This document shows positions 1-64,000 of a stretch of 64,000 nt of DNA, one piece after another. The first letter of the stretch is position 1, and each line of letters starts with the position of its first letter. Position numbers and translations under genes: made by a program. Source of the DNA: Lentisphaeria bacterium (lineage in GTDB: Bacteria; Verrucomicrobiota; Lentisphaeria; Victivallales; UBA1829); the NCBI GenBank assembly GCA_017646015.1, contig JAGCNI010000009.1, positions 10,535 to 74,534 on the forward strand. Reading direction: 5' to 3'. The notes beneath the pieces are model-generated. The model was given only the letters and a program-made list of their open reading frames with translations, was not told where the DNA came from and searched no databases.

Positions 1-747
1 CCGGATTTTGCTGCTGAACGTACCATTCAGCTCAAACAGAGTGATTTTTCCCGTATCCTTGACCGTATCTCTTATGCAGTCAGCTCTGATGATTCCAGAA
101 AAGTGCTTCAGGGGATTCTCCTCTCTGTCAAAGAAGGAAATCTTACCGCTGTCGCTACTGATGGTAAACGGCTGGCTCTGGTTGAAAAAATGTTGGAAAA
201 TGCCGGAGAAGGTTCTGACGGTGATGTGATCATCACGATCAAAGTTGCCAATGAAATCAAACGTATGCTCGATAAAGAGGGCGACGTTACTATGGAAATC
301 GGCGAAAAACAGGTTCTCTTCAAAGTCAATGATACTGTTATTTACTCCAAACTCATTGATGGAAATTATCCGAACTACCGTCAGGTCATTCCTGCAAGTT
401 TCAGCAAAAAGATCTCTGTTCCCGGTGCTGAATTTGTTGATGCTCTGGAAATTGTCAGTATCCCTCTGTGCGATACAGCCACACCGTTTGTGAAGATTAC
501 TTTTGCAGACAACAAACTGTTGTTTGAAGCAAACAGCAATATCGGTGAAGGTCGTGAATTCATAAACATTGATTATGCGGATCAGGAAGAAGTTTCCCTT
601 TCTTTCAATCCTCAGCTTCTTTCCGATCCTTTCAAACACATTGGTGTTGACAATGTGATCGTGAAGATCAATGATGCTTTCAGCCCGATCGCTCTGGAAA
701 GCGGCGATGGTTTCCTTTATGTTATCATGCCCATGAGAAACAAATAA
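1..747 (+). CDS. dnaN: DNA polymerase III beta sliding clamp, 3' part (5' end lies upstream of the window)
   Basis: Frame 1 is open from base 1 (PDFAAERTIQLKQSDFSRILDRISYAVSSDDSRKVLQGILL...) and runs into the listed 103..747 ORF. Clamp-typical stretches are TAVATDGKRLALVE, IDGNYPNYRQVIP and the C-terminal FLYVIMPMR. recF follows, which is the conserved dnaN-recF order. Confidence 0.9.
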   Translation, partial: PDFAAERTIQLKQSDFSRILDRISYAVSSDDSRKVLQGILLSVKEGNLTAVATDGKRLALVEKMLENAGEGSDGDVIITIKVANEIKRMLDKEGDVTMEIGEKQVLFKVNDTVIYSKLIDGNYPNYRQVIPASFSKKISVPGAEFVDALEIVSIPLCDTATPFVKITFADNKLLFEANSNIGEGREFINIDYADQEEVSLSFNPQLLSDPFKHIGVDNVIVKINDAFSPIALESGDGFLYVIMPMRNK

Positions 748-774
748 GGGATTTTTCAGCAGAAAATACCATAT

Positions 775-819
775 TCAGACGGCGGACTCTCCGGAAACCG
801 CCGTCTGAGATTTTTATTT
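775..819 (+). terminator. Rho-independent terminator after dnaN
   Basis: Perfect 11 bp stem tcagacggcgg (775-785) / ccgccgtctga (798-808) with a 12 nt loop, followed by gatttttattt. Confidence 0.7.
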
Positions 820-828
820 GCAGAGAAT

Positions 829-1908
829 ATGCTGATCAGTGAATTGAAATTGGAAAACTTCCGTAATTTTCATCATGCGGATCTTGCTTTTTCATCTGAT
901 ATCATTTTGTTTACAGGTTCCAACGGACAGGGTAAAACCTCTCTGCTGGAAGCTGTTTTTTATCTTTCAACGCTGCGTTCTTTCCGTACATCCAGGATCA
1001 ATGAACTCCGGAAGATAGGAACAGCATCCTTTTCTCTTTCTTTATCTTTTCAGCGTGCGCCGGGGTGGAGATCTTTATTAGAGATCCGTGCAGGGGAGAA
1101 TCGTTTTTTATCGGTTGACCATGTTCCGGTAAGCCGTGCGAGTGATTTTACGGGAAAGATCAAAACGATTGCATTTCTGCCGGATGATCCTTTGATCATC
1201 AGTGGTTCTTCCATGTTGCGGCGGCGTTTTTTTGATATGTATATTTCCATGCTTGACCGGAATTATTTTACAGCTTTACAGAATTATTCCTCTGCTTTGC
1301 GTTCCCGGAATATTTTATTGAAAGATCATAAATGTGATCCTTCGATCCTTCATTCTTATTCTTCTGTTCTGGCGGCATCCGGTTCAGAAATTGTGCAGTT
1401 ACGGAAAAAATATACCGTGATTCTGGAAGAGGTGATGAAAGAGATCCTTTCAGAAATAGCTCCCGGACTGACTCATTTCCAGATCCGGATGCGTTACAAC
1501 CGGGAAACAGAAAATGCAGAGAGTTATTTGAATAAAGCTGTATCTGAATCCGGACGGGATATTCAGAAAGGATTTACTTCATTCGGGCCGCATCTGGATG
1601 ATTTTGAATTTATTTCAGATGGCAGATCTCTGCGGAATTTCGGTTCACGCGGGCAATGCCGCATTACTGCTTTGACCTTGAAACTGGCTCAGTTGGAAGC
1701 TGTACGTCAATCGCAGGGAGCATTGAAAGATACTGTTGTGCTGGTCGATGATGCCATGGCAGATCTGGATGAAAAAACACGGATCCTTTTTATGAACAGA
1801 ATTTCTTCTGCCGGTCAGCTCTTTTTTGCGTTTACCGAGATCCCACCGGAGTTTTCTTTTGAAAAAGCCGCTGAATTCAAAGTACAAAACGGAAATATCG
1901 TTTTTTGA
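829..1908 (+). CDS. recF: DNA replication and repair protein RecF
   Basis: N-terminus MLISELKLENFRNF plus Walker A GSNGQGKTSLLEA. C-terminal LVDDAMADLDEK Walker B-like signature. Position directly after dnaN. Confidence 0.9.
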   Translation: MLISELKLENFRNFHHADLAFSSDIILFTGSNGQGKTSLLEAVFYLSTLRSFRTSRINELRKIGTASFSLSLSFQRAPGWRSLLEIRAGENRFLSVDHVPVSRASDFTGKIKTIAFLPDDPLIISGSSMLRRRFFDMYISMLDRNYFTALQNYSSALRSRNILLKDHKCDPSILHSYSSVLAASGSEIVQLRKKYTVILEEVMKEILSEIAPGLTHFQIRMRYNRETENAESYLNKAVSESGRDIQKGFTSFGPHLDDFEFISDGRSLRNFGSRGQCRITALTLKLAQLEAVRQSQGALKDTVVLVDDAMADLDEKTRILFMNRISSAGQLFFAFTEIPPEFSFEKAAEFKVQNGNIVF

Positions 1909-1968
1909 TTTGATGTTTCTGTACTTGCAGGTTATATTAATGTACCAACAGAATGGAGAAAAAATATT

Positions 1969-3141
1969 ATGACCTTACGGGAAGCAGGCGAAAGATTTGA
2001 ACAGTTCTTTATTGAAGTGATCCGGGAACGGCGTCACGATTCCTTGAGTATGTATCTCAAAGGGATCCTGTTTGTGGCTTCACGTTTCTACCGCAGAGCT
2101 GTGCAGTTCCGTCTTTGGATGTATAACAACCGGGTGATCCGCAACCGTGCGATCGGATGTCTTGTGGTCAGTATCGGAAACGTTACCTGCGGCGGAACCG
2201 GAAAAACTCCTGTTGTGGAAGTCTTTGCCAGAACATTGAGCCAGAAAGGTCGTAAAGTTGCCATTCTCAGCCGGGGATACCGCAGCAAAAACCGTTCACT
2301 CCTTACAAAAATCAAGATGAAATTTTCCTCTGACAAAGGTGAAATTCCGCCCCGTGTTGTTTCAGACGGAAAAAATCTTCTGCTCGATTCCATTACCGCC
2401 GGGGATGAACCTTTCATGTTGGCTTCAAACTTGAAAAATGTTGCTGTTCTGGTCGATAAAGACAGAGTGAAATCCGGATTGTATGCTATCGAAAAATTCG
2501 GAACAGATACTCTGATTTTGGATGACGGGTTTCAATATCTTAACCTGAAAGCACATATCAATATTCTTCTGGTTGATTCCACTTCACCCTTTGATAATCA
2601 TCATGTTCTGCCGCGCGGATTGCTCCGGGAACCGATCAAAAATATCCGGCGGGCAGATTATATTTTCCTTACAAAATCAGATGGTTCAGCAAGACTGCGT
2701 CACTTGAAAGCATTTTTAAGACGTCAGAATCACATGGCTGAAATTATTGAATGTTGTCACAGACCGCAATATCTGGAAGATGTTTATGACCGTGGAAAAC
2801 AAATGCCTCTTTCGGCACTGAAAGGAAAACGTCTTGCTTCGATTTCTGCGATTGCAAATCCCGCCAGCTTCAATGGATTCCTTTCCGAACTGGGCGGAAA
2901 TATTGTCAAAGAAACTCATTTTGCCGATCATCACCGTTACCGTCAACAGGAAATGATCGACTTTATCAACGCTGCAAAAAATGCCGATGCAGAGTTGATC
3001 GTTACAACTGAAAAAGATGCTGTGCGTATGCCCCGTCTGGACAGACGGGATATTCCGATCGTTTTTCTCCGTGTACAGATTGATATTCTCAGCGGACAGG
3101 AAAACTTTGATCAGTGTATTTCCCGCATCTGTTTTATCTGA
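1969..3141 (+). CDS. lpxK: Tetraacyldisaccharide 4'-kinase (lipid A biosynthesis)
   Basis: P-loop GNVTCGGTGKTPVV, ILSRGY, DDGFQ, FADHHRY and TTEKDAVR blocks typical of LpxK. Confidence 0.85.
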   Translation: MTLREAGERFEQFFIEVIRERRHDSLSMYLKGILFVASRFYRRAVQFRLWMYNNRVIRNRAIGCLVVSIGNVTCGGTGKTPVVEVFARTLSQKGRKVAILSRGYRSKNRSLLTKIKMKFSSDKGEIPPRVVSDGKNLLLDSITAGDEPFMLASNLKNVAVLVDKDRVKSGLYAIEKFGTDTLILDDGFQYLNLKAHINILLVDSTSPFDNHHVLPRGLLREPIKNIRRADYIFLTKSDGSARLRHLKAFLRRQNHMAEIIECCHRPQYLEDVYDRGKQMPLSALKGKRLASISAIANPASFNGFLSELGGNIVKETHFADHHRYRQQEMIDFINAAKNADAELIVTTEKDAVRMPRLDRRDIPIVFLRVQIDILSGQENFDQCISRICFI

Positions 3142-3788
3142 AGAAAAAGTCTTGTTCCGGCACTGTCAGGCAGTTCAAAACATTCTGTGGCGCGGTATGG
3201 TCCTTTTTTCCATTTCTTCAGGAAAGGGATCTCCTGTTCATATTGTTCCGGTGTCCGGTAAATAATCAGTGATCCGTTGGCTTTCAGCATACCGCCAGCC
3301 TCTTTGACAAGGATATCCGCACTTGCGACCGCACGGGCAAAAATAACGTTGAAAGCAGCCCGGAAAGGCTCTTTTCTGCCCAATTCATTTCCACGTCCGT
3401 GGATCCCTTTGAGATTGTTGAGAGAAAGTTTTGCAGCGGCGGCATTGACATAATCGATTTTCTTGCGTGTGGAATCAATGGAAGTGATCCTTACTTCCGG
3501 AAAAGCGGCTGCCAGTACAAGGGATGGAAAACCTGCACCGCATCCGAGATCGCATAATTGCATTTCAGAAGTGAAGATTTCCGGAAAATAACGGCAAACG
3601 GAAAGAGAATCAGCCACATGACGGCTCCAGAAACCGTCTTCTTTGATCGCTGTAAGATTCAGATTTTGGTTTGTTTCGTACAGAAAATCTCCCAGCATCT
3701 TCATTTTTTCAATGAACTCCGCCGGATCTTTTTTCAAACATTCCTGAATGAAAACGAAAGAAGATTCAGAAGGATCAGAAATTATCAT
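3111..3788 (-). CDS. rsmG: 16S rRNA (guanine527-N7)-methyltransferase RsmG/GidB
   Basis: NLNLTAI, WSRHVADSL and SAM-binding DLGCGAGFPSLVLA motifs. Its 3' end overlaps the convergent lpxK 3' end by 31 nt. Confidence 0.85.
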   Translation of the reverse strand: MIISDPSESSFVFIQECLKKDPAEFIEKMKMLGDFLYETNQNLNLTAIKEDGFWSRHVADSLSVCRYFPEIFTSEMQLCDLGCGAGFPSLVLAAAFPEVRITSIDSTRKKIDYVNAAAAKLSLNNLKGIHGRGNELGRKEPFRAAFNVIFARAVASADILVKEAGGMLKANGSLIIYRTPEQYEQEIPFLKKWKKGPYRATECFELPDSAGTRLFLQIKQMREIH

Positions 3789-3789
3789 A

Positions 3790-4338
3790 TTACTTTTTTC
3801 CTATCAGTTGGATCAACAGGATCAATGCGGAAATTGACCACAGGATCGAAAAAACACTTCCGAGAAGACGCCAGCGGAAAGAATGACACATGGCACGGAA
3901 TGAATCACGGAGCCAATAAGGTTTTCCCCCGATAAAGATAGCATAAGTTCCTGCAATCAAAGATAATGCAGCAAAAAATCCACTGTATTTAAGATTGGCT
4001 GTGAAAGTTTCTGAAAGCATGGCGTGGACCAACAGGATCATTGCCCCGGCTGAGGATCTCGCAAAAAGATGATCCAGATACCGATAGCACAGAGCTGTAA
4101 GGATAACTGCCGCCGGAATCAACCAATACAGATTCTCTTCCGGAGAAAAAAGAGGTTTTACATTCGGAATAAATGCCAGTAATGCCAGTAATCCCGTGAT
4201 TCCTCCGGCTGTTTTATTTCTGGGCAGTTTTTCCCAGAAAGAGAGATTCTTTTCGTTCATTCGCAAAAACATTCCTGCTGTGAACAGAAAAAAGAGAAAA
4301 ATAAAACCGAGTCCAGCTTTCAATATCATTTTTATCAA
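3790..4338 (-). CDS. Multi-pass membrane protein, function unknown
   Basis: 182 aa with several long hydrophobic segments (GLGFIFLFFLFTAGMFL, GITGLLALLAFI, WLIPAAVILTALC, GFFAALSLIAGTYAIFI, LLGSVFSILWSISALILLIQLI). It sits 1 nt upstream of rsmG and 14 nt downstream of the PEGA gene. I recognise no family. Confidence 0.55.
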   Translation of the reverse strand: MIKMILKAGLGFIFLFFLFTAGMFLRMNEKNLSFWEKLPRNKTAGGITGLLALLAFIPNVKPLFSPEENLYWLIPAAVILTALCYRYLDHLFARSSAGAMILLVHAMLSETFTANLKYSGFFAALSLIAGTYAIFIGGKPYWLRDSFRAMCHSFRWRLLGSVFSILWSISALILLIQLIGKK

Positions 4339-4352
4339 GTTCCTGTGTGTTA

Positions 4353-5696
4353 TTATTCAACGATTTTCAAAAATTTTACTTCACTGATCTGACTCTTCCG
4401 GATCGTGTATTTCACGCCCGGCTGAGGTTCAAAAAGATACGAATCAGAAAGTGTCTGAATGATTTTTCCGGTTTCAGTATTTCCATCTTTCCGGGTAATA
4501 ATGGCATTGGGGATCCACAAAGAAAGATTATTCAAACGGACTGTTTCCCCTTTATTTACATTGAACTTGACCACTTTGCTGTTGGGTCTGCCGCGTTTGT
4601 GCGTGATTTTCAAAACGTGAGAACCGATACTGAGATTTTTGACCTTGAAGATCTTGGATGTACCGGGATTGGTCTTATCCGGTTCAGTGATACCGATCAT
4701 TTTTCCATCCAGATACAGAGTGACTCCGGAAGGTTGTGTCACAATATCCACACCGCCGGTATTACTGTCCAGATTCATGGTGATATCCAAATTCCCGCCT
4801 GCGGGCAGATTCAAAGTGCGTACCGCCGGATCAAATCCTGTTTTTTCAAGACGGATCGTATAGATCCCGGGTGTGAGATTTTCCAATTTGAGCGGAGTAT
4901 CTCCATAATGTTTATTGCCGATCAGGATTTTTGCCCCGGAAGGTCTGGAGGAAATTCTGATATTTCCGGGTTTCACTTCCAGAATCTGTTTTCTCAGAAA
5001 AGTGGTCTCTCCCCGTTTGATCTGTACGATACGGGTCAGAGGAAGATAACCCTCTTTGCGGAATTCAATGGTATGTCTTCCTTCTTCCAACTGTTCTTTG
5101 AAAGGAGTTATGCCGGTTTTTTTGTTATTCACATAAATATCAACATGGTCCGGAATCGTTGTTATATTGAGTGTTCCCTGATTGGAAGTGATATCTGTTT
5201 TCACCAGTTTCGGAACAGAAGAATCAATTTTCCAGGAAACTGTTTTACGGGTATAACCGTGACGGTATATTTCTGCTGTATATTCCCCGTGCGGCAGATC
5301 CCGTATGACAACCGGGGTGGATCCCAGTTCTTTCCCTTGAAAACGTACTGTTGCCTGTTCCGGTTCTGTCACGATCATAACAGAGGATGTTTCAGGTGCA
5401 AGTTCAAATTTGATCTTTTGATTGTTTCCCTGTTTGACTTCGATTTTCTGCCATAAAGGTTCATATTTTTCCTTGGAGACTTTGACGATATAGCTTCCGG
5501 GCGGAAGGCGGAAACTGACCGGAGCAGGAGTGAAAATATCATATCCGATGATTTCGATATCTGCTTTTTCAGGAATCGTATCAATCGCAATGACCGGTTT
5601 TTGGATCACCGCTTTTTTCTTACAGGAAACAGTCGGCAGAAGTAGAAAAACAACAGCTGCCGCAAAGAAAAAACGCATCAATACAGATTTGTTCAT
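4353..5696 (-). CDS. Secreted, probably lipidated protein with about five PEGA repeats
   Basis: Signal peptide ending LLLPTVSC. Repeated units are IDTIPEKADIEI, VMIVTEPEQATVRFQGKELGSTP, LNITTIPDHVDIYVNNKKTGITP, IRISSRPSGAKILIGNKHYGDTP and VDIVTQPSGVTLYLDGKMIGIT. Confidence 0.75.
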   Translation of the reverse strand: MNKSVLMRFFFAAAVVFLLLPTVSCKKKAVIQKPVIAIDTIPEKADIEIIGYDIFTPAPVSFRLPPGSYIVKVSKEKYEPLWQKIEVKQGNNQKIKFELAPETSSVMIVTEPEQATVRFQGKELGSTPVVIRDLPHGEYTAEIYRHGYTRKTVSWKIDSSVPKLVKTDITSNQGTLNITTIPDHVDIYVNNKKTGITPFKEQLEEGRHTIEFRKEGYLPLTRIVQIKRGETTFLRKQILEVKPGNIRISSRPSGAKILIGNKHYGDTPLKLENLTPGIYTIRLEKTGFDPAVRTLNLPAGGNLDITMNLDSNTGGVDIVTQPSGVTLYLDGKMIGITEPDKTNPGTSKIFKVKNLSIGSHVLKITHKRGRPNSKVVKFNVNKGETVRLNNLSLWIPNAIITRKDGNTETGKIIQTLSDSYLFEPQPGVKYTIRKSQISEVKFLKIVE

Positions 5697-5699
5697 AAG

Positions 5700-7085
5700 T
5701 TATCTCCTCCGTCCTTTTTTATTTTGGTTTGAAAGAAGACGTTCCAGCGCGATTTTATTATCTCTGATCTTGGAATACAAAGCTTCTTCCGGATCCAGCA
5801 TCATCAACAGTCTGCTGCATTCACTGATCGCTTCAGCATATTGTTTTTTCTGTAAATAAAGATTGGCATTGAAACGGATATCTTTGATCATTTTCTGCCG
5901 CAGATTTTCCGCTTCATTCAATTTCCGTTTTGCAATATCATAGTTGCGCGGCTTCGGATCAAACTGTTCCAGAAAATCCACTGTGATCTTGTAACGCATG
6001 ATTGCATTCCGCAGATTTTCCGGGCGCGCCTGATAATTTTGAAACAACTCTTCCGCTGTAACAAAAGAACGTTCCGCTTCTTCAAGCATCTCTTTTTCAG
6101 AAAGAGCGATCGTTTTCAGCCCGTGATCCTCTGCAAAACTTTCGATGGCATGTTCTATCTGTTCAAAAGAGGTGGGCGGATATGTATTCTGAATGATGAT
6201 ATTATTCAGATTGGTATTGTAACAAATGGTCATGGAACGGATTTCATCCACATCTCCATCGGGTTTTCCCGGCGGCTCATTCTTGATATTCATAAAGTTC
6301 GTATCTTTAACAGCATCCACAAGACGTTTGAGAATATCTTTTTCAAGTTCACCGATCCCTTTGGAAAAATGACGGCGTCCTTTCAGGTCATCCAATTTGA
6401 ATATGACTCCGTTATTTTCGATCCGGACATAAAAACGGAATACATTGTCTTTGGAGATCTGTTGTTTTTCATAGACCAGAAGAAATGGTATATTGATCTG
6501 TTTGCCGGCATTGCTGTTTTTATTTTTTTCCGGCGGATTATTCAACATGCCAAAGATCAGCAAACTGCCGCATGCAAGGATCGTAACCAGCAGGGCAAAC
6601 AACAGATTGGCAATTTTTTTCCGGCTGGAAGGTTCTTCCGCAGAGGTGGAAGGTTCTTCCTTTTTTCCGCCGAAAATATTGGTATTGACAGGAATCTGCT
6701 GAGTGCTTTTGCCTGGTTTTTCAAGTTCTTTGATCTTCAAAGGTGATGCAACAGGAGAAACAACTGTTGCCGGGGCATTTTTGGTTTCCATGAAACTTTC
6801 ATCAAATAATATGACCTGTTCCCCGATCTGGATCTCATCGCCTTTTTTCAATTTCTGCGGAGTTGTGATCTTCACACCGTTGATCTTGGTTCCGTTGGTA
6901 CTGCCGAGATCACAGATCTGCCAAATCTTTTCCGCTGTATTGTAGTCGATTTTTACATGATAACGGGAGATCCCCGGTGTGAGAAGTTGAATATCATTAT
7001 CTTCCTCACGTCCGATACAGATTCCCGGAGGAACCAGTTTCCAGTGTTCTCCTTTTTTATTCCCATTCAAAAAATAAAGATTCAT
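5700..7085 (-). CDS. FHA domain protein with one TM segment and a helical, TPR-like C-terminal region
   Basis: FHA signature ICIGREEDNDIQLLTPGISRYHVKI...ICDLGSTNGTKINGVKI...GDEIQIG. TM segment IANLLFALLVTILACGSLLIFGML. I prefer the start at ATG 7085 (MNLYFLNGNKKGEHW) because it forms an ATGA overlap with the DUF192 stop. The listed ORF extends to 7124. Confidence 0.75.
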   Translation of the reverse strand: MNLYFLNGNKKGEHWKLVPPGICIGREEDNDIQLLTPGISRYHVKIDYNTAEKIWQICDLGSTNGTKINGVKITTPQKLKKGDEIQIGEQVILFDESFMETKNAPATVVSPVASPLKIKELEKPGKSTQQIPVNTNIFGGKKEEPSTSAEEPSSRKKIANLLFALLVTILACGSLLIFGMLNNPPEKNKNSNAGKQINIPFLLVYEKQQISKDNVFRFYVRIENNGVIFKLDDLKGRRHFSKGIGELEKDILKRLVDAVKDTNFMNIKNEPPGKPDGDVDEIRSMTICYNTNLNNIIIQNTYPPTSFEQIEHAIESFAEDHGLKTIALSEKEMLEEAERSFVTAEELFQNYQARPENLRNAIMRYKITVDFLEQFDPKPRNYDIAKRKLNEAENLRQKMIKDIRFNANLYLQKKQYAEAISECSRLLMMLDPEEALYSKIRDNKIALERLLSNQNKKGRRR

Positions 7086-7459
7086 ACAGTTTCCTCTCTT
7101 TCCGCAGAAAATTCCGGACACCATTCAAATAAATCATTTTCCGCTGTTTTTGAAGTCATTATTTTTCCAACCGGTAACTCTATCACATAATAGGCATTTT
7201 TGCAATAGAGAAATGGCATCCATGGAGAAAAATTTGTAACAGTTTTCAGCACTTTCTTCTCTTTGGAGAGAAAAATGATGTCCAAAGGGATGCTCATGAA
7301 AAAAGTATGGATCGCGTTACAGCGGTCAAAAATCATCCCGTCAAAAGCAGAAAAATCCCGCCCGATCATCCCCCGTAAACGGTCTGAAAAACTTTCCGGA
7401 AAAAATCCGCGCAAAGCAACAGTTTCCTGTTTTGTCTTGTTGAATACGGAAAACATCAT
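7082..7459 (-). CDS. DUF192 domain protein
   Basis: RGMIGRDFSAFDGMIF...HTFFMSIPLDIIFLSKEKKVL...YVIELPVG matches the DUF192 pattern (GLMGR..GMLF...PLDIIF...LEL.aG). Confidence 0.7.
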   Translation of the reverse strand: MMFSVFNKTKQETVALRGFFPESFSDRLRGMIGRDFSAFDGMIFDRCNAIHTFFMSIPLDIIFLSKEKKVLKTVTNFSPWMPFLYCKNAYYVIELPVGKIMTSKTAENDLFEWCPEFSAEREETV

Positions 7460-7466
7460 ACTGCGA

Positions 7467-8339
7467 TCACACGGAAAGAGTTTGCATTGCCTGATACAGG
7501 ATCGGGGCGATCAGAATGATAAAAACAGATGGGAAAATAAACAATACCACCGGGAAAAGAATTTTGACTGGAGCTTCATTTGCCAGTGTTTCAGCCCGGG
7601 CAAAACGTTTCTGCCGCAGCTGATCCCCCTGGATCCGCAGAAGCTGACCGATCCCGACTCCCAGTTCATCCGCCTGAACAATGGCGTTGATCACAGAGGT
7701 CAGTTCCGGATGATGCAGACGTTCTGAAAGATCGCGCAAGGCTGTCTGACGCTGTTTCCCGAGTTGGATCTCATGCAGAGTCCGTTTCAATTCACTGCCC
7801 AGGATATCCTCCGGACGTCTTGCAAGAATATCACGCAGTGATGTCAGAAAATCTTTCCCCGCCTCCACCGATAATGTCAAAAGATCCAATACATTCGGCA
7901 GTGCCTTGAGAATGGAAAGATGCCGGAGCCGGATCGTTTTTTTCAACCAGGTCGTCGGATAAAGGATCATCACAAGAAAAAACAATATCCCCGGCAGCGG
8001 TTTGCCTCCGGCAGTAACCAGAATCAGAAAAAGTCCGCCCAGGATCCCAAGCATGATCCGGATCCCGTAAAATTGATCCACACTCAATGTTTGATCAAAT
8101 CCGGCACTCTGGATCATTTCTGCCGTGTTCCGGCGGGATATATTCAGAAATTCTTTTTTCGTGATGAAAGTGAAATTCCCTGCCAGCGGCAGACAGATCC
8201 GGAAAATCAACGGCAGTTTGCGGATCTCCAACTCTTCCGGAGGTGTATCAACTTCCACTTTTCCCAGAAGATCAGCAAGAAGCATGAAAAGACAGAATAC
8301 CGCTCCGCCCATACAGAAAGATGCAAGAATCGTAAACAT
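7467..8339 (-). CDS. tadC: Tad/Flp-type platform protein TadC (T2SS-F domain)
   Basis: 290 aa with an N-terminal TM, a cytoplasmic helical T2SSF-like domain (LPNVLDLLTLSVEAGKDFLTSL...) and two C-terminal TMs. It is the second of two such genes after cpaF. Confidence 0.8.
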   Translation of the reverse strand: MFTILASFCMGGAVFCLFMLLADLLGKVEVDTPPEELEIRKLPLIFRICLPLAGNFTFITKKEFLNISRRNTAEMIQSAGFDQTLSVDQFYGIRIMLGILGGLFLILVTAGGKPLPGILFFLVMILYPTTWLKKTIRLRHLSILKALPNVLDLLTLSVEAGKDFLTSLRDILARRPEDILGSELKRTLHEIQLGKQRQTALRDLSERLHHPELTSVINAIVQADELGVGIGQLLRIQGDQLRQKRFARAETLANEAPVKILFPVVLFIFPSVFIILIAPILYQAMQTLSV

Positions 8340-8351
8340 AACAGCTCCTCC

Positions 8352-9233
8352 TCAAATATCGATCGTGGTGATCTTCCGGATCACAAGAAAACCGGTTATA
8401 TCAAGAATGATCACAGCAATCAGACACAATATCCCCGGAACAGTCTTGAAAAAAGCATTCATCATATCCGGAGCAATATTCATCATCGCCAGAAACAACG
8501 CCAACGGCATCAGACCGATGATGACCGCCTGCATCCTTCCCTGTGCTGTCAACGCACGGATCCTGCCGGTAATGCGGACTCGTTCCCGGATCACAGCTGC
8601 AAGACGTTCCAGCGTGGCAGTCAATTCGCCTCCCGTTTGACGGGCTGTCATGATCGAAACAGCCACCAGTTCAAAGTCCTGACACTGCAGACGGTTGGAC
8701 ATTTTATTGAGAGCTTCATCCAAAGAAACTCCCAGGCGCAATTCCTGGATCAGCAGACTGAATTCTACTGAAATCGGTTTCCGGTTTTCACTTGCAATCA
8801 CTTCCAACGCCTGATTGATACTGAATCCCGCTTTCAATGAACTGCTGATGGAAAGCAACGCATCTTCCAACTGTTCATTGAATTTTTTGAGCCGCTGTTT
8901 TTTCAGATAACGCAGATAGATCCGCGGCAGGGGAAAAAATGCGATCGCTCCGAGCAAGCCCACAAGGATGATCCGGGAAACAGAGAGTTCTTTTGTAATG
9001 ATCCCGAGTGTGATCACAGCAAGAAAACCTCCTGCCGCTGCGATTGCCAGACTCAGATCCAGAATTCTGGCAGGGGACATGGTCAGCAGAATATCATCCG
9101 CTTCGATTGCTGTTTCACGGATATATTTCTCTTTGTAACGGTTTGAAAAAAGCTGCACAAAATATACGATCGTATAGGTCGCAAAAATCACCGCAAGTCC
9201 CGCACAGAAAGCTGCCAGTAAAGCAAATTTCAT
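8352..9233 (-). CDS. tadB: Tad/Flp-type platform protein TadB (T2SS-F domain)
   Basis: T2SSF-like domain (LEDALLSISSSLKAGFSINQALEVI...). ATGA overlap with the cpaF stop (9230-9233). Confidence 0.8.
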   Translation of the reverse strand: MKFALLAAFCAGLAVIFATYTIVYFVQLFSNRYKEKYIRETAIEADDILLTMSPARILDLSLAIAAAGGFLAVITLGIITKELSVSRIILVGLLGAIAFFPLPRIYLRYLKKQRLKKFNEQLEDALLSISSSLKAGFSINQALEVIASENRKPISVEFSLLIQELRLGVSLDEALNKMSNRLQCQDFELVAVSIMTARQTGGELTATLERLAAVIRERVRITGRIRALTAQGRMQAVIIGLMPLALFLAMMNIAPDMMNAFFKTVPGILCLIAVIILDITGFLVIRKITTIDI

Positions 9234-10957
9234 CGTAATACTCCTTTCAGATCTTCCGGAGGTGTGAACATGGATATATCCAGATTCAAACCCGCACGTT
9301 TTACATCATCCATAAAGGTAGGAATACTGCCCGTGGGAACATAGCGTCCACGCATTTTGCCATCCCCGGTCCAGCCATCCTGATGAAATACAAAAAGTTC
9401 CTGCATCGTAATGATCTCGCCTTCCATCTTGGTGATCTCACTGACATGTGTCACCTTGCGGGAACCGTCTTTTTCGCGGGAAATCTGCACAATGATCGCA
9501 ATCGCAGAGGCAATCTGTTCACGGATCGCACGCAGCGGCAGATCGAATCCTGCCATCAAAACCAGTGTTTCAAGACGGGAAAGACAATCCCGCGGTGAGT
9601 TTGCATGGATCGTTGTCAGAGAACCGTCATGCCCTGTGTTCATCGCCTGCAGCATGTCAAGAGCTTCTCCGCCTCGACATTCCCCGATCACGATCCGGTC
9701 CGGTCTCATACGCAACGCATTGCGTACCAGATCACGGATATTGATTTCGCCTTTTCCTTCAATATTGGCAGGACGGGCTTCCAAACGCACCACATGATCC
9801 TGACGCAGTTGAAGTTCCGCTGCATCTTCGATCGTCAGGATCCGTTCCGTATCAGGAAGAAAACCGCTGAGAATATTCAACAGAGTCGTTTTCCCGGAAC
9901 CGGTTCCACCGGAAATAATAATATTTTTCCGCAATTTTACGCAGATATCCAGAAAATCTGCGATCTGCTGCGAAATCGAACCGAAACGGATCAAATCCGG
10001 AATCTGCAACGGTGTCTTGGAAAATTTACGGATCGTAATAGAGGGTCCCACCAGAGACAACGGCGGAATGATCGCATTCACACGGGATCCATCTTTCAAA
10101 CGGGCATCCACCATGGGCGAACTTTCATCAATACGTCTTCCCAGAGGGGAAACGATCCGCTCAATTGCCGCCAGAACCTGATAATTGTCTGCAAACGCAA
10201 GGTCTGTCAGATGCAATTTCCCTTTGTATTCCACATAGATCCTGTCCGGACCGTTGACCATGACTTCGGTGATTTCCGGCATGGCAAGCAACGTTTCCAA
10301 CGGACCCAGTCCGATCGCTTCATCCACCAGTTCTTTTTCAATCAGCTGCAACGTGATCTGTTCCGGCAGTTGAATGGATATCTCATTCACGATCTCACGA
10401 ATCGTATGACGCGCCTTTTCATTCAATGCCGCTTCCGAAACTCCGGACATCGCAAGCCGTTTCAGATCAAGACGTTTGATCAATTCTTCATGCGCCCGTT
10501 TTTTGATCTCCTGCAACAGCGGACGGTGTTCAAACGGAACCCCGGAGATTTGCAGAACAGAGACTCCGGAAATATTGGTTTCTTTCTTTTGCAACAGATT
10601 TTCAGATACAACAGTTTCCGGTTGTGGAACCGATTCATTTTTCTTTTTCCGGGCACAACCATTTTCCCCGTCCAGCGAGATAATGATATCACCGAGACGG
10701 ATTCTTGAACCCGCCTCGGCATCCGTCAGTTCCTCTCCGAGCGGCTGTCCATCCAGATAAAGTGGAAAACGCACAGGATCGAAAGCCTGTATTTTCAATC
10801 CGTATTCAGAAATAATGAATTGACAATGCCGCGGAGCGATTCCCTCTCCGCTGAGCTGGATATGACATGCCGGACTGGTTCCGACACGGTAAGTTCCGGG
10901 AATCAGTTTCCCTTCCGCCGGAACATCATTACCGGAATGGATGGTTATTTCATACAT
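9230..10957 (-). CDS. cpaF: CpaF/TadA-family secretion ATPase with an N-terminal FHA-like domain
   Basis: Walker A GGTGSGKTT, Walker B/Asp box ILTIEDAAEL, His box IVIGECRGGEALDMLQAMNTGHDGSLTTIHANS. The N-terminal ~95 aa is YRVGTSPACHIQLSGEGIAPRHCQF...RLGDIIISL, which is FHA-like. Confidence 0.9.
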   Translation of the reverse strand: MYEITIHSGNDVPAEGKLIPGTYRVGTSPACHIQLSGEGIAPRHCQFIISEYGLKIQAFDPVRFPLYLDGQPLGEELTDAEAGSRIRLGDIIISLDGENGCARKKKNESVPQPETVVSENLLQKKETNISGVSVLQISGVPFEHRPLLQEIKKRAHEELIKRLDLKRLAMSGVSEAALNEKARHTIREIVNEISIQLPEQITLQLIEKELVDEAIGLGPLETLLAMPEITEVMVNGPDRIYVEYKGKLHLTDLAFADNYQVLAAIERIVSPLGRRIDESSPMVDARLKDGSRVNAIIPPLSLVGPSITIRKFSKTPLQIPDLIRFGSISQQIADFLDICVKLRKNIIISGGTGSGKTTLLNILSGFLPDTERILTIEDAAELQLRQDHVVRLEARPANIEGKGEINIRDLVRNALRMRPDRIVIGECRGGEALDMLQAMNTGHDGSLTTIHANSPRDCLSRLETLVLMAGFDLPLRAIREQIASAIAIIVQISREKDGSRKVTHVSEITKMEGEIITMQELFVFHQDGWTGDGKMRGRYVPTGSIPTFMDDVKRAGLNLDISMFTPPEDLKGVLR

Positions 10958-10978
10958 ATTCCGAACTCCTGCTGCATT

Positions 10979-11779
10979 TCAGCGGCCCTGCCGCATCATG
11001 CTTTCACGTTCCATATTGTATTTTTCGATATTCTTCTGAAGGTAATTCCAGTTGACATTCTGCAGTTTTCTGGTGATGGCTGACTCTTCATAGTTGCGGA
11101 GACTCAGATGGATCCGTCCTTTCTGTGTGGCAAAAATGATCATTTCCACTTCTTTCGGAGTCAATTCAAGTGTTACAGTGCTGTATCCGCTGGAACGGGT
11201 GTTGTATGTTCCGTTTCCGGAAAGCAAGCCCATATCCGTGCCGGTGGCGATCACACGGACACGCTGAAGGATCGTGAGCGTAGTTGTATCCAGAGAACTG
11301 TCTCCTTTGGCATCCGGAAAACGGAATGTTCCGATCAGGTCAACATAATTGTTCGGCTGCACCAGCCCTGTGACAGAACTGGTTGCATCGACCGGGATCG
11401 AAATTGCACGGTATCCGGGACGGATCTGTGCTGTAAGTCCGCTTCTGCCGGAGGAGAAAGAGGTCTTCAAATCTGTCCATTGCAGAATGGTTCCGGCGGG
11501 GATCAGAGATCTTACTTCTCTGCCGATCACCATATTCCGGCGGTCATATTCAATTTCTCTGCCCATGGCTTCTTTGCTGAAACGTTTGATCTTGATCTCC
11601 CGGATCGCATCTTCTGTGATCTTTTCGTTTTCACCCAGATCGCGTGTCACCTGAATCAGATAGACATCCTGTGCCTCTCCGTGGATCTTCGATTTTTCTA
11701 TATTGATCTGATGAAAAGTGAACATAAATGCAAGCACTCCGAAAAAAACCGCACCCAAAAGTAAAAGTTTCTGTTTCAT
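10979..11779 (-). CDS. cpaB: Flp pilus assembly protein CpaB/RcpC-like (SAF domain)
   Basis: N-terminal TM anchor (LLLLGAVFFGVLAFMF). SAF-like segment VIGREVRSLIPAGTILQWTDL followed by a beta-rich RcpC-like region. Position directly upstream of cpaF. Confidence 0.75.
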   Translation of the reverse strand: MKQKLLLLGAVFFGVLAFMFTFHQINIEKSKIHGEAQDVYLIQVTRDLGENEKITEDAIREIKIKRFSKEAMGREIEYDRRNMVIGREVRSLIPAGTILQWTDLKTSFSSGRSGLTAQIRPGYRAISIPVDATSSVTGLVQPNNYVDLIGTFRFPDAKGDSSLDTTTLTILQRVRVIATGTDMGLLSGNGTYNTRSSGYSTVTLELTPKEVEMIIFATQKGRIHLSLRNYEESAITRKLQNVNWNYLQKNIEKYNMERESMMRQGR

Positions 11780-11856
11780 AAATTCATATCCTTGTTCAAT
11801 ATTGTTGTTGATCTTCTTGATTCAGGAATATACACGGTATAAAAGCGTTTCGCAAA

Positions 11857-14406
11857 TCAAAGTTCACTTTTTTTTCGTATATATCGCTCATGAAAGAGGT
11901 CTGTTGTATATTTCAATACTTCCAGTGCCATGCCGGACTCCTGTTCCGTGATCTCTCTGCTGCTGTATTCCGCTTTGTAGAACAACAGAAATACAGCTCT
12001 GGTTTTTTCCCCGAGAAGACTGTTCTCAAAGGATAACATTTCTGCATATTCTGTCAATTCCGGATTCCCTTTCCGTTCCAGCCCGAGGAGTTCCAGATAC
12101 AAAATAATTGCACGGTAAGAGAAAAGTACAGAATCCCGCGGAGAACTTTTCTCTTTCTCCTCCGCTTTCCTGTAAAACTTTTCTGCCAGAGAAAGTTTGC
12201 GTTTTTGTTTCCGGGCGCAGAAAAGAATGGTTCCGAACTTATACAGAGAATAGAGCAGCGATCCGGTCAGGATCAGTAACAGCCAGGTTGAAAAAACAAG
12301 ATCGTATATCCCGGCAACGATATTTTTGAATTGATCAACGATTTTCCGGTAGAGCATTTTCAGTTTGTAAAGAAATCCGCCTTCCTTTTTCTGACGGTCT
12401 ATCTTTTTCACTGTTTTCCGGTATTGATTTTTTACATTTTCACGCACTTTCTCTTCTGTCACGACCGCATGGATCAATGCCTGATCAATGGGATTGATTT
12501 CTTTCCGTTTCTCTTCCTGTTCCAGAATTTTTTTCCGTAAAAGATCCTGTGTTTTCCGGGTGAGTTCAGGGGGAGTGACTTTCCATTCATCCCCGAATGG
12601 ATCCCGCAGTTGTCCGATCCCGGCAGGTTTGGTTTCAGAACGGACAGAAGAGGGTGGCGTACCATCCATTGTCAGCCAGCCGGCATTGTCAATAAAAATC
12701 TGTGTCCACGCATGGGCATGATATTCATAGACTTCATATTTGTTGTTCAATGTGTTATAGTTGCCGGGAGAAAATCCGGTGGCTACCCGGGCGGGCAGAC
12801 CGACAGATCGTGCCATAACAGCCAATGCCGCAGCGTAATATTCACAATGACCTTCTTTCAATTCAAACAGAAAATAATCCACACATTCGCGTCCTTTGGG
12901 GAGCGGGGCAGCATCCAGTTTGTATTTGTAATTATTCCGCAGATGATCCCGCAAGGCAATCGCTTTGGCATACGGTGTCCCCGCTTTTTCTGTAATCCTT
13001 TTTGCCAGTGAAAGAACTCTTTTGGAGATTTTTCCTTTGGGCAGTTTGCAATAATGGGCAGGTGATAATGGATCTCTCCATTTCCGGTAGAGATTCTTTT
13101 TCTTTCCGCCGGATCCCTGATCCTCCTTTTTCAAGAGTTTTTCGGGATCATCCAACAGCGGAAGCGACACATCTGCCGTATAGATAAAGGGCATTTGCTG
13201 AATCTTTTTTTTCTGCCGGATCCCATAGAAAGTCATGGTGAAATTACGGAGTATATTGGTATAATTTTCATTCGATGGAGTGAATCCGATCAGCCTGAAT
13301 CCGGAATAGAGAGAGGTGGAAATATTTTTGAGCAGATAATATTTCTGAGCAATCATCTGTTCCACAGGTTCTTTTTCAGATGTGACTTTATAATAACGGG
13401 CACGCATCAATTCTTTTCCGGCTTTCCATTTCGTTCCGTCGTAAATATCATACAGTCGTGCCAAATGATAGGTCGTTACCGGTGTTTGAACATGAAATAC
13501 AAGATCCTGTCCTTGCGAAGATCCTCCCCCGTCACCATCTATAAAATTCTTAGTATCAGCAGGTTTATCACTCTTGACAGGAGTCCCTTTGCTGTCGATC
13601 GTGTGTACGGTTTTTTCCGCAGGCTTTTCAAATTTCCCATCCGGAGAAGTTTTCAATCTGACCGGATTCAGCCACTTCTGAATATCCGGCGGCAGAGCAG
13701 AATCACGGTTCGTCAGAAAAGAGGTTTCAAACAATCCCGGAAGATCATTGTTTTCCAGAGGCATCAGAGAAAAGATGTTCCAAAACAGAAAGAGTGTCAG
13801 GAAAAGATGGATCATGATACGCACCAGATCGATCTTCAAAGATTTTCTTTCCCGTATGACCGGCTTGCCCGCAAAGTTTTCTTTCCGCAGATTCCAGGCG
13901 AGAAACAGAAACAGCAGAAGCGATGCTGTTTCCATGTAGAGAAAAGTCATCCGCGGGATCAGGGAGCCATAGATCAACAGAAAAAGAGAAATGAAAAAAA
14001 GATAACAGTAATCTTTTATTTTCCCGCCCATCAGAAATACAAGTGCTGCTCCGCTCAGGATTTCCACCATGACCAAATCCGGCAGAGTATTTTTGAGCCG
14101 GAAGACTCCCCACGTAACTGCCATTGCAAAAATCAATGCATTCAAAATGATCCTTGCCCATGAGTTAAAGCAGCGGTATGGTACATAAACCATTGCCGCA
14201 CACGGAAAAACAAGAATCATCAATAGAAATGTAAAACGCGGATCGCTGTGCTGCCACAATGCTCCCCCTGACGTCAGAAGAAAAAGAAGCGCAAATAACC
14301 AGTGAAAACGGCTGTGCCGCGGAGAACGGAGCATCCGGGAACGATTCGTTATGATCGTTTTGGAAAGGGTGTCAGACCGCTTCTTCATCGTTGAAAATTC
14401 CTTCAA
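11857..14406 (-). CDS. Transglutaminase-like (TgpA-like) multi-pass membrane protein
   Basis: N-terminal polytopic membrane region. Transglutaminase core EGHCEYYAAALAVMARSVGLPARVATGF...HAWTQIF...MDGTP (Cys-His-Asp). C-terminal TM plus helical tail. An alternative start is at 14388 (MKKRSD). Confidence 0.8.
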   Translation of the reverse strand: MKEFSTMKKRSDTLSKTIITNRSRMLRSPRHSRFHWLFALLFLLTSGGALWQHSDPRFTFLLMILVFPCAAMVYVPYRCFNSWARIILNALIFAMAVTWGVFRLKNTLPDLVMVEILSGAALVFLMGGKIKDYCYLFFISLFLLIYGSLIPRMTFLYMETASLLLFLFLAWNLRKENFAGKPVIRERKSLKIDLVRIMIHLFLTLFLFWNIFSLMPLENNDLPGLFETSFLTNRDSALPPDIQKWLNPVRLKTSPDGKFEKPAEKTVHTIDSKGTPVKSDKPADTKNFIDGDGGGSSQGQDLVFHVQTPVTTYHLARLYDIYDGTKWKAGKELMRARYYKVTSEKEPVEQMIAQKYYLLKNISTSLYSGFRLIGFTPSNENYTNILRNFTMTFYGIRQKKKIQQMPFIYTADVSLPLLDDPEKLLKKEDQGSGGKKKNLYRKWRDPLSPAHYCKLPKGKISKRVLSLAKRITEKAGTPYAKAIALRDHLRNNYKYKLDAAPLPKGRECVDYFLFELKEGHCEYYAAALAVMARSVGLPARVATGFSPGNYNTLNNKYEVYEYHAHAWTQIFIDNAGWLTMDGTPPSSVRSETKPAGIGQLRDPFGDEWKVTPPELTRKTQDLLRKKILEQEEKRKEINPIDQALIHAVVTEEKVRENVKNQYRKTVKKIDRQKKEGGFLYKLKMLYRKIVDQFKNIVAGIYDLVFSTWLLLILTGSLLYSLYKFGTILFCARKQKRKLSLAEKFYRKAEEKEKSSPRDSVLFSYRAIILYLELLGLERKGNPELTEYAEMLSFENSLLGEKTRAVFLLFYKAEYSSREITEQESGMALEVLKYTTDLFHERYIRKKSEL

Positions 14407-15604
14407 GATCGGTTTGACAGGTCAAAAGAAGCGGTTTGATTTCGCCTGTTTTTCTGGTTTCCTGCGGTAAACAGAATACAAGTTCTTCATCATCAATTAT
14501 ATAAGGAAAACAATCTTTCGGAGCGTGGATCCATTGCAGAACGATCTGTTGATCTTCCAGCAGAGAGAGCATCTGACGGAGTTTGACGGAGTCCGTCATT
14601 CCCAGAAAACAGACCACTGTGCCGGGGGATAAGGTTTCCAGAATCTCTCCGATCAAAGTTTCCACCTGCCCTTTTGACGGAACGATTTCCGTCAGAATTT
14701 CCTGTATTTTTGTGCGTATCCCTGCCGCATCTCCGCTGGTTTGAAAGATTTCTCCGTCATGACGGGTGATAAAAGTCAGGTGACAATACCGTGACGAAAG
14801 ATATTCCGTCACAGAGGCGGCAAGCGTGATGAGTTTTTCAAAATTGTTTTCGACCGGATCATTGCCCACTGCGGCAAGCGTGGTATCCAGGATCAATACG
14901 ATCTTATCCACTGCCGCCGCTTCAAACTCCCGCACCATCAACTGGTTTTTGGAGGCACTCAACCGCCAATGCACAAAACGCATCTCATCTCCGGCACGGT
15001 ACGGACGGATTCCGAAAAAGTCATTGCCCTGTCCCACATGTCCCAGAGATCTGCCTTCCCTGTTGACAGAATGACCGCTGGTGCAGGCGTATGGAAAAGA
15101 GGAAAGCAGAACTGTTTTCGGCACGATGCTGATCTCTCCGGGACATTTGAAGACTTTGACAGTCTTGAAGATGCCGCACGGATCCCCGCCGGAAATCCGG
15201 ATCTTCCGCAAACAGAAATGTCCTCTGCGGCAACTGACCGTTTCCCGCTGTAAGGTGACAGATCCTTTCGGCGGCAGAGAGGGAATCTCCCACGCCGTCA
15301 CTTTTTCCGTCACAAAGGGAATTTGTTCCGTCAGAATCAAAGATTGACGAAACCATGGCAGGTGATTGGTGATAACGAGCGGCAGAACAACTTTTTCCAT
15401 AGATTTTCCATCCGGCATATTTTCGCGGCGGAGTGAAATTCCGGCAGTGGAAAAGAAAGACATCAGGAAACTGGAAATGGTGACAGCACAGAAAACAGAT
15501 GCAGTCAGAGCCGTGATCAATCCCACATTCATCAGAGCCACTCCAACAGAAACGGCAGTAATGATCAGGAAAAGAAGCCCTCCGGGAGTCGGACGGGGAA
15601 ACAT
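14372..15604 (-). CDS. DUF58 domain protein (MoxR partner)
   Basis: Two N-terminal TMs and the DUF58 signature FFGIRPYRAGDEMRFVHWRLSASKNQLMVREFE. It shares base 15604 with the upstream MoxR gene. Confidence 0.75.
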   Translation of the reverse strand: MFPRPTPGGLLFLIITAVSVGVALMNVGLITALTASVFCAVTISSFLMSFFSTAGISLRRENMPDGKSMEKVVLPLVITNHLPWFRQSLILTEQIPFVTEKVTAWEIPSLPPKGSVTLQRETVSCRRGHFCLRKIRISGGDPCGIFKTVKVFKCPGEISIVPKTVLLSSFPYACTSGHSVNREGRSLGHVGQGNDFFGIRPYRAGDEMRFVHWRLSASKNQLMVREFEAAAVDKIVLILDTTLAAVGNDPVENNFEKLITLAASVTEYLSSRYCHLTFITRHDGEIFQTSGDAAGIRTKIQEILTEIVPSKGQVETLIGEILETLSPGTVVCFLGMTDSVKLRQMLSLLEDQQIVLQWIHAPKDCFPYIIDDEELVFCLPQETRKTGEIKPLLLTCQTDLEGIFNDEEAV

Positions 15605-16932
15605 CAGACAGGATCCTCGTTTTTCAGTTTGATGGAGTTGACAATGGTATCAAGGACCTGTTCCACACTTTTCCATTCTGTCCGGCTGCGGAGCTTCAGA
15701 CGCAAACGGTGTGCGAGGACAAGGTTCAGCATTTCTCTGACATCTTTTGGGGTGACATAGTCTCTGCCGTTGTAGGCGGCAAGGCTCTGGCAGCTGCGCA
15801 TGACAGCCAGCGAAGCACGCGGGCTGCAACCATTGACCAGAGCGGGATGTTCCCGTGTGGCATTTGCGATCCGGACAATATAATCTTTGATCTGCGGGGA
15901 AACTTTGACTTTACGGATCAGTGCCTGACAATATACGACGTCATTGCTCTTGATGACGTAGGAGATACTGTTCAGCGGATGGGATGCGAGCTGAGAATCC
16001 AAAATTTCCAATTCTGCCTGTGGACTCGGATAACCGATATTCAGACACATTGTGAAACGGTCAAGCTGAGGTTCCGGCAGCGGATAAGTGCCATGATAAT
16101 CTTCCGGGTTCTGGGTCGCTATCACAAAAAACGGTTTCGGCAGAACATGCGCCTTTCCGTCAATTGTGACGGAAGATTCCGACATACATTCCAGAAGACT
16201 TGATTGAGTTCGCGGAGTGGTCCGGTTGATTTCATCTGCCAGAATCACATTCCCGAAAATCGGACCCGGCAGAAAACGGAAAGTTCCCGTCATTTCATCG
16301 TATATATTGGTTCCAGTGATATCTGACGGAAGCATATCGGGAGTAAATTGGATCCGGCGGTAGCGGGATTGGATCGACTTTGCCAGTGTTTGTGCCAGCA
16401 GACTTTTTCCGACACCGGGTGCATCTTCCAACAGGAGATGACCATCTGCCAGCAGGCAGACGATCAGGTTTCGGATCACATTCGGATTTCCCTTGAAAAC
16501 AGTGGCAATATTGCTTTCCAGCTGCCGGATGACCTGACGGAGCATCTCAAAATTCAGATTGTCTTCTGAAAAATTTCCCCAACTGTTGCCGGATTGACTG
16601 GTTTCAACAGTACCGGGATTGTTATATACCATCATGACTCCGCCAATCTGAATAATATCCTGATGTTTAAGGAGTTGTGAAACAACAGGCTGGGAATTGA
16701 CAAAGGTCCCGTTTGCACTGCTCAGATCCTTGATGATGAAACCGTCCCGCTCCCGGCTGAACATGGCATGACGGCGGGATACATTCCGGTCTGCAATCGA
16801 GATCTCACATTCCGGCTCCCGCCCCATCACAGCAGTATTGCAGTCCAATTCAAATTCTCTGCTTTGCCCGTATCCTTCCTGAATGACAAGGAATGGATTT
16901 TCATGTTTCTGGTTTATTTTTGTTTCCCCCAT
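15604..16932 (-). CDS. FHA domain fused to a MoxR-family AAA+ ATPase
   Basis: N-terminal canonical FHA (VMGREPECEISIADRNVSRRHAMF...IKDLSSANGTFVNSQP...DIIQIGG). MoxR core LLEDAPGVGKS (Walker A), ILADEINRTTPRTQSSLLE (Walker B), ATQNPEDYHGTYPLPEPQLDRF. Confidence 0.85.
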   Translation of the reverse strand: MGETKINQKHENPFLVIQEGYGQSREFELDCNTAVMGREPECEISIADRNVSRRHAMFSRERDGFIIKDLSSANGTFVNSQPVVSQLLKHQDIIQIGGVMMVYNNPGTVETSQSGNSWGNFSEDNLNFEMLRQVIRQLESNIATVFKGNPNVIRNLIVCLLADGHLLLEDAPGVGKSLLAQTLAKSIQSRYRRIQFTPDMLPSDITGTNIYDEMTGTFRFLPGPIFGNVILADEINRTTPRTQSSLLECMSESSVTIDGKAHVLPKPFFVIATQNPEDYHGTYPLPEPQLDRFTMCLNIGYPSPQAELEILDSQLASHPLNSISYVIKSNDVVYCQALIRKVKVSPQIKDYIVRIANATREHPALVNGCSPRASLAVMRSCQSLAAYNGRDYVTPKDVREMLNLVLAHRLRLKLRSRTEWKSVEQVLDTIVNSIKLKNEDPV

Positions 16933-16965
16933 GACAGTATTGCTTTCTCTTCAAGGTGGTTGATC

Positions 16966-18078
16966 TTACTGTTTTTTTTCCTCTTCGCCTTCCTCATCTT
17001 CCTCATCTTCCATTTCGATGCCGTGTGCTTCAAACATGTTACGCAGGTCTTTACGGTCGATGGCACGGAACATGGCTTCTTCGGGAGCGACGATTCCTTT
17101 TTCGACGACTTCAAAGAGACTTGTATTGAGAGTACGCATCCCCTGTTTTGTTCCGGTCTGCAGCACGGATTCGATCTGGAAGATTTTATTTTCACGGATC
17201 AAGTTGGAAACAGCGGAGTTGACGACGAGGATTTCGAGAGCGGCGATACGGCCTTTTCCGATACGTTTGCAGAGAGTCTGAGCGACGACACCTTTGAGAG
17301 AACCGGCGAGCATGGCACGGATCTGAGCCTGACGGTTTGCGGGGAACTGCTGAATGATACGGTCCACGGTACTGGCGGCAGTGGTGGTATGCAGAGTTCC
17401 GAAAACCAGGTGTCCGGTTTCTGCTGTTTCCAGAGCGATTTCCACCGTTTCCAAGTCACGCATTTCCCCGACCAGCACGATATCCGGGTCTTCACGGAGG
17501 GCTGCACGCAGAGCATTTGCAAAGCTCATGGTATGGCGTCCGACTTCGCGGTGGTTGATAAGGCATTTATTACTTTTATGCACGAATTCGACAGGGTCTT
17601 CGATGGTGATGATATGGTCGGTTCGGATACGGTTGATATAGTCGACCATGGCGGCGAGGGTTGTTGATTTCCCGGAACCGGTAGGTCCTGTAACCAGCAC
17701 CAGACCTTTGTTCAAGGTACACAGGTTGGCGACGACCGGTGGCAGGTTGAGCTGTTCAAATGTCAGAATATTTGCCGGAATGAGTCGGGCGACGATACCC
17801 ACACCGTTCAAGTCGCGGAAGATATTGACACGGAAACGGTCTCCTGTCGGCAGAGAGTATGCCAAGTCGGTATCATTGATTTGTTTGAACTGATCGATAT
17901 TACGCTGGGGCATGATTTCAAATGCCATTGCTTCGATTTCTTCACTGGTCAACGGTTCTGATTCGGTAAAGACCATTTCACCGTCAATACGGTATGCAAC
18001 CGGCATGTTACTGCTTATGTGCGTATCGGAAGCACGCTGTTCCAACATGAAATACAAATATACATCGATATCCGGCAT
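16966..18078 (-). CDS. pilT: Type IV pilus retraction ATPase PilT family, with an acidic C-terminal tail
   Basis: Walker A GPTGSGKST, ITIEDPVEF, LVGEMRDLET, His box GHLVFGTLHT, and the AIRNLIRE-like SNLIRENK. The tail is EMEDEEDEEGEEEKKQ. Confidence 0.9.
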   Translation of the reverse strand: MPDIDVYLYFMLEQRASDTHISSNMPVAYRIDGEMVFTESEPLTSEEIEAMAFEIMPQRNIDQFKQINDTDLAYSLPTGDRFRVNIFRDLNGVGIVARLIPANILTFEQLNLPPVVANLCTLNKGLVLVTGPTGSGKSTTLAAMVDYINRIRTDHIITIEDPVEFVHKSNKCLINHREVGRHTMSFANALRAALREDPDIVLVGEMRDLETVEIALETAETGHLVFGTLHTTTAASTVDRIIQQFPANRQAQIRAMLAGSLKGVVAQTLCKRIGKGRIAALEILVVNSAVSNLIRENKIFQIESVLQTGTKQGMRTLNTSLFEVVEKGIVAPEEAMFRAIDRKDLRNMFEAHGIEMEDEEDEEGEEEKKQ

Positions 18079-18129
18079 AAATCTCTCCCTTTCTGTAAAA
18101 TCGTTTCAAATTTTAAAATAATCTTGCTT

Positions 18130-18157
18130 ACAATAGCACGGGATTGTCTGTTTTCAA
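18130..18157 (-). promoter_or_regulatory. Candidate sigma70-type promoter upstream of pilT
   Basis: On the minus strand, TTGAAA (18157-18152), a 16 nt spacer, then TATTGT (18135-18130), about 50 nt upstream of the pilT ATG. Sequence match only. Confidence 0.25.
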
Positions 18158-18213
18158 ATCAGAAAAAGAAAGTTTTGACCGGAAGAGGATAAAAGTTTGT
18201 ATTTTTTATGTAT

Positions 18214-18906
18214 TCAGGCGAGCATTTCGAGCCAATGCCAGAAGAAATTCCGTTTTTCATCGTTCATTCTTTCAGGATGGAATTGTACACCGAGTCGTAT
18301 AATGGGATCGGGACATTCGATGACTTCCACTGTTTGATCCATGGCAACAGCGGAAACGATCAGTTCTTTTCCGGGATGTTCCGGATCGATAGCCAGACGA
18401 TGATTTGAATTGACAGTGAATTCTTTATGAAGGGGGATTTTTGAAATTTGTGAAAACCATCCGTTTTCGGTGATTGTAGCGGTATGATCCCGGTTTTCAT
18501 GTGTGGTTCCGTTTTCCGGCAGTTCGATGAGTCTTCCGCCGGAAGCGAGAGAAAGGAGTTGACATCCGCCGCAGATTCCGAGAACAGGCATCTCCCGGCG
18601 GATGGTTTCTTTCATCAATTTCAGTTCAAAATCCGGTCGCATACGTCCGGTCTGGAAGTGGGACATGGGTTTTTCCGTGCATACAGCCGGGGAAAATTTT
18701 TGTCCTCCGATAAAGATCATTCCATCCACCCGGTCAAGAAAAGTGTCAATATATTCATATTGATCCATGGTCGGGATCATGAGAGGCACGCCTCCGGCTT
18801 CGAGGATAGCATCGACATAATAATGATCGACGGAATACTCGAAGCTGGTTCCTCCGGGGATTGACCGGAAGAGAGTATTGATCCCGATTGTCAACTTTTT
18901 TTTCAT
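18214..18906 (-). CDS. Class I glutamine amidotransferase-like / peptidase C26 gamma-glutamyl hydrolase family
   Basis: Nucleophile elbow VLGICGGCQLL and C-terminal GVQFHPE motif. Confidence 0.8.
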   Translation of the reverse strand: MKKKLTIGINTLFRSIPGGTSFEYSVDHYYVDAILEAGGVPLMIPTMDQYEYIDTFLDRVDGMIFIGGQKFSPAVCTEKPMSHFQTGRMRPDFELKLMKETIRREMPVLGICGGCQLLSLASGGRLIELPENGTTHENRDHTATITENGWFSQISKIPLHKEFTVNSNHRLAIDPEHPGKELIVSAVAMDQTVEVIECPDPIIRLGVQFHPERMNDEKRNFFWHWLEMLA

Positions 18907-18929
18907 ACCGGATCCTGAACTGAGGATTT

Positions 18930-19454
18930 TCAGTATTTGCTGTCGGCGTAGTCCACCCAGCCGCCGGCTTTGACAAGTTCGAGGTCAAAAGGACCGATGG
19001 TGAAAGGATAAACTTTTTCTTTTGTTCCGTTGGACAGGGTGAAAGTGAATTTTTCCATATCGGTCGAGCAGGATGTTTCAGAGCCTGCGAATTCCTTGAA
19101 CATATCATCGATATCGGCATCGGCGAGTTGAATAGCCATGAGTCCGCAGTTGAACATGTTCTGACGGAAGATGCGTGCGAAATTGACAGCGATGACCAGA
19201 TTGATCCCGTTACATTCGAGGACCCATGGAGCGTGTTCCCGTGAGGAACCGCATCCGAAGTTGGCACGTGTGATGATCACGCTTTTGCCTTCGACATCTT
19301 TTTTGGGATCGAATCCGGCGAGGTTGAGATCTTCGAGACAATAAGGTTTGAGAGCTTCTTTGGTGAGTTCGGTCAGATATTTTGCGGGGATGATTTCATC
19401 GGTATTGATATCAGAACGATCCAGGAAGAGGACTTTTCCGCTGAAATTTTTCAT
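18930..19454 (-). CDS. leuD: 3-isopropylmalate (or homoaconitate) dehydratase small subunit
   Basis: Aconitase swivel-domain motif NFGCGSSREHAPW. Directly downstream of leuC. Confidence 0.85.
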   Translation of the reverse strand: MKNFSGKVLFLDRSDINTDEIIPAKYLTELTKEALKPYCLEDLNLAGFDPKKDVEGKSVIITRANFGCGSSREHAPWVLECNGINLVIAVNFARIFRQNMFNCGLMAIQLADADIDDMFKEFAGSETSCSTDMEKFTFTLSNGTKEKVYPFTIGPFDLELVKAGGWVDYADSKY

Positions 19455-19470
19455 AATGAACGCTCCTTTC

Positions 19471-20757
19471 TCAGCCTTTGAACAGGGGTGAATTGGTGAT
19501 ATGTCCGTCGATAGCGGTTGCAGCTGCGGTTGCGGGACTCATGAGATGAACCATACCGCCTTTTCCCATTCTTCCGTTGAAGTTCCGGTTGGTGGTGGAG
19601 GCGCAGGATTCACCTTTTGCAAGCACGCCGTTGCTCATGCCCAGACATGCTCCGCAAGTGGGATTGGTCACGCAGAAACCGGCATCCATGAAGATTTTGA
19701 TGATTCCTTCGTCCAAAGCCTGAGCAAAGATTTTGGGAGTTGCGGGAGAAACGATCGCACGAACATCGGGGCTGATTTTTTTGCCTTTGAGAATGGAGGC
19801 AGCGATCCGCAGGTCTTCGATTCTTCCGTTGGTGCAGGAACCGATATAGATCTGATGAACCGGAGTTCCTTCCATTTCCCGTACCGGTTTGACCTGATCG
19901 GGTTTGTAATTGAAAGTGACCATGGGTTCGAGTTCGGAAGCGTTGAATTCGATATCTTTCCAATATTCTGCATCGGCATCGGGCAGCCATTTGGAATAAT
20001 CTGCCAGCGCGGCTTCTTTGGAGGGAAATTCGTCTTTGATGAAATCCCAGAGATATTCAACGGTTGTCATATCCGGATAACAGATCCCGCAGGTGGCACC
20101 GGCTTCGATCGCCATGTTGCAGAGAGTCATACGGGCATCCATACCCATTTTTTCAACGACAGGTCCGGCGAATTCGATGACTTTATCAGTTGCACCGTTT
20201 ACGGAGAGCTGACCGATGATCCCGAGGATCAGGTCTTTGGCATATACGCCTTCGCGGAGTTCTCCTGTGACGCGGATCCGGATGGTATCCGGAGAGCGCA
20301 TGGTGCAGACACCTTTGAGGATCCCCACTTCCAGGTCAGTGGTTCCGACACCTGCTGCGAATGCACCGAATGCACCGTGAGTGCAGGTATGGGAGTCGCC
20401 CATGATGACAGTATATCCGGGTCTGACAAATCCTTTTTCGGGGAAGATCGCATGGCATACGCCATTGGCACCGACATCAAAGAAATCTTTGATATTGTGG
20501 CGGCGTGCCCAGTCACGGAGGGTCTTGCCCTGTTCTGCTGTTTTAGAATCTTTTGCCGGGGTTACATGGTCGATCACGGCTTTGATCTTGGAGGCATCGA
20601 ACACACGGTCTTTTCCTCTGGATACAAGATCATTAATCGCAATGGGGGTTGTAATTTCGTGGCAGAAAACTCTGTCGAGGGAAAGCACGGAAACACCTTC
20701 GGTCGGGGTGTCAATCAAATGTGCTGCGAAAATCTTTTGCGCTGTTGTTTTTCCCAT
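19471..20757 (-). CDS. leuC: 3-isopropylmalate (or homoaconitate) dehydratase large subunit, short type-2 form
   Basis: Aconitase-family Fe-S ligand regions MGDSHTCTHGAFGAFA, IGSCTNGRIEDL and NPTCGACLG. 428 aa. Confidence 0.9.
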   Translation of the reverse strand: MGKTTAQKIFAAHLIDTPTEGVSVLSLDRVFCHEITTPIAINDLVSRGKDRVFDASKIKAVIDHVTPAKDSKTAEQGKTLRDWARRHNIKDFFDVGANGVCHAIFPEKGFVRPGYTVIMGDSHTCTHGAFGAFAAGVGTTDLEVGILKGVCTMRSPDTIRIRVTGELREGVYAKDLILGIIGQLSVNGATDKVIEFAGPVVEKMGMDARMTLCNMAIEAGATCGICYPDMTTVEYLWDFIKDEFPSKEAALADYSKWLPDADAEYWKDIEFNASELEPMVTFNYKPDQVKPVREMEGTPVHQIYIGSCTNGRIEDLRIAASILKGKKISPDVRAIVSPATPKIFAQALDEGIIKIFMDAGFCVTNPTCGACLGMSNGVLAKGESCASTTNRNFNGRMGKGGMVHLMSPATAAATAIDGHITNSPLFKG

Positions 20758-20859
20758 GAATGTTCTCCTTTACTTTACGGTTTGCATCACTGATCATGTA
20801 ATATATCCGTATTCTGTTAAAAAACAAGTTGTATTTTCAGGGATTTCTTTTCCTTTGAA

Positions 20860-20889
20860 TTGGAAAAAAGAGCAATAATATGCTATAAT
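20860..20889 (+). promoter_or_regulatory. Extended -10 promoter of transporter paralog 1
   Basis: TTGGAA (20860-20865), an 18 nt spacer containing TGc, then TATAAT (20884-20889). The 34 nt block gaattggaaaaaagagcaataatatgctataata is repeated identically before paralog 2. Confidence 0.5.
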
Positions 20890-20952
20890 ACGGGGATATT
20901 TATTTCTCCGCATGGAAATAAAGATTTATTTTTAGGAAAAGGAGCTTTCTGA

Positions 20953-21867
20953 ATGTGGTTGGGTTTTCTTTTAGTCAGTCTTGCGGGAATCTGCTGGGTT
21001 GGAACGGGGATCGTAGTCAGTACGTCAGCCAAACGCGGGGTCAACTATAATATTGTGCAGTTGATTTCAGGTTTGATTCTGATTCCGGTTGCTTTTGTCT
21101 GGCTGTTTCTGCAAGGTGGCTTGAAATCTTCCCCGAAGACCTGTCTGCTTGTATTTGCCGCCTGTTTTGCGGGGGGAGTTTGTAACTATTTCAACTATCT
21201 TCTTGCGGAAGCGGCGATGAAACGCGGACCGAACGGATTGGTTTGGGGGATCATGCAATCGGGGCTGATCGGAACGTTTCTGATGGGAGTTTTCGGGTTT
21301 GGTGAAAAAGCTTCTTGTATCGGTTGGTTCAGTCTGTTTCTGACGGTATCAGGTTTGATTCTTTCCGGCTTGAAAAAGAAAAAAGGAGTTGAAACCGGAG
21401 AGAAACCGCAGGGATTTGCCTGGTTGTTTTTATCTTTGGCGGCGATGTTTTTTGTGGCTTTGACCCATTGTTTTATTGCCTTGCCGTCCTTTCTTCCGGG
21501 AGGTTCGGATACGGGTGGCGCTTTCCGTCAGATAGCGATCAGTTCGGGAACGATTGCAGCTTTTGTGGTGGTAACGCTGCCTGGACTTCTCAAGCGGCAT
21601 GAGTTTTGTGTTACAAGATATACCTGTTTTTTTTCAGGGATCGTTGCATTGATCACTGTATTTGCCAATTTGATCTTTTTCTTTCACGGGATCGATCTTC
21701 TTGCGTCGGGTGGATGCGGCGGTCTGGGGTATCCGGTTGCGATCGGAGTATGTCTGATCGGTTTCTCTGTTTACAGTTTGTGTATTCTGCGTGAAAAACT
21801 TGCAAAAGCAGAGCTCATTGGTTTGTTGTCGATCATACTGGGGATCATCGGGATGTCTATGAGATAA
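20953..21867 (+). CDS. Ten-TM DMT-superfamily-like membrane transporter, paralog 1 of 3, substrate unknown
   Basis: 304 aa and highly hydrophobic throughout, with a two-halves architecture. Conserved blocks GG(V/I)(C/G)NYF..LL.EAAMKRGPNGLVWGI and GCGGLGYPVAIG..L(I/V)GFSVYSLCILREKL. RBS aaaaggag lies 8 nt upstream. Confidence 0.65.
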   Translation: MWLGFLLVSLAGICWVGTGIVVSTSAKRGVNYNIVQLISGLILIPVAFVWLFLQGGLKSSPKTCLLVFAACFAGGVCNYFNYLLAEAAMKRGPNGLVWGIMQSGLIGTFLMGVFGFGEKASCIGWFSLFLTVSGLILSGLKKKKGVETGEKPQGFAWLFLSLAAMFFVALTHCFIALPSFLPGGSDTGGAFRQIAISSGTIAAFVVVTLPGLLKRHEFCVTRYTCFFSGIVALITVFANLIFFFHGIDLLASGGCGGLGYPVAIGVCLIGFSVYSLCILREKLAKAELIGLLSIILGIIGMSMR

Positions 21868-21921
21868 GAGTGTGCGGGTGTGGGGAAACTGTTGTTTTTT
21901 TTCCGGAATTCTTCTTTGGAA

Positions 21922-21951
21922 TTGGAAAAAAGAGCAATAATATGCTATAAT
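21922..21951 (+). promoter_or_regulatory. Extended -10 promoter of transporter paralog 2
   Basis: TTGGAA (21922-21927), an 18 nt spacer, then TGcTATAAT (TATAAT 21946-21951). Same block as before paralog 1. Confidence 0.5.
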
Positions 21952-22015
21952 ATATGGATATTTATTTTTTTGATGGAAATAATGTTTTCTTTTTAAAACA
22001 GGAGGGAATTTTTTT

Positions 22016-22930
22016 ATGTGGTTGGGTTTTCTTTTAGTCAGTCTTGCGGGGATATGCTGGATCGGGACCGGGATCGTGGTCAGTATGTGTGCCAAGCGCG
22101 GGATCAACTATACTATCGTGCAAATGTTGTCAAACTTGATTCTGGTTCCTGTCTGCTTGATTTTTGCTTTTTTTCAGGGGGGCTTCAACTGTGACAGAGA
22201 GATTTATCTGACTGTTCTGGGATTCTGTTTCATTGGCGGTATCGGGAATTATTTTACATTTTTATTGACAGAAGCAGCGATGAAGCGCGGTCCCAATGGG
22301 CTTGTCTGGGGGATCATGCAGGCTGGTATGATTGGAACATTTTTGATGGGAGTTTTCTGTTTTGGCGAAAAAGCGTCATGGTGCAGTTGGCTTTTTCTTT
22401 TTATTGTTCTTGCGGGAGTGATTCTTTCCGGATTAAAAAAGGAAAACAAACCTGAAGATGCTGTAAAAAGCAGCGGTTTAGCATGGTTATGGTTTTCCAT
22501 TGCGGCAATGGTTTGTGTAGCTTTTACGCAGTGTACGGTTGTTTTTCCCTCTTTTATGAAAGGGGGAACGGATGCGGGGAGTGCGATTCGTTTATTGGGT
22601 CTCAGTGCCGGAGCAGTTCTTGCTTTTTCTGCGACGACACTTCCGGCATTGCTGAAAAAACATGAATTTTATATTGTCAAAGGGACTTGGACAATGACAA
22701 TTCTTACGGTTTTGATTTCGATTTTTGCAAGTATATTCTTTTTTGTTTACGGTGTTGACCGTCTTGCGGCTGCTGGTTGCGGTGGGTTGGGATATCCGGT
22801 TGCGATCGGAGTATGTCTGGTTGGTTTTTCCGTTTACAGTTTGTGTATTCTGCGTGAAAAGCTGTCAAAGATCGAGATCATTGGTCTGGCGGCGGTTACG
22901 CTGGGGATCATCGGGATGTCTCTGAAATAA
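22016..22930 (+). CDS. Ten-TM DMT-superfamily-like membrane transporter, paralog 2 of 3
   Basis: 304 aa and colinear with paralogs 1 and 3. RBS caggaggg upstream. Confidence 0.65.
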   Translation: MWLGFLLVSLAGICWIGTGIVVSMCAKRGINYTIVQMLSNLILVPVCLIFAFFQGGFNCDREIYLTVLGFCFIGGIGNYFTFLLTEAAMKRGPNGLVWGIMQAGMIGTFLMGVFCFGEKASWCSWLFLFIVLAGVILSGLKKENKPEDAVKSSGLAWLWFSIAAMVCVAFTQCTVVFPSFMKGGTDAGSAIRLLGLSAGAVLAFSATTLPALLKKHEFYIVKGTWTMTILTVLISIFASIFFFVYGVDRLAAAGCGGLGYPVAIGVCLVGFSVYSLCILREKLSKIEIIGLAAVTLGIIGMSLK

Positions 22931-22983
22931 GAGAGTGCATGTGTGTTTGTTGTTATTTTTCCGTAAATCTTCTTTTTGGGGAA

Positions 22984-23012
22984 CTGGAAAAATGTCAATG
23001 GGATGCTATAAT
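22984..23012 (+). promoter_or_regulatory. Extended -10 promoter of transporter paralog 3
   Basis: CTGGAA (22984-22989), a 17 nt spacer, then TGcTATAAT (TATAAT 23007-23012). A diverged copy of the block before paralogs 1 and 2. Confidence 0.4.
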
Positions 23013-23072
23013 ATGCGGATATTTTTTTCTGTAACGGACTGAAATATTTTTGTGTAAGGGTTTTAGAAAGAA

Positions 23073-23987
23073 ATGTGGCTTGGTTTTCTTTTAATTTGTT
23101 TGGCGGGGATCTGCTGGATCGGCTCCGGGATCGTGGTCAGTGTGTGTGCCAAACGCGGAGTCAGTTATAATATCGTGCAGTTGGTTTCGTGTTCGATACT
23201 GGTTCCGGTTTCCTTTGCCATCATGTATTTTCTGGACGGCTTCAGATGTTCTCTCCGAATCTATCTGATCGTTATGATTATCTGTTTTATTGGCGGTATC
23301 GGGAACTATTTTACATTTCTGCTGACAGAAGCAGCGATGAAACGCGGTCCCAACGGATTGGTTTGGGGGATTGTGCAATCGGGAATGATCGGAACATTTC
23401 TGATGGGCGTTTTCATGTTTAACGAAAAAGCTTCTTTTATCAGTTGGTGCAGTTTGCTTTTGACTGTATCCGGCGTGATTCTTTCTGGTTTGAAAAATAA
23501 AAAAGGAGCAGATGTGGGACAGAACCCGCATGGATTTGCCTGGTTGTTTTTTTCCTTGGCGGGGATGTTTTTTCTGGCTATCACCCAGTGTTTGGTTGGG
23601 CTTCCCTCTTTTATTGAGGGGGCGTCGGAGGCTGGGAGTGCGTTTCGTGTGATGACGGTCAGTATGGGAACGATCATTGCTTTTTGTATTGTAACGCTGC
23701 CGGGACTTCTGAAACGTCATGAGTTCAAAGTTACGAAACAGACCTGGTACATATCGGTAATTACGGCAGGGATTGCTGTTTTGAGCAGTATTCTTTTGTT
23801 TATTCGCGGAGTGGATCTTCTTGCGGCTGCCGGTTGCGGGGGGCTGGGGTATCCGGTGGCGATCGGGATCAGTCTGATCGGTTTTTCCGTTTACAGTTTG
23901 TGTATTCTGCGTGAAAAGCTGTCAAAGATCGAGATCATCGGTCTGGCGGCGGTTACGCTGGGGATCATCGGGATGTCTCTGAGATAA
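23073..23987 (+). CDS. Ten-TM DMT-superfamily-like membrane transporter, paralog 3 of 3
   Basis: 304 aa and colinear with paralogs 1 and 2. The last 108 nt differ from paralog 2 at only 2 positions. Confidence 0.65.
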   Translation: MWLGFLLICLAGICWIGSGIVVSVCAKRGVSYNIVQLVSCSILVPVSFAIMYFLDGFRCSLRIYLIVMIICFIGGIGNYFTFLLTEAAMKRGPNGLVWGIVQSGMIGTFLMGVFMFNEKASFISWCSLLLTVSGVILSGLKNKKGADVGQNPHGFAWLFFSLAGMFFLAITQCLVGLPSFIEGASEAGSAFRVMTVSMGTIIAFCIVTLPGLLKRHEFKVTKQTWYISVITAGIAVLSSILLFIRGVDLLAAAGCGGLGYPVAIGISLIGFSVYSLCILREKLSKIEIIGLAAVTLGIIGMSLR

Positions 23988-24019
23988 ACTATTGATAAAA
24001 ATACAATAATAAAGGTGTT

Positions 24020-24979
24020 ATGATGTCAGAAAGAAAAAAATGGAAAAAGCCCATGTGGCTCAAAAAAGTGGAATATGCGATTCTGATGCTGGGAGTGAAG
24101 ATCATGCAGTCATTGGAAGTCAAGACCTGCTATGCTCTTGCCAATAAGATCGGTTTATTGGTATATTACTGTGATTTCAAGCATCGCAACCGTGCGATTT
24201 CGCATATTCTTCACAGTGGGATCCGGACAGATCTTGCGGGGGCGAAGGAACTGGCAAAAAAGAATTTCCAGCATATTCTGAAAGTTTTTGTGGATGTGGT
24301 GACAGCATCCCGTTTGGTGACACGGGAAAATTTCCGTGATTATTATGAGTTGGACATGGAAGCGGATCCGGAATGGCTTGCTTTTTCCACATCGGAAAAA
24401 AATGAAAATGTGATTCTTGCAACAGGTCATCTCGGGAACTGGGAACTTGCCGGTTCAGCGTATTCACTTCTTTCCGGAATTCCGCTGGTTTCAATCATGC
24501 GTCCGCTGGAAAATGAGTTGATCGGAAACTTTTTTTATTCCCGTCGTGCGGTCTTTGATCACACGACATTTTCCAAAGAGAAAGGGGTTCGCCCGCTTCT
24601 GACTGCGTTGCTGCATGGTGAATCCATTGCGATCGTGGCAGACCAGCATGCTGTCCGGCAGGAGGGGGTTGAAATTGAATTCTGCGGACATCCTGCCCGT
24701 GCTCACATGACACCTGCCTTGCTGAATCTCAAGACAAAAGTCAAATTGATTTGTTGGGTTGCGATCCGGAAAGAAGATGATTTCAAATTTAAGATTACAG
24801 GATGCGGTCCTGTTCATTATACTCCGACCGGCGACAAGGAAAAGGATATTCAAGCTCTTGCTCAGCTTTATTCAAATCAGATTGAAGAGTGTTTGCGGAA
24901 ATATCCTGAACAGTGGCTTTGGCCGCATCGTCGCTGGCTGGATTGCAACCGGAAACATAACAAGGAGAAAAACTCATGA
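24020..24979 (+). CDS. Lipid A biosynthesis (LpxL/HtrB-family) lysophospholipid acyltransferase
   Basis: N-terminal TM, catalytic H(X)4E-type block ATGHLGNWELAG, then ADQHA and WLWPHRRW blocks typical of the family. Confidence 0.7.
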   Translation: MMSERKKWKKPMWLKKVEYAILMLGVKIMQSLEVKTCYALANKIGLLVYYCDFKHRNRAISHILHSGIRTDLAGAKELAKKNFQHILKVFVDVVTASRLVTRENFRDYYELDMEADPEWLAFSTSEKNENVILATGHLGNWELAGSAYSLLSGIPLVSIMRPLENELIGNFFYSRRAVFDHTTFSKEKGVRPLLTALLHGESIAIVADQHAVRQEGVEIEFCGHPARAHMTPALLNLKTKVKLICWVAIRKEDDFKFKITGCGPVHYTPTGDKEKDIQALAQLYSNQIEECLRKYPEQWLWPHRRWLDCNRKHNKEKNS

Positions 24980-25683
24980 AAAAATTACTTTCCGAATTTG
25001 ATTCCCGCAGAATCCTCGTGGCACCCTCTCTGCTTGCCGCTGATTTTGCTCATCTCGCAGACGAAGTCAAACGTATTGAAGAAGCCGGATCCGATCTTCT
25101 GCATCTGGACGTGATGGATGGTCATTTTGTGCCCAATCTGACTATGGGACCGCCGTTGATCGCTTCGCTCCGCAAAAATTCCTCACTGCCTTTTGATACT
25201 CATCTGATGTTGAGTCATCCGGGCAAATACATCAAGCCTTTTGTGGATGCCGGATCTGACCATATCACTTTCCATATCGAATCGGAAGATGATCCGCTGG
25301 AAGTCATTGCAGCCATCCGTGAAAGCGGTGTTTCTGTCGGTGTTTCTGTGAAACCGAAAACTCCGGCAAGTGCTATTGCCCACCTGATGGATAAAATCGA
25401 CCTGGTTCTGGTTATGTCTGTTGAACCCGGTTTCGGCGGACAGTCTTTCATGAGTGAAGTTGTACCCAAGATCGCGGAACTGCGTGCTATGGCAAATCAG
25501 ATCAATCCCCGTATTCATATTGAAGTTGATGGCGGGATCGACGGTGAAACTGCGAAGGTCGTTGTGGAAGCCGGAGCGAATATGCTGGTTGCGGGCACAT
25601 CTGTTTTCCGCGCCAAAGACGGAGCTGAAAACGCTGTTGCACGTCTGCATGAAACCCAGAAACTCCTGCCGCCGCAGAAATAA
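24976..25683 (+). CDS. rpe: Ribulose-phosphate 3-epimerase
   Basis: PSLLAADF, LHLDVMDGHFVPN, MSVEPGFGGQ, EVDGGI. ATGA overlap with the preceding gene. Confidence 0.9.
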   Translation: MKKLLSEFDSRRILVAPSLLAADFAHLADEVKRIEEAGSDLLHLDVMDGHFVPNLTMGPPLIASLRKNSSLPFDTHLMLSHPGKYIKPFVDAGSDHITFHIESEDDPLEVIAAIRESGVSVGVSVKPKTPASAIAHLMDKIDLVLVMSVEPGFGGQSFMSEVVPKIAELRAMANQINPRIHIEVDGGIDGETAKVVVEAGANMLVAGTSVFRAKDGAENAVARLHETQKLLPPQK

Positions 25684-25686
25684 AAA

Positions 25687-27405
25687 ATGAACAGGATCCT
25701 GTTTTTTACAGATTTTCTCACTGAAAAATTCGGTACTGTTCTTCACCGGATCCCGTTTGATCTGGGCTTATCCTGCCCCAACCGTGTGAACGGGGCAGGC
25801 GGTTGTGCTTTCTGTGCTGCTGACGGTGCTCTGGCACGTCATCTTTCATCCGGCATGGAATTGGCAAAACAGGCAGAAGCGGGGCGGAATTATGTTCGTG
25901 AAAGATATGGTTCTGATGGACCATATCTTGCTTATTTTCAAGCATTTACAAATACATTTGCAGAGGTCTCTGTATTGCGGCGTCTTTATTCGGAGGCTCT
26001 CGCCACCGGAGATTACAAAGCAGTGGTGATCGCCACCCGTCCGGATTGTCTTTCTGATGAATGTATTGATTATCTTGCGGAGCTTTCGCAGCAATATGAA
26101 CTCTGGGTCGAGCTTGGAGTGCAGACTGCTGTTGACCGGACATTGGAGTTGATCCGGCGCGGTCATGACTTCGCCTGTGTCCGTGATGCGGTTACGAGAC
26201 TTCATGCCAGAAAGATCCATTGTGCTGCGCACGTGATCCTCGGTTTGCCCGGAGAGACCCGGGAGGATCATCTTTATACCGCCCGCCAGATAGCAGCTCT
26301 TCCCTTTGAAGCAGTGAAACTGCATCATCTTCTGATTCTGAAAGGGACTGCGATGGCATCCATGCTGCATGAAAAGAAAGTGACTCCGCTCAATGAATAT
26401 GAATATGCGGAAGAACTCTGTTGTTTTCTGCGGCAGCTGCCGGAGGGTATGGCGGTCATGCGTATTTCTGCGGATGCCCCGCAGGAGGAGATCATTGCTC
26501 CCCGCTGGTGGATGAAAAAAGGACAATTCCGGGAGATGTTTCTGGAGTTGTTCAAGAAAGGCGGCGAGGGGGATTCCCCATTTGAGTTTGCCTCGAAAAC
26601 AGAGGATGGCTCTTATACCTTTTATCATCCGGTATATCGTCAGCATTTTCATTCGACAGCCGGAGCCAGGAGTGAATCTTTTGTGAAATACATTGATCCC
26701 TGCCGGATCCGGGAACGTCTGGAGAACGGGGAGGAGCTGACAGTTCTTGATGTTGGTTTCGGAATGGGATTCAATGTATCGGCTCTTTTCCGGACAGCGC
26801 AGGCTGCCGGTTGCGGAAGATTGAAAGTGATCTCTCTTGAATTTGATCCTGCGGTTTTGAAAGCGGCATCCATGCTGCCGGAACATCCTGATCCGGAAAT
26901 CGTTCAGGCTTTGCGTCGATCGCAGCAATACAGCAGCGGGAACTTTTCGGTGGAATTGCTTTATGGTGATGCCCGTCAGATCCTTCCTGCGGACACTCTT
27001 TTTGATGCTGTTTTTCTGGATGGATTTTCACCGGATTCCAATCCTGAATTATGGACTTTTGAGTTTATCGGCGAATTGAAAAAACATTTGAATCCGGAAA
27101 CAGGTATGCTTGCGACGTATTCATCTGCCTATCCATTGTACGGAGCCTTGTTGTCTCATGGATTCAAAGTCTATACCTCGGAACCTTTCGGGCGCAAACG
27201 AGGCGGGACGCTGGCAGCACTTCAGGAACAGGATCATGTTACACCTTTACCGGAAAAAGATTTTCTGATTGCGACTCATTCCACAGCCGGGACACCTTAT
27301 TCTGATCCGGACTTGAAAGGGACCCGCAAAGAGATTCTGAAGCGTCACTCGGAAACGGTTTCGGAACGCAGAAAACAAGGTGTTCCGAAATGGTATCGCC
27401 AGTGA
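25687..27405 (+). CDS. Fusion protein: TIGR01212-family radical SAM domain (YhcC/YtqA-like) plus MnmC-type SAM methyltransferase domain (DUF752)
   Basis: N-terminal half: FDLGLSCPNRVNGAGGCAFC, ATRPDC, ELGVQT, ILGLPGET. C-terminal half: DGSYTFYHPVYRQHFHSTAGARSES, LDVGFGMGFN, LLYGDARQ, FDAVFLDGFSPDSNPELWTFEF, LATYSSA. It is one uninterrupted 572-codon frame. Confidence 0.8.
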   Translation: MNRILFFTDFLTEKFGTVLHRIPFDLGLSCPNRVNGAGGCAFCAADGALARHLSSGMELAKQAEAGRNYVRERYGSDGPYLAYFQAFTNTFAEVSVLRRLYSEALATGDYKAVVIATRPDCLSDECIDYLAELSQQYELWVELGVQTAVDRTLELIRRGHDFACVRDAVTRLHARKIHCAAHVILGLPGETREDHLYTARQIAALPFEAVKLHHLLILKGTAMASMLHEKKVTPLNEYEYAEELCCFLRQLPEGMAVMRISADAPQEEIIAPRWWMKKGQFREMFLELFKKGGEGDSPFEFASKTEDGSYTFYHPVYRQHFHSTAGARSESFVKYIDPCRIRERLENGEELTVLDVGFGMGFNVSALFRTAQAAGCGRLKVISLEFDPAVLKAASMLPEHPDPEIVQALRRSQQYSSGNFSVELLYGDARQILPADTLFDAVFLDGFSPDSNPELWTFEFIGELKKHLNPETGMLATYSSAYPLYGALLSHGFKVYTSEPFGRKRGGTLAALQEQDHVTPLPEKDFLIATHSTAGTPYSDPDLKGTRKEILKRHSETVSERRKQGVPKWYRQ

Positions 27406-27461
27406 CATTTTCAAGTTCAAATCACAAAATCATGCCATAAAACTCTTGATCCGATTTTCCT

Positions 27462-27498
27462 GATATTGATTCTTTTTTACTATTATAAGATATTGATT
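27462..27498 (+). repeat. Direct repeat GATATTGATT x2 in the promoter region of the HTH-GH78-like gene
   Basis: gatattgatt occurs at 27462-27471 and 27489-27498. The second copy overlaps a candidate -35 (TTGATT 27493-27498, 17 nt spacer, TATAGT 27516-27521). Confidence 0.6.
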
Positions 27499-27578
27499 TT
27501 TTGATTTTTCTGCATTATAGTTACAGTATTTTATAATCCTGAAAAACTCCATTCAAATTTTACCAAAAGAGGATATAT

Positions 27579-29867
27579 ATGATTTCGGAAATGGAAACAT
27601 TTGGAACCCGGCTTCGCTGTCTCCGTATTGAAAAAGAAAAACAGGATCCTTCTTTTTCTCTGTCCGGTTTTGCTGCGATGCTGAATATCAGCCGGAGCAG
27701 CCTGCGGAAAATAGAAGAAGATGGTCTGATTCCCTGTGCTGATATTATCAGAAAAACAGCTGCGGCATTGGATATATCTCTTGAAGAATTTTCAGCCCTT
27801 GCTGAAAAAGACTCTTTTGCAGTTGCAGTTCCTGTCTGGCCTCGTGGACGTCGTGAAAAAATGAATGATTTTGTTCTTTTTTCGGCTTGTTTTCCGGCGA
27901 AAAACCAAGAGAAGATCCAACTCAGAATTACCGGTTCGACCTATTACCGGGTGAAACTGAATGGTAAATTTGTATCTCACGGACCGATGCGCGGACCGAA
28001 AGGATATTTCCGCATCTCAGAACTGTCTCTTTCTGTGCAGGATGGGGAAAACAAACTTGAAATCGAAGTTTCCGGAGCCAATGTCAACAGTTTTGATTTT
28101 ATGGATCAGCCCAGTTTTCTGCAGGCGGAAGTACGCTCCGGCGATCACGTTCTTCTTGCGACCGGACGGGACTTCAGGGCATTTGATCTTTCCAATGAGC
28201 GAATTCAGAAAGTGACCCGGTACAGTTATCAGAGACTCTTTTTTGAAGCCTATCGGGTGACTCCGGAACGTAAAAATCTGAATCAACTGGAGCTGGAGAT
28301 CTGTCCGCAGGTGAATTATCTTCCCGCCCGGATGCCGGAACCGGAATATAAAATCGATAACAGTTTCCGTCCTGTAAAGACATTGCGCCGAACCTATGCC
28401 GATGAGCCGAAAGTGGCAAGAGACCGTTCTGTTACGATGGCGGGACAAAAAGAATACAAAGGTTTTCCCCAAGAGGAACTTGAGGTCAATGCGTATGTGG
28501 AAATTCCACGTTACCGGCGTGATGATAACGGCATGATCATTTCAACTCTCTACCGGGGGAAGATCGACAACACCGGCTTTGTGAAAATTCATCTTGTCTG
28601 TCATCGTCCCGGACGTCTGGTTGTGCTTTATGATGAGTTGGAATCTCCCGAAGGAGGGGTCAACGCGATGCGTCTTTATATGACGGGCGGTATTTTCTTT
28701 GATTTACAGGAACCCGGCGAATATGAGTTGGAAGCGATGGAACCGGGCACCTTGAAATTTGCCGAAGTTTTCATGCATGGCGGGGAAGCGGAGATACTTT
28801 CTTTTTCGATCCGGGAATATAAAGGTTCCCTCAAACTGCGTCCGCCCTCAGACAAACTTGACCTGGATTTGAAAAAGATTTACCGTGCGGGCTTGTACAG
28901 TTTTGCTGCCAATGCCGTAGATCTGTTTACAGATTGTCCATCACGGGAGCGGGCAGGCTGGCTTGCTGATTCTTTTTTCATTGCCAGGGCATCGTTTTTT
29001 CTGACGGGATCAACGCTTCCGGAAAAATGTTTTCTGGAAAATTTTCTTCTTGCTTCGTCCTGTCCCGGGATCCCGGATGCTGTTTTTCCGATGCTATATC
29101 CCGGAGATCATACGACCGGTGAATTTATTCCCAACTGGGGTATGTGGCTTCTGCTGCAGTTGAATGAATATGCTCAACGTGGCGGAGATGCCGGTATGAT
29201 AGAAGATTTCCGTGGAAAAGTTTTTGCTTTTATCGACTATATTGATTCATTTCTCAATGCAGACGGGCTGCTTGAAAAACTGCCGAGCTGGGTTTTTGTT
29301 GAGTGGAGTAAAGCCAATCAGTTTGTACAGGATGTCAATTATCCGATCAACATGCTCTATGCCCGTACGCTGGAAGCGATGGCTGATCTTTATCATGAAC
29401 CTGCATGGAAATCACGGGCTCAGAGAATGCGTCAGACGATTCGGGAGCAGTCTTTTGACGGTCAATTTTTCCGGGATCACGCTGTGCGAGAGGAAGATGG
29501 AACTTTGAGAGTTCTTTCTGATTATACGGAAGTGTGCCAGTACTATGCGTTTTATTTCGGTACGGTGACACCGGAAACTCATCCTGCATTGTGGCGTTGT
29601 CTTGTCCGGGATTTCGGATCGCATCGTGAGGTCGGGAAGAAATGGAAAAAAGTTCATCCTGCCAATATGTTTATGGGGACAATCATGCGGCTTGAGCTGC
29701 TTATTCAAACCGGGCATAAGGGGATGGCATTGAACCATATCAAAGAGTGCTGTCTCAAGATGGTGAAACTGACGGGAACTTTGTGGGAACATAAGGAGCC
29801 CTATGCCAGTTGTTGTCATGGATTTCCGAGTTTTATCTGTTTGCTGATTCAGAAAATCAAAGGATAA
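27579..29867 (+). CDS. XRE-family HTH domain fused in frame to an alpha-L-rhamnosidase-like (GH78-like) body
   Basis: Residues ~8-70 are FGTRLRCLRIEKEK...LSGFAAMLNISRSSLRKIEEDGLIPCADIIRKTAAALDISLEEF (XRE HTH). From ~95 comes the rhamnosidase N-domain pattern IQLRITGSTYYRVKLNGKFVSHGP...GENKLEIEV. Later comes the six-hairpin block FTDCPSRERAGWLADSF. RBS agagga lies upstream of ATG 27579. Confidence 0.7.
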   Translation: MISEMETFGTRLRCLRIEKEKQDPSFSLSGFAAMLNISRSSLRKIEEDGLIPCADIIRKTAAALDISLEEFSALAEKDSFAVAVPVWPRGRREKMNDFVLFSACFPAKNQEKIQLRITGSTYYRVKLNGKFVSHGPMRGPKGYFRISELSLSVQDGENKLEIEVSGANVNSFDFMDQPSFLQAEVRSGDHVLLATGRDFRAFDLSNERIQKVTRYSYQRLFFEAYRVTPERKNLNQLELEICPQVNYLPARMPEPEYKIDNSFRPVKTLRRTYADEPKVARDRSVTMAGQKEYKGFPQEELEVNAYVEIPRYRRDDNGMIISTLYRGKIDNTGFVKIHLVCHRPGRLVVLYDELESPEGGVNAMRLYMTGGIFFDLQEPGEYELEAMEPGTLKFAEVFMHGGEAEILSFSIREYKGSLKLRPPSDKLDLDLKKIYRAGLYSFAANAVDLFTDCPSRERAGWLADSFFIARASFFLTGSTLPEKCFLENFLLASSCPGIPDAVFPMLYPGDHTTGEFIPNWGMWLLLQLNEYAQRGGDAGMIEDFRGKVFAFIDYIDSFLNADGLLEKLPSWVFVEWSKANQFVQDVNYPINMLYARTLEAMADLYHEPAWKSRAQRMRQTIREQSFDGQFFRDHAVREEDGTLRVLSDYTEVCQYYAFYFGTVTPETHPALWRCLVRDFGSHREVGKKWKKVHPANMFMGTIMRLELLIQTGHKGMALNHIKECCLKMVKLTGTLWEHKEPYASCCHGFPSFICLLIQKIKG

Positions 29868-29955
29868 CTGTGAAATTTTGAAAGATCTGTATTGCATTGC
29901 AGTCGATAATCATGTATAGTAAATGGTTTCCGGAAAACGAATCAGAGATTTTGTA

Positions 29956-31362
29956 ATGGATAAGAAGAAAAAATACCAGATCAATATGTGTCATGGCTCT
30001 CTGTTCAGGCAGATTTTTCATTTTTCATTGCCGCTGATGGGAGCCAACGTCATGGTATTGATGTTTCATGCGGCGGATTTGATTGTATTGGGACAATTTG
30101 CTTCTGAATCTGTCCGTACGGTTGCCACGGCGGCAGTGGGTACAACGACGGCGCTGCATACACTTCTGCTGATTTTTTTTTCCGGCTTCTGTGCGGGTGT
30201 CAATTCCATTACTGCCCGTTATGTCGGGGCGCGGGATCATAAAAAAGTCTCCCGCACGGTTCATACTTCCATTGCTTTGGGGATTGCTGCGGGGATCGTT
30301 ATTGCTCTGTTGGGAGTGCTGTTTTCCAGAACTGCCCTTCAATGGATGTCAACCCCGGCGGATGTGTTGGACAAGGCGACGATCTATTTGCAGATTTTCA
30401 GTATCGGACTTCCCTTTACGGGACTTTATCTGATCGGGAGTGCGATTTTGCGTGCGGTTGGAGATACCAGACGTCCTTTGTTTTTCATTATTATCGGCGG
30501 TGTGGTCAATGTGATTCTCAATCTTATTTTTGTTTCTGTTTTCAAAATGGATGCTGCCGGGGTTGCCATTGCCACCAAGATTTCCAGTATTCTTTCTGCT
30601 GTGCTTGTGCTGCGGACACTGCACCGTTCTCCAGGTGCGATTCGTCTGGTATTTTCCAAGATCCGTCTTCATGCAGATATGCTCAAAGAGGTCTTGTGGA
30701 TCGGAGTTCCTGCGGGGATCCAGAGTGCTCTTTACAGTATTTCCAATATATTCATTCAGTCCTCTGTCAACTCTCTGGGCAGTGCTGCCATGGCGGGGAA
30801 TGCTGCTTCACAAAGTCTGGAGGGGATGGCAAACATTGCCTGCGGTGCTTATTATCAGACCTCGATGAGTTTTGCCGGGCAGAACTATGGCGGGAAAAAA
30901 TATAAACGGGTGATCCGCAGTATCTGGGTCTGTCTGTTTTATACCATTGCTTTTTCGGTGCTTTGCGGCGGTTTGTTTTTGGTAACCGGAAGATTTTTTC
31001 TGGGATTGTATAATCCCGATCCGACAGTGATCAACTGGGGAATGGAACGGCTTGTGGTCATGATGTGTTCGTTTTTCCTGTGCTGTATCATGGATACGAT
31101 CACGGGGTCTTTACGGGGTCTCGGACATTCTGTCAAGCCAACAGTCACTACGATTATGGGCGTTTGTGTATTGCGTATTTTCTGGGTATTCACGATTTTC
31201 CCGCAGTACAGGACCTTACAGTGCCTGATGATTTCATATCCTGTTTCATGGCTTCTGACAGGACTTGTCAACGGTGTCATTCTCTTCTTTGTCTGCCGCA
31301 AGATGCTGCTTGATGCCCGTGATTCCTGGAAAATCAACATGCCAAACTGCCGTCACTCTTGA
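29956..31362 (+). CDS. MATE-family efflux transporter
   Basis: About 12 TM segments. N-terminus MDKKKKYQINMCHGSLFRQIFHFSLPLMGANV is typical of MATE/NorM proteins. The listed ORF starts 33 nt earlier (29923), and I prefer ATG 29956. Confidence 0.85.
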   Translation: MDKKKKYQINMCHGSLFRQIFHFSLPLMGANVMVLMFHAADLIVLGQFASESVRTVATAAVGTTTALHTLLLIFFSGFCAGVNSITARYVGARDHKKVSRTVHTSIALGIAAGIVIALLGVLFSRTALQWMSTPADVLDKATIYLQIFSIGLPFTGLYLIGSAILRAVGDTRRPLFFIIIGGVVNVILNLIFVSVFKMDAAGVAIATKISSILSAVLVLRTLHRSPGAIRLVFSKIRLHADMLKEVLWIGVPAGIQSALYSISNIFIQSSVNSLGSAAMAGNAASQSLEGMANIACGAYYQTSMSFAGQNYGGKKYKRVIRSIWVCLFYTIAFSVLCGGLFLVTGRFFLGLYNPDPTVINWGMERLVVMMCSFFLCCIMDTITGSLRGLGHSVKPTVTTIMGVCVLRIFWVFTIFPQYRTLQCLMISYPVSWLLTGLVNGVILFFVCRKMLLDARDSWKINMPNCRHS

Positions 31363-31428
31363 TCCGGCAGTTTTCCGTCAGATTTATAAGTTACTGAATT
31401 GCAGGAGTTTTTTTGGAACCGTCATATT

Positions 31429-31944
31429 TTATTTGCTGAAATTGATTTCTGTTACATCATCGGCAATCAGGTATGGCATTTCTTCATGAACAACAGCTCC
31501 GGCGGAGATTTCCTGCGGATCCAGTTTCAAATATTTCAACTCCCCTTCTGCGAGAAGAGTTCCCTCCAAATTGAAAATCTGAGAGCAGATCACTGCGAAT
31601 TTCGTGCTTTCCCGCAGGAGTTCACCTTTTGCAATCAGAAATTCCTCATAAGGAACCGGTTTCCGGAACCGTGTTGTAAGGCTCATGGTGACACCGAAAT
31701 CATCTTCACATCCATGTTTTGACCACATTGCCCGCAAGCCCATTTCGTCGAGCATGGCAGTGATCATTCCTCCATGGACCCTGCCGGGATAACTCTGGTG
31801 ATGCACTGCAAATTGAAAACGGCTCATAACGCTGCCGTCTTCCATATTATAGAAATGAGCCCGTACTCCTGCCTGGTTATCCAGCCCGCAAATGACACAC
31901 ATTCTGCTGTTCCGCTGTTTACTGATTACTTTCATTGTCCGCAC
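31429..31944 (-). CDS. PaaI-family hotdog-fold thioesterase
   Basis: N-terminal CVICG zinc-ribbon-like motif, then GRVHGGMITAMLDE, typical of PaaI/YbgC-like thioesterases. Confidence 0.7.
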   Translation of the reverse strand: MRTMKVISKQRNSRMCVICGLDNQAGVRAHFYNMEDGSVMSRFQFAVHHQSYPGRVHGGMITAMLDEMGLRAMWSKHGCEDDFGVTMSLTTRFRKPVPYEEFLIAKGELLRESTKFAVICSQIFNLEGTLLAEGELKYLKLDPQEISAGAVVHEEMPYLIADDVTEINFSK

Positions 31945-31970
31945 CTGTAATTTTCCGGTAAAGAGGTTTT

Positions 31971-32010
31971 GTTAAAAAAAGACGGTACGCATTTTGTGCA
32001 TACCGTCTTT
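31971..32010 (-). terminator. Rho-independent terminator after the PpiD-like gene
   Basis: The minus strand reads aaagacggtatgcacaaaatgcgtaccgtcttttttt. The outer 10 bp stem is aaagacggta/taccgtcttt, with an inner extension, followed by a T-run. Confidence 0.7.
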
Positions 32011-32032
32011 GGATCTGTTGTATTGATTTGGA

Positions 32033-33697
32033 TCAGTTATTCTGCTGCTGTCGGAAATTATCCACGCAGTTGGAACGGATCCAGGTCATGAGAGAACTCT
32101 GCTGCATCATCTGTTTGGAATATGCCATTACAGCTTCGAGCTGTTTTTTAGCCTCTTCTTTTTCTTTTGCGGTAGCCTGTTCACGCTTGTCCAGACAGAT
32201 AACGATCATGGCATCGGGCGTTTCTTCGGAGTTTGAAATGGCCCCGTCTGCGAGCAGAGCTGCATTCTGCATTGCGAACTGCTGCACCATATCAGCGGGT
32301 CGTGTTTCTCTGGTGAATACGGGGAGTTTTGTCACAACACCTTTTGCTTTTGCGGCGACCTGCTGGAGAGCAGCGGATTTATTTTTTTCTGCATTGAGTT
32401 TATGGATGAAGTTGAGAGCAGCTTCTTTGGCAGCCATTTTGGAACGTTCTGCGATGAGAAGTTCTTCTGCTTTTGCTTTAACATCCTTGAAATCAGCGAG
32501 TTTAGAGGGTTGTACATCGGAGAGAGCTGCGACATAAACGCCGTTATTTCCCTGCAGACTTGCCCGGAGGATCGGGGTATGCTGGAGGTTTGCCTGGAAG
32601 AGAGCTTTGACCAATTCCGGTTCATTTCCGATTCCGGCAAGATTTTTTGTATTGGCATCGAACCAGACGGTACGGATGACATTATATTTGTTTTTCGTGG
32701 CGAGAGAGTTGAAGAGGAGGAGCTGACCTTTTCCGGAGTCAACGGAATCAGCAGCGGCGGCATCGTAGATCTGATCGCGGAATTTTTTTGCTTTTTCAGC
32801 GGCAAGTTTTTTTCCGGCTTCGAGGCGGAGAGCAGCGATGATCTGTTTTTTCACCTGTGCCAACGGCTGAAGTTTATTATTTTGGGTGAACTCCTTTTCA
32901 TGAGCCTTGTAATAATCCTGAATTTCTTTTGCTGAGGGTGTGATATTGGCAGGTGTATAGGGGAATTTGACAACCAGAGCACGGATCAGGGGAGCGGTCA
33001 TGAACTGTTTGGAGTTTGCCTTGTAATAGTTCATGATTTCATCATCCGTGAATTTTTTAGCCGGTTTGAAAGATGCGAAGGGGAATTTGACCATACGAGC
33101 ATGGAATTTTTCTTTCTGCAGTTCTGCGAGAAGATCAAGTTCCTGCGGTGTGACGGTGGCGGATCCGGTCAGCTGTGTGCTGAGTTTTTCAGCGGCGAGC
33201 ATTTTACGGACAACGTTTTCAAAATCAGCCAGGGTCATTCCTTCTCTGGAGAGGAAATTTTCACCGAATTTCTTATACAGTTCCGGATCAAATCCTTTAT
33301 CATTGCGGAAGAGGGCGAATCCGTTTTTGATGAAATTGGTCAGTTCTGTATCGGAGACAGTGATTCCGAGTTTGAGAGCTGTTTTTTCGCGTGCGATCTC
33401 ATCAAACAGTGTCTGTGAGATATAGTCCTGGAATTGAGAGCTGTCGCGTCCGGTCATAGCGGTCAGGAGCAACATTCTTTCGCGCATAGCCTGCTGATAT
33501 TCTTTGAGTTTGACTTTTTCGCCGAAAACAGTACCGACGACGAGGTTGGGGGAGTTCATATCCTGTCCGAAGAACATGGAACCATCCAGTCCCGGTGTGA
33601 AGAACCACACGAAAGAAACGATAATGATAAAGGAAAAGATTCCGAAGAGAATCTTGTTATGCTTGACCAGCACAGTGTTCATTTTTCTGATGACCAT
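32033..33697 (-). CDS. PpiD/SurA-N-like periplasmic chaperone, membrane anchored
   Basis: N-terminal anchor ILFGIFSFIIIVSFVWFF, then a long helical SurA_N-like region. The overall architecture resembles PpiD. I could not see a clear parvulin signature. Confidence 0.55.
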   Translation of the reverse strand: MVIRKMNTVLVKHNKILFGIFSFIIIVSFVWFFTPGLDGSMFFGQDMNSPNLVVGTVFGEKVKLKEYQQAMRERMLLLTAMTGRDSSQFQDYISQTLFDEIAREKTALKLGITVSDTELTNFIKNGFALFRNDKGFDPELYKKFGENFLSREGMTLADFENVVRKMLAAEKLSTQLTGSATVTPQELDLLAELQKEKFHARMVKFPFASFKPAKKFTDDEIMNYYKANSKQFMTAPLIRALVVKFPYTPANITPSAKEIQDYYKAHEKEFTQNNKLQPLAQVKKQIIAALRLEAGKKLAAEKAKKFRDQIYDAAAADSVDSGKGQLLLFNSLATKNKYNVIRTVWFDANTKNLAGIGNEPELVKALFQANLQHTPILRASLQGNNGVYVAALSDVQPSKLADFKDVKAKAEELLIAERSKMAAKEAALNFIHKLNAEKNKSAALQQVAAKAKGVVTKLPVFTRETRPADMVQQFAMQNAALLADGAISNSEETPDAMIVICLDKREQATAKEKEEAKKQLEAVMAYSKQMMQQSSLMTWIRSNCVDNFRQQQNN

Positions 33698-33793
33698 AGT
33701 CCATCCTCATGTTATTTATATTGTTGATAATATTCTGATAATGTTGATAATGTACCCGCTTGTAGTGAGTTATTCAAGCGGGAAAACAGAAAA

Positions 33794-35203
33794 TCATGCC
33801 TTTTTCACTTTGATTCCGCCGCCGGGGACATCTTCAATGATCCATCCGAGGTCTTTCAGACGGTTCCGGAGTTCATCTGCTTTCGCGAAATCGCGTGCTT
33901 TTCTTGCTTCCGTTCTCTGCTGAGCCATTTCCATGATTTCAGCGGGGACTTCTTCTTTGACAGCAGGAGCATCGACATCGAAAGATCCGAGGACTTTATT
34001 GAAACGGCGGAACTGTTCGAGGATGATTCCTCCGGCTTCGCTGCCGAATTCATTTTTTGCAAGTGCGGAATTGACACTGCGTTCGAGGTTGTAAACAGCT
34101 GCGAGAGCTTCAGCGATACCGAGGTCATTTCCCATTGCTTTCGCGAAAGCCTGATCGGCGGCGGCAGCCAGTTCTGCAGCTTGTTCTTTTCCTTTGTCAC
34201 CCTTTTCCAGATCATGCAGACGCTGAAAGAAGTCGGCAAATTTTTTCAGAGTGGAACGAGCCTGATCGCAGAGAGCGATACTGAAATTGAGTTTGGAACG
34301 ATAATGGGTTCCGATCAAAGCCCAGCGGACTTCCGCTCCGGTATAGCCTTTGGCAAGGAGGTCACGGAGGGTATAGAAGTTGCCGAGAGATTTGGACATT
34401 TTTTTATTTTCGATCGTGAGATGTTCGCAGTGGAGCCAGTAATTGACGAACTGGCAGCCGTTGGCGGCTTCACTCTGTGCGATTTCATCTTCATGATGCG
34501 GGAACATATTGTCAACGCCGCCGGTATGGAGGTCGAAAGTCTTGCCGAGATATTTCATACTCATGGCACTGCATTCGAGATGCCAGCCGGGACGTCCGAT
34601 TCCCCAGGGGCTGTCCCATTTCACATCGCCGTCGGAGGGGCTCCATGCTTTCCAGAGAGCGAAGTCAGCCACGGAATCTTTTTCATATTCATCGCTGTTG
34701 ATCCGGACTCCTGCCCGCTGCTGTTCGCGATCGATCCGGGCGAGTTTTCCGTATTCTTTGAATTTATCAATGGAGAAATAGACCGATCCGTCTTCTGATT
34801 TGTAAGCGTATCCTTTTTCAAAAAGGACTTCGATCATGCGGATCATTTCCGGGATATGGGTGGTGGCTTCCGGATAGTGTTCTGCGGGTTCGATCCGGAG
34901 TTCTTTGAGGTCTTCAAAGAAAGCATCTTTGTATTTCCGTGTGAAATCCTGCAGTTTGAGTTTTGCCGCCTGTGAGTCACGGATGGTCTTGTCATCCACA
35001 TCGGTCAGGTTCATGACCTGAGTCACTTTATGACCGAAATATTCCAGTGTTCGGCGGAGGATATCTTCAAAGAGATATGCCCGGAAGTTTCCGATATGGG
35101 CGTAGTTGTAAACGGTGGGTCCGCAGGTGTACATGCGGACGTTCTCTTTGTCAATAGGTGTGAACTCCTGCATGGAGCGACCGAGAGTATTGAAAAAACG
35201 CAT
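33794..35203 (-). CDS. cysS: Cysteine--tRNA ligase
   Basis: Class I motifs HIGN (YAHIGNFRAY) and KMSKS (KMSKSLGN). Zn-binding CGPTVY. WPGWHLECSAM. Confidence 0.95.
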   Translation of the reverse strand: MRFFNTLGRSMQEFTPIDKENVRMYTCGPTVYNYAHIGNFRAYLFEDILRRTLEYFGHKVTQVMNLTDVDDKTIRDSQAAKLKLQDFTRKYKDAFFEDLKELRIEPAEHYPEATTHIPEMIRMIEVLFEKGYAYKSEDGSVYFSIDKFKEYGKLARIDREQQRAGVRINSDEYEKDSVADFALWKAWSPSDGDVKWDSPWGIGRPGWHLECSAMSMKYLGKTFDLHTGGVDNMFPHHEDEIAQSEAANGCQFVNYWLHCEHLTIENKKMSKSLGNFYTLRDLLAKGYTGAEVRWALIGTHYRSKLNFSIALCDQARSTLKKFADFFQRLHDLEKGDKGKEQAAELAAAADQAFAKAMGNDLGIAEALAAVYNLERSVNSALAKNEFGSEAGGIILEQFRRFNKVLGSFDVDAPAVKEEVPAEIMEMAQQRTEARKARDFAKADELRNRLKDLGWIIEDVPGGGIKVKKA

Positions 35204-35408
35204 AGTTTCTCCTTTTCTTGTAATTTTAAATAACCTTTTGTTTTATAGTATGGAAATTTACACTGATAAATGATTTTTTCCATTCCGGAACTGAGAAGTT
35301 TTACGAAAAAAACGTTTTTCCTGCCAAAAATCTTCCATTTCCGGCTTGTCAAACGGGGAAAATGCCATTAAATTATCAGGAAAACGAAAAAAAATCAGGA
35401 GAAAGATC

Positions 35409-36029
35409 ATGCTTCAGATATTGGCAGCCACATCCAACAAACATAAAATTGAAGAATTCCGCGGAGCATTCCGTATTTTGGAAGAGAAGATGAAAATCAT
35501 CACACTGGATGATATTCCGGCATTTCCTCCGGCAGAAGAGACCGGAGTCAGCTTTGAAGAAAATTCCATGTTGAAAGCACAAACTGCTTCTGCTTTTGCC
35601 GATATGCCCGCATTCGCAGATGATTCCGGTTTGGAAGTGGCTGCTCTGGATGGTGCTCCGGGGGTTTATTCCGCCCGTTTTGCCGGTGATAACGCCAGTG
35701 ATGCGGATCGTATCGCCAAATTGCTGGATATGATGAAAGGTAAAACCAACCGCCGCGCCCGCTTTGTCTGTGTGATGTCTCTGGCATACCGTGGAACTCC
35801 TGTGAAATCTTTCCGTGGAGAAGTCAATGGCGAAATCATTTTTGAACCGCGCGGTTCTCATGGTTTCGGTTATGACCCTGTTTTCGTACCGGATGGTTAT
35901 ACGCAGACTTTCGGCGAACTCGGTTCTGAAATCAAAGAAAAAATCAGTCATCGTGCCAATGCATTGGAAAAAATCGTTTCCTTTATCAAGGCTGAACTGG
36001 ATTCCATGGATGATTTTGAGTTCGAATGA
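35409..36029 (+). CDS. rdgB: Non-canonical purine NTP pyrophosphatase (dITP/XTP)
   Basis: MLQILAATSNKHKIEEF, DDSGLEV, FGYDPVF, SHRA. ATG 35409 is preceded by aggagaaag. The listed ORF begins at a TTG 63 nt earlier. Confidence 0.85.
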   Translation: MLQILAATSNKHKIEEFRGAFRILEEKMKIITLDDIPAFPPAEETGVSFEENSMLKAQTASAFADMPAFADDSGLEVAALDGAPGVYSARFAGDNASDADRIAKLLDMMKGKTNRRARFVCVMSLAYRGTPVKSFRGEVNGEIIFEPRGSHGFGYDPVFVPDGYTQTFGELGSEIKEKISHRANALEKIVSFIKAELDSMDDFEFE

Positions 36030-36940
36030 GAACGTTTCTTTTTGTCTTTTTACTGATTTTGATCCTGCCTGCCGCCGCCGGCGGAAAGGCATTTGTATTT
36101 GACCGTCCCCTGAAAGTCGGTTCTCATTATGAATGCCGGATCAGTACAGAGCAGTCTTCCCATTATTCTTTCAAGATCCCCGGACAGGAAAATCCTGTTC
36201 TGAAACAGGATTCGATCCGTGCCGGATTTCATGGTTATCTGACAGTTGCCGCTGTCAACCGGGTGGGCAATCCGACCCGATTGCAGATCCTGATCCTTAC
36301 TCTGACCGGGGATGTGAATGGAAAAAATCTTGCCGCCGATACATTGCGGAATGCAGTTGTCTCTGCGGATCTGACATCCCGTCCTGCCCGTTTTCTCTGC
36401 AATGGAAAAGTTCTGAATGGAATTGAAAATGCGTTGTTGAAAGCGTTGTTTCATCCTGCCCTGGAAAACCGTTTGTCCGATTTGACCGGAGAAAAACAAC
36501 TTCTGCCGGAGCCGGGGAAAGCGTGGAGACCGCAGTTGTCTGCTTTGAGCCGGACGCTGGAAGCGCGTAAGATCAAACTGAAAAAGAATGCGATCGCAGG
36601 CGGTATCACGTACTATGGCGAAGATTATGCGGAAAAAATCCGTTGTGCCAAATTCGGGATCCTGATCGAAAGCAGAGATCTTTCTGATTATGATTTCCGT
36701 TTCAGAGCTTTTGTATGGCTGCCGCTCAAAGAGGGCGCAGCTGTCCGTATTCAACGGGATGCAACGGAGGTGATCCGGCGTGTTTTGAGTGGAAATTATC
36801 CGTTTGCATCGGGAACACAGGTGGAATTGATCAGTAAAGATAAGACCATGCAGACGATGATCCCGGTGGAGAAGGTTCCGGAACTCAAATCTGTTCCCTC
36901 TTCTGCCGGGAAAAACAACTGGGAATCTTTATTGCGTTGA
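36026..36940 (+). CDS. Secreted protein of unknown function
   Basis: Signal peptide MRTFLFVFLLILILPAAAGG. ATGA overlap with the rdgB stop. No recognisable motif. Confidence 0.5.
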   Translation: MRTFLFVFLLILILPAAAGGKAFVFDRPLKVGSHYECRISTEQSSHYSFKIPGQENPVLKQDSIRAGFHGYLTVAAVNRVGNPTRLQILILTLTGDVNGKNLAADTLRNAVVSADLTSRPARFLCNGKVLNGIENALLKALFHPALENRLSDLTGEKQLLPEPGKAWRPQLSALSRTLEARKIKLKKNAIAGGITYYGEDYAEKIRCAKFGILIESRDLSDYDFRFRAFVWLPLKEGAAVRIQRDATEVIRRVLSGNYPFASGTQVELISKDKTMQTMIPVEKVPELKSVPSSAGKNNWESLLR

Positions 36941-36982
36941 GATTGATATCGTTACACAAATATATAAACAGGAGGAATGACC

Positions 36983-37960
36983 GTGAAACATATTTTCATT
37001 GCCGGCGGAGCCGGTTACATTGGCAGTGCCTGTGCGGAGTATATGCTCAACAAAGGGTACGCAGTAACAGTTTTTGATTCTCTGGTGACAGGACACCGTA
37101 AAGCGGTCGATCCCCGTGCGACTTTTATTGAGGGCGATCTTGCGGACCGTGAAAAACTTCTGGAGATTTTCCGGAACGGGAATTATGATGCGGTCATGCA
37201 CTTTGCTGCGTTTTCACTGGTTGGAGAATCGATGAAAGATCCGGGAAAATATTTCCGTAACAACCTTGCCAATGCGATCAATCTTGCGGATGCCGCCGTG
37301 GAAGGGAAAGTCAAAGCCTTTGTATTTTCCAGTACCGCAGCGACTTTCGGTGAACCGGAAACGATTCCGATCCGGGAATATGACAAACAGCAGCCGATCA
37401 ATCCTTATGGCGAATCCAAACTCTGTTTTGAAAAAGTCCTCAACTGGTACAGCCGTATTTACGGTCTGAAATATGTGGCATTGCGTTATTTCAATGCCGC
37501 CGGAGCGACAGAGAATTACGGAGAGGATCATAATCCGGAATCACATCTGATCCCCATTCTGCTTCAGGTTGCACAGGGCAAACGGGAAAAGGCAATGCTC
37601 TTCGGTGATGATTATGATACACCGGACGGTACTTGCATCCGTGATTACATTCATATCCTGGATTTGGCACAGGCTCATGAAAAAGCCTTGTATGCTCCCC
37701 GCAGCGGTCATTACAATCTGGGAACCGGCAATGGTTTGAGTGTGATGGAAATCCTTGAAACCGCCCGGAAAGTGACCGGACATCCGATCCCTGCAGATGT
37801 TGTTCCCCGCCGTCCCGGAGATCCGCCGCGCCTGATCGCATGTTCCGATCTGGCAAGAAAAGAACTCGGCTGGGAACCGCAATATGAAAATGCAGAAGCG
37901 ATCATTCAGTCTGTCTGGAAATGGATGGCAAAATATCCCGATGGTTATCAGGATCGTTGA
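36983..37960 (+). CDS. galE: UDP-glucose 4-epimerase
   Basis: Rossmann GGAGYIGS and catalytic YGESK. GTG 36983 lies 7 nt after GGAGG (36971-36975), whereas ATG 36977 (the listed start) is only 1 nt after it. Confidence 0.9.
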   Translation: MKHIFIAGGAGYIGSACAEYMLNKGYAVTVFDSLVTGHRKAVDPRATFIEGDLADREKLLEIFRNGNYDAVMHFAAFSLVGESMKDPGKYFRNNLANAINLADAAVEGKVKAFVFSSTAATFGEPETIPIREYDKQQPINPYGESKLCFEKVLNWYSRIYGLKYVALRYFNAAGATENYGEDHNPESHLIPILLQVAQGKREKAMLFGDDYDTPDGTCIRDYIHILDLAQAHEKALYAPRSGHYNLGTGNGLSVMEILETARKVTGHPIPADVVPRRPGDPPRLIACSDLARKELGWEPQYENAEAIIQSVWKWMAKYPDGYQDR

Positions 37961-37963
37961 GTT

Positions 37964-38506
37964 ATGAGTTCATGGCATGAAATGGGACCGTTTACGGTCT
38001 TTGACTTGGAAACGACCGGGATGAGCCCGGTACGGGATCGTATCGTGGAAATCGGAGCTGTCCGTGTGGAAACCAACGGAACATTATCTTATTTTGAAAC
38101 GCTGGTCAATCCTGCGATCCCGATCCCGTTACAGGTGAGCCGGGTCCACGGGATCGATAACGGCATGGTTGCGGATGCGCCCCGTTTCAAAGATGCCGCT
38201 TATGCTTTTCTTGATTTTATAAAAGGTTCAAAACTGGTGGCACACAATGCCCGTTTTGATCTGGCATTTCTGCAGGAAAGTCTTGCCCGGAATGCGTTGC
38301 CGCTCTGGAAAGGGGGCGCATACGACAGTATTGTACTGCTCCGCAAGGCATATCCCGGTCTGACCAGTTACAGTTTGCAATCGTTACGGAAAGAGCTGGG
38401 GTTGGGCTTGGATATTGATGAAGCCCGTCCCCACCGTGCCGGATATGATGCCGAGTTGACTATGGAAGCATTCGGCATGGCGATGAAGCGTCTTTACGCT
38501 ATGTGA
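37964..38506 (+). CDS. DnaQ-like 3'-5' exonuclease (DEDDh family)
   Basis: ExoI FDLETTG, ExoII LVAHNARFDLAFL, ExoIII HRAGYDAE. Confidence 0.75.
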   Translation: MSSWHEMGPFTVFDLETTGMSPVRDRIVEIGAVRVETNGTLSYFETLVNPAIPIPLQVSRVHGIDNGMVADAPRFKDAAYAFLDFIKGSKLVAHNARFDLAFLQESLARNALPLWKGGAYDSIVLLRKAYPGLTSYSLQSLRKELGLGLDIDEARPHRAGYDAELTMEAFGMAMKRLYAM

Positions 38507-38515
38507 CGGATCGTT

Positions 38516-39562
38516 TTACGGGATCCGCAGAAGAACAGTTTTTTCCAGAACGAATCCGCAGAGCAGGAGTCCGGCTGCCAGATAGCAGAAGAACGGATAC
38601 AATTCTTTCCAGTTGATCAGGATATTCTGTTCAACAGAAGTTTTTTCCAGTTTGTCGATCTGTTCCATCGCCTGCTGCATGGAATCGCCGTCTTCCGCTT
38701 TGTAATAGACTCCACCTGTGACGGATGCGATTTCCTGCAGGAGTTTTTCATCGAATTCATTTTGTACGGGCATAAATCCGGAACCGAAGAAACTTTCCTG
38801 TTTCATTACGGAATTTCCGGAACCGATCCCGACGGTATAGACTGTGACATTGAATGTATCTGCCAATTTTGCCGCCTGCAGGGGAGTTACTTTTGCATTG
38901 ACATTATTGACGCCATCGGTGAAGAGGACCACGATCCTCCGTTTGGAATCGGAGTCTTTCAGTCTTCTGACAGCACTTGTGATCGGTCCTGCGATCCCTG
39001 TCATGTCTCCGATGACACCGGTTTCGAGCCGGTTCAAATTGGCGAGGAGCCATGGATGGTCAAGAGTTGGCGGACAAACCATGTACGGTTTCGGAGCGAA
39101 AGCCACCAATCCGATCCGGTCATTGGGGCGGGCATTGATAAATTTTGCGATCTCTTCTTTTGCTGTTCCGAGGCGGTCTTTGACTTTGCCTGATTCAAGA
39201 GCGGCGGAGAGTTCATTTTTTGTACGTATCCCGGCGGGGACATCGATCGCGCGCATACTGCCGGAAAGGTCGAGAGCCACGATGATATCGATTCCTTCGG
39301 TACGGCGGCGTATCTGTTCCATTCCCTCCCGCGGAGCTGCAATGGCAATGATCAGCATGATCCCGCCGATGGCATAACAGAGGAAAGGGATCCATTTCCG
39401 GTAAGAACCGCGTCCGCCCGGATTTTTCACGGCAGCTTTCTGAAAGACTTTCAGGCTCGGTATCACCAGAGACGGTACAGGATTGTGCCATGCCCGCCAC
39501 AGGATCAATGCCAGAATGACCAGCAGAAACAACATGTATGGATGTGTCAAAGTATGGATCAT
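38516..39562 (-). CDS. VWA domain membrane protein (BatA-like)
   Basis: Two N-terminal TMs, MIDAS ALDLSGSMRA, VVLFTDGVNN, C-terminal TM. Confidence 0.8.
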   Translation of the reverse strand: MIHTLTHPYMLFLLVILALILWRAWHNPVPSLVIPSLKVFQKAAVKNPGGRGSYRKWIPFLCYAIGGIMLIIAIAAPREGMEQIRRRTEGIDIIVALDLSGSMRAIDVPAGIRTKNELSAALESGKVKDRLGTAKEEIAKFINARPNDRIGLVAFAPKPYMVCPPTLDHPWLLANLNRLETGVIGDMTGIAGPITSAVRRLKDSDSKRRIVVLFTDGVNNVNAKVTPLQAAKLADTFNVTVYTVGIGSGNSVMKQESFFGSGFMPVQNEFDEKLLQEIASVTGGVYYKAEDGDSMQQAMEQIDKLEKTSVEQNILINWKELYPFFCYLAAGLLLCGFVLEKTVLLRIP

Positions 39563-40527
39563 TTTTTATTCTCCTTTCCCTCAACGGGAGTTGTTTCAAT
39601 AATCAGTTCCTCGGCTTTGGTGGCGGCATTTTCAAACAGCATCCTGTCCGCTGAAAGTTTCGCGAATTTGACCATATCAGCGGCATTCAGAAAACTCCGG
39701 AGAAAGTCGAGATTTTTTTCGGAAAGTTCCCCTTTCCCTTTTTCCAGATCCTGCATGAACTCAGCGGTGGTCTGACGCCCCGCCCGGAGATGGAAACGCT
39801 GTTCCATATATTCCCGGACAATATCTGTGAGGCGGGCGATGGAATTTTCCGGCAGGGCATCTCCTGTCCGGACTTTTCCTGTAAGTCTGCGGATCGCTTC
39901 CAGAGCAGTTGTCCACGGCGGCAGGATCTTCTGTTTTGCGTGTTGAAGATGTTTCAGCCAGAGCAATGCTGCGACACAGAGGAGGATCAGGATCGCAAGG
40001 AGCGTGATCACAATGATCTTTGTCCGGTTTCCGGTACTCTTTTCTTCTTCCCATTTTCCTGCCAGAGTCAGTTCTGTTCCTTTGACTTCCAACGGTTGGA
40101 TTTTGAAAGAGGGGATTTGGAAAGAGATATTTCCGCCGTTGCTGAAAGAAACATTTCCTTCCGTATTTTTGATGATTCCCTCCCGGAATCCCTGCATCGG
40201 GATCACTGCATTCCAGAGAGAGCTTCCCCATTCCCATGATTTCCGTTTGAAATACGGTTCCGCAGTCAGTTGAATTCCTTCCGGCGGCTGTATGGTAATG
40301 GATCGCGGATAGACTCCCCATGGCAGGCGGAATTCCATCATGACGTGGAATTTTTTACCGAGGACAAGATTTTCCTGTTCCGGTCCTTGCGGAGCGTTCA
40401 AGAGTTCCGGTTGGATATTTGCATTGGAAACACGGACATATTTGATTCCGATGACAATTCCGGCGGTCAGGAGCATGGCAAACAGCACCAACAAGGTGCG
40501 GAGTATGATTTTTTTCCATTTTTTCAT
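39559..40527 (-). CDS. Membrane protein of Bat-like operon (DUF4381/BatD-like)
   Basis: N-terminal anchor, a beta-rich exported region, a central TM (IIVITLLAILILLCVAALLWL), then a helical cytoplasmic tail. ATGA overlap with the VWA gene. The family assignment is tentative. Confidence 0.45.
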   Translation of the reverse strand: MKKWKKIILRTLLVLFAMLLTAGIVIGIKYVRVSNANIQPELLNAPQGPEQENLVLGKKFHVMMEFRLPWGVYPRSITIQPPEGIQLTAEPYFKRKSWEWGSSLWNAVIPMQGFREGIIKNTEGNVSFSNGGNISFQIPSFKIQPLEVKGTELTLAGKWEEEKSTGNRTKIIVITLLAILILLCVAALLWLKHLQHAKQKILPPWTTALEAIRRLTGKVRTGDALPENSIARLTDIVREYMEQRFHLRAGRQTTAEFMQDLEKGKGELSEKNLDFLRSFLNAADMVKFAKLSADRMLFENAATKAEELIIETTPVEGKENKK

Positions 40528-40547
40528 AGTTGTGATCTCCTGTCGTA

Positions 40548-41429
40548 TCAGCGTTTATGCTGTCGGTTCCGGAAGAATTTCAGAAGAGGTTTGACCAGAT
40601 CTTCATCCGTGCGTGCGTCGATCATATCCACTTTGGCATGACGGCATATTTCTCTGGTTTCCTGCCGGATATCTTCTGCGGCTTCGGCGTATGCTTTCAA
40701 TGCACCGGGAGTTCCGGCGTCGAAAGAAAAACTTTTTCCGCTTTCAGAATCGGTGAGAGTCAGTCCTGCCAGAGCACAGGGCAGTTCCAATTCTGTTTTA
40801 TCCTGGATCCGGAATGCGATCACATCATGTTTCCGGCTGACGATTTTGAGTTTTTTCTCATAATCTTTATCATCGAGGAAATCGCTGATCAGGAATATGA
40901 CGGTTCTTTTCCGGAGCCCCTGAGCGAGTGATTCCAATGCAGCTCCCAGATCGGTACCCCGTCCCTGCGGTTCCATTGCCACGATCTCACGGATGAGGCG
41001 GAGTGTATGGATCCTTCCGGAACGCGGCGGCAGATACAATTCAGTACGATCTGTGAAAATCAGCAGTCCGACTTTGTCATTGTTCCGGATGGCACTGAAC
41101 GCCAGCAGAGCGGCGGCTTCGGCGATCTGTTCTCTTTTTTCCTTGTCAGTGCTGCCGAAAGTGCCGGATGCGGATGCATCGACTGCGAGCATGACATTGA
41201 GTTCACGTTCTTCGGCGTATTTTTTGATATACGGAGTACCCATACGTGCGGTGACGTTCCAGTCGATATCACGAACATCATCATCGTGTGTGTATTCCCG
41301 GACTTCACTGAATTCGATCCCGCGACCTTTGAAGACACTGTGGTATGCACCCCCTGTGATCTCATCGACGAGTCTGCGGGTACGGATTTCTATTTTTCTG
41401 ACTTTAGCCAGCAATTCACCGGTCAGCAT
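40548..41429 (-). CDS. DUF58 domain protein
   Basis: GRGIEFSEVREYTHDDDVRDIDWNVTARMGTPYIKKYAEERE and the VWA-like LAVDASASG. Confidence 0.8.
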   Translation of the reverse strand: MLTGELLAKVRKIEIRTRRLVDEITGGAYHSVFKGRGIEFSEVREYTHDDDVRDIDWNVTARMGTPYIKKYAEERELNVMLAVDASASGTFGSTDKEKREQIAEAAALLAFSAIRNNDKVGLLIFTDRTELYLPPRSGRIHTLRLIREIVAMEPQGRGTDLGAALESLAQGLRKRTVIFLISDFLDDKDYEKKLKIVSRKHDVIAFRIQDKTELELPCALAGLTLTDSESGKSFSFDAGTPGALKAYAEAAEDIRQETREICRHAKVDMIDARTDEDLVKPLLKFFRNRQHKR

Positions 41430-41454
41430 AGTGCCAACCTCCTCTCTGCACCGG

Positions 41455-42477
41455 TCACGGTGTTTTGAGTTCGTTCAGGATCTTCCGGATGACATCGTCG
41501 GATGTCATACCTTCGGCTTCTGCTTCATAGGAGAGCAGGATACGATGGCGGAGGATATCCGGTGCCAATGATTTCACATCCTGCGGGATCACATACGCGC
41601 GTCCGGCGAGGAATGCTTCTGCTTTGGCTGCCAGAGCCAGTGCGATGGCGGCACGCGGAGAGGCACCGAACTGAATGAGAGTTTCCAGCATATCCAGTTT
41701 GACTCCATCCTGTCGGGAGGAGAGTTCGGAACGTCTTCCCGGACGGGTGGCTCCGATGATATCAAGGATATATTCCAGGATTTTTTCATCCATATAGACT
41801 TTATCGACCCATTCGCGTGCGAGAGCGACATCTTTGAGTGAGGCGACAGCGATGGCATTTATCTGGATTTCCGGATGAGCCATCCGTTCGACAATGATCC
41901 GTTCTTCGGTACGGTTCGGATAATCGACCTTGAGTTTGAACATGAAACGGTCCACCTGAGCTTCCGGCAGAGGATAGGTTCCTTCCTGTTCGATCGGGTT
42001 CTGAGTGGCGAGGACCAGGAACGGGGATGGCATTTTGAAAGTGGTTCCGGCGATCGTGGTCTGATGTTCCTGCATACATTCCAGCAATGCGCTCTGGACT
42101 TTTGCCGGGGCGCGGTTGATTTCATCTGCCAGAACGATATTGGCAAAGACCGGACCTTTTTTAACGGAGAAGGAGTGTTCCTGCGGATTGTAGATATTGG
42201 TTCCGATCAAGTCGGCGGGCAGGAGATCCGGAGTGAATTGGAGACGTGCAAAAGAACCGTCGAGAGTTTGAGCCAGTGTTTTCACCGCCAGCGTTTTTGC
42301 CAGTCCGGGGACACCTTCGAGCAGAACATGTCCATCTGCGACCAATGCCAGCAGAAGACGATCCACCAGTTGTTGTTGTCCGGCAAGGATCCTGCCCATT
42401 TCTGTTTTGACTCTACCGGCGAAAGCTGATACTTGTGTAATCGTAGCCTGCAGTTCCTGCAATTCTTCTTTTTTCAT
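41455..42477 (-). CDS. MoxR-family AAA+ ATPase
   Basis: LLEGVPGLAKT, VLADEINRAPAKVQSALLE, ATQNPIEQEGTYPLPEAQVDRF. ATG 42477 (MKKEELQ) is preceded by ggaggggga. The listed ORF extends 90 nt further upstream. Confidence 0.9.
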   Translation of the reverse strand: MKKEELQELQATITQVSAFAGRVKTEMGRILAGQQQLVDRLLLALVADGHVLLEGVPGLAKTLAVKTLAQTLDGSFARLQFTPDLLPADLIGTNIYNPQEHSFSVKKGPVFANIVLADEINRAPAKVQSALLECMQEHQTTIAGTTFKMPSPFLVLATQNPIEQEGTYPLPEAQVDRFMFKLKVDYPNRTEERIIVERMAHPEIQINAIAVASLKDVALAREWVDKVYMDEKILEYILDIIGATRPGRRSELSSRQDGVKLDMLETLIQFGASPRAAIALALAAKAEAFLAGRAYVIPQDVKSLAPDILRHRILLSYEAEAEGMTSDDVIRKILNELKTP

Positions 42478-42690
42478 AATAACTCCCCCTCCTTTGACCG
42501 GGTTGATGTGAGCAATATGGTCTGTATCATACAGCCAATTGACCGATTTTTCCAGAGAAAGTTCCATATTTCCCCCGATTTCTTTACCGGATGCGTTAAA
42601 AATTTGAAAAAAAGTTGTATTTCAGACTTTACGAAAAGAGTTTTACGGGTTATCTTACCTGAAAAATTCTGAAACAGAAAGGGAGACAGT

Positions 42691-43413
42691 ATGTCGGAAG
42701 GAAAACTTCTTTATAAAAGAGTGCTGCTGAAGATCAGCGGAGAATCCTTGAAAGGCAATCAGGAACACGGGTATGATTCGGAAGCAGTTGCTTCTGTGGT
42801 CAAACGGATCAAGGAAGCTCTGGATCTCGGTGTTGAGATCGCTCTGGTGGTCGGAGCCGGAAATATCTGGCGCGGACTTGCCGGTTCCAAAACCGGAATG
42901 GATCGTGTTACAGCCGATCACATGGGAATGTTGGCAACAGCGATGAATGCATTGTGTTTGAAAGATGCTTTTCAGGCTGCCGGTGTGGAATGTGCTGTTC
43001 ATTCTGCTGTTTCCATGGAACCTTTTGCCAAAAAATTTGACCGTGAACAGGCTTTTGCCGAACTTTCTTCCGGAAAACTGGTCATATTTGCATGCGGAAC
43101 CGGTTCCCCGTATTTCACAACGGATACAACGGCTGCACTCCGTGCTCTTGAAACAAAATGTCAGGCGGTCATGAAAGCGACCAAAGTGAACGGGATCTAT
43201 ACAGCGGACCCTGTCAAAGATCCCTCTGCGGTGAAATTTGATGAGCTGACTTTTCAGGATGTTCTGGAAAAACGTTTCGGTGTAATGGATTCTGCGGCGT
43301 TTTCACTTTGTGCCGACAATGATCTTCATATCATTGTATTCAATTTCTCGGAAGAGGGCGCACTGGTGAAAGTCCTTTCCGGAGATTATTCTGTCGGAAC
43401 TGTTGTACATTGA
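42691..43413 (+). CDS. pyrH: UMP kinase
   Basis: YKRVLLKISGE, VVGAGNIWRG, GTGSPYFTTDT. Confidence 0.95.
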   Translation: MSEGKLLYKRVLLKISGESLKGNQEHGYDSEAVASVVKRIKEALDLGVEIALVVGAGNIWRGLAGSKTGMDRVTADHMGMLATAMNALCLKDAFQAAGVECAVHSAVSMEPFAKKFDREQAFAELSSGKLVIFACGTGSPYFTTDTTAALRALETKCQAVMKATKVNGIYTADPVKDPSAVKFDELTFQDVLEKRFGVMDSAAFSLCADNDLHIIVFNFSEEGALVKVLSGDYSVGTVVH

Positions 43414-43460
43414 TTTTGAATTATTTATAAAAAATAACATAACCCAAGGAGATATTCAAA

Positions 43461-44021
43461 ATGGCAATCAATGATTTGTTTGACACACTCGAAGAAAAGA
43501 TGATGAATGCCGAAGATGCAATGAAAAATGACTTCGCAGCCATCCGTACCGGAAAAGCTTCCACAGCTCTGGTTGAAAACATTATGGTTGAATACTACGG
43601 TTCCATGACCCGTCTGCGTGACATCGCCGGTCTTGCGACTCCGGAACCCCGTTTGATCACGATTCAGCCCTGGGATCAGTCTGCCGTGAAAGCGGTTGAA
43701 AAAGCGATCATCAATTCCCCGATCGGTATTTCCCCGGTCAGTGATGGTAAAGTGATCCGTCTTCCGATCCCCCCGCTGAGCGAAGACCGCCGTGCAGCTC
43801 TTGCAAAACAGGTCAAAGCCCGTGTGGAAGAAGCCAAAGTTGAGATCCGCAATGCCCGTCGTGATGCCAACGAAGCTCTCAAGAAAGCACAGAAAGCTTC
43901 TGAAATCACAGAAGACGAACTGAAGACAAATCTTGATAAAGTCCAGAAATCTGTGGATGATTATATCAAGAATCTGGATGAACTGGCTGCTGCCAAAGAA
44001 AAAGAATTGATGACGATTTGA
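43461..44021 (+). CDS. frr: Ribosome recycling factor
   Basis: 186 aa with FAAIRTGKAS, ITIQPWD, IRLPIPPLSEDRR and IRNARRDAN. It follows pyrH. Confidence 0.95.
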   Translation: MAINDLFDTLEEKMMNAEDAMKNDFAAIRTGKASTALVENIMVEYYGSMTRLRDIAGLATPEPRLITIQPWDQSAVKAVEKAIINSPIGISPVSDGKVIRLPIPPLSEDRRAALAKQVKARVEEAKVEIRNARRDANEALKKAQKASEITEDELKTNLDKVQKSVDDYIKNLDELAAAKEKELMTI

Positions 44022-45850
44022 AAAAGCAGCGTACATTTTCAGGTGTATCACACCGTTCCTCCCGCAAGGGCGGGACGGTGTTTCTTTTCCTGCTCACGGC
44101 AGCGGCGTTTCTGCTGCGCCTGACCGTTTCTTTCCAATTGGTCAAGAACGATCCGGCGGCGGCAACCCCTGCCCTGATCACGGATATGAAGACTTATCAG
44201 ACACTTGCCTTGCAGATCCTGCAAGGGGAGTTCCCGTCTGTATTTTATTATCAGCCATTTTACTATGCAGTTTTTCTGCCGCTGGTGATGCTGGTGAGTA
44301 AGAGTTGTTATTTTCTTGCTGTTGTCCAGTCCCTGCTGGGTGCGGGAGTGGTCTGGTTTTGCGGATGCAGTGCCCGTCTGATCGCGGGACGCCGCAGCGG
44401 TTACTGGAGTGCATTCCTGTGTACGTTCAGTGCCATTCTGATTTATTTTACGCCTTATTATCTGTTGGAGATCCTGCAGGCGTTCTGGATCACTCTGTTA
44501 TTTTATCTGACTTTACGGGCATGGCACAAACCTTGCTGGTCGAACTGGCTCTGGTGCGGTCTGGTGCTGGGCTGTTCGATCCTGACCCGCGGCAATACCT
44601 GGTGTTTTCTGCCGGTACTGTTGGGGGTGATGTTCTTGCGGAAAAATATTGTTTCCCGCAAATGGAATCTTGCTGTTTCAATGGTTGTCCTGCTGGTGGC
44701 GATCCTGCTTCCCCAGCTGCCGTTTTCCATTTATAATTCTTTCCGGACAGGGGAGTTGCGTGGACCTTCCACCGCCGGGAATGCGGTTCTTGCATTCGGA
44801 AACAATCCGGAGGGTGCGCCTGCCGGACTGGAAATTCCTTATTCTGCGACGTATGAATTATGGCTGGAGCATGAAAAAGAGATCTCCATTCCGAAACGGA
44901 TGTGGGAATGGTTCAAAGAAGAACCGGCAGCGTTTCTGGAACAGCAATTTCAGAAATTTATTCTTTTCTGGGATGCCACGGATCATCCCAATAATATCAC
45001 GGAACTGAATGCGTTGAAGAGTCCGCTGATGCAAACGTTCCGTTTTCTGCCGACCGGAGTCATATTTGTACTGGCTCTTGCCGGATTGATGAATGGTTTT
45101 TACCGGGGATATTTCAGAAAACGGAAAAAATTTCTGCTGCTCTGGAGTTTCATATTCCTCTATGCACTTTCCATTATTGCTTTTTATATTCTGGCAAGAT
45201 TCCGTCTGCCGATCCTGCCGCTGCTCTGTATCAGCGGAGGAATTTACCTCGGATCTGTTTTCCGGAAAGGACCTTTCAAAGAGCGTTTTCACCGTATCTG
45301 CATGACCGCTTTTGCCATCTTTGCAGTGTATGGATTATGCCCGCTCTATGCCTATGTGTACGAGCCGATCATAACATCCTGGACTCGTCCGGCGGGGGTC
45401 AATGTGGAATTTGAAAAACCGCCTTACAAATGGCAGAATGCACCGGGCGGAAATTATCTGCTGGTATGTGATCATACATCAGCTCTGAAAGGCGGTTGGA
45501 TCGGAATGGGGGATGCCATGACCATGACCAAGTTTTTCAGAATCAAAAAACCATTACGCACCAACCGGGCTTTGCTGAGTATTCCTGTTTTCGGTTATGG
45601 TTCATTCCTGTTGAGTGTGAACGGTGTCGAAAAATCCTGTTCCGTCAACAGCAACGGCAGCCGTATTCTGATGGAAGTCCCTGTTCAGGAGAGAAACGGC
45701 GTGATCCGTCTGGATATGAACTTTTCCCATTCCACAGGCAACTGGTCGATCGCCATGGACTCCCGCAGAAATTACGGCAGAACCATATTGAACGATACTC
45801 CGGTTCCCTATGAAAGTGTGATGTTCCTGTTGATTCCTGTGGAAAAATGA
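44018..45850 (+). CDS. Polytopic membrane glycosyltransferase-like protein (GT39/ArnT/PMT_2-like)
   Basis: 610 aa with about 10-12 TM segments in the first ~400 aa, then a soluble C-terminal domain. TTG start overlaps the frr stop (TTGA). The family call comes from architecture and weak motif resemblance only. Confidence 0.45.
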   Translation: MKKQRTFSGVSHRSSRKGGTVFLFLLTAAAFLLRLTVSFQLVKNDPAAATPALITDMKTYQTLALQILQGEFPSVFYYQPFYYAVFLPLVMLVSKSCYFLAVVQSLLGAGVVWFCGCSARLIAGRRSGYWSAFLCTFSAILIYFTPYYLLEILQAFWITLLFYLTLRAWHKPCWSNWLWCGLVLGCSILTRGNTWCFLPVLLGVMFLRKNIVSRKWNLAVSMVVLLVAILLPQLPFSIYNSFRTGELRGPSTAGNAVLAFGNNPEGAPAGLEIPYSATYELWLEHEKEISIPKRMWEWFKEEPAAFLEQQFQKFILFWDATDHPNNITELNALKSPLMQTFRFLPTGVIFVLALAGLMNGFYRGYFRKRKKFLLLWSFIFLYALSIIAFYILARFRLPILPLLCISGGIYLGSVFRKGPFKERFHRICMTAFAIFAVYGLCPLYAYVYEPIITSWTRPAGVNVEFEKPPYKWQNAPGGNYLLVCDHTSALKGGWIGMGDAMTMTKFFRIKKPLRTNRALLSIPVFGYGSFLLSVNGVEKSCSVNSNGSRILMEVPVQERNGVIRLDMNFSHSTGNWSIAMDSRRNYGRTILNDTPVPYESVMFLLIPVEK

Positions 45851-45853
45851 TCC

Positions 45854-46351
45854 TTACAACAGACAGCTCATCACATAATCATCCATAAAAAAGCCGTTTC
45901 CAATGTCGATTTTGACCGATTCCGTGACTTGAAAACCGTTGCGGATATAGGCTTTATAAGCCCGTTGATTATACTTGTTGACATTCAGGCGCAGGATGGA
46001 AAATCCCTGTGCGGCAGCCTGTTTTCTGACTTCCCGGAGCATGGCTGAACCGAATCCCTGTCCGTGGAATTGTTCCAGCAGATATAATTTATGCAGCTTG
46101 GCTGTTTTTTCCTGATATGCAGACCACGAGATATATCCGGCAGGGGAACCGTTGATTTTCAGCAGAATGAAATGATATCCCTCTGCCTGTTCCTTTTCCA
46201 TGACTTCCGGAGCATACATCATATTCATCATATAAACGATCTGTTCCTGCGAGAGGATCGAACGGAATGTTTTGGGCCAGATATCTGCGGCAATATCCCG
46301 GACAGCCTGCAAACTTTCCGGAGTTGTGAGTTCGATAAAATCAATATCCAT
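45854..46351 (-). CDS. GNAT-family N-acetyltransferase
   Basis: Acetyl-CoA binding block FHGQGFGSAMLREV....NQRAYKAYIRNGF. Confidence 0.8.
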   Translation of the reverse strand: MDIDFIELTTPESLQAVRDIAADIWPKTFRSILSQEQIVYMMNMMYAPEVMEKEQAEGYHFILLKINGSPAGYISWSAYQEKTAKLHKLYLLEQFHGQGFGSAMLREVRKQAAAQGFSILRLNVNKYNQRAYKAYIRNGFQVTESVKIDIGNGFFMDDYVMSCLL

Positions 46352-46456
46352 AATACAGTTTCTTTCTGATAAAATCTGTTGATTTCAATTTGCCGGAAAG
46401 ATACTCTTTCAAATTGATTTTGTCAAATCCGGATCAAAGTTTATTGTAGAGATGAG

Positions 46457-47548
46457 TCATAACTCTTCCCCGAAATCAAATTCCGGCTGGATCATACCAC
46501 CGCTCTCACCAGGCTCAGGATCATAAAAATTGGATACCGTAACACCGATCAGGCGGACAGGGATCTTTTCCGCTTCTGTTTTCAGCAGCAGTTCCCTTGC
46601 CACGAGATTGATCTGTTCCGGATCATTGGTATATTCTGCAATAGTACGGCTCCGCGTGATGGTACGGAAATCAAAAAATTTCACTTTCAGCGTAATTGTT
46701 TTTCCTTTGAGAGAATGTTTCTGTAAATCGGCAGCCACCTCGACCGCCTGCTGCCGGAGGAATGAGACCAGTTCGGGCATATCAGTGATATCCTGTTGAA
46801 AGGTGGATTCTGTCCCCAGTGATTTTGCCTCTCTTTCCGGCGTGATTTCCCGGTCATCCATTCCGCGGACAACATTATAATAATATTCTCCTGTTTTTCC
46901 GAACGTGCAAATCAGTTCCTCTTTGGATAAACGCAGAAGATCCGCTCCATTGCGTATGCCGTGTTCGATCATGAATTTTTCTGTGACCTTTCCGACACCG
47001 TAAAACTTTCCGATCGGGAGTTTCCGTAAAATTCCGGGAGCATCCTCCGGAGTGATCACAGTCAATCCGTCAGGCTTCTGCATATCCGAAGCGATTTTTG
47101 CAAGAAACATATTATAAGAAACCCCGGCGGAGGCTGTCAGCCCGCCTGTCTCCTGAAAAATCCTTTTTTTGATCTCTCTGGCTGTCCGTGTTGCATAAGG
47201 GATCCCGCGCTTGTTGATCGTTACATCCAGATACGCTTCATCCAGCGAAAGCGGTTCCACAAGATCTGTATAATCCAGAAAAATAGAACGGATCTTGCGG
47301 GATGCTTCTTTATAGAGCGCAAAATTCGGACGGAGAAAAATGGCATCCGGACATCTTCTGAAAGCAATACTGGCAGCCATTCCGGAATGGATCCCGAATT
47401 TTCTTGCTTCATAAGAGCAGGTTGAAACCACCCCGCGTGAATGAGGATCCCCGCCGACAATGACCGGTTTTCCCCGGAGAGCAGGATTTTCGCGGATCTC
47501 GACAGACGCATAGAACGCATCCATATCGATATGAATGATTTTTTTCAT
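46457..47548 (-). CDS. dinB: DNA polymerase IV (Y-family)
   Basis: MKKIIHIDMDAFYASVE, SLDEAYLDV, GVSYNMFLAKIASD, GVGKVT. I prefer the start at 47548; the listed ORF extends to 47614. Confidence 0.9.
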   Translation of the reverse strand: MKKIIHIDMDAFYASVEIRENPALRGKPVIVGGDPHSRGVVSTCSYEARKFGIHSGMAASIAFRRCPDAIFLRPNFALYKEASRKIRSIFLDYTDLVEPLSLDEAYLDVTINKRGIPYATRTAREIKKRIFQETGGLTASAGVSYNMFLAKIASDMQKPDGLTVITPEDAPGILRKLPIGKFYGVGKVTEKFMIEHGIRNGADLLRLSKEELICTFGKTGEYYYNVVRGMDDREITPEREAKSLGTESTFQQDITDMPELVSFLRQQAVEVAADLQKHSLKGKTITLKVKFFDFRTITRSRTIAEYTNDPEQINLVARELLLKTEAEKIPVRLIGVTVSNFYDPEPGESGGMIQPEFDFGEEL

Positions 47549-47744
47549 AATGTGTCTTTCTGCCGGATCCCTTGTTTCATTTTCTGTTACTTCCGATCGA
47601 AACAATACAGTCATCTCATTGATTTTTCAACCATAAAAGAGCAGAGAAACCCTGATTTTGAGTTGCAGCGTTCTTATTTCGGACTTATTCCGGAGACAAA
47701 ATCCTTATAAAATGAAAAAAAATGAAAAAAAATCAAAAAACAGC

Positions 47745-47772
47745 TTGACAAAATTGATTTTGATGATATATT
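47745..47772 (+). promoter_or_regulatory. Sigma70-type promoter of tRNA-Asn with an upstream A-tract (UP-like) region
   Basis: TTGACA (47745-47750), a 16 nt spacer, then TATATT (47767-47772), 18 nt before the tRNA 5' end. It is preceded by aatgaaaaaaaatgaaaaaaaatcaaaaaa. Confidence 0.5.
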
Positions 47773-47789
47773 AGGGAACATTGAAACGC

Positions 47790-47864
47790 TCCGGCATAGC
47801 TCAGCGGTAGAGTAGGTGGCTGTTAACCACTTGGTCGCTGGTTCGAATCCAGCTGCCGGAGCCA
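47790..47864 (+). tRNA. tRNA-Asn (anticodon GTT), CCA encoded
   Basis: Acceptor stem tccggca (47790-96) / tgccgga (47854-60). D-arm agctcagcggtagagt. Anticodon loop ctGTTaa. T-arm ggttcgaatcc. Discriminator g plus cca. Confidence 0.95.
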
Positions 47865-48215
47865 TTTTTATTTTAAACGAATACGCCTTCTTTTTTTCAG
47901 ATAGAAATCCCTCTCTTCAATACACAAAACAACTGTATTTTGCCGTCTTTAACGGTTTTTGTCCTGAATCATACCTTTCACGCAGAAAATCTCCGGCAGT
48001 TGATATATTTTCAATTTTAGATACATCCGATCCCGGAAGTTGCACGCCTGTCGGATCAGACATTGGATTTTATTGTATATCTATTGTACATGATTGGAAG
48101 AGGATCTGCGCTGCTGCTGAGTGGGGATTTCCGGAAAAAATGAGTTCGTTTTTTTATAACTTTCTGTATATTCGTGATTTTTTTTGAAATTTTTTAAAAA
48201 AATCTGAAAAGCATC

Positions 48216-48245
48216 TTGACACTGATGTACAGTAGTCATTATAAT
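48216..48245 (+). promoter_or_regulatory. Candidate promoter of the GntR/LacI-type regulator gene
   Basis: TTGACA (48216-48221), an 18 nt spacer, then TATAAT (48240-48245), 33 nt upstream of ATG 48279. Confidence 0.4.
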
Positions 48246-48278
48246 ATGTTGCAGAAAGGATCAAAAGGAGTTGATTTT

Positions 48279-49316
48279 ATGCTGAAACGGTATCCTGAAG
48301 TTGCTGCAATGATAGCAGAGATGGTGACGGAAATGCCGCCGGAAAAACGTTTGCCCGGTTCTGCCCTGTTGGCGGAACGGTTCGGGGTGAATCAGCGTAC
48401 TGTGATGAAAGCACTTCATTTGTTGGCAGCGAAAAATCTGGTTGTGATCCGTGGAACAGGCGGAGTTTATCCTGTAAAAAAGAGTGTCCCGAGCCGGAGA
48501 CGCTCCGGGATCATTGCTGTTGTGGGGGTTGCCTCCGATACCGAACTGGCAGGTTTTATACGGGAGAAACTTTCTGATTCCGGATACCGTCCGGTTTTTC
48601 TGGATTTTGATCCGGAGGTATTTGAAGAGAATCCTGCATTTGTATTGAACTTTCCGGCAGATGGTTTTCTGTTCCGTTTTTCCACGAATTTCAATTTGCG
48701 GATAGAAAAACATTTATCGGATATCCACATGCCGTTTGTTTTGCTGAATTCTCATGATGAATATGAATTTGCAGATTCGTCGTCGAATGATCTTCGGAAA
48801 GGGTGGAAATTGCTTCTGAGTTATCTCGTGGAACAAGGTTGTCGCAAGATCGCTTTTATCGAAGGTAAACCGGCTCCGGGTTATGAAAAATATGAAGAAC
48901 ATATACAGCAGATCTTTTCGGAACAGCTCGGAGACTGTCTTTTCGGCGGAAAATGTTTTTTCCTGGATTATGGACAGGATACGGTCAAACTTTTCGATAT
49001 TCTTGTCGATGAGTTTTTGAAACTGGAGGATCCGCCGGATGCCATTGTGACCGGGAGCGGTGTTCTTGCGAATTTTCTGCTGGCAAAATTTCCGGAACCG
49101 CATTCCTTTTATATCGGAGCAAGCTGGGACAGCAACAGTCTTCCGCCGCCGGGTTTTCTGTGTGCTTTTCATGACAGCCATGATCGTGCGGGTTGGGCTC
49201 TTGACCGCTTGATTCTCCGGATTGATGGAGATACCCGTCCCTGGGAACATCATATTTCTCCGGTACGGCTTCAAATACCGGCGAATGAAAAAATATCTTC
49301 AGAAACAACTATATAA
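48279..49316 (+). CDS. Transcriptional regulator: GntR-type winged HTH plus periplasmic-binding-protein (LacI-like) sugar-sensing domain
   Basis: LPGSALLAERFGVNQRTVMKALHLLAAKNLVVIRGTGGVYPV is a GntR HTH. The remaining ~270 aa has an alternating beta-alpha PBP-like pattern. ATG 48279 is preceded by aaaaggag. Confidence 0.7.
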   Translation: MLKRYPEVAAMIAEMVTEMPPEKRLPGSALLAERFGVNQRTVMKALHLLAAKNLVVIRGTGGVYPVKKSVPSRRRSGIIAVVGVASDTELAGFIREKLSDSGYRPVFLDFDPEVFEENPAFVLNFPADGFLFRFSTNFNLRIEKHLSDIHMPFVLLNSHDEYEFADSSSNDLRKGWKLLLSYLVEQGCRKIAFIEGKPAPGYEKYEEHIQQIFSEQLGDCLFGGKCFFLDYGQDTVKLFDILVDEFLKLEDPPDAIVTGSGVLANFLLAKFPEPHSFYIGASWDSNSLPPPGFLCAFHDSHDRAGWALDRLILRIDGDTRPWEHHISPVRLQIPANEKISSETTI

Positions 49317-49525
49317 TTTCAGATTAAAGGAGGTTTTACTTAAAAGGAGAAAATTTTTAACGCGATTTGCAGAATCTATTGCAAAAATAGTTTTTGCAGA
49401 TAGAGGAGAAAACCTGTGGGAATAAAAGAAACAGAACAGGGAATAAACCGGAAAAATTATCAATTAAAAACAGTATAAGGAAAATCCGGAAATCAGCCCC
49501 CTGTTTTCAGGATTCCTGTTGCAGA

Positions 49526-49659
49526 GACGCATAACATAAGTTATGTTGTATCAACAAGAACCAGATCCCGCTCAAAAACATCAAATTCTTTAGTGAAAGG
49601 AAACCAAGTTATGCGTAAAAATGAACCCAATCAGTACAACATAAGTTATGTTATGCGTC
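49526..49659. repeat. 24/25 nt inverted repeat pair, each arm centred on the perfect 15 bp palindrome AACATAAGTTATGTT
   Basis: Arm 1 is gacgcataacataagttatgttgta (49526-49550). Arm 2 is tacaacataagttatgttatgcgtc (49635-49659). The reverse complement of arm 2 differs from arm 1 only at the central base. The palindromes lie at 49533-49547 and 49638-49652. Confidence 0.9.
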
Positions 49660-50354
49660 GCAGCTTTACATTGATCGAGCTCCTCGTGGTGATTGCTATC
49701 ATTGCAATTCTCGCAGGTATGCTGCTGCCCGCCCTGAACAGTGCACGTGAAAAAGCAAGAGCGATCAAATGTATCTCCAATCTGAAACAGATCGGGTATG
49801 GCTATGCTATGTATGTGAACTCAAACAATGAACATTATCCCACTACACAGAATGGTTATCAGTGGTGGCAGGCAATGTTCATCTCGGATTACGGCTGTTC
49901 TGAAAAAGTCTTTATCTGCCCCACTGAAATTTCCGAATATTCTTCTGCCATTCAGAAATCCTATCATTACGGACATCCTCTGAATATTCTCGGTGCTTTC
50001 GGTCAGGAGGGTCCTCAGGTGTACCGCAAACAGACTCTTCTGATTCAGAAAGGGGCTGACTCGGAAACCATTATTTCCACAGGAGCAGTTCCGACTCAAT
50101 CTGCGGTTGATGGAACCAACAAACATCCGGATATGACCAATACCGGAGCACCTTACATTGACCGTCCGGACGGCGGCAAATTCTATCCTCTGCATAAAAA
50201 CTGTTATTACTATGCTCCGTATGCCCGTCACAGCATGAGAGCCAATGCTCTGTTCTTCGATCTTCATGTGGATACGATCAATCATCAGCAGATCACCAAC
50301 TGGAGATATTGGGCACCGTTTATAAACAGCAAGGGAATCTGGTCTGAAAAATGA
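49611..50354 (+). CDS. Prepilin-type N-terminal cleavage/methylation domain protein (DUF1559-like pseudopilin)
   Basis: [50 protein letters not shown] 49611 has RBS aaagga. An alternative ATG 49653 would give the classic short leader [11 protein letters not shown] but lacks an RBS. The listed ORF starts at GTG 49593. Confidence 0.8.
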
Positions 50355-51106
50355 AACTGATCACACTCGGTACTGCAGCGGGCAACTCTGCCCGTGACCG
50401 TGCAAATGCTTCCAATCTGATTATTTGCGGCGGCAAATATTATCTGATCGATGCTGGCGAACCTGTCAAAGCGTTGATTTTCAGCCGTGATATTCCCTAT
50501 ACAGATATACAGAAAATTTTTATCAGTCATTGTCATGAAGATCATCTCGGTGGTCTTATGGGACTTTTGAACTGTTTTTTCCGTGAACTCCGGAAAGATC
50601 CTGCTGCCGATGTGACGGTGTATCTGCCTGAAATGGCGGCACAGATTCCGGTCGAAGGATTTATGAAAGTGATCCACCGGGAGATCCCGGAAGGAAAACT
50701 TACATTCAAACCGGTGGAAAGCGGGACATTTTTTGATGATGGCAATCTGAAAATCACAGCGTATCTGACCGATCATCTGGAAGGGCGCGGTCCCTCGTAT
50801 TCTTTCCTGTTGGAACATGAAGAGGAGCGTCTTCTGATCACCGGAGATCTCCGGTGGGGTGATTTCGGGGATTTTCCGCATGCAGCATTGGAAAAACCGG
50901 CGGTCTGTCTCTGTGAAGCAGTGCATTGTCCTCTGGAAACTATTGTGGATATCGTGCGTGATCTGCCGATCAAAAAATTGATTTTCACGCATTATAAAGC
51001 AAGTCTTCTGAAAGAGGATCATGATATATTTCTTGAGAAGACCAAAGGATTGCCCTATCCGGTGGTTCTTGCTGAGGATGATGAAGAATTTGATGTGGAG
51101 GAATAA
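50351..51106 (+). CDS. MBL-fold metallo-hydrolase
   Basis: HxHxDH motif [15 protein letters not shown] overlap with the pseudopilin gene. Confidence 0.7.
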
Positions 51107-51111
51107 AAATT

Positions 51112-52284
51112 ATGAATCTTAATAATCCCAATGCGTATTCTGCCGGAAGTGATTCCGAGCGGATTGAACTTGCGCTGGATTATGCGTTGAAAAACTCTCT
51201 GCCGTTGGAAATCACTGCGCGACAGGCGGATGACGGCAGAAATTTCTGGCTGCTTGACCGTGCGATCCTGCTGCCGGAAAATTCTGAATTGCGTTTGATC
51301 GACTGCAAATTGAAACTTTCCGATCGCTGCCGGGATAATTTCATCCGGAGTGCCAACTGTGGACTCGGTATTGATCCGATCCGTCCGCTTTCCGGTATCC
51401 GTGTGATCGGGGTCGGCAATGCCGTTCTGGAAGGGGCGGATCATCCCCGTGCCACAGGAGACTCCGGCAAAACCATCGGGGAACAGAGCTATGGTACGGA
51501 CTCTCAGGTCGCATCGGAATCTCAGAAAGGCGACTGGAGAAATATCGGGATCCTTCTGGCAGAAGTTTCTGATTTTGTTCTGGAAAACCTTTGTATCATC
51601 AATTCCCATTGCTGGGCGATTTCTCTTGAATTTTGTAAGTATGGTACAGTCAAAGACATCCGTTTCTTTTCAACCGGAACCATTTATATTGATGGCAAAC
51701 CCCGTGTTGTGTTGAATCAGGATGGACTTGATCTGCGCCGCGGCTGCCGTCATATTCAGATCGAAAACATTTCCGGCAATACCGGAGATGATCTGGTTGC
51801 CCTTACTGCGATCGCTTATCCGGGCATGCCGGAACGTCCTGCCGGATCTCTTGCTTCGAGTATGGTCAGTGCCACTGCCCTGCGCGGTGAGGAGGATGAT
51901 GTTTTTGATATTTCCATCCGTCATGTGTATGGATACAGTGCCGGGATCTGTCAGATCGTCCGTTTCCTGAATTCCTGCGGGATCCGGATGCATGATATTC
52001 TGCTGGAAGATCTGGAAGATTGTTCCCCGGCTTATCTTCGGGATAATACGGCGGTCAAGATCGGAGATTCCAATCCCCGTTGGGGCGGTGTGACTCCGTT
52101 GGGAGATACTTACAACTTTACGGTTCGCAATGTGTTTTCCAATTCCGTTTCGGCGGTTCTGATTGCCGGTTCGTTGAAAGATTCCACGATCTCCGGAATC
52201 AAACTGCGTTCACCCGGATTGAAAGAGGTTGCGATCTCTTCCGGGGAAGAATATCTTGTCAATGTCAATATAAATAAAGAATAA
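51112..52284 (+). CDS. Right-handed beta-helix protein, GH28-like glycosidase
   Basis: NQDGLDL and NTGDDLVAL resemble the GH28 NTDG and GDD catalytic blocks, followed by repeated short beta-helix-like turns. There is no signal peptide. Confidence 0.5.
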   Translation: MNLNNPNAYSAGSDSERIELALDYALKNSLPLEITARQADDGRNFWLLDRAILLPENSELRLIDCKLKLSDRCRDNFIRSANCGLGIDPIRPLSGIRVIGVGNAVLEGADHPRATGDSGKTIGEQSYGTDSQVASESQKGDWRNIGILLAEVSDFVLENLCIINSHCWAISLEFCKYGTVKDIRFFSTGTIYIDGKPRVVLNQDGLDLRRGCRHIQIENISGNTGDDLVALTAIAYPGMPERPAGSLASSMVSATALRGEEDDVFDISIRHVYGYSAGICQIVRFLNSCGIRMHDILLEDLEDCSPAYLRDNTAVKIGDSNPRWGGVTPLGDTYNFTVRNVFSNSVSAVLIAGSLKDSTISGIKLRSPGLKEVAISSGEEYLVNVNINKE

Positions 52285-52298
52285 TAAGGAGGAAAGAA

Positions 52299-55200
52299 AT
52301 GAAACATTTTATAGTAACAGCTTTTCTGGCAGGAGCAGCCATGCTGGTTTCTGCGGAAAATCTTGTGAAGAATCCGGGATTTGAAAAAGGAGGAAACTGG
52401 TGGTTCAGCAATTCTGTTTTCTCTATACAGAAAACTGCGACTGGCCGTGTTTTCCGTATTTTCTCGGACAAAGAACTCAAACCGACTTTTGCGGAACAGA
52501 CTCCCGCAATGCCGGTCACTGCAGGTGAGACCTATGAATTCTCCTGCCGTTTCCGGAATAAAGCCAAGAGCGGGGATGTGCATTTCCTCTTCCTGATCCG
52601 GAACAGTGAAAACCGTTGTATCGTTTTCCTGAAATCTCCTGAAATCAAAGGAAAAGGCGATGAAAAATGGGAAACTCTGCGTTACTCTTTCACCGTCCCG
52701 GAAAAAGGGGTTGCAGTTCAGTTGCGGGTATATGCGGGGATGTCTTTCTCCGGTGAAGTCGAGCTGGATGATCTTGTTTTGAAAAAAGGAAGCGGAGAAA
52801 TTACTGTCCCGGAACAGCCCCGGAAACCGGAGCAGAACGGGAAGACTCTCTCTTTTTTTTTGAAAAATTCACTGAATTTAACTGATTTTCGTGCATTCCC
52901 GGGAGGGGGAGAAAAAGCCGCTGTTCAGAAAACAGAACTCTATCTTGCAGTTGCAGAAGAGAATCTTTACGGCTGTTTCAAACTGTTTCATGCTCCCGGA
53001 AAAGAGTTCCGGAAAGTCGTTTCGCCGCGTGACAATGAAACATTGTTGTGGCAGAATGAAGTTCTGGAACTTTTTATTTCCCACATCAATTCCGAAGCTC
53101 CGTTATATCAGATCGCATTTGATCCTCACGGTCAGATCTATGATGCCCGGGATGACAAAACGGATTGGGATTGCAATATCAAGATCCGTTCTGAAAAGTT
53201 GAGCGATGATTGCACGCTGGTGTTTTTTGAACTGCCGCTTTCAGATATCGGTTATCATTATGAAAACAAGGACAGTGGAATCCGTTTCCGGATGAATGTT
53301 GCCAGAAATCATTCCACACTGGGGGCATCCATGGCACCTGTTTCGATCTGGCTTCCCGCTCAACATTTCCGTGATGTGAAGATGATGCCGGTGTTTACAG
53401 TGCAGCAGACACGCAAACCGGAACGTATTTCCGGTCGTTTCATTGGTTCTGCCGCCATTGAAGCGGTCAAAGATCCTGCCCAGTGGTGGAAAGTGAATGA
53501 TCCTCTGTTCAAAGAGTTGATCTCGGATAAACCGGCACCGTTCCCCGGCTTGCGTATGTTCAGTTGGAACATGCCGATCCAGCATCACCGCAACCGTGAT
53601 TATGCGTTGCAGTACGGAAGAACTTTTGACTTCGCAGAACGTCTTGCAGAGTATGACCGGAGCGGGATCCGTCACCTGGAAATGTATCACCGTACTCCGG
53701 ATAAGAAACTTCTGCCGTGGATGGATGGGAAAAAAGGAAGAAGTATCATGCTTCTCTATTTCTCCTCCAGAACGGTCTTTGATCCCTACCGGATGTTTGA
53801 AGGTCTTGCGGATGAAGCAAAAGAGGAATTGGATAAAAATCCGGGCAGATATTCCGGTGTGGCTATGCCGGATGAATATCTCAGTGCAGTTGACTCGCAC
53901 CTGATCTATGCTGCCAGAAATCCGAAAACTGCTGCCTCCATGGAAAAGATCCTTCAGGAGATCCGCGAAAAATATGGCTATGGCAAGTTTGATGTCCCCT
54001 CTTCTCCGGAATCCGATACAGAACCTTTTGCACGATTGGCAGGCAGAAAATATCTGCTCGATAAAATCGTGCTTGCACAGAAAAAGATGATGGAGGTCTG
54101 CCGGGAACATCAGAACAGAACCGGAAATATTGTGCAGGTTATTTCTTCCGACCCCACTTCCCAGTTGCGGATCCAGCACCAGAGTCGTGTCGGTGTCTAT
54201 GCGGATATGGTCAATGTCCAGAGCGGATCGGCAAACAGTTCGTTCCGTCAGCGGACCGGATTCGGTGCAAAACTTGTGGCTGATCTTTCCGGCAAACCGG
54301 CATTCTGTTATGTTCACCTTGAAAACCTCAACAATGTCAGTTATGATGCAGAGGCATCTGCTTCTCTCCTGAGTGAAGCATTCCGTGCCGGTGCCATCGG
54401 GGTCGCTCTTTATCCTGTTGACTGGGCTGGAGTTACACGCCGTCAGGGCAGCACCAATACCGATGCTTACGGACATCCTCCCCGCTGGACGACCATTCTG
54501 GAGACAGCCAAGATCATCAACAGGATGAATCTTCTGAAACTTCCGGAACCGGATTATGCAGTTTTCGTTTCCAATGATTCTGCATTGAGCCGTCGCCGTT
54601 GGGAAGCGACTCAGTATGAAGCCTTTTTCAATCTTGCCGGTCCCGGTGCCCGTACATGGTTCCGTTTTATTTCCGATGTGCAGCTGTTGGACGGCAAACA
54701 GAAGTTGTCCAACTGGAAATTTATTGTCATTCCCAAAGCGGATATTGTGGATGTGAAACTGTATCCGTTCTTTGAAGAGTATGTAAAAAATGGAGGAACA
54801 CTGGTCTGTTACGATCCGGATTTCTCCAAATTCCGCCCGGATGGAAACAGTGGTCTTGATTTCACCCGGAAACTTTTCGGTGTAACTGTCCGGAAAACAA
54901 AATTCTATGACCGTGTGCGTCCGGATTCCCGGAACAGTCTGATGAAAGGTACGGCGAAGGAAATTCCTCTTGCCGCCGGAGATCTGAAACTGGAAGGCAA
55001 AGGTGTGAAAGTTCTTGCCGTTTCCCCTGCCGGTGATGCGGTTATAACAGAAAAGAGTTATCCCAATGGCGGCAGAGCGATCATGATCGCCCGTGAACTC
55101 AGTCATGCCGATGGTGCCCGTGCTGAATGGCGTGAATTCAACAAGAAATTCCTTGCCAATCTCGGTGCAAAGACCGGACAGGATATATGGCGTTTCACCT

Positions 55201-55775
55201 TCCCGCATAAAAAAGTGGCAAAACCGAAAGTCTCCGGAAAATGTCTGACCGGAAACCATTTCATCTGGTGGCGCGATAAAGCGGAACTGACAGCGAATGA
55301 GAAAGTCGCTCCGAATGCACGTTATACTCTGACTCTTGCTCCGGATGTTCCCGTTTCCAAAAATCTCACCTACAAATTGGATACCGGAAACTGGACCAAC
55401 CGTGCGAAAGCCTTTACCGCCGGAGACCTTTTCAATGCTCTGAAAAACCGTTTCATCATCCGGGAAGGAAAGATCCGTCTTGATATGTTTGCGGATACAT
55501 TCAGCAAAACAGATGCTTTCCGGGCGCGTTTTGATTTCGGGAAAAAAGTTCCTGCCCGCCGTGTCCGCATCTTCTGGAACGGTACTCTGCCGGAAGTCAC
55601 TGTTACGACCGGAGATGGCAGAACTGCCCGTTCCGCTGCTGCTGAAACAGAAGATGTCCGCATGACTGAAATCACACTGCCGCGCGGAAGTGCCACCGAT
55701 ACAGTGACTCTCTCTTTCGGAAAACGTCCTGTCGGGAAAAAACTGATTATCAGTGAAATTGAGATCTGGGATTGA
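52299..55775 (+). CDS. Large secreted carbohydrate-binding/glycan-processing protein (CBM4/9-like and CBM9/DOMON-like N-terminal modules), catalytic function unknown
   Basis: Signal peptide MKHFIVTAFLAGAAMLVSA. ENLVKNPGFEKGGNWW is a typical CBM_4_9 start. LYLAVAEENLYGCFKL...WQNEVLELFI...YQIAFDPHG is CBM9-like. 1158 aa, RBS aaggagga. Confidence 0.55.
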   Translation: MKHFIVTAFLAGAAMLVSAENLVKNPGFEKGGNWWFSNSVFSIQKTATGRVFRIFSDKELKPTFAEQTPAMPVTAGETYEFSCRFRNKAKSGDVHFLFLIRNSENRCIVFLKSPEIKGKGDEKWETLRYSFTVPEKGVAVQLRVYAGMSFSGEVELDDLVLKKGSGEITVPEQPRKPEQNGKTLSFFLKNSLNLTDFRAFPGGGEKAAVQKTELYLAVAEENLYGCFKLFHAPGKEFRKVVSPRDNETLLWQNEVLELFISHINSEAPLYQIAFDPHGQIYDARDDKTDWDCNIKIRSEKLSDDCTLVFFELPLSDIGYHYENKDSGIRFRMNVARNHSTLGASMAPVSIWLPAQHFRDVKMMPVFTVQQTRKPERISGRFIGSAAIEAVKDPAQWWKVNDPLFKELISDKPAPFPGLRMFSWNMPIQHHRNRDYALQYGRTFDFAERLAEYDRSGIRHLEMYHRTPDKKLLPWMDGKKGRSIMLLYFSSRTVFDPYRMFEGLADEAKEELDKNPGRYSGVAMPDEYLSAVDSHLIYAARNPKTAASMEKILQEIREKYGYGKFDVPSSPESDTEPFARLAGRKYLLDKIVLAQKKMMEVCREHQNRTGNIVQVISSDPTSQLRIQHQSRVGVYADMVNVQSGSANSSFRQRTGFGAKLVADLSGKPAFCYVHLENLNNVSYDAEASASLLSEAFRAGAIGVALYPVDWAGVTRRQGSTNTDAYGHPPRWTTILETAKIINRMNLLKLPEPDYAVFVSNDSALSRRRWEATQYEAFFNLAGPGARTWFRFISDVQLLDGKQKLSNWKFIVIPKADIVDVKLYPFFEEYVKNGGTLVCYDPDFSKFRPDGNSGLDFTRKLFGVTVRKTKFYDRVRPDSRNSLMKGTAKEIPLAAGDLKLEGKGVKVLAVSPAGDAVITEKSYPNGGRAIMIARELSHADGARAEWREFNKKFLANLGAKTGQDIWRFTFPHKKVAKPKVSGKCLTGNHFIWWRDKAELTANEKVAPNARYTLTLAPDVPVSKNLTYKLDTGNWTNRAKAFTAGDLFNALKNRFIIREGKIRLDMFADTFSKTDAFRARFDFGKKVPARRVRIFWNGTLPEVTVTTGDGRTARSAAAETEDVRMTEITLPRGSATDTVTLSFGKRPVGKKLIISEIEIWD

Positions 55776-55834
55776 CAACGGCCTGTTTTGTGTTATATTT
55801 TTGAGCAGTTCAATAAAGAAAGGGTTGTTTTATT

Positions 55835-57499
55835 ATGTATCCGACAGGTTGGAGAAATCAAGTTCCTCTCACACAGGAGCAGATGCGATTGCAGTTTGAT
55901 AAAAATGGAGCATTGCTGGGGGAACAGGATTCATTCTATCCGGAAATCTATCTTTCCTTTACAGTTCCTGTTCCGGAAAATCTCCCGGCGGAAGATCTTG
56001 TTTTGATCGATGCCGCTTCCGGCTCCAATGGCTGGCAATGTATCCTGACAATGCAGGGGCGTATCCGTCTGGTGAAACGGTGTGACGGCAAGATCATTCT
56101 GGAAGCAAGGCCTCCTGTGGGGACTCTGGACATTCCGGAACTCCATATTGAGTTGCTTCTCACCAATATTGTCTGGCCGCTCCGTTCGATCGAATGGCAG
56201 AATGATGATCCGCTGGACTATTCCAGAGCGGAAATATTTGTCAACGGAAGAATGCTTTCGGACATCAATATGAGAGAACCGGATCTGGCAGTTGTTCCGC
56301 TTTGTCTGAAAACTGCCGATGTGTGTTCCAATGTTGAAGTTTATAATACAGTCCGCCGTGATCTGTTCTTTCTTCCGGATGATCCGGGCGGTCCGGTGCT
56401 GGATACGGAATTTCCGGATGCCTCCCGTGCTTTCGGGCGGTATGACAGCAAAACAGGAGTGTATCATCTCTTTACCGGATCGGAATTTGTCCGGAGTGAT
56501 TCCTATTGGCTTTTCTGCCGGATCACCACACCTGGCGGACTGGTTCGGGTATATCCGACAGAATTTGACGCTGCGCCCATGGCTCCGGTCTATTTCCGGA
56601 GTCAGGATAGAAAAACATGGGTGCGGTGTGAACTGCTTGACTGTACCGATGGAAGCGGAAGAAACCGTCCTCTGATCTGTCTGCCGGAAGGAACATGGTA
56701 TCTTTCCACCTCGATTCCCTTTATGAAACAGGAGCAGGATCTTCTGTTTGAAAGATTCGGTAAACTGCCGGATTTTGAAGTTACAGAGATCGGGAAATCG
56801 ACACTTGGACATCCTGTTTCCCTGCTTCGTGCGGGACATGGAAAGTATCGTATCTTTTTTGTCATCGGGCAACATTCCCCCATGGAAATGATCGGTTGTC
56901 ATATCCTTGTTTCCATGCTGGAACACTTTGCAGCTGATCCTTCTTTACGGGAACGTTTTACGCTGTATGCGGTTCCGCCGCTCAACATGGATGCGGCTGT
57001 TTCCGGCGGGGATGGCTGGAATGCTCTCGGTTGGAACACCAACCGTTGCTGGTTTGAAAATATTCAGCCGGAAACCCGTGCAGTGGAAGAATTTCTGCTG
57101 CAATCAGGGCTCAAGCCGGATCTGTTGATCGACTGGCACTCCGGCGGTGTCTGGAAAGGACATTCCGTGTTGTATTACAACGATGAAATCATCGGGCAGC
57201 ATGCCGGGGACAAGGCGGAGAAAATGATTGCCCTCAACAGACAGTTCCGTTCTCTGTTGGAAAAAGAGTGCGGATTCCGTCATTCGGAACAGTATGATTT
57301 CCCTTACCGGAATTATTGTGCTCATGATTGGTTCCAGCTTCATTTCCCGGAATCTGTGAGTGTGACGATCGAACTTTCCGTGACAACCTGTTTTGATCCG
57401 GAAAAGAATCATTATATCAAAGTGGATCAGGAATCCCTGTACCGTTACGGATCCGGTATGATCCGCGTTATTTGTGCAATGGAGGAAAACAGCAAATGA
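55835..57499 (+). CDS. Protein with a C-terminal M14-like (zinc carboxypeptidase fold) domain
   Basis: FFVIGQHSPMEMIG and LIDWHSGG resemble the first and third zinc-ligand blocks of M14-like enzymes. The N-terminal ~300 aa is unassigned. Confidence 0.4.
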   Translation: MYPTGWRNQVPLTQEQMRLQFDKNGALLGEQDSFYPEIYLSFTVPVPENLPAEDLVLIDAASGSNGWQCILTMQGRIRLVKRCDGKIILEARPPVGTLDIPELHIELLLTNIVWPLRSIEWQNDDPLDYSRAEIFVNGRMLSDINMREPDLAVVPLCLKTADVCSNVEVYNTVRRDLFFLPDDPGGPVLDTEFPDASRAFGRYDSKTGVYHLFTGSEFVRSDSYWLFCRITTPGGLVRVYPTEFDAAPMAPVYFRSQDRKTWVRCELLDCTDGSGRNRPLICLPEGTWYLSTSIPFMKQEQDLLFERFGKLPDFEVTEIGKSTLGHPVSLLRAGHGKYRIFFVIGQHSPMEMIGCHILVSMLEHFAADPSLRERFTLYAVPPLNMDAAVSGGDGWNALGWNTNRCWFENIQPETRAVEEFLLQSGLKPDLLIDWHSGGVWKGHSVLYYNDEIIGQHAGDKAEKMIALNRQFRSLLEKECGFRHSEQYDFPYRNYCAHDWFQLHFPESVSVTIELSVTTCFDPEKNHYIKVDQESLYRYGSGMIRVICAMEENSK

Positions 57500-59628
57500 A
57501 TAAAGAGGATTATCCTTTGATTGGAGCTTCAATTCCGACAGGACTTGAGGCGGTAAAAGATTTTGTGCGTTTGAAACTCGGCAATCTGGCATCATTTGCC
57601 CTGCCGAAAGATAAAGAAGAAGCGAAAGCGGTCATGCGTTATTGCCGCGAACATAAGATTTACGTGGGACTTGCAGAATTTATTCATCGTGATGCAAGCA
57701 AAAGCCGTTGGCACGGTCCGGTTCTTCCGCGGGATGAATATCAGGAGATTTTTGATGAAGCGGGCGAATATTTCACTGGTCGCGGTTCGATCGGGGAAGT
57801 GGGCGGATTGCTGTACTGGCCGAGAGAATATACACTGGATGGTGCTATCGGGGAATATTCCAGTTTGCCTCCGTGTAAAACAGTGACCGAAGCCCATGAC
57901 CGTTTTGTGGGTTTCATGAAAGAACGTCTGGAATATGAACGCAATGAAATTGCTCCCGGACCTTTTGTCAATACTGATTCCAGTATTGTGTTCCCCTGGT
58001 ATGCAGAAGCCGGAACAGATGTGCTCTGTCTGGAACTGATGCCCGGTGATCCTCTGTTGTGTCTGAGTTCGATCCGCGGAACAGCCAAAGCGACAGGGAA
58101 AACCTGGGGTACTCACATTGCGATCTGTTGGTATGGCGGTTGGCAGTTTGATGAGATCTGGCTCAAACGCTGGAAACTTTCTCTGTATCTTTCCTGGATC
58201 GCCGGAGCCCATTTCCTGTATCCGGAATCCGGTCACTATACCTACCACAGTCTTGCCAATCAGGAATATGGTTTTCATACACCGGAAACAAGATCGATCC
58301 GCCGTGTCCTCCGGGAAATCTGCCGTTTCGGAAAAATCCATAAACGCCCCTCGGACGGTCCGGATGTCAATTTCGGTGTGATCCATGGTCAGGATGATGG
58401 TCATCCCGGAATCTGGAATCCCTATGTGTGGGGTCAATATGAAGACGGTAATGAATGGGAATCCGGACCGGCTGAACACAGTTGGTTCCTGCTCCGTCTG
58501 CTCCGCCGTAAACAGGATCCTTTCCGGATCGAACTTTTCGGCAGTCGTGACACCTCCGGCAATCCGCCGGAAGGGCAGTATGATATTGTTCCCGCCTATG
58601 CGGACAACTTCTCTGACTACAAGGCTCTGATCTTCCTCGGCTACAACCGCATGGATGAAAAACAGTATCAGAAACTGATTCAGTATGTCAAAGACGGCGG
58701 ACACCTGATCATCGGTCTGCCGCACTTCAATGTTTCCGATATCCATGGCGAAATCAAGCTGATCAACGACGGTGATCTTACCGAATTGAGCGGTGTCCGG
58801 ATCACCGGCAGACAGGAAGGTCATGTCCGTGGAATGCAGTTCCTTCGTCAGCCGGAAGTTCCCGGATGCACCATTCCGCTGTTGGCTCCGCGTGCCGATC
58901 CTATCTACAACGGGAGAATGGAAGCTGCGGATGTGGTCGTTACCGATCCGTCCGTCCGGATCATTGCCGGTCATACGATCGGACGTGGTACAGAGTTTAC
59001 TCTGGAAGGTTTGGACAAGCATCCTCTGCTGGTCGAAAGAAAGCTGGGCAAGGGATATGTCTGGACCATTACTTCCTTCTCCTGGCTGGGTGATACCGGT
59101 ATGCGTTCGTTTGCAGAAACTCTGCTGCGTACTGTTGCCTCTTCCTGCCGTACACGTTTCCCGGATCTTCTGGCTCCGGATACTCTCCGCTGGGCTGTCT
59201 ATGATACTTCCTACGGAAAAAATGTGTATATGCTCAATACCGATACCGATCTTTCTGCTCCGGTTCGTTTCACGGACGGTAAGGAAAACACAAAAGAACT
59301 TCTGGTTGCGCCTGCCGATATGCGGTACGCATGTATTGTCGGAAAGGATCTGTTGATCGTTCCGGAAGACCGCAACTGTGTGTTGAAAGAAACTGACTCC
59401 GGTCTCTGTTTTGAAACCAGAGAACAGATCATGTATTTCCATAACTTCAGCGAAGCAGCAATGCAGGTTCAGGTGAATGGAAAAGAGCTCAAACTTGATG
59501 CACATTCCGGTATGAATATGGTTGTTCCGGAAAACCTGCCGGCGGAAGATGACAGAAAAGAACTGTTTGATGACGCATGGCTGGATGAGGAAGATTTTGA
59601 AGTTGCAGGGGATCGTCTTCCCTATTAA
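57496..59628 (+). CDS. Hypothetical protein (710 aa), possibly a glycan-active enzyme
   Basis: ATGA overlap with the preceding gene, and RBS ggagga 9 nt upstream. There is no signal peptide and no motif I can name. Confidence 0.5.
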   Translation: MNKEDYPLIGASIPTGLEAVKDFVRLKLGNLASFALPKDKEEAKAVMRYCREHKIYVGLAEFIHRDASKSRWHGPVLPRDEYQEIFDEAGEYFTGRGSIGEVGGLLYWPREYTLDGAIGEYSSLPPCKTVTEAHDRFVGFMKERLEYERNEIAPGPFVNTDSSIVFPWYAEAGTDVLCLELMPGDPLLCLSSIRGTAKATGKTWGTHIAICWYGGWQFDEIWLKRWKLSLYLSWIAGAHFLYPESGHYTYHSLANQEYGFHTPETRSIRRVLREICRFGKIHKRPSDGPDVNFGVIHGQDDGHPGIWNPYVWGQYEDGNEWESGPAEHSWFLLRLLRRKQDPFRIELFGSRDTSGNPPEGQYDIVPAYADNFSDYKALIFLGYNRMDEKQYQKLIQYVKDGGHLIIGLPHFNVSDIHGEIKLINDGDLTELSGVRITGRQEGHVRGMQFLRQPEVPGCTIPLLAPRADPIYNGRMEAADVVVTDPSVRIIAGHTIGRGTEFTLEGLDKHPLLVERKLGKGYVWTITSFSWLGDTGMRSFAETLLRTVASSCRTRFPDLLAPDTLRWAVYDTSYGKNVYMLNTDTDLSAPVRFTDGKENTKELLVAPADMRYACIVGKDLLIVPEDRNCVLKETDSGLCFETREQIMYFHNFSEAAMQVQVNGKELKLDAHSGMNMVVPENLPAEDDRKELFDDAWLDEEDFEVAGDRLPY

Positions 59629-59659
59629 GTGGCAGAGCAGATACAAAAGGAGTAACAAT

Positions 59660-60751
59660 ATGGGAAAGAATCTTGGAGAACTGGATAAAGCAATGTCAGC
59701 GGGAGTTGTCAACCGTGACGGCATGGATTGGTATTCGGTTGATGATCCCGGCTTTGAGCTGAATGGTTTTTATTGGAGAAAACCGGGGGATCTGATGCGT
59801 CGTATTCCTTTGGATATGACAGTCTCTGAGGAATTGGATGAGCTTGCCTGGAATACTGCCGGAGGGATGTTGCGTTTCAAATCCGATGCAACAGAGATCC
59901 GCATTACAGTTGAACTGGCTCATTATTTCAATGCTTCTGATAACATGACACCTCTCGGAGGACGCGGATTCGATCTTTATGTCGGCAGCGGCAGTGCAAA
60001 ATATTTTGCCAGAGTCGGACGTTTTGATCCGTCTCAGAACGCTTATACAACAGAATTGTTCGGTCCAGTCACGGAAAAAAAGATGCGTGAATTCACCATT
60101 AATTTTCCGTTGTATGCCGGGATCGCCCATTTGGAAATCGGCTTGTCTGAGGGGGCAGTGGTGCAATCGCCATCCCCCTGGTGCGATCCGCGTCCAATCG
60201 TGTACTACGGAACCAGTATCCAACAGGGAGGCAGTGCCTCCCGTCCGGGAATGTCTGCAAACAATCAGATGAGCCGTTTGTTGAACCGTCCGTTTCTGAA
60301 TTTTGGTTTTTCCGGCAATGGAAGAGGCGAACCTGTGATGGCGGAACTGCTTGCGGAGATCGAAGATCCGGCGATGTATATTCTGGAATATGATGCCAAT
60401 GCCGGCAGTGCCGGGCTTCGTGCCACATTGGCAAACTTTATTGAGATTTTGCGGAAGAAACATCCGGAGGTTCCCATTCTTCAGGTTTCCAAAATGTATG
60501 GAGCAAAAGAGGTTTGGGAAGGAGTGGAATACAATGAGAATCGTCTTGCTTTGACGGATGCACATCTGAATGTATTGCGTCAGCGTCGTGCTGCCGGGGA
60601 CAAGAATATTCATTATCTGGATGGTATGAATTTGTATGGTACAGATCCATCGGAATGTACCATTGACGGTACACATCCCACTGATCTCGGCTTTTATTTT
60701 GAAGCGCACCGGATGGCTCCGGTGATCCGGAATCTGCTGGAGAACCGCTGA
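59660..60751 (+). CDS. SGNH/GDSL-family hydrolase (probable carbohydrate esterase) with an N-terminal beta-sandwich domain
   Basis: Block I VYYGTSIQQG, block III-like FSGNGRGE, block V DGTHPTDLG. ATG 59660 is preceded by aaaaggag. Confidence 0.7.
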   Translation: MGKNLGELDKAMSAGVVNRDGMDWYSVDDPGFELNGFYWRKPGDLMRRIPLDMTVSEELDELAWNTAGGMLRFKSDATEIRITVELAHYFNASDNMTPLGGRGFDLYVGSGSAKYFARVGRFDPSQNAYTTELFGPVTEKKMREFTINFPLYAGIAHLEIGLSEGAVVQSPSPWCDPRPIVYYGTSIQQGGSASRPGMSANNQMSRLLNRPFLNFGFSGNGRGEPVMAELLAEIEDPAMYILEYDANAGSAGLRATLANFIEILRKKHPEVPILQVSKMYGAKEVWEGVEYNENRLALTDAHLNVLRQRRAAGDKNIHYLDGMNLYGTDPSECTIDGTHPTDLGFYFEAHRMAPVIRNLLENR

Positions 60752-60776
60752 ACCTGAAAGTTCTATTGAAAAACAG

Positions 60777-60828
60777 AAACTCCGGTAAGGGACGTGCAGA
60801 AGCATATCTTTACCGGAGTTTTATTTTA
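60777..60828. terminator. Bidirectional terminator between the convergent SGNH and GH127 genes
   Basis: Perfect 12 bp stem aaactccggtaa (60777-88) / ttaccggagttt (60810-21). It is followed by tattttact on the plus strand and ctgttttt on the minus strand. Confidence 0.6.
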
Positions 60829-60854
60829 CTCTTTATTCAGAGAGTTATTTCTGT

Positions 60855-62552
60855 TCAGAGATTTTCTTTGAACCAGACCTGAAGAGTATTGGACGGAGTG
60901 AAGTAATTTCCTGCGGAAGCGAAATCACAGAGGAGTGCATTTCCGATTTTGCAGCACATCATTACGTCTTTTCCGGCAGAGATTTCTCCTTCCAATTTTT
61001 CCGGCAGGATGACCGGGGAGCCGACGGTTGTGAAACGGGAATCCTGAGCCAGCACAAGCGGACCGCGTTTCACGGCAAAATAATCTCTTCCGCCCGGATC
61101 ACGGACAACTTTGAGTGTCATATTCAGTTGGAGTTCGATCTGAGTTTCATTTTTCCAGCATTTGCGGAGTTCCAGATATTGACCCGGTTCAGCCACCATT
61201 TTTTCCCCGTTCACGATAACAGTTGTTTTTTCTGACCATGCGGGAATTCGCAGGAAGATCGCAAACTCTTCATCATCCGTCATATTCATGGAAATATTGA
61301 CATTCCCTTGAACGGGATAATTTCCGGTAATATTGATTTCAGCCTGTTGTCCGGAAGGAGTCTGGAAATTGATGGTTGCATTTTCATAACCATTGATGAA
61401 AAATCCTTTTTCAGAGGTTTTGAAAGTGAATTCCGGCGACATTGCCAACCCTTCGGGACCCTGTGCGAGACAGCAGTCATGACCGGGGAAATCGCGCATT
61501 TGATCACGTGCTTTTGTGCGGTAGGAACTGCCAGCCAGCGGAGTCGGATTGATGTGCATCCAGGTGTCACCGACGGGGTGCATTGCTCCGAGGAGAGCAT
61601 TGTAGAAACTGCGTTCCATTTCATCTGCCACACGGGAATCTTCTGTCATATTCAAAATTTCAGAACAGTAATGGAGCCAAGTGGTTGTGACACATGTTTC
61701 GCCCAGTTTTCCTGCCCGGTCCGATGTTTGTCTGAGAGCTCCGTCATACCAGAATTCACCCATTTCATCTTTCAGACCGCCGCCCCCGGTTATAAAGATT
61801 TCCCGTTCCAGTACCTGCTGATAATAATTCAGAGCACTTTTCCGGAGAGTCACATTGGGACGGATTTTGAGATATTCGCACAATCCCTCAAAACAGGATG
61901 TCATTTCATATGCTTTCCCGTTGGAAATCTGTGCCGGAGGGACATTATCTTCTGCTGCGATGTAGATATTATGCAGATGACATGCACCGTTATTGACGAC
62001 CGAATCAGCCAGTTCCAGACAGTTTTTATCGTTACTGACTCTGTAAAGACGAACCAGTACGCCGAGGATACTGGCGACAGCCAGACCGAAATGATTTCCA
62101 GTATCGATCAGTCTTCTGTTATTTTCTTCCAATTGTTTTTTCATATGTGCCACCATATTGAGGGCGGCACGCAGGACAATCGGATCCTGATCGATCATTT
62201 CATAATAGCGATAGAGACCGCTGAGTACATATTTTCTGCCCCACAGATCCCATTCCCGGAGCTGCAGTTCTTCCGGATAAGAGCTGATACATCCATCCGG
62301 CGTCTGCGTGGAGATGATATCCCTGACCGTATCCTGGATGATTTGCAGGAGTTCCTGATCCCCGGAGTGTTTCCATGCAAGGATCATGGAACGCACGACC
62401 TTTCCCCAGAATTCGCAACGCCATCTGAAATCTTTTTCAGAGCGGAACCGGAAAGGATCGACCATTGCTTTACAATTCACTTTTTTCAAACGGTTTATGA
62501 TTGTTTTTTCCAATGCATTTCCCAGGGGGCCCCGGAGTGTGACAATAGCCAT
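60855..62552 (-). CDS. GH127-family (DUF1680) beta-L-arabinofuranosidase-like glycoside hydrolase
   Basis: EFWGKVVRS, TQTPDGCISSY, GETCVTTTW and HDCCLAQGPEG match the conserved Glu/Cys-rich Zn-site blocks of DUF1680/GH127. Confidence 0.8.
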   Translation of the reverse strand: MAIVTLRGPLGNALEKTIINRLKKVNCKAMVDPFRFRSEKDFRWRCEFWGKVVRSMILAWKHSGDQELLQIIQDTVRDIISTQTPDGCISSYPEELQLREWDLWGRKYVLSGLYRYYEMIDQDPIVLRAALNMVAHMKKQLEENNRRLIDTGNHFGLAVASILGVLVRLYRVSNDKNCLELADSVVNNGACHLHNIYIAAEDNVPPAQISNGKAYEMTSCFEGLCEYLKIRPNVTLRKSALNYYQQVLEREIFITGGGGLKDEMGEFWYDGALRQTSDRAGKLGETCVTTTWLHYCSEILNMTEDSRVADEMERSFYNALLGAMHPVGDTWMHINPTPLAGSSYRTKARDQMRDFPGHDCCLAQGPEGLAMSPEFTFKTSEKGFFINGYENATINFQTPSGQQAEINITGNYPVQGNVNISMNMTDDEEFAIFLRIPAWSEKTTVIVNGEKMVAEPGQYLELRKCWKNETQIELQLNMTLKVVRDPGGRDYFAVKRGPLVLAQDSRFTTVGSPVILPEKLEGEISAGKDVMMCCKIGNALLCDFASAGNYFTPSNTLQVWFKENL

Positions 62553-62837
62553 ATCTCAATACTTCCTTTGTTGATTCGTTGATTCGTTAATCCGCATAAT
62601 ATTAAAATATCCCTTTTTTCCAAAGATGCAATAGGTTGGGAATATACTTTTCAACAATAAGCATATAAAAAATGAAAAATTCATACTGTGGACATGAGTT
62701 TGTCAAGAGAAACGGTTGTGTTTTCTCTTGCAAAAACGATATTTTTGTGTGATCGGGTTGATTTTATTTTCTTCTCTGGTTTGCATAATCTTTGAAAAGG
62801 GAGTACATTATGGTTTTCAGAAAGGATTTGCAGATAT

Positions 62838-64000
62838 ATGAGACCATTACTTTTATCTCCGGCGGGTAATTTTGAATCTTTGAGTGCGGCACTTGCCAAT
62901 GGTGCGGATGCTGTTTATTTCGGAGTGGGTTCTCTGAATATGCGTTCCCGTGCCAGTGTGAATTTTACAGAAGAAGATCTGGTTCCGGTTGCAGAAAAAT
63001 GCCATGCCTGCGGTGTGGAAGCATGGCTGACTCTGAATACGGTTGTTTTTGATACTGAATTGGATACAGTGAAACGTCTTTGTTCGGCAGCGAAACAGGC
63101 GGGGATCGATGCCGTGATTGCTGCGGATACAGCAGTTCTTCAGATTGCCCGTGAGGCTGGTTTGAGTATTCACCTTTCTGTGCAGGCGAACATTGCCAAT
63201 CTGGAGGCAGTCCGTTTTTATGCTCAATTTGCCGATGTGATGGTGTTGGCGCGGGAGCTGAAACTTTCTCAGATCGCAGCGATTTGCAAAGGGATCCGTG
63301 AACAGAATATCACCGGACCTTCCGGGGAATTGGTACGGGTCGAAGTCTTTGTGCATGGTGCTTTGTGCGTGGCTGTTTCCGGAAAATGTTATATGAGTCT
63401 GGCTGTGTTCAATTCCTCTGCCAACCGCGGGGATTGTTATCAGCCGTGCCGCCGGGCTTATACTGTGCGGGATTCTGTGAATGGACAGGAGTTGGAGATC
63501 GATAATCATTATGTGATGTCACCGAATGACTTGTGTACGATCGAACTGTTGCCGCAGTTATTGTCCGCCGGCGTATCGGTCTTGAAGATCGAGGGACGCG
63601 GTCGTTCTGCTGATTATGTTGCATGTGTGACCCGGGTGTACCGTGAAGCGGTCGATCTCTGGAAAGCGGGAGCTGCTGTGGAGCCGGCTCAGCTTGAGAG
63701 TTGGAAAAAACGTTTAGGCGAAGTATTCAACCGTGGTTTCTGGCATGGGGGTTATTATCTTGGTGAAAAAGTGGGCGAGTGGACAGCCTCTTCGGAAAAT
63801 AAATCCACGCTGGTGAAAGTTCTGACCGGACAGGTGTTGAATTATTATGCCAAAGCGGGGATCGCCCAGATTCGTCTGAATTCCGGTGTTGTGCATCAGG
63901 GGGATCGTTTTCTGATCACGGGACCGACAACGGGAGCGGCAGAGGGGATCATCACCTCCATGCGTGTAAATGATCTTCCCGGCATTATTGCGGAAAAAGG
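62838..64000 (+). CDS. Peptidase U32-family protein (5' part; continues beyond the window)
   Basis: The frame is open from ATG 62838 to the window end and is absent from the ORF track because no stop is reached. MRPLLLSPAGNFESLSAALANGADAVYFG. U32 signature EVFVHGALCVAVSGKCYMS. LKIEGRGRS. Confidence 0.85.
   Translation, partial: MRPLLLSPAGNFESLSAALANGADAVYFGVGSLNMRSRASVNFTEEDLVPVAEKCHACGVEAWLTLNTVVFDTELDTVKRLCSAAKQAGIDAVIAADTAVLQIAREAGLSIHLSVQANIANLEAVRFYAQFADVMVLARELKLSQIAAICKGIREQNITGPSGELVRVEVFVHGALCVAVSGKCYMSLAVFNSSANRGDCYQPCRRAYTVRDSVNGQELEIDNHYVMSPNDLCTIELLPQLLSAGVSVLKIEGRGRSADYVACVTRVYREAVDLWKAGAAVEPAQLESWKKRLGEVFNRGFWHGGYYLGEKVGEWTASSENKSTLVKVLTGQVLNYYAKAGIAQIRLNSGVVHQGDRFLITGPTTGAAEGIITSMRVNDLPGIIAEK

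Follow-up and report, generated by a model that had tools for sequence, protein, structure and literature searches.

A Lentisphaeria gene array probably composed of separately conserved MoxR/transglutaminase and Tad-like transcription units

Thirteen consecutive minus-strand genes, at positions 3111-18078 of the 64-kb stretch of DNA analysed here (the window), probably represent a lineage-specific head-to-tail juxtaposition of transcription units that are conserved separately in Lentisphaerae of the Victivallales type. The array is described here as three separate operons lying side by side, and not as one new envelope machine. Unit A (18078-11857) comprises pilT and a module of FHA-MoxR, DUF58 and transglutaminase genes. 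Unit B+C (11779-3111) begins with a Tad core and ends in a tail of accessory genes.

Array layout and the transglutaminase-cpaB junction

An open reading frame check of the window recovered all thirteen genes at unchanged coordinates, with the tight spacing described in an earlier note on this DNA, and profile annotation with Pfam and NCBIfam confirmed every domain call and all of the gene identities proposed there. The pilT and MoxR genes are 33 nt apart, MoxR and DUF58 share one base, and the DUF58/transglutaminase overlap depends on the start chosen, 35 nt for TTG and 17 nt for the one annotated in ENA. The transglutaminase and cpaB genes are separated by 77 nt and cpaB and cpaF by 21 nt; cpaF and tadB share an ATGA overlap, and 12 nt lie between tadB and tadC. 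The tadC-DUF192 gap is 7 nt (52 nt with the ENA start), and the ATGA overlap of DUF192 with the following FHA/TM gene requires the ATG at 7085 rather than the first in-frame ATG at 7124. The remaining gaps, to the PEGA, small membrane protein and rsmG genes, are 3, 14 and 1 nt. The array encodes two ATPases of type IV filament systems and, in all, three FHA domains, a combination that could reflect a shared signalling input. Terminator-like hairpins are about as frequent as in shuffled sequence (22 observed versus 19.5 +/- 4.9). Those on the minus strand all fall within coding sequence, and the hairpin scan found no intergenic terminator between the thirteen genes, including between A and B, in keeping with the earlier note; read-through co-transcription of A and B is therefore possible in this strain.

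About a hundred related loci were compared. The transglutaminase-cpaB junction, whose conservation the earlier note had wished to see checked, occurs only in this strain's lineage (six assemblies, L001-L006). Within 10 kb of the approximately 90 other FHA-MoxR/DUF58/transglutaminase loci there is no Tad gene. On five long contigs carrying transglutaminase orthologues the order is pilT, FHA-MoxR, DUF58, transglutaminase, and the genes that come next are unrelated and run on the other strand. A metagenome scan added 80 loci, some 55 of them with the triad intact, in which tblastn with cpaB, cpaF, tadB, tadC, DUF192, FHA/TM and PEGA gave no match. Conversely, module A is upstream of cpaB in none of the approximately 12 other Tad-block loci. 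L178 has the same nine genes and lpxK in convergent orientation, yet cpaB is preceded there by a LacI gene; five loci have the Tad block and four a partial Tad block, all without module A.

Each part is conserved in its own right. The order cpaB, FHA-cpaF, tadB, tadC, DUF192, FHA/TM, PEGA is kept down to 27% identity, often followed by the small membrane protein gene and rsmG, and the tadC-DUF192-FHA-PEGA tail, singled out in the earlier note as a key junction, is found in at least eight further loci. The closest relatives, whose CpaB is 83% identical, have the five genes from cpaB to DUF192 as a block by itself; module A is on that 113.7-kb contig too, but on the opposite strand at a distance of about 20 kb. 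The FHA/TM-PEGA-membrane protein-rsmG segment (module C) is also found alone, in three loci, and shares a 370-kb contig with module A in relatives.

Two other arrangements were seen. In L031 a canonical MoxR-DUF58-TgpA triad is convergent to a pair of FHA/TM-like and PEGA genes, and in L100 module A has a TadG/TadE-like cluster 3-4 kb away, one that sister contigs do not share. They hint at a loose recurrent proximity of the two parts.

The pilT-MoxR-transglutaminase unit

Transcription of unit A would start from a promoter-like site upstream of pilT, found by sequence scan at 18130-18157 on the minus strand (TTGAAA-16-TATTGT; the second hexamer is preceded by TG). Across eight aligned pilT-upstream regions, that of the window included, neither hexamer varies, while the flanks diverge. 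The first gene (16966-18078) encodes a retraction ATPase of type IVa pili, of the PilT/PilU family (T2SSE, E 4e-52; TIGR01420, 458 bits versus a cut-off of 319). It heads module A in the closest clade and only there, in ten loci, lies directly upstream of FHA-MoxR; in approximately 45 more distant triad loci that position is without pilT. The conserved core of the module is FHA-MoxR/DUF58/TgpA-like transglutaminase, with pilT added only in the nearest clade; the earlier view of the triad as an operon of its own is supported.

The FHA-fused MoxR AAA+ ATPase (15604-16932; FHA 6e-19, AAA_3 8e-59, AAA_lid_2 5e-21) has canonical FHA motifs (GR..SRRH..NGT), and the fusion is kept in about 55 further loci. 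The window encodes a second MoxR, which lacks the FHA domain and is only 37% identical to this one. The DUF58 protein, a vWA-like MoxR partner (14372-15604; 32 bits versus a cut-off of 23.4), has an N-terminal hydrophobic segment at residues 5-56, sufficient for roughly two transmembrane helices, and its gene always lies between those for FHA-MoxR and the transglutaminase in the compared loci. The last protein is a TgpA-like membrane transglutaminase/cysteine protease (11857-14406; Transglut_core 4e-25) that matches PDB 6g49, deposited as a protein-glutamine gamma-glutamyltransferase, with an E-value of 1.4e-17. Its Cys/His/Asp triad (GHCEY, HAHAW and D575) is invariant across 15 orthologues; TgpA_N is found in orthologues, and hydrophobic segments span residues 55-208 near the N-terminus and 695-715.

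By analogy with Pseudomonas TgpA and bifidobacterial PFNA, unit A may form an envelope protein cross-linking or processing module that responds to Ser/Thr phosphorylation. Its triad would consist of a cytoplasmic AAA+ remodeller with a canonical phosphothreonine-binding FHA domain, DUF58 as a membrane-anchored vWA-like adaptor, and the polytopic transglutaminase. In the PFNA cluster MoxR, DUF58 and transglutaminase genes are linked to a Ser/Thr kinase (PMC8430577).

The Tad core and its accessory tail

Unit B+C has a promoter-like site of its own within the 77-nt gap, where the scan located TTGCGA-17-TATATT at 11827-11855 (minus strand). The same hexamers, with a 16-nt spacer of diverged sequence, precede cpaB in L095 and L096, in which cpaB heads a stand-alone operon. 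CpaB/RcpC (10979-11779; RcpC 4e-27) scores above the equivalog cut-off for TIGR03177 (149 versus 71 bits) and has a hydrophobic N-terminal segment, as an inner-membrane-anchored protein of the periplasmic alignment ring; the known role of the family is as a conduit or bridge to the secretin (PMC12307814). The CpaF/TadA motor ATPase (9230-10957; T2SSE 2e-64) matches solved Caulobacter CpaF structures at E 1e-125 and carries a degenerate N-terminal FHA domain (4e-5). This is the class III, FHA-fused architecture, an already described class (PMC12019362). All eight aligned Lentisphaerae-type CpaF proteins have lost the arginine of the GR motif in this domain, whereas L079 keeps it; since this is the phosphate-binding residue, it is doubtful that the motor itself is under phospho-control. 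The platform consists of TadB-type (8352-9233; T2SSF 2e-19, with hydrophobic segments) and TadC-type (7467-8339; T2SSF 6e-13) proteins.

The DUF192 protein (7082-7459; 3e-13) is predicted to be cytoplasmic, a signal peptide being absent in four orthologues. Its gene follows tadC in eleven of the compared loci and has a like position in Tad operons of Erysipelotrichales (PMC12786226); it is a recurrent 3' accessory of such operons. The FHA/TM protein (5700-7085; FHA 5e-19) consists of a canonical FHA domain, a disordered linker, one transmembrane helix and a conserved periplasmic domain, the last predicted to be a Mago-like alpha/beta platform with helical repeats (AF2 pLDDT 82 over the full length, 90 for the C-terminal domain). 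The best Foldseek match of the C-terminal domain is Mago nashi (1p27_A, E 6e-5, target-normalised TM-score 0.66), and no type IV filament component matches. The family of this domain numbers 632 clusters at E<=1e-3, and in the best 150 of these it lies at the C-terminal end. Directly after the FHA/TM gene in all compared loci is that of a PEGA-repeat lipoprotein (4353-5696; PEGA 4e-52, in four stretches), for which a Cys-ending signal peptide was present in five of five orthologues examined.

The tail ends with two further genes. The first, at 3790-4338, encodes a small polytopic membrane protein of 182 aa with three hydrophobic segments and no Pfam or NCBIfam match; present in eight loci and absent from two (L013 and L177), it often, though not always, comes after the PEGA gene. 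The second is rsmG (3111-3788; GidB 1e-31), for a 16S rRNA m7G methyltransferase. It is convergent with lpxK, an arrangement repeated at the tail in L012, L178 and L179, and is a housekeeping passenger.

Unit B+C probably encodes the sub-assembly that a Tad (type IVc) pilus machine has in the inner membrane and periplasm, made up of a CpaB ring, an FHA-CpaF motor and a TadB/TadC platform, together with the lineage-typical DUF192, bitopic FHA/TM and PEGA accessories. In the FHA/TM protein, the FHA domain would read a phosphothreonine signal and the periplasmic domain may contact the PEGA lipoprotein. The small membrane protein gene and rsmG ride at the tail.

Missing pilus components and alternative readings

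As the earlier note had observed, the array lacks genes for pilin, prepilin peptidase, secretin, TadZ and TadE/F. Neither there nor in the rest of the window did searches detect an Flp/TadE motif, a secretin, an A24 peptidase or TadZ. L079 has, with cpaB, FHA-cpaF, tadB, tadC and an FHA/TM homologue, both an Flp gene (Flp_Fap, E 3e-6) and a BON-type secretin, while in L025, a Lentisphaeria MAG, an Flp-like frame (QTIVEY) and two TadE-like frames lie divergent from cpaB. It is therefore most likely that this genome encodes its pilin, peptidase and secretin at other sites, as in the split Kil system. The earlier note knew of no such machine, but the Tad part has precedent, both in the class III motor and in the Kil system of Myxococcus, in which KilF carries a fused FHA domain, genes for other FHA proteins (FHA+TPR among them) adjoin those of the kilB-kilG-kilH platform, the system is spread over separate gene clusters and the secretin has a BON domain, as in L079 (PMC8460266 and supplement). 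Unit B+C most resembles this FHA-rich, split Tad system, with which it has the cpaB/platform/FHA-protein logic in common; the likeness is one of gene content and layout.

An unlikely alternative is that the seven genes from cpaB to PEGA make up a complete machine independent of pilin and secretin. A Tad motor and platform would then have been repurposed in Lentisphaerae, the FHA/TM protein and the PEGA lipoprotein serving, for example, in signal-gated export or in remodelling of the envelope. The integrity of the block down to 27% identity in at least eight loci with none of the missing components in cis, the degenerate motor FHA domain, and a large periplasmic-domain family of its own without structural resemblance to type IV filament parts are all consistent with this. 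Nevertheless, CpaB, the bridge to a secretin, is retained, Flp-type genes lie beside the core in L079 and L025, as does a secretin gene in L079, TadG/TadE-like genes occur elsewhere in related contigs, and split Tad loci such as Kil are known.

It is also conceivable, with rather little probability, that A and B+C are separate operons of one phosphothreonine-controlled regulon, whose fusion in this strain reflects a functional link, a shared Ser/Thr kinase acting via the FHA domains of MoxR and the FHA/TM protein. Both have canonical phosphothreonine-binding motifs, module A shares contigs with B and with C in relatives, and the kinase-linked PFNA cluster (PMC8430577) and the FHA-based signalling cascade proposed by the Kil authors (PMC8460266) fit such a scheme. 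Yet no kinase or phosphatase gene was found in the window, co-occurrence inside one bacterial class is weak evidence, and FHA domains occur widely in unrelated settings, with FHA-only matches seen away from Tad or MoxR neighbours.

Juxtaposition of separate units also has to be set against the earlier note's own proposal, that all thirteen genes form one co-expressed envelope machine coupling PilT and the AAA+/transglutaminase module to the CpaF/TadBC motor-platform. This is very improbable. The tight spacing without an intergenic terminator, a real junction, FHA domains in both halves and the loose proximities in L031 and L100 speak for it. Against it are the promoter-like site in the 77-nt gap, the inconstancy of pilT even within module A, the lack of conservation of the L100 cluster and the absence of the junction from every other module-A and Tad-block locus examined. 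The proposal was to fall if the two parts adjoined only here, and their confinement to this lineage has largely refuted it.

Finally, chimeric joining of unrelated contigs at the transglutaminase-cpaB gap can be dismissed, since, although the source is a metagenome scaffold and the junction is unique among relatives, the transglutaminase 3' end lies directly upstream of an identical cpaB in six independent assemblies from different samples and assemblers (ENA scaffolds, a k141 contig and two Logan contigs).

The array and its gene order in related loci

The thirteen consecutive minus-strand open reading frames at 3111-18078, with the spacings that the earlier note listed for them, are correct apart from start adjustments, and every domain assignment made there was confirmed by Pfam and NCBIfam. 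Alternative starts a few codons further in are possible for the transglutaminase (TGase), DUF192 and membrane-protein genes. The ATGA overlap between the DUF192 gene and the gene for the FHA/TM protein, which has an FHA domain and a single transmembrane (TM) helix, needs the latter to start at ATG 7085, and the public gene call uses the same start (461 aa).

The upstream half of the array, at 18078-11857 on the minus strand, holds pilT and module A, a MoxR/DUF58/TGase triad. PilT scores 458 bits with TIGR01420 (cut-off 319), which marks it as a true type IVa retraction ATPase of the PilT/PilU kind; the MoxR-subfamily AAA+ protein, FHA-MoxR, joins an FHA domain to AAA_3 (8e-59) and AAA_lid_2 (5e-21); the DUF58 gene (32 bits, cut-off 23.4) overlaps the MoxR gene upstream of it by 1 base; and the polytopic TGase (Transglut_core, 4e-25) has C515, H557/H559 and D575 invariant. 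Beyond a gap of 77 nt, the minus-strand genes at 11779-3111 begin with a Tad core: CpaB/RcpC (TIGR03177 equivalog, 149 bits against 71; RcpC, 4e-27), FHA-CpaF (9230-10957; T2SSE, 2e-64, with FHA at 4e-5 and Yop-YscD_cpl at 8e-6 over residues 6-95), and TadB and TadC, half-size GspF-like platforms of 293 and 290 aa (T2SSF, 2e-19 and 6e-13). CpaF belongs to the CpaF/TadA family of hexameric ATPases, matching solved Caulobacter CpaF chains with 423 bits (E 1e-125); its best NCBIfam match, TadA-family TIGR03819, scores 347 bits, just under the cut-off of 373. The DUF192 gene lies between tadC and the FHA/TM gene, followed by genes for a PEGA protein of four to five repeats with a lipoprotein signal and for a polytopic membrane protein of 182 aa without family, and by rsmG at the tail.

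The scaffold comes from a metagenome and belongs to a Lentisphaeria-type bacterium, and an assembly chimera where the TGase gene meets cpaB was rejected because the junction recurs, identical, in six independent assemblies. Beyond these, the two halves are found apart. TGase orthologues on five long contigs (40-46% identity) all stand in the order pilT-FHA.MoxR-DUF58-TGase and are followed by unrelated genes on the opposite strand. A metagenome scan with the TGase alignment gave 80 further loci, whose 10-kb flanks were checked by tblastn. About 55 of them hold an intact FHA.MoxR-DUF58-TGase triad, with the MoxR-DUF58 order kept, and none of the 80 yielded a match to cpaB, cpaF, tadB, tadC, DUF192, FHA/TM or PEGA.

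The Tad-like half has its own conserved order. An intact block of cpaB-FHA.cpaF-tadB-tadC-DUF192-FHA/TM-PEGA occurs in six related loci (L013, L014, L017, L021, L177, L178) and a partial one at contig ends in four more (L018, L020, L022, L025), the order from cpaB to PEGA being kept down to 27% FHA/TM identity. Within the block the ATGA overlap of the DUF192 and FHA/TM genes is usually kept, and the small membrane protein and rsmG genes often come next. At 54% identity, L178 has all nine of the window's genes and a convergent lpxK in exactly the same arrangement, with a LacI gene on the other strand upstream of cpaB. The closest relatives, whose CpaB is 83% identical, have the five genes from cpaB to DUF192 as an operon of their own, with a fructose-bisphosphate aldolase gene on one side and a convergent Rce1-like gene on the other; this operon and module A share a 113.7-kb contig, about 20 kb apart and in opposite orientation. 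The remaining genes, FHA/TM-PEGA-membrane-rsmG, are found alone in L012, L015 and L019. The cpaB-to-PEGA order is ancestral, having been split secondarily in some relatives. Because block and module A are separate in relatives, the junction of TGase and cpaB is unique to the window's lineage.

The earlier note had proposed that all thirteen genes form one envelope machine, and had made the proposal depend on conservation of their order. By that criterion a single machine is refuted, as the array falls apart into modules; the observation of the sequence on which it was built is correct. To take adjacency for one machine was a tempting but wrong inference, and two testable units stand in its place. 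One is a new Lentisphaerae variant of an FHA-rich Tad core, resembling the split Kil system of Myxococcus xanthus and carrying a defined accessory tail; the other is an FHA-fused variant of the MoxR/DUF58/TgpA triad. Neither is categorically new, and they stand head to tail beside replication-origin genes in one lineage only.

A contig profile search with the FHA/TM alignment was also made. Since its search patterns came from the FHA domain, 71 of its 80 loci held unrelated FHA proteins (Actinomycetota, Chloroflexota, Planctomycetota and others) and were discarded; no Tad, MoxR or PEGA genes were detected beside those 71 by tblastn.

Module A and its pilT neighbor

For the TGase, a match with E 1.4e-17 was obtained to PDB 6g49, an entry deposited as a protein-glutamine gamma-glutamyltransferase; the TGase has an invariant Cys/His/Asp triad and six hydrophobic segments, and TgpA_N is present in its orthologues. 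In gene order and domain set (AAA_3 MoxR, DUF58, polytopic Transglut_core), and in its intact Cys/His/Asp triad, module A resembles known MoxR-DUF58-TgpA triads, namely those of Pseudomonas aeruginosa TgpA and of the bifidobacterial PFNA cluster (PMC8430577). It differs from them in that an FHA domain is fused straight onto MoxR, and in that pilT leads in one clade. The fused domain has canonical FHA motifs in the window, and the fusion is kept in all of the about 55 triad loci found. The PFNA cluster ties a MoxR/DUF58/TGase triad to a Ser/Thr kinase (PMC8430577), whereas module A is without a kinase or FN3 gene. Module A is read as a phospho-responsive AAA+/vWA-like/transglutaminase envelope module, and the FHA-fused triad offers a direct way to ask how MoxR-transglutaminase modules, which are poorly understood, might be controlled by Ser/Thr phosphorylation.

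The place of pilT is less general. Its position directly upstream of FHA-MoxR is confined to the window's nearest clade (L117, L124, L125, L129, L130 and L007-L011), and more distant triad loci lack it there. In a group of human-gut contigs (L100, at 3463-5661 on the minus strand, and L110, L113, L115, L118) an ORF of 732 aa encodes two PilT-like T2SSE domains fused in tandem, and is divergent from genes for a dUTPase, an AmiC-type amidase, FHA-MoxR, DUF58 and TGase. Membership of pilT in module A was rejected as a general feature because it is adjacent and co-directional in the nearest clade only and because the double PilT of the L100 group is divergent, behind the dUTPase and amidase genes. 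PilT is thus read as a clade-specific operon partner of module A.

Just upstream of a promoter-like site preceding pilT, L007-L011 carry (4010-6190, plus strand) a Glycos_transf_4 gene and a gene for a conserved protein of ~720 aa without Pfam family, both co-directional; the corresponding position in the window is occupied by a C26 glutamine amidotransferase gene and leuDC. A second MoxR operon, canonical and Bat-like (MoxR-DUF58-x-BatA), occupies 38516-42567 on the minus strand of the window and is made up of an FHA-less MoxR (41455-42567), DUF58 (40548-41429), a 322-aa protein without family (39559-40527) and BatA/VWA (38516-39562). The MoxR encoded there shares no more than 37% identity with the array's FHA-MoxR, and the genome therefore keeps two distinct MoxR systems.

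The Tad-like block and its resemblance to Kil

As in canonical Tad/Flp loci (Caulobacter Cpa, Pseudomonas Rcp/Tad), CpaF, TadB, TadC and CpaB/RcpC are encoded in the usual order; unlike those loci, the block has extra FHA, DUF192 and PEGA genes, and neither the locus nor the 64-kb window contains Flp, TadV/CpaA, RcpA/CpaC, TadZ/CpaE, TadE/F/G or TadD. The absences noted earlier, of Flp/TadE, A24 peptidase, secretin and TadZ, hold at both levels. No Flp/TadE N-terminal motif occurs in any frame of the 64 kb, nor was there a Pfam match among the window ORFs scanned; prepilin peptidase (TadV/CpaA, Peptidase_A24) was found neither among the Pfam-scanned window ORFs nor in the annotated neighborhoods of L013, L014, L177 and L178; the window has no Secretin domain (RcpA/CpaC); and TadZ/CpaE, a CbiA/ParA-type gene, is absent from array and window. 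A CbiA/AAA_26 gene after PEGA in L177 looks BioD-like, as it is located among biotin genes.

CpaB/RcpC forms a conduit in the periplasm, docked on the secretin (PMC12307814), and its retention argues that a secretin partner exists. By analogy with Kil, the most economical reading would be a split Tad system in which the genes for pilin, peptidase and secretin lie elsewhere in the genome. A type IV pilin-like protein with N_methyl and DUF1559 domains is encoded in a glycoside-hydrolase neighborhood of the window (49593-50354, plus strand). Proteins of this kind are typical of PVC bacteria; its presence means that class III signal-peptide proteins are in use, so that a PilD-type peptidase is probably encoded somewhere in the genome.

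Two relatives tie the window's block to genuine pilus machines. In L079, from an uncultured GC-rich bacterium, the plus strand at 3929-11485 holds what looks like a complete counterpart of the system. It encodes a Flp pilin (Flp_Fap, E 3e-6) and CpaB, then a secretin with BON and pilus-N domains, FHA-CpaF, TadB and TadC, and also a homologue of the FHA/TM protein that aligns over almost all of its length at 34% identity. The secretin gene lies between cpaB and cpaF; DUF192 and PEGA genes are missing. This locus may be a step on the evolutionary path to Kil-type loci. In L025, from a Lentisphaeria MAG, a Flp-like ORF (RRYQTIVEYILIIAVVVV..., with a QTIVEY motif) and two TadE-like ORFs at 54-1461 on the minus strand are divergent from cpaB; these are motif-level assignments, none of the ORFs having a Pfam match. 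When the pilins of L079 and L025, the TadG/TadE-like proteins of L100 and the L079 secretin were used in tblastn, the queries alone were matched, the secretin finding nothing in the window or in any relative locus compared; pilins diverge too fast for such searches to inform.

The Kil system has an FHA-fused KilF and more FHA proteins, including FHA+TPR, encoded beside the platform genes kilB-kilG-kilH; its secretin bears a BON domain, its genes are split over two loci, and its cluster gene list is without TadZ (PMC8460266). The block is Kil-like in gene and domain features. Its motor ATPase has an N-terminal FHA fusion, degenerate here, an architecture described as class III (PMC12019362); extra FHA-domain proteins are encoded beside CpaB and TadB/TadC-type genes; the window, like the Kil list, lacks TadZ; and components are spread over separate loci. 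The FHA/TM gene is two genes after tadC in the window and directly after it in L079 (compare MXAN_4648/4649 and KilD), and L079 shares the BON/pilus-N/secretin architecture of KilC. Unlike Kil, the window's block has no secretin, peptidase or pilin in cis, with no short BON-type secretin, Flp-like KilK or minor pilins in the window; its motor FHA domain is without the phosphate-binding Arg; and three of its components are additional, namely DUF192, the bitopic FHA/TM protein, whose periplasmic domain is Mago-like, and a PEGA lipoprotein. DUF192 genes are also found at the 3' end of Tad operons in Erysipelotrichales/Helcococcus, likewise 3' of the platform genes (PMC12786226). Those loci are monoderm and have pilins and peptidase in cis, unlike the window's block, and DUF192 is followed there by a coiled-coil protein rather than by FHA/TM and PEGA.

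The two kinds of FHA domain differ in their motifs. In all eight Lentisphaerae-type CpaF proteins aligned over residues 1-95 (window, L013, L014, L017, L021, L025, L095, L177) the phosphate-binding Arg of GR is lost (VGS/VGT/VGA), and several also lack the Ser of SxxH and the NGT motif, which suggests a phospho-independent role; the CpaF of L079 keeps GR...SSHH...NGT. The FHA/TM protein has a canonical FHA domain (GR, SRYH and STNGT all invariant), then a disordered linker, one TM helix and a periplasmic domain. Should phosphothreonine signalling act on the system, its probable point of entry is the FHA/TM protein rather than the motor.

The periplasmic domain was modelled with pLDDT 90 as an alpha/beta platform followed by helical repeats. 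Foldseek with the C-terminal domain alone ranked Mago nashi first among structural matches of the platform (E 6e-5; target-normalised TM-score 0.66), and no type IV filament, T2SS or T3SS component matched; the full-length model matched only FHA domains. The Mago nashi match was set aside as a functional clue, being a resemblance of fold and not evidence of function. A profile of this domain collects 632 clusters at 50% identity, of which 397 reach E<=1e-10. Among the best 150 of the 632 it lies at the C-terminal end, full-length members being about 410-650 aa. The few members with taxon names are Lentisphaerae or Victivallaceae; ten distant members bear almost no such names, only one being Victivallaceae. 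All five orthologues of the PEGA protein that were examined are lipoproteins, and the DUF192 protein has no signal peptide.

It is improbable that the seven genes from CpaB to PEGA specify a self-sufficient Tad-derived inner-membrane motor, one that would build no Flp pilus through a secretin but would carry out some other envelope task, gated by phosphothreonine, in Lentisphaerae of the gut and the environment, and that in the window's strain would also be under the transcriptional influence of FHA-MoxR/TGase. The Kil-like, FHA-rich core seems to be widespread among Lentisphaerae, with the FHA/TM family as its signature (about 400-600 clusters at 50% identity). Kil-like systems have been described as restricted to predatory delta-proteobacteria (PMC8460266), whereas the hosts of the block are Lentisphaerae known here from metagenomes only (human gut, fermentation and others); nothing specific on a Lentisphaerae Tad or FHA system was found in the literature searched. 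Kil-like systems in non-predatory gut or anaerobic PVC bacteria would widen the role of FHA-controlled Tad machines and would make a defined group of accessory proteins (DUF192, FHA/TM, PEGA lipoprotein) available to structural study.

Putative transcription units and genomic setting

The 77-nt gap contains a promoter-like TTGCGA-17-TATATT at 11855-11827, both hexamers of which recur, with a diverged spacer, ahead of cpaB in L095/L096, two loci in which cpaB heads its operon. Upstream of pilT, TTGAAA-16-(TG)TATTGT is invariant in eight loci with diverged flanks. Stand-alone FHA/TM-PEGA loci have their own TTGACC-17-TATATT, a site not present in the window; there, translation of FHA/TM is coupled to that of DUF192. 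From such signals we infer at least two putative transcription units, pilT to TGase and cpaB to rsmG. Terminator-like hairpins are in no excess over shuffled sequence, and every minus-strand one lies within a gene; as no terminator separates the two units, read-through between them is possible in the window's strain.

Some residual hints that connect the halves justify considering a shared regulon, although they do not support a single machine. Canonical FHA domains occur in both halves, and both are found on the same contigs in relatives. L031 is a second, looser proximity of both kinds of module: at 1581-9872, genes for RseP, an FHA/TM-like protein, PEGA, a 351-aa protein and a YHS protein are convergent with a MoxR-DUF58-TgpA triad and kdtA, the triad being canonical, FHA-less and pilT-less. 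In L100 a TadG-like gene (PF13400, above cut-off), a TadE-like gene and a gene for a 196-aa protein without assignment (15743-18993, minus strand) lie 3-4 kb downstream of the TGase gene of module A and convergent to it; the sister contigs of the group lack this cluster, which was therefore not counted as a link between module A and Tad. A common regulon is given a low probability.

The array flanks dnaN-recF-lpxK (103-3141, plus strand) and is therefore origin-proximal. Arrangements around dnaN differ among relatives (L008/L012, L178), and rearrangements near the origin may thus explain how the modules came together. Over window positions 1-21000, the cumulative GC skew is lowest around 12-16 kb, and at about 20.8 kb the genes change strand. 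At this change from minus to plus orientation lie three tandem genes (20953-23987, plus strand) for EamA-like transporter paralogues of 304 aa, with 60-65% protein identity to one another.

What the first reader, a model, noticed from the sequence alone, without database searches (positions are those of the whole stretch)
25687..27405. Rosetta-stone fusion of a TIGR01212 radical-SAM protein (YhcC/YtqA family) with an MnmC-type tRNA methyltransferase domain
Seen in sequence: one 572-codon frame. The N-terminal half carries the family-specific cluster motif CPNR-x6-GGCAFC and downstream radical-SAM blocks. The C-terminal half carries the MnmC N-terminal (DUF752) blocks YHS..GA..ES-like, LDVGFGMGFN and F(L)DGF(S)P..NPELW.

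Established knowledge: the MnmC methyltransferase domain converts nm5(s2)U34 to mnm5(s2)U34 in tRNA. The TIGR01212 family is poorly characterised.

From memory, and not verifiable here: in Bacillus subtilis the TIGR01212 gene ytqA neighbours ytqB (reported as the MnmM methyltransferase), and ytqA has been implicated in the same xm5U pathway.

Inference: this covalent fusion independently links the radical-SAM family to mnm5U34 synthesis. It may encode a single-polypeptide alternative to the MnmC(o)+MnmC(m) route.
Basis: partly seen in the sequence, partly recalled or inferred. Interest (0 to 1): 0.62.

Follow-up and report, generated by a model that had tools for sequence, protein, structure and literature searches.

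The report
Known MnmL–MnmC2 tRNA-modification fusion enzyme
This gene from a gut Victivallales bacterium fuses a radical-SAM enzyme (MnmL/YtqA) to a tRNA methyltransferase (MnmC2); it probably finishes the mnm5(s2)U wobble modification without oxygen, and the fusion is real but already published, so it is an ordinary member of a known kind.

Summary
Window 25687..27405 (+) is one intact 572-codon ORF. Residues 7-287 match TIGR01212, now named "tRNA modification radical SAM protein MnmL/YtqA", at 274 bits against a cutoff of 180. Residues about 299-548 are an MnmC2/DUF752 methyltransferase; the best solved relative is Aquifex aeolicus MnmC2 (3VYW, E 7.5e-39).

It is not a frameshift artefact. 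More than 100 distinct full-length homologues (49-71% identity) and 68 species-representative genomes, nearly all Victivallales/Lentisphaeria, carry the same architecture. Three independent metagenome assemblies read through the junction without an indel.

The catalytic residues are invariant across the family: C30/C40/C43, the GFGxG SAM motif, D445-x-F447 and Y478.

Jaroch et al. (bioRxiv 10.1101/2023.12.21.572861) used this YtqA/MnmC2 fusion to identify MnmL. They list 3 + 70 examples, including Victivallales bacterium CCUG 44730 and Victivallis vadensis. A 2026 preprint shows in vitro that E. coli YhcC converts cmnm5s2U to nm5s2U.

The fusion protein itself has not been tested biochemically. 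Verdict: real, correctly read, already known, low interest.

The parts
25687..27405 (+). mnmL-mnmC2 fusion gene, 572 codons plus stop
   Evidence: ORF list. Full-length homologues of 49-71% identity have the same three Pfam domains. No indel in three independent DNA assemblies.
25705..26547 (+). MnmL/YtqA radical-SAM domain (residues 7-287)
   Evidence: TIGR01212 at 274.4 bits against cutoff 180. Radical_SAM plus Radical_SAM_C. 38% identity to E. coli YhcC over residues 4-274, E 3e-57. The fold matches Elp3 radical-SAM domains.
25774..25815 (+). [4Fe-4S] cluster-binding motif C30-x9-C40-x2-C43 (CPNRVNGAGGCAFC)
   Evidence: The three cysteines are invariant in the 30-sequence alignment A1 and align with CPNR..GGCTFC of E. 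coli YhcC.
26548..26580 (+). Inter-domain linker (about residues 288-298)
   Evidence: This is the lowest-confidence stretch of the AF2 model; the 10-residue block 291-300 has pLDDT about 59. It is variable in alignment A1, and P0055 and P0063 carry insertions of about 50-60 aa exactly here.
26581..27330 (+). MnmC2/DUF752-type SAM-dependent methyltransferase domain (residues 299-548)
   Evidence: phmmer match to 3VYW (A. aeolicus MnmC2), residues 46-293 of the 308-residue chain, E 7.5e-39. Foldseek top hit is 3VYW, TM 0.76 on the target, 34% identity. NF033855 at 111.7 bits. PF05430 at 90 bits.
26746..26775 (+). SAM-binding motif I, LDVGFGMGFN (residues 354-363)
   Evidence: G357, F358, G359, G361 and N363 are invariant in A1. 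The stretch aligns to ldvgfglgyn of 3VYW.
27019..27054 (+). Motif IV, DGFSP...NPELW (residues 445-456), with catalytic D445 and F447
   Evidence: Aligns to D193-A-F195 of A. aeolicus MnmC2. That Asp corresponds to E. coli D178, whose mutation severely reduces methyltransferase activity (PMC3527978). Invariant in A1.
27331..27402 (+). Basic C-terminal helix and tail (residues 549-572), ending in the conserved G-x-P-K-W-Y
   Evidence: G565, P567 and W569 are invariant in A1. AF2 predicts a helix at 547-563. [quoted passage not shown]
24976..25683 (+). Upstream rpe (ribulose-phosphate 3-epimerase); context only, probably the same transcription unit
   Evidence: TIGR01163 at 272.8 bits. Its stop codon lies 3 nt before the fusion ATG. 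The lpxL-like/rpe/fusion gene order is kept in 19-22 of 68 related loci. A metatranscriptome contig spans 25498-25718.

Best explanation
The gene encodes a bifunctional tRNA wobble-uridine modification enzyme, MnmL-MnmC2.

Proposed mechanism:
- MnmEG first makes cmnm5(s2)U34 on tRNAs that read split codon boxes.
- The N-terminal radical-SAM domain binds a [4Fe-4S] cluster through C30/C40/C43 and cleaves SAM reductively. It removes the carboxymethyl group without oxygen, giving nm5(s2)U34.
- The C-terminal MnmC2 domain then methylates the free amine with a second SAM to give mnm5(s2)U34.

The polypeptide would therefore replace both halves of canonical MnmC (FAD oxidase MnmC1 plus methyltransferase MnmC2) in an anaerobic gut Victivallales bacterium.

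Shown here: domain identities, intact catalytic motifs, conservation of the architecture, and a confident two-domain fold. Inferred from homologues and the literature: the chemistry of each domain. Not shown anywhere: the activity of the fused protein itself.
For: - Domain assignments: TIGR01212 above its curated cutoff and an MnmC2 hit.
- The best solved relative of the C-terminal half is the biochemically characterised A. aeolicus MnmC2, by sequence (E 7.5e-39) and by fold.
- The catalytic Asp/Phe of motif IV and Tyr of motif VI (D445, F447, Y478) and the three cluster cysteines are invariant across 30 homologues of 49-70% identity.
- The N-terminal half is 38% identical to E. coli YhcC. YhcC converts cmnm5s2U-tRNA to nm5s2U-tRNA in vitro and is needed anaerobically.
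- The AF2 model has pLDDT 90.9 and pTM 0.83.
- The architecture is conserved in more than 100 protein clusters and 68 genomes of Victivallales/Lentisphaeria.
- The literature lists this fusion and predicts the MnmL/MnmC2 combination converts cmnm5s2U onward.
- MnmL-only organisms tend to be anaerobes, and the locus is found in gut and faecal metagenomes.
Against: - No biochemical or genetic test of any MnmL-MnmC2 fusion exists; Jaroch et al. say the predictions await experimental validation.
- The MnmC2 domain scores below NCBI's trusted cutoff for NF033855 (111.7 against 136).
- mnmE, mnmG and mnmA were not seen in this 64-kb window. Their presence, and the absence of mnmC1 and mnmM, in the source genome is only inferred from a related genome.
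Confidence: 0.8

Rival explanations
1. Only the MnmC2 half works in the xm5U pathway. It would methylate nm5(s2)U made directly by MnmEG from ammonium, as in Aquifex aeolicus. The radical-SAM half would perform a different reaction on the same or another RNA substrate.
For: A. aeolicus uses stand-alone MnmC2 with the ammonium route and needs no demodification step. The 2023 paper cautioned that not all YhcC/YtqA subgroups need be isofunctional.
Against: The subgroup then thought to be the exception (E. coli YhcC) has since been shown to catalyse the same demodification. The fusion proteins sit in SSN cluster 8, which the authors rate as highly likely to be isofunctional with MnmL. TIGR01212 is scored as an equivalog well above its cutoff.
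Confidence: 0.1
2. The C-terminal half is a diverged class I methyltransferase with a substrate other than nm5U34.
For: NF033855 scores below its curated cutoff. Foldseek also lists other Rossmann-fold methyltransferases such as PRMT5.
Against: The PRMT5 hits have TM scores of only about 0.2. 3VYW (TM 0.76) and 2QY6 (TM 0.74) match much better. The MnmC2-specific N- and C-terminal modules and the DxF and Tyr residues are conserved. Generic methyltransferase Pfam models reach only E 0.004-0.04, against 1.4e-25 for PF05430.
Confidence: 0.05
3. Two adjacent genes were joined by a sequencing or assembly frameshift, so no fusion protein exists.
For: One low-depth metatranscriptome contig carries an extra A in the A6 run at 26515-26520, just upstream of the linker.
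Against: Three independent DNA assemblies from different studies show no indel anywhere in 25687-27405. More than 100 homologue clusters and 68 genomes have the same uninterrupted ~570-aa ORF. Purifying selection is evident across both halves and around the junction.
Confidence: 0.01

Closest known systems
YtqA(MnmL)/MnmC2 fusion proteins catalogued by Jaroch et al. (bioRxiv 10.1101/2023.12.21.572861), e.g. Victivallales bacterium CCUG 44730 WP_106054069.1 (569 aa), Victivallis vadensis A0A2U1AFG2 (570 aa), Kiritimatiella glycovorans, Sulfurospirillum barnesii
   Same: Same domain order (radical SAM at the N terminus, MnmC2 at the C terminus), same length of about 570 aa, and same phylum and order. 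The Victivallis vadensis cluster (P0117) is 52% identical over the full length.
   Different: Only the species differs. The nearest species-representative genome is 69% identical and the nearest protein cluster 70-71%. No architectural difference was found.
Bacillus subtilis MnmL (YtqA) with MnmM (YtqB); E. coli YhcC
   Same: The radical-SAM domain belongs to the same TIGR01212 family and has the same C-x9-C-x2-C cluster motif. It is 38% identical to E. coli YhcC. The predicted reaction is the same, cmnm5s2U to nm5s2U.
   Different: In Bacillus the methyltransferase partner is the unrelated MnmM, encoded by a neighbouring or fused gene. In E. coli YhcC stands alone and MnmC supplies the methyltransferase. 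Here the partner is MnmC2, fused covalently.
Aquifex aeolicus stand-alone MnmC2 (DUF752, PDB 3VYW)
   Same: Best sequence match (E 7.5e-39, about 34% identity) and best fold match. It shares the extra N- and C-terminal modules, the DxF motif and the motif VI Tyr.
   Different: The Aquifex protein is monofunctional and relies on the ammonium route of MnmEG. Here the domain is fused behind a demodifying radical-SAM enzyme.
Canonical bifunctional MnmC (MnmC2-MnmC1) of E. coli and Yersinia (3PS9, 3AWI, 3SGL)
   Same: Predicted to carry out the same two-step conversion, cmnm5s2U to nm5s2U to mnm5s2U. The methyltransferase domains are homologous (E about 1e-8).
   Different: There is no FAD/DAO oxidase domain. 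Demodification would be by radical-SAM chemistry, which needs no oxygen. The domain order is reversed, with the methyltransferase C-terminal here and N-terminal in MnmC. A MAG homologue named 'bifunctional protein MnmC' (P0023) is therefore loosely named.

Membership tests
TIGR01212 / MnmL (YtqA/YhcC) radical-SAM tRNA modification enzymes | Family HMM score above the curated cutoff | tested here: met
   274.4 bits against cutoff 180, residues 7-287 covering model positions 5-287 of 302.
TIGR01212 / MnmL (YtqA/YhcC) radical-SAM tRNA modification enzymes | Three-cysteine [4Fe-4S]/SAM cluster motif (CPNR...GGCxFC) | tested here: met
   C30, C40 and C43 are present and invariant in 30 homologues. 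They align to the E. coli YhcC motif.
TIGR01212 / MnmL (YtqA/YhcC) radical-SAM tRNA modification enzymes | Radical_SAM core followed by the Radical_SAM_C domain (Elp3-like fold) | tested here: met
   PF04055 at 38-200 and PF16199 at 209-281. Foldseek hits to Elp3 radical-SAM domains at E about 4e-13.
TIGR01212 / MnmL (YtqA/YhcC) radical-SAM tRNA modification enzymes | Linkage to an nm5U methyltransferase (MnmM or MnmC2) by gene clustering or fusion | tested here: met
   Fused covalently to MnmC2. This is the same arrangement as the SSN cluster 8 proteins of Jaroch et al..
TIGR01212 / MnmL (YtqA/YhcC) radical-SAM tRNA modification enzymes | Catalyses cmnm5s2U34 to nm5s2U34 on tRNA | not testable with these tools
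   Shown for E. coli YhcC in vitro and for S. mutans and B. subtilis MnmL genetically, but not for any fusion protein.
MnmC2 / DUF752 (Methyltransf_30) tRNA nm5(s2)U34 methyltransferases | Family HMM above threshold | tested here: inconclusive
   Pfam PF05430 passes (90 bits against 22). NCBIfam NF033855 gives E 4.4e-32 but 111.7 bits, below its trusted cutoff of 136.
MnmC2 / DUF752 (Methyltransf_30) tRNA nm5(s2)U34 methyltransferases | Motif I GxGxG for SAM binding, and the signature DxF in motif IV with the catalytic Asp (E. coli D178 / A. aeolicus D193) | tested here: met
   VGFGMG at 356-361 and D445-G-F447 align to the 3VYW residues, are invariant in A1, and have the roles described in PMC3527978.
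MnmC2 / DUF752 (Methyltransf_30) tRNA nm5(s2)U34 methyltransferases | Conserved motif VI aromatic residue (Tyr-225 in A. aeolicus) and the extra N- and C-terminal modules around the class I methyltransferase core | tested here: met
   Y478 aligns to Y225 and is invariant. The Foldseek alignment covers 291 columns against the 306-residue 3VYW chain, TM 0.76.
MnmC2 / DUF752 (Methyltransf_30) tRNA nm5(s2)U34 methyltransferases | SAM-dependent methylation of nm5(s2)U34 | not testable with these tools
   Needs an enzyme assay or LC-MS of tRNA nucleosides.
Canonical bifunctional MnmC (MnmC2-MnmC1) | C-terminal FAD-dependent oxidase (DAO) domain, MnmC1 | tested here: not met
   No DAO or FAD domain in the Pfam or NCBIfam scans. 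The full-length MnmC models NF002480 and NF002481 match only their N-terminal part, about 220 positions of more than 600. This is not a canonical MnmC.

The most novel reading that the evidence does not exclude
The covalent fusion may do more than co-express two enzymes. It could couple the two steps physically on one bound tRNA, handing nm5(s2)U34 from the radical-SAM site to the MnmC2 site without release. That would give strict anaerobes of the PVC group a complete, oxygen-independent, single-polypeptide route. No MnmL-MnmC2 fusion has been tested biochemically, so both the bifunctionality and any coupling remain open.
Probability: 0.3. Interest if true: 0.35.

Novelty: already known. Interest (0 to 1): 0.15.

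Why it matters
mnm5(s2)U34 tunes the decoding of Lys, Glu, Gln and related split-box codons. How bacteria that lack MnmC finish this modification was an open question until MnmL and MnmM were found. The MnmL-MnmC2 fusion was one of the comparative-genomic clues that solved it.

This locus adds one more uncultured gut Victivallales example. It shows that the architecture is close to universal and under strong purifying selection in that order. It opens no new question. The remaining gap is biochemical proof that the fused enzyme performs both steps, and whether they are coupled.

Tried and rejected
- Frameshift artefact: rejected. Conserved full-length homologues and three indel-free independent assemblies rule it out.
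- Unrelated class I methyltransferase: rejected on sequence, motifs and fold.
- Pathway partners (mnmE, mnmG, mnmA, mnmC1, mnmM) in the window: none found among the ORFs scanned. The neighbours are housekeeping genes: an lpxL-like acyltransferase, rpe, a rhamnosidase-like protein and a MATE transporter. Gene context therefore adds nothing functional.
- Promoter and terminator scan of 23900-27700: only weak consensus matches, no convincing signals.
- Antisense ORF 25846..26928 (360 aa): no family match; treated as a shadow ORF.
- Whole-genome absence of mnmC1: not testable here, because only 6-kb flanks of related genomes were available. I relied on the published table for Victivallales bacterium CCUG 44730.
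- Distance between the two active sites in the AF2 model: not measured, because model coordinates are not exposed to the scripting tool.

Full report
**Observation.** Window 25687..27405 on the + strand is one uninterrupted ORF of 572 codons. Its ATG lies 3 nt after the TAA stop of the upstream rpe gene.

- NCBIfam TIGR01212 at residues 7-287, 274.4 bits against a curated cutoff of 180. This model is now titled "tRNA modification radical SAM protein MnmL/YtqA".
- NF033855 tRNA_MNMC2 at residues 313-510, E 4.4e-32 and 111.7 bits. This is below its trusted cutoff of 136.
- Pfam reports Radical_SAM (38-200), Radical_SAM_C (209-281) and Methyltransf_30 (413-512, E 1.4e-25). Generic methyltransferase models reach only E 0.004-0.04.

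The quoted motifs are all present. The only correction is that the cluster motif reads CPNR-x4-GGCAFC (C30-x9-C40-x2-C43), not x6.

**Is the fusion real?** A protein search returned 2278 hits at E <= 1e-10. Of the best 120 listed, nearly all are full-length proteins of about 570 aa at 49-71% identity. They carry the same three Pfam domains, and the few shorter entries look like fragments. Those that have names come from Lentisphaeria or Victivallis MAGs.

A scan of one genome per species found 68 loci encoding relatives at 41-69% identity, most matched over the full length and a few cut by contig ends. Almost all are labelled Victivallales, Victivallaceae or Lentisphaeria; a few carry Kiritimatiellota or Verrucomicrobiota labels.

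In a 30-sequence alignment both halves are under clear purifying selection. The segment at residues 291-300 is variable, and two homologues carry insertions of about 50-60 residues exactly there. That is how a domain linker behaves.

The locus occurs in gut and faecal metagenomes from several studies. Contigs from three independent DNA runs cover the ORF with no insertion or deletion inside 25687-27405. A frameshift artefact is therefore excluded.

A metatranscriptome run holds contigs across the rpe/fusion boundary (25498-25718) and over both domain-coding halves. This is consistent with expression as part of an lpxL-like/rpe/fusion unit, although DNA carry-over cannot be excluded. That gene order is kept in 19-22 of the 68 related loci.

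**Domain identities.**
- *C-terminal half.* Against all PDB sequences the best match is A. aeolicus MnmC2/DUF752 (3VYW). Query residues 299-548 align to chain residues 46-293 of 308, E 7.5e-39. The E. coli and Yersinia MnmC N-terminal domains follow at about 1e-8.
- *N-terminal half.* It has no solved close relative. Elp3 radical-SAM domains are best, at about 1e-9. It is 38% identical to E. coli YhcC over residues 4-274, E 3e-57.
- *Predicted structure.* An AlphaFold2 model built on the alignment is confident, with pLDDT 90.9 and pTM 0.83; only the linker block dips to about 59. A Foldseek search of the PDB ranks 3VYW first (E 1.5e-21, TM 0.76 on the target, 34% identity). Elp3 radical-SAM domains and the E. 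coli MnmC N-terminal domain 2QY6 (TM 0.74) come next. Unrelated methyltransferases such as PRMT5 align with TM of only about 0.2.
- *Catalytic residues.* The JBC paper on DUF752 (PMC3527978) defines the DxF signature of motif IV. Its Asp-193 corresponds to E. coli D178, whose mutation severely reduces methyltransferase activity. The paper also describes a conserved Tyr-225 in motif VI and C-terminal helices proposed to help bind tRNA. In the window protein these residues are D445-G-F447 and Y478 (alignment), and all are invariant across the family. The same holds for the SAM motif I (G357, F358, G359, G361, N363) and the three cluster cysteines.
- *C-terminal tail.* It ends in a conserved G-x-P-K-W-Y and forms a predicted helix at 547-563.

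**Mechanism.** MnmEG is expected to make cmnm5(s2)U34. The N-terminal MnmL domain would use a [4Fe-4S] cluster and SAM to demodify it to nm5(s2)U34 without oxygen. The C-terminal MnmC2 domain would then methylate it to mnm5(s2)U34.

The chemistry of the first step is shown for homologues. MnmL has been tested genetically in S. mutans and B. subtilis, and E. coli YhcC has been tested in vivo under anaerobiosis and in vitro. The second step is shown for A. aeolicus MnmC2. For the fused protein both steps are inferred.

An oxygen-independent route fits a gut anaerobe. MnmL-only genomes tend to be anaerobes, and MnmC is almost confined to Pseudomonadota.

No mnmE, mnmG, mnmA, mnmC1 or mnmM lies in the 64-kb window. 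In the related genome Victivallales bacterium CCUG 44730, the published tables show MnmA, MnmG and MnmE present and the fusion as the only COG4121 protein.

**Comparison with what is known.** The fusion is already in the literature. Jaroch et al. (bioRxiv 10.1101/2023.12.21.572861) report YtqA/MnmC2 fusions, 3 in COG genomes and 70 more in InterPro, as one of the comparative-genomic clues that identified YtqA as MnmL. They predict that the MnmL/MnmC2 combination can convert cmnm5s2U onward, "awaiting experimental validation".

Their supplementary tables name:
- Sulfurospirillum barnesii (558 aa), Kiritimatiella glycovorans (597 aa) and Victivallales bacterium CCUG 44730 (569 aa).
- Victivallis vadensis (570 aa) and several Lentisphaerae MAGs.
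- These proteins are placed in cluster 8 of their sequence similarity network.

The window protein is thus one more species-level member of an already catalogued architecture in the same order. It is not a canonical MnmC. It has no FAD oxidase domain, and the full-length MnmC HMMs match only their methyltransferase part.

**Verdict.** The one open point is biochemical: no MnmL-MnmC2 fusion has been assayed, so bifunctionality and any coupling between the two active sites remain to be shown.

Noticed in passing
window 20953-23987 (+): Three tandem 304-aa EamA/DMT-family membrane-transporter paralogues (20953-21867, 22016-22930, 23073-23987). The last two share near-identical N- and C-termini. 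The region has the strongest GC skew in the window, 0.28.
   Followed up: partly
window 26515-26520: An A6 run (ATG AAA AAA GG, codons M276-K278) lies just upstream of the domain linker. One low-depth metatranscriptome contig (run X15) carries an extra A here, while three DNA assemblies do not. It is most likely an error, but it would truncate the protein to an MnmL-only product.
   Followed up: partly
window 27579-29867 (+): A 762-aa ORF with a Bac_rhamnosid6H (GH78-like six-hairpin) domain at residues 430-721. By eye, the first ~70 residues look like an XRE-type helix-turn-helix. This is either an unusual regulator-glycosidase fusion or an over-extended start.
   Followed up: no
window 103-3788 and the GC-skew minimum near 12-14 kb: dnaN (cut by the window start), recF, lpxK and rsmG(gidB) lie together, and cumulative GC skew reaches its minimum around 12-14 kb. 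The window may lie near the replication origin. No mnmG(gidA) or mnmE sits next to rsmG here.
   Followed up: no
window 9230-18078 (-): A cluster of Tad/Flp-pilus-type genes (TadA-like ATPase, RcpC/CpaB, a second T2SSE ATPase) is interleaved with a transglutaminase-like protein, DUF58 and an FHA-AAA_3 (MoxR-like) ATPase. A BatA-like VWA cluster lies separately at 38516-42567.
   Followed up: no
L006 (CAYTKK010000127.1): A contig binned as 'uncultured Lachnospiraceae' carries a 60%-identical fusion gene with the same lpxL-like/rpe/fusion order as Victivallales loci. The contig is probably mis-binned.
   Followed up: no
window 25846-26928 (-): A 360-aa antisense ORF lies wholly inside the fusion gene and has no Pfam match. 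It is most likely a shadow ORF.
   Followed up: yes
P0023 (homologue, 66% identity): A Lentisphaerae MAG homologue is named 'tRNA 5-methylaminomethyl-2-thiouridine biosynthesis bifunctional protein MnmC' in NCBI, although it lacks the MnmC1 oxidase domain. Other homologues are named only 'TIGR01212 family radical SAM protein'. Public naming of this fusion is inconsistent.
   Followed up: no
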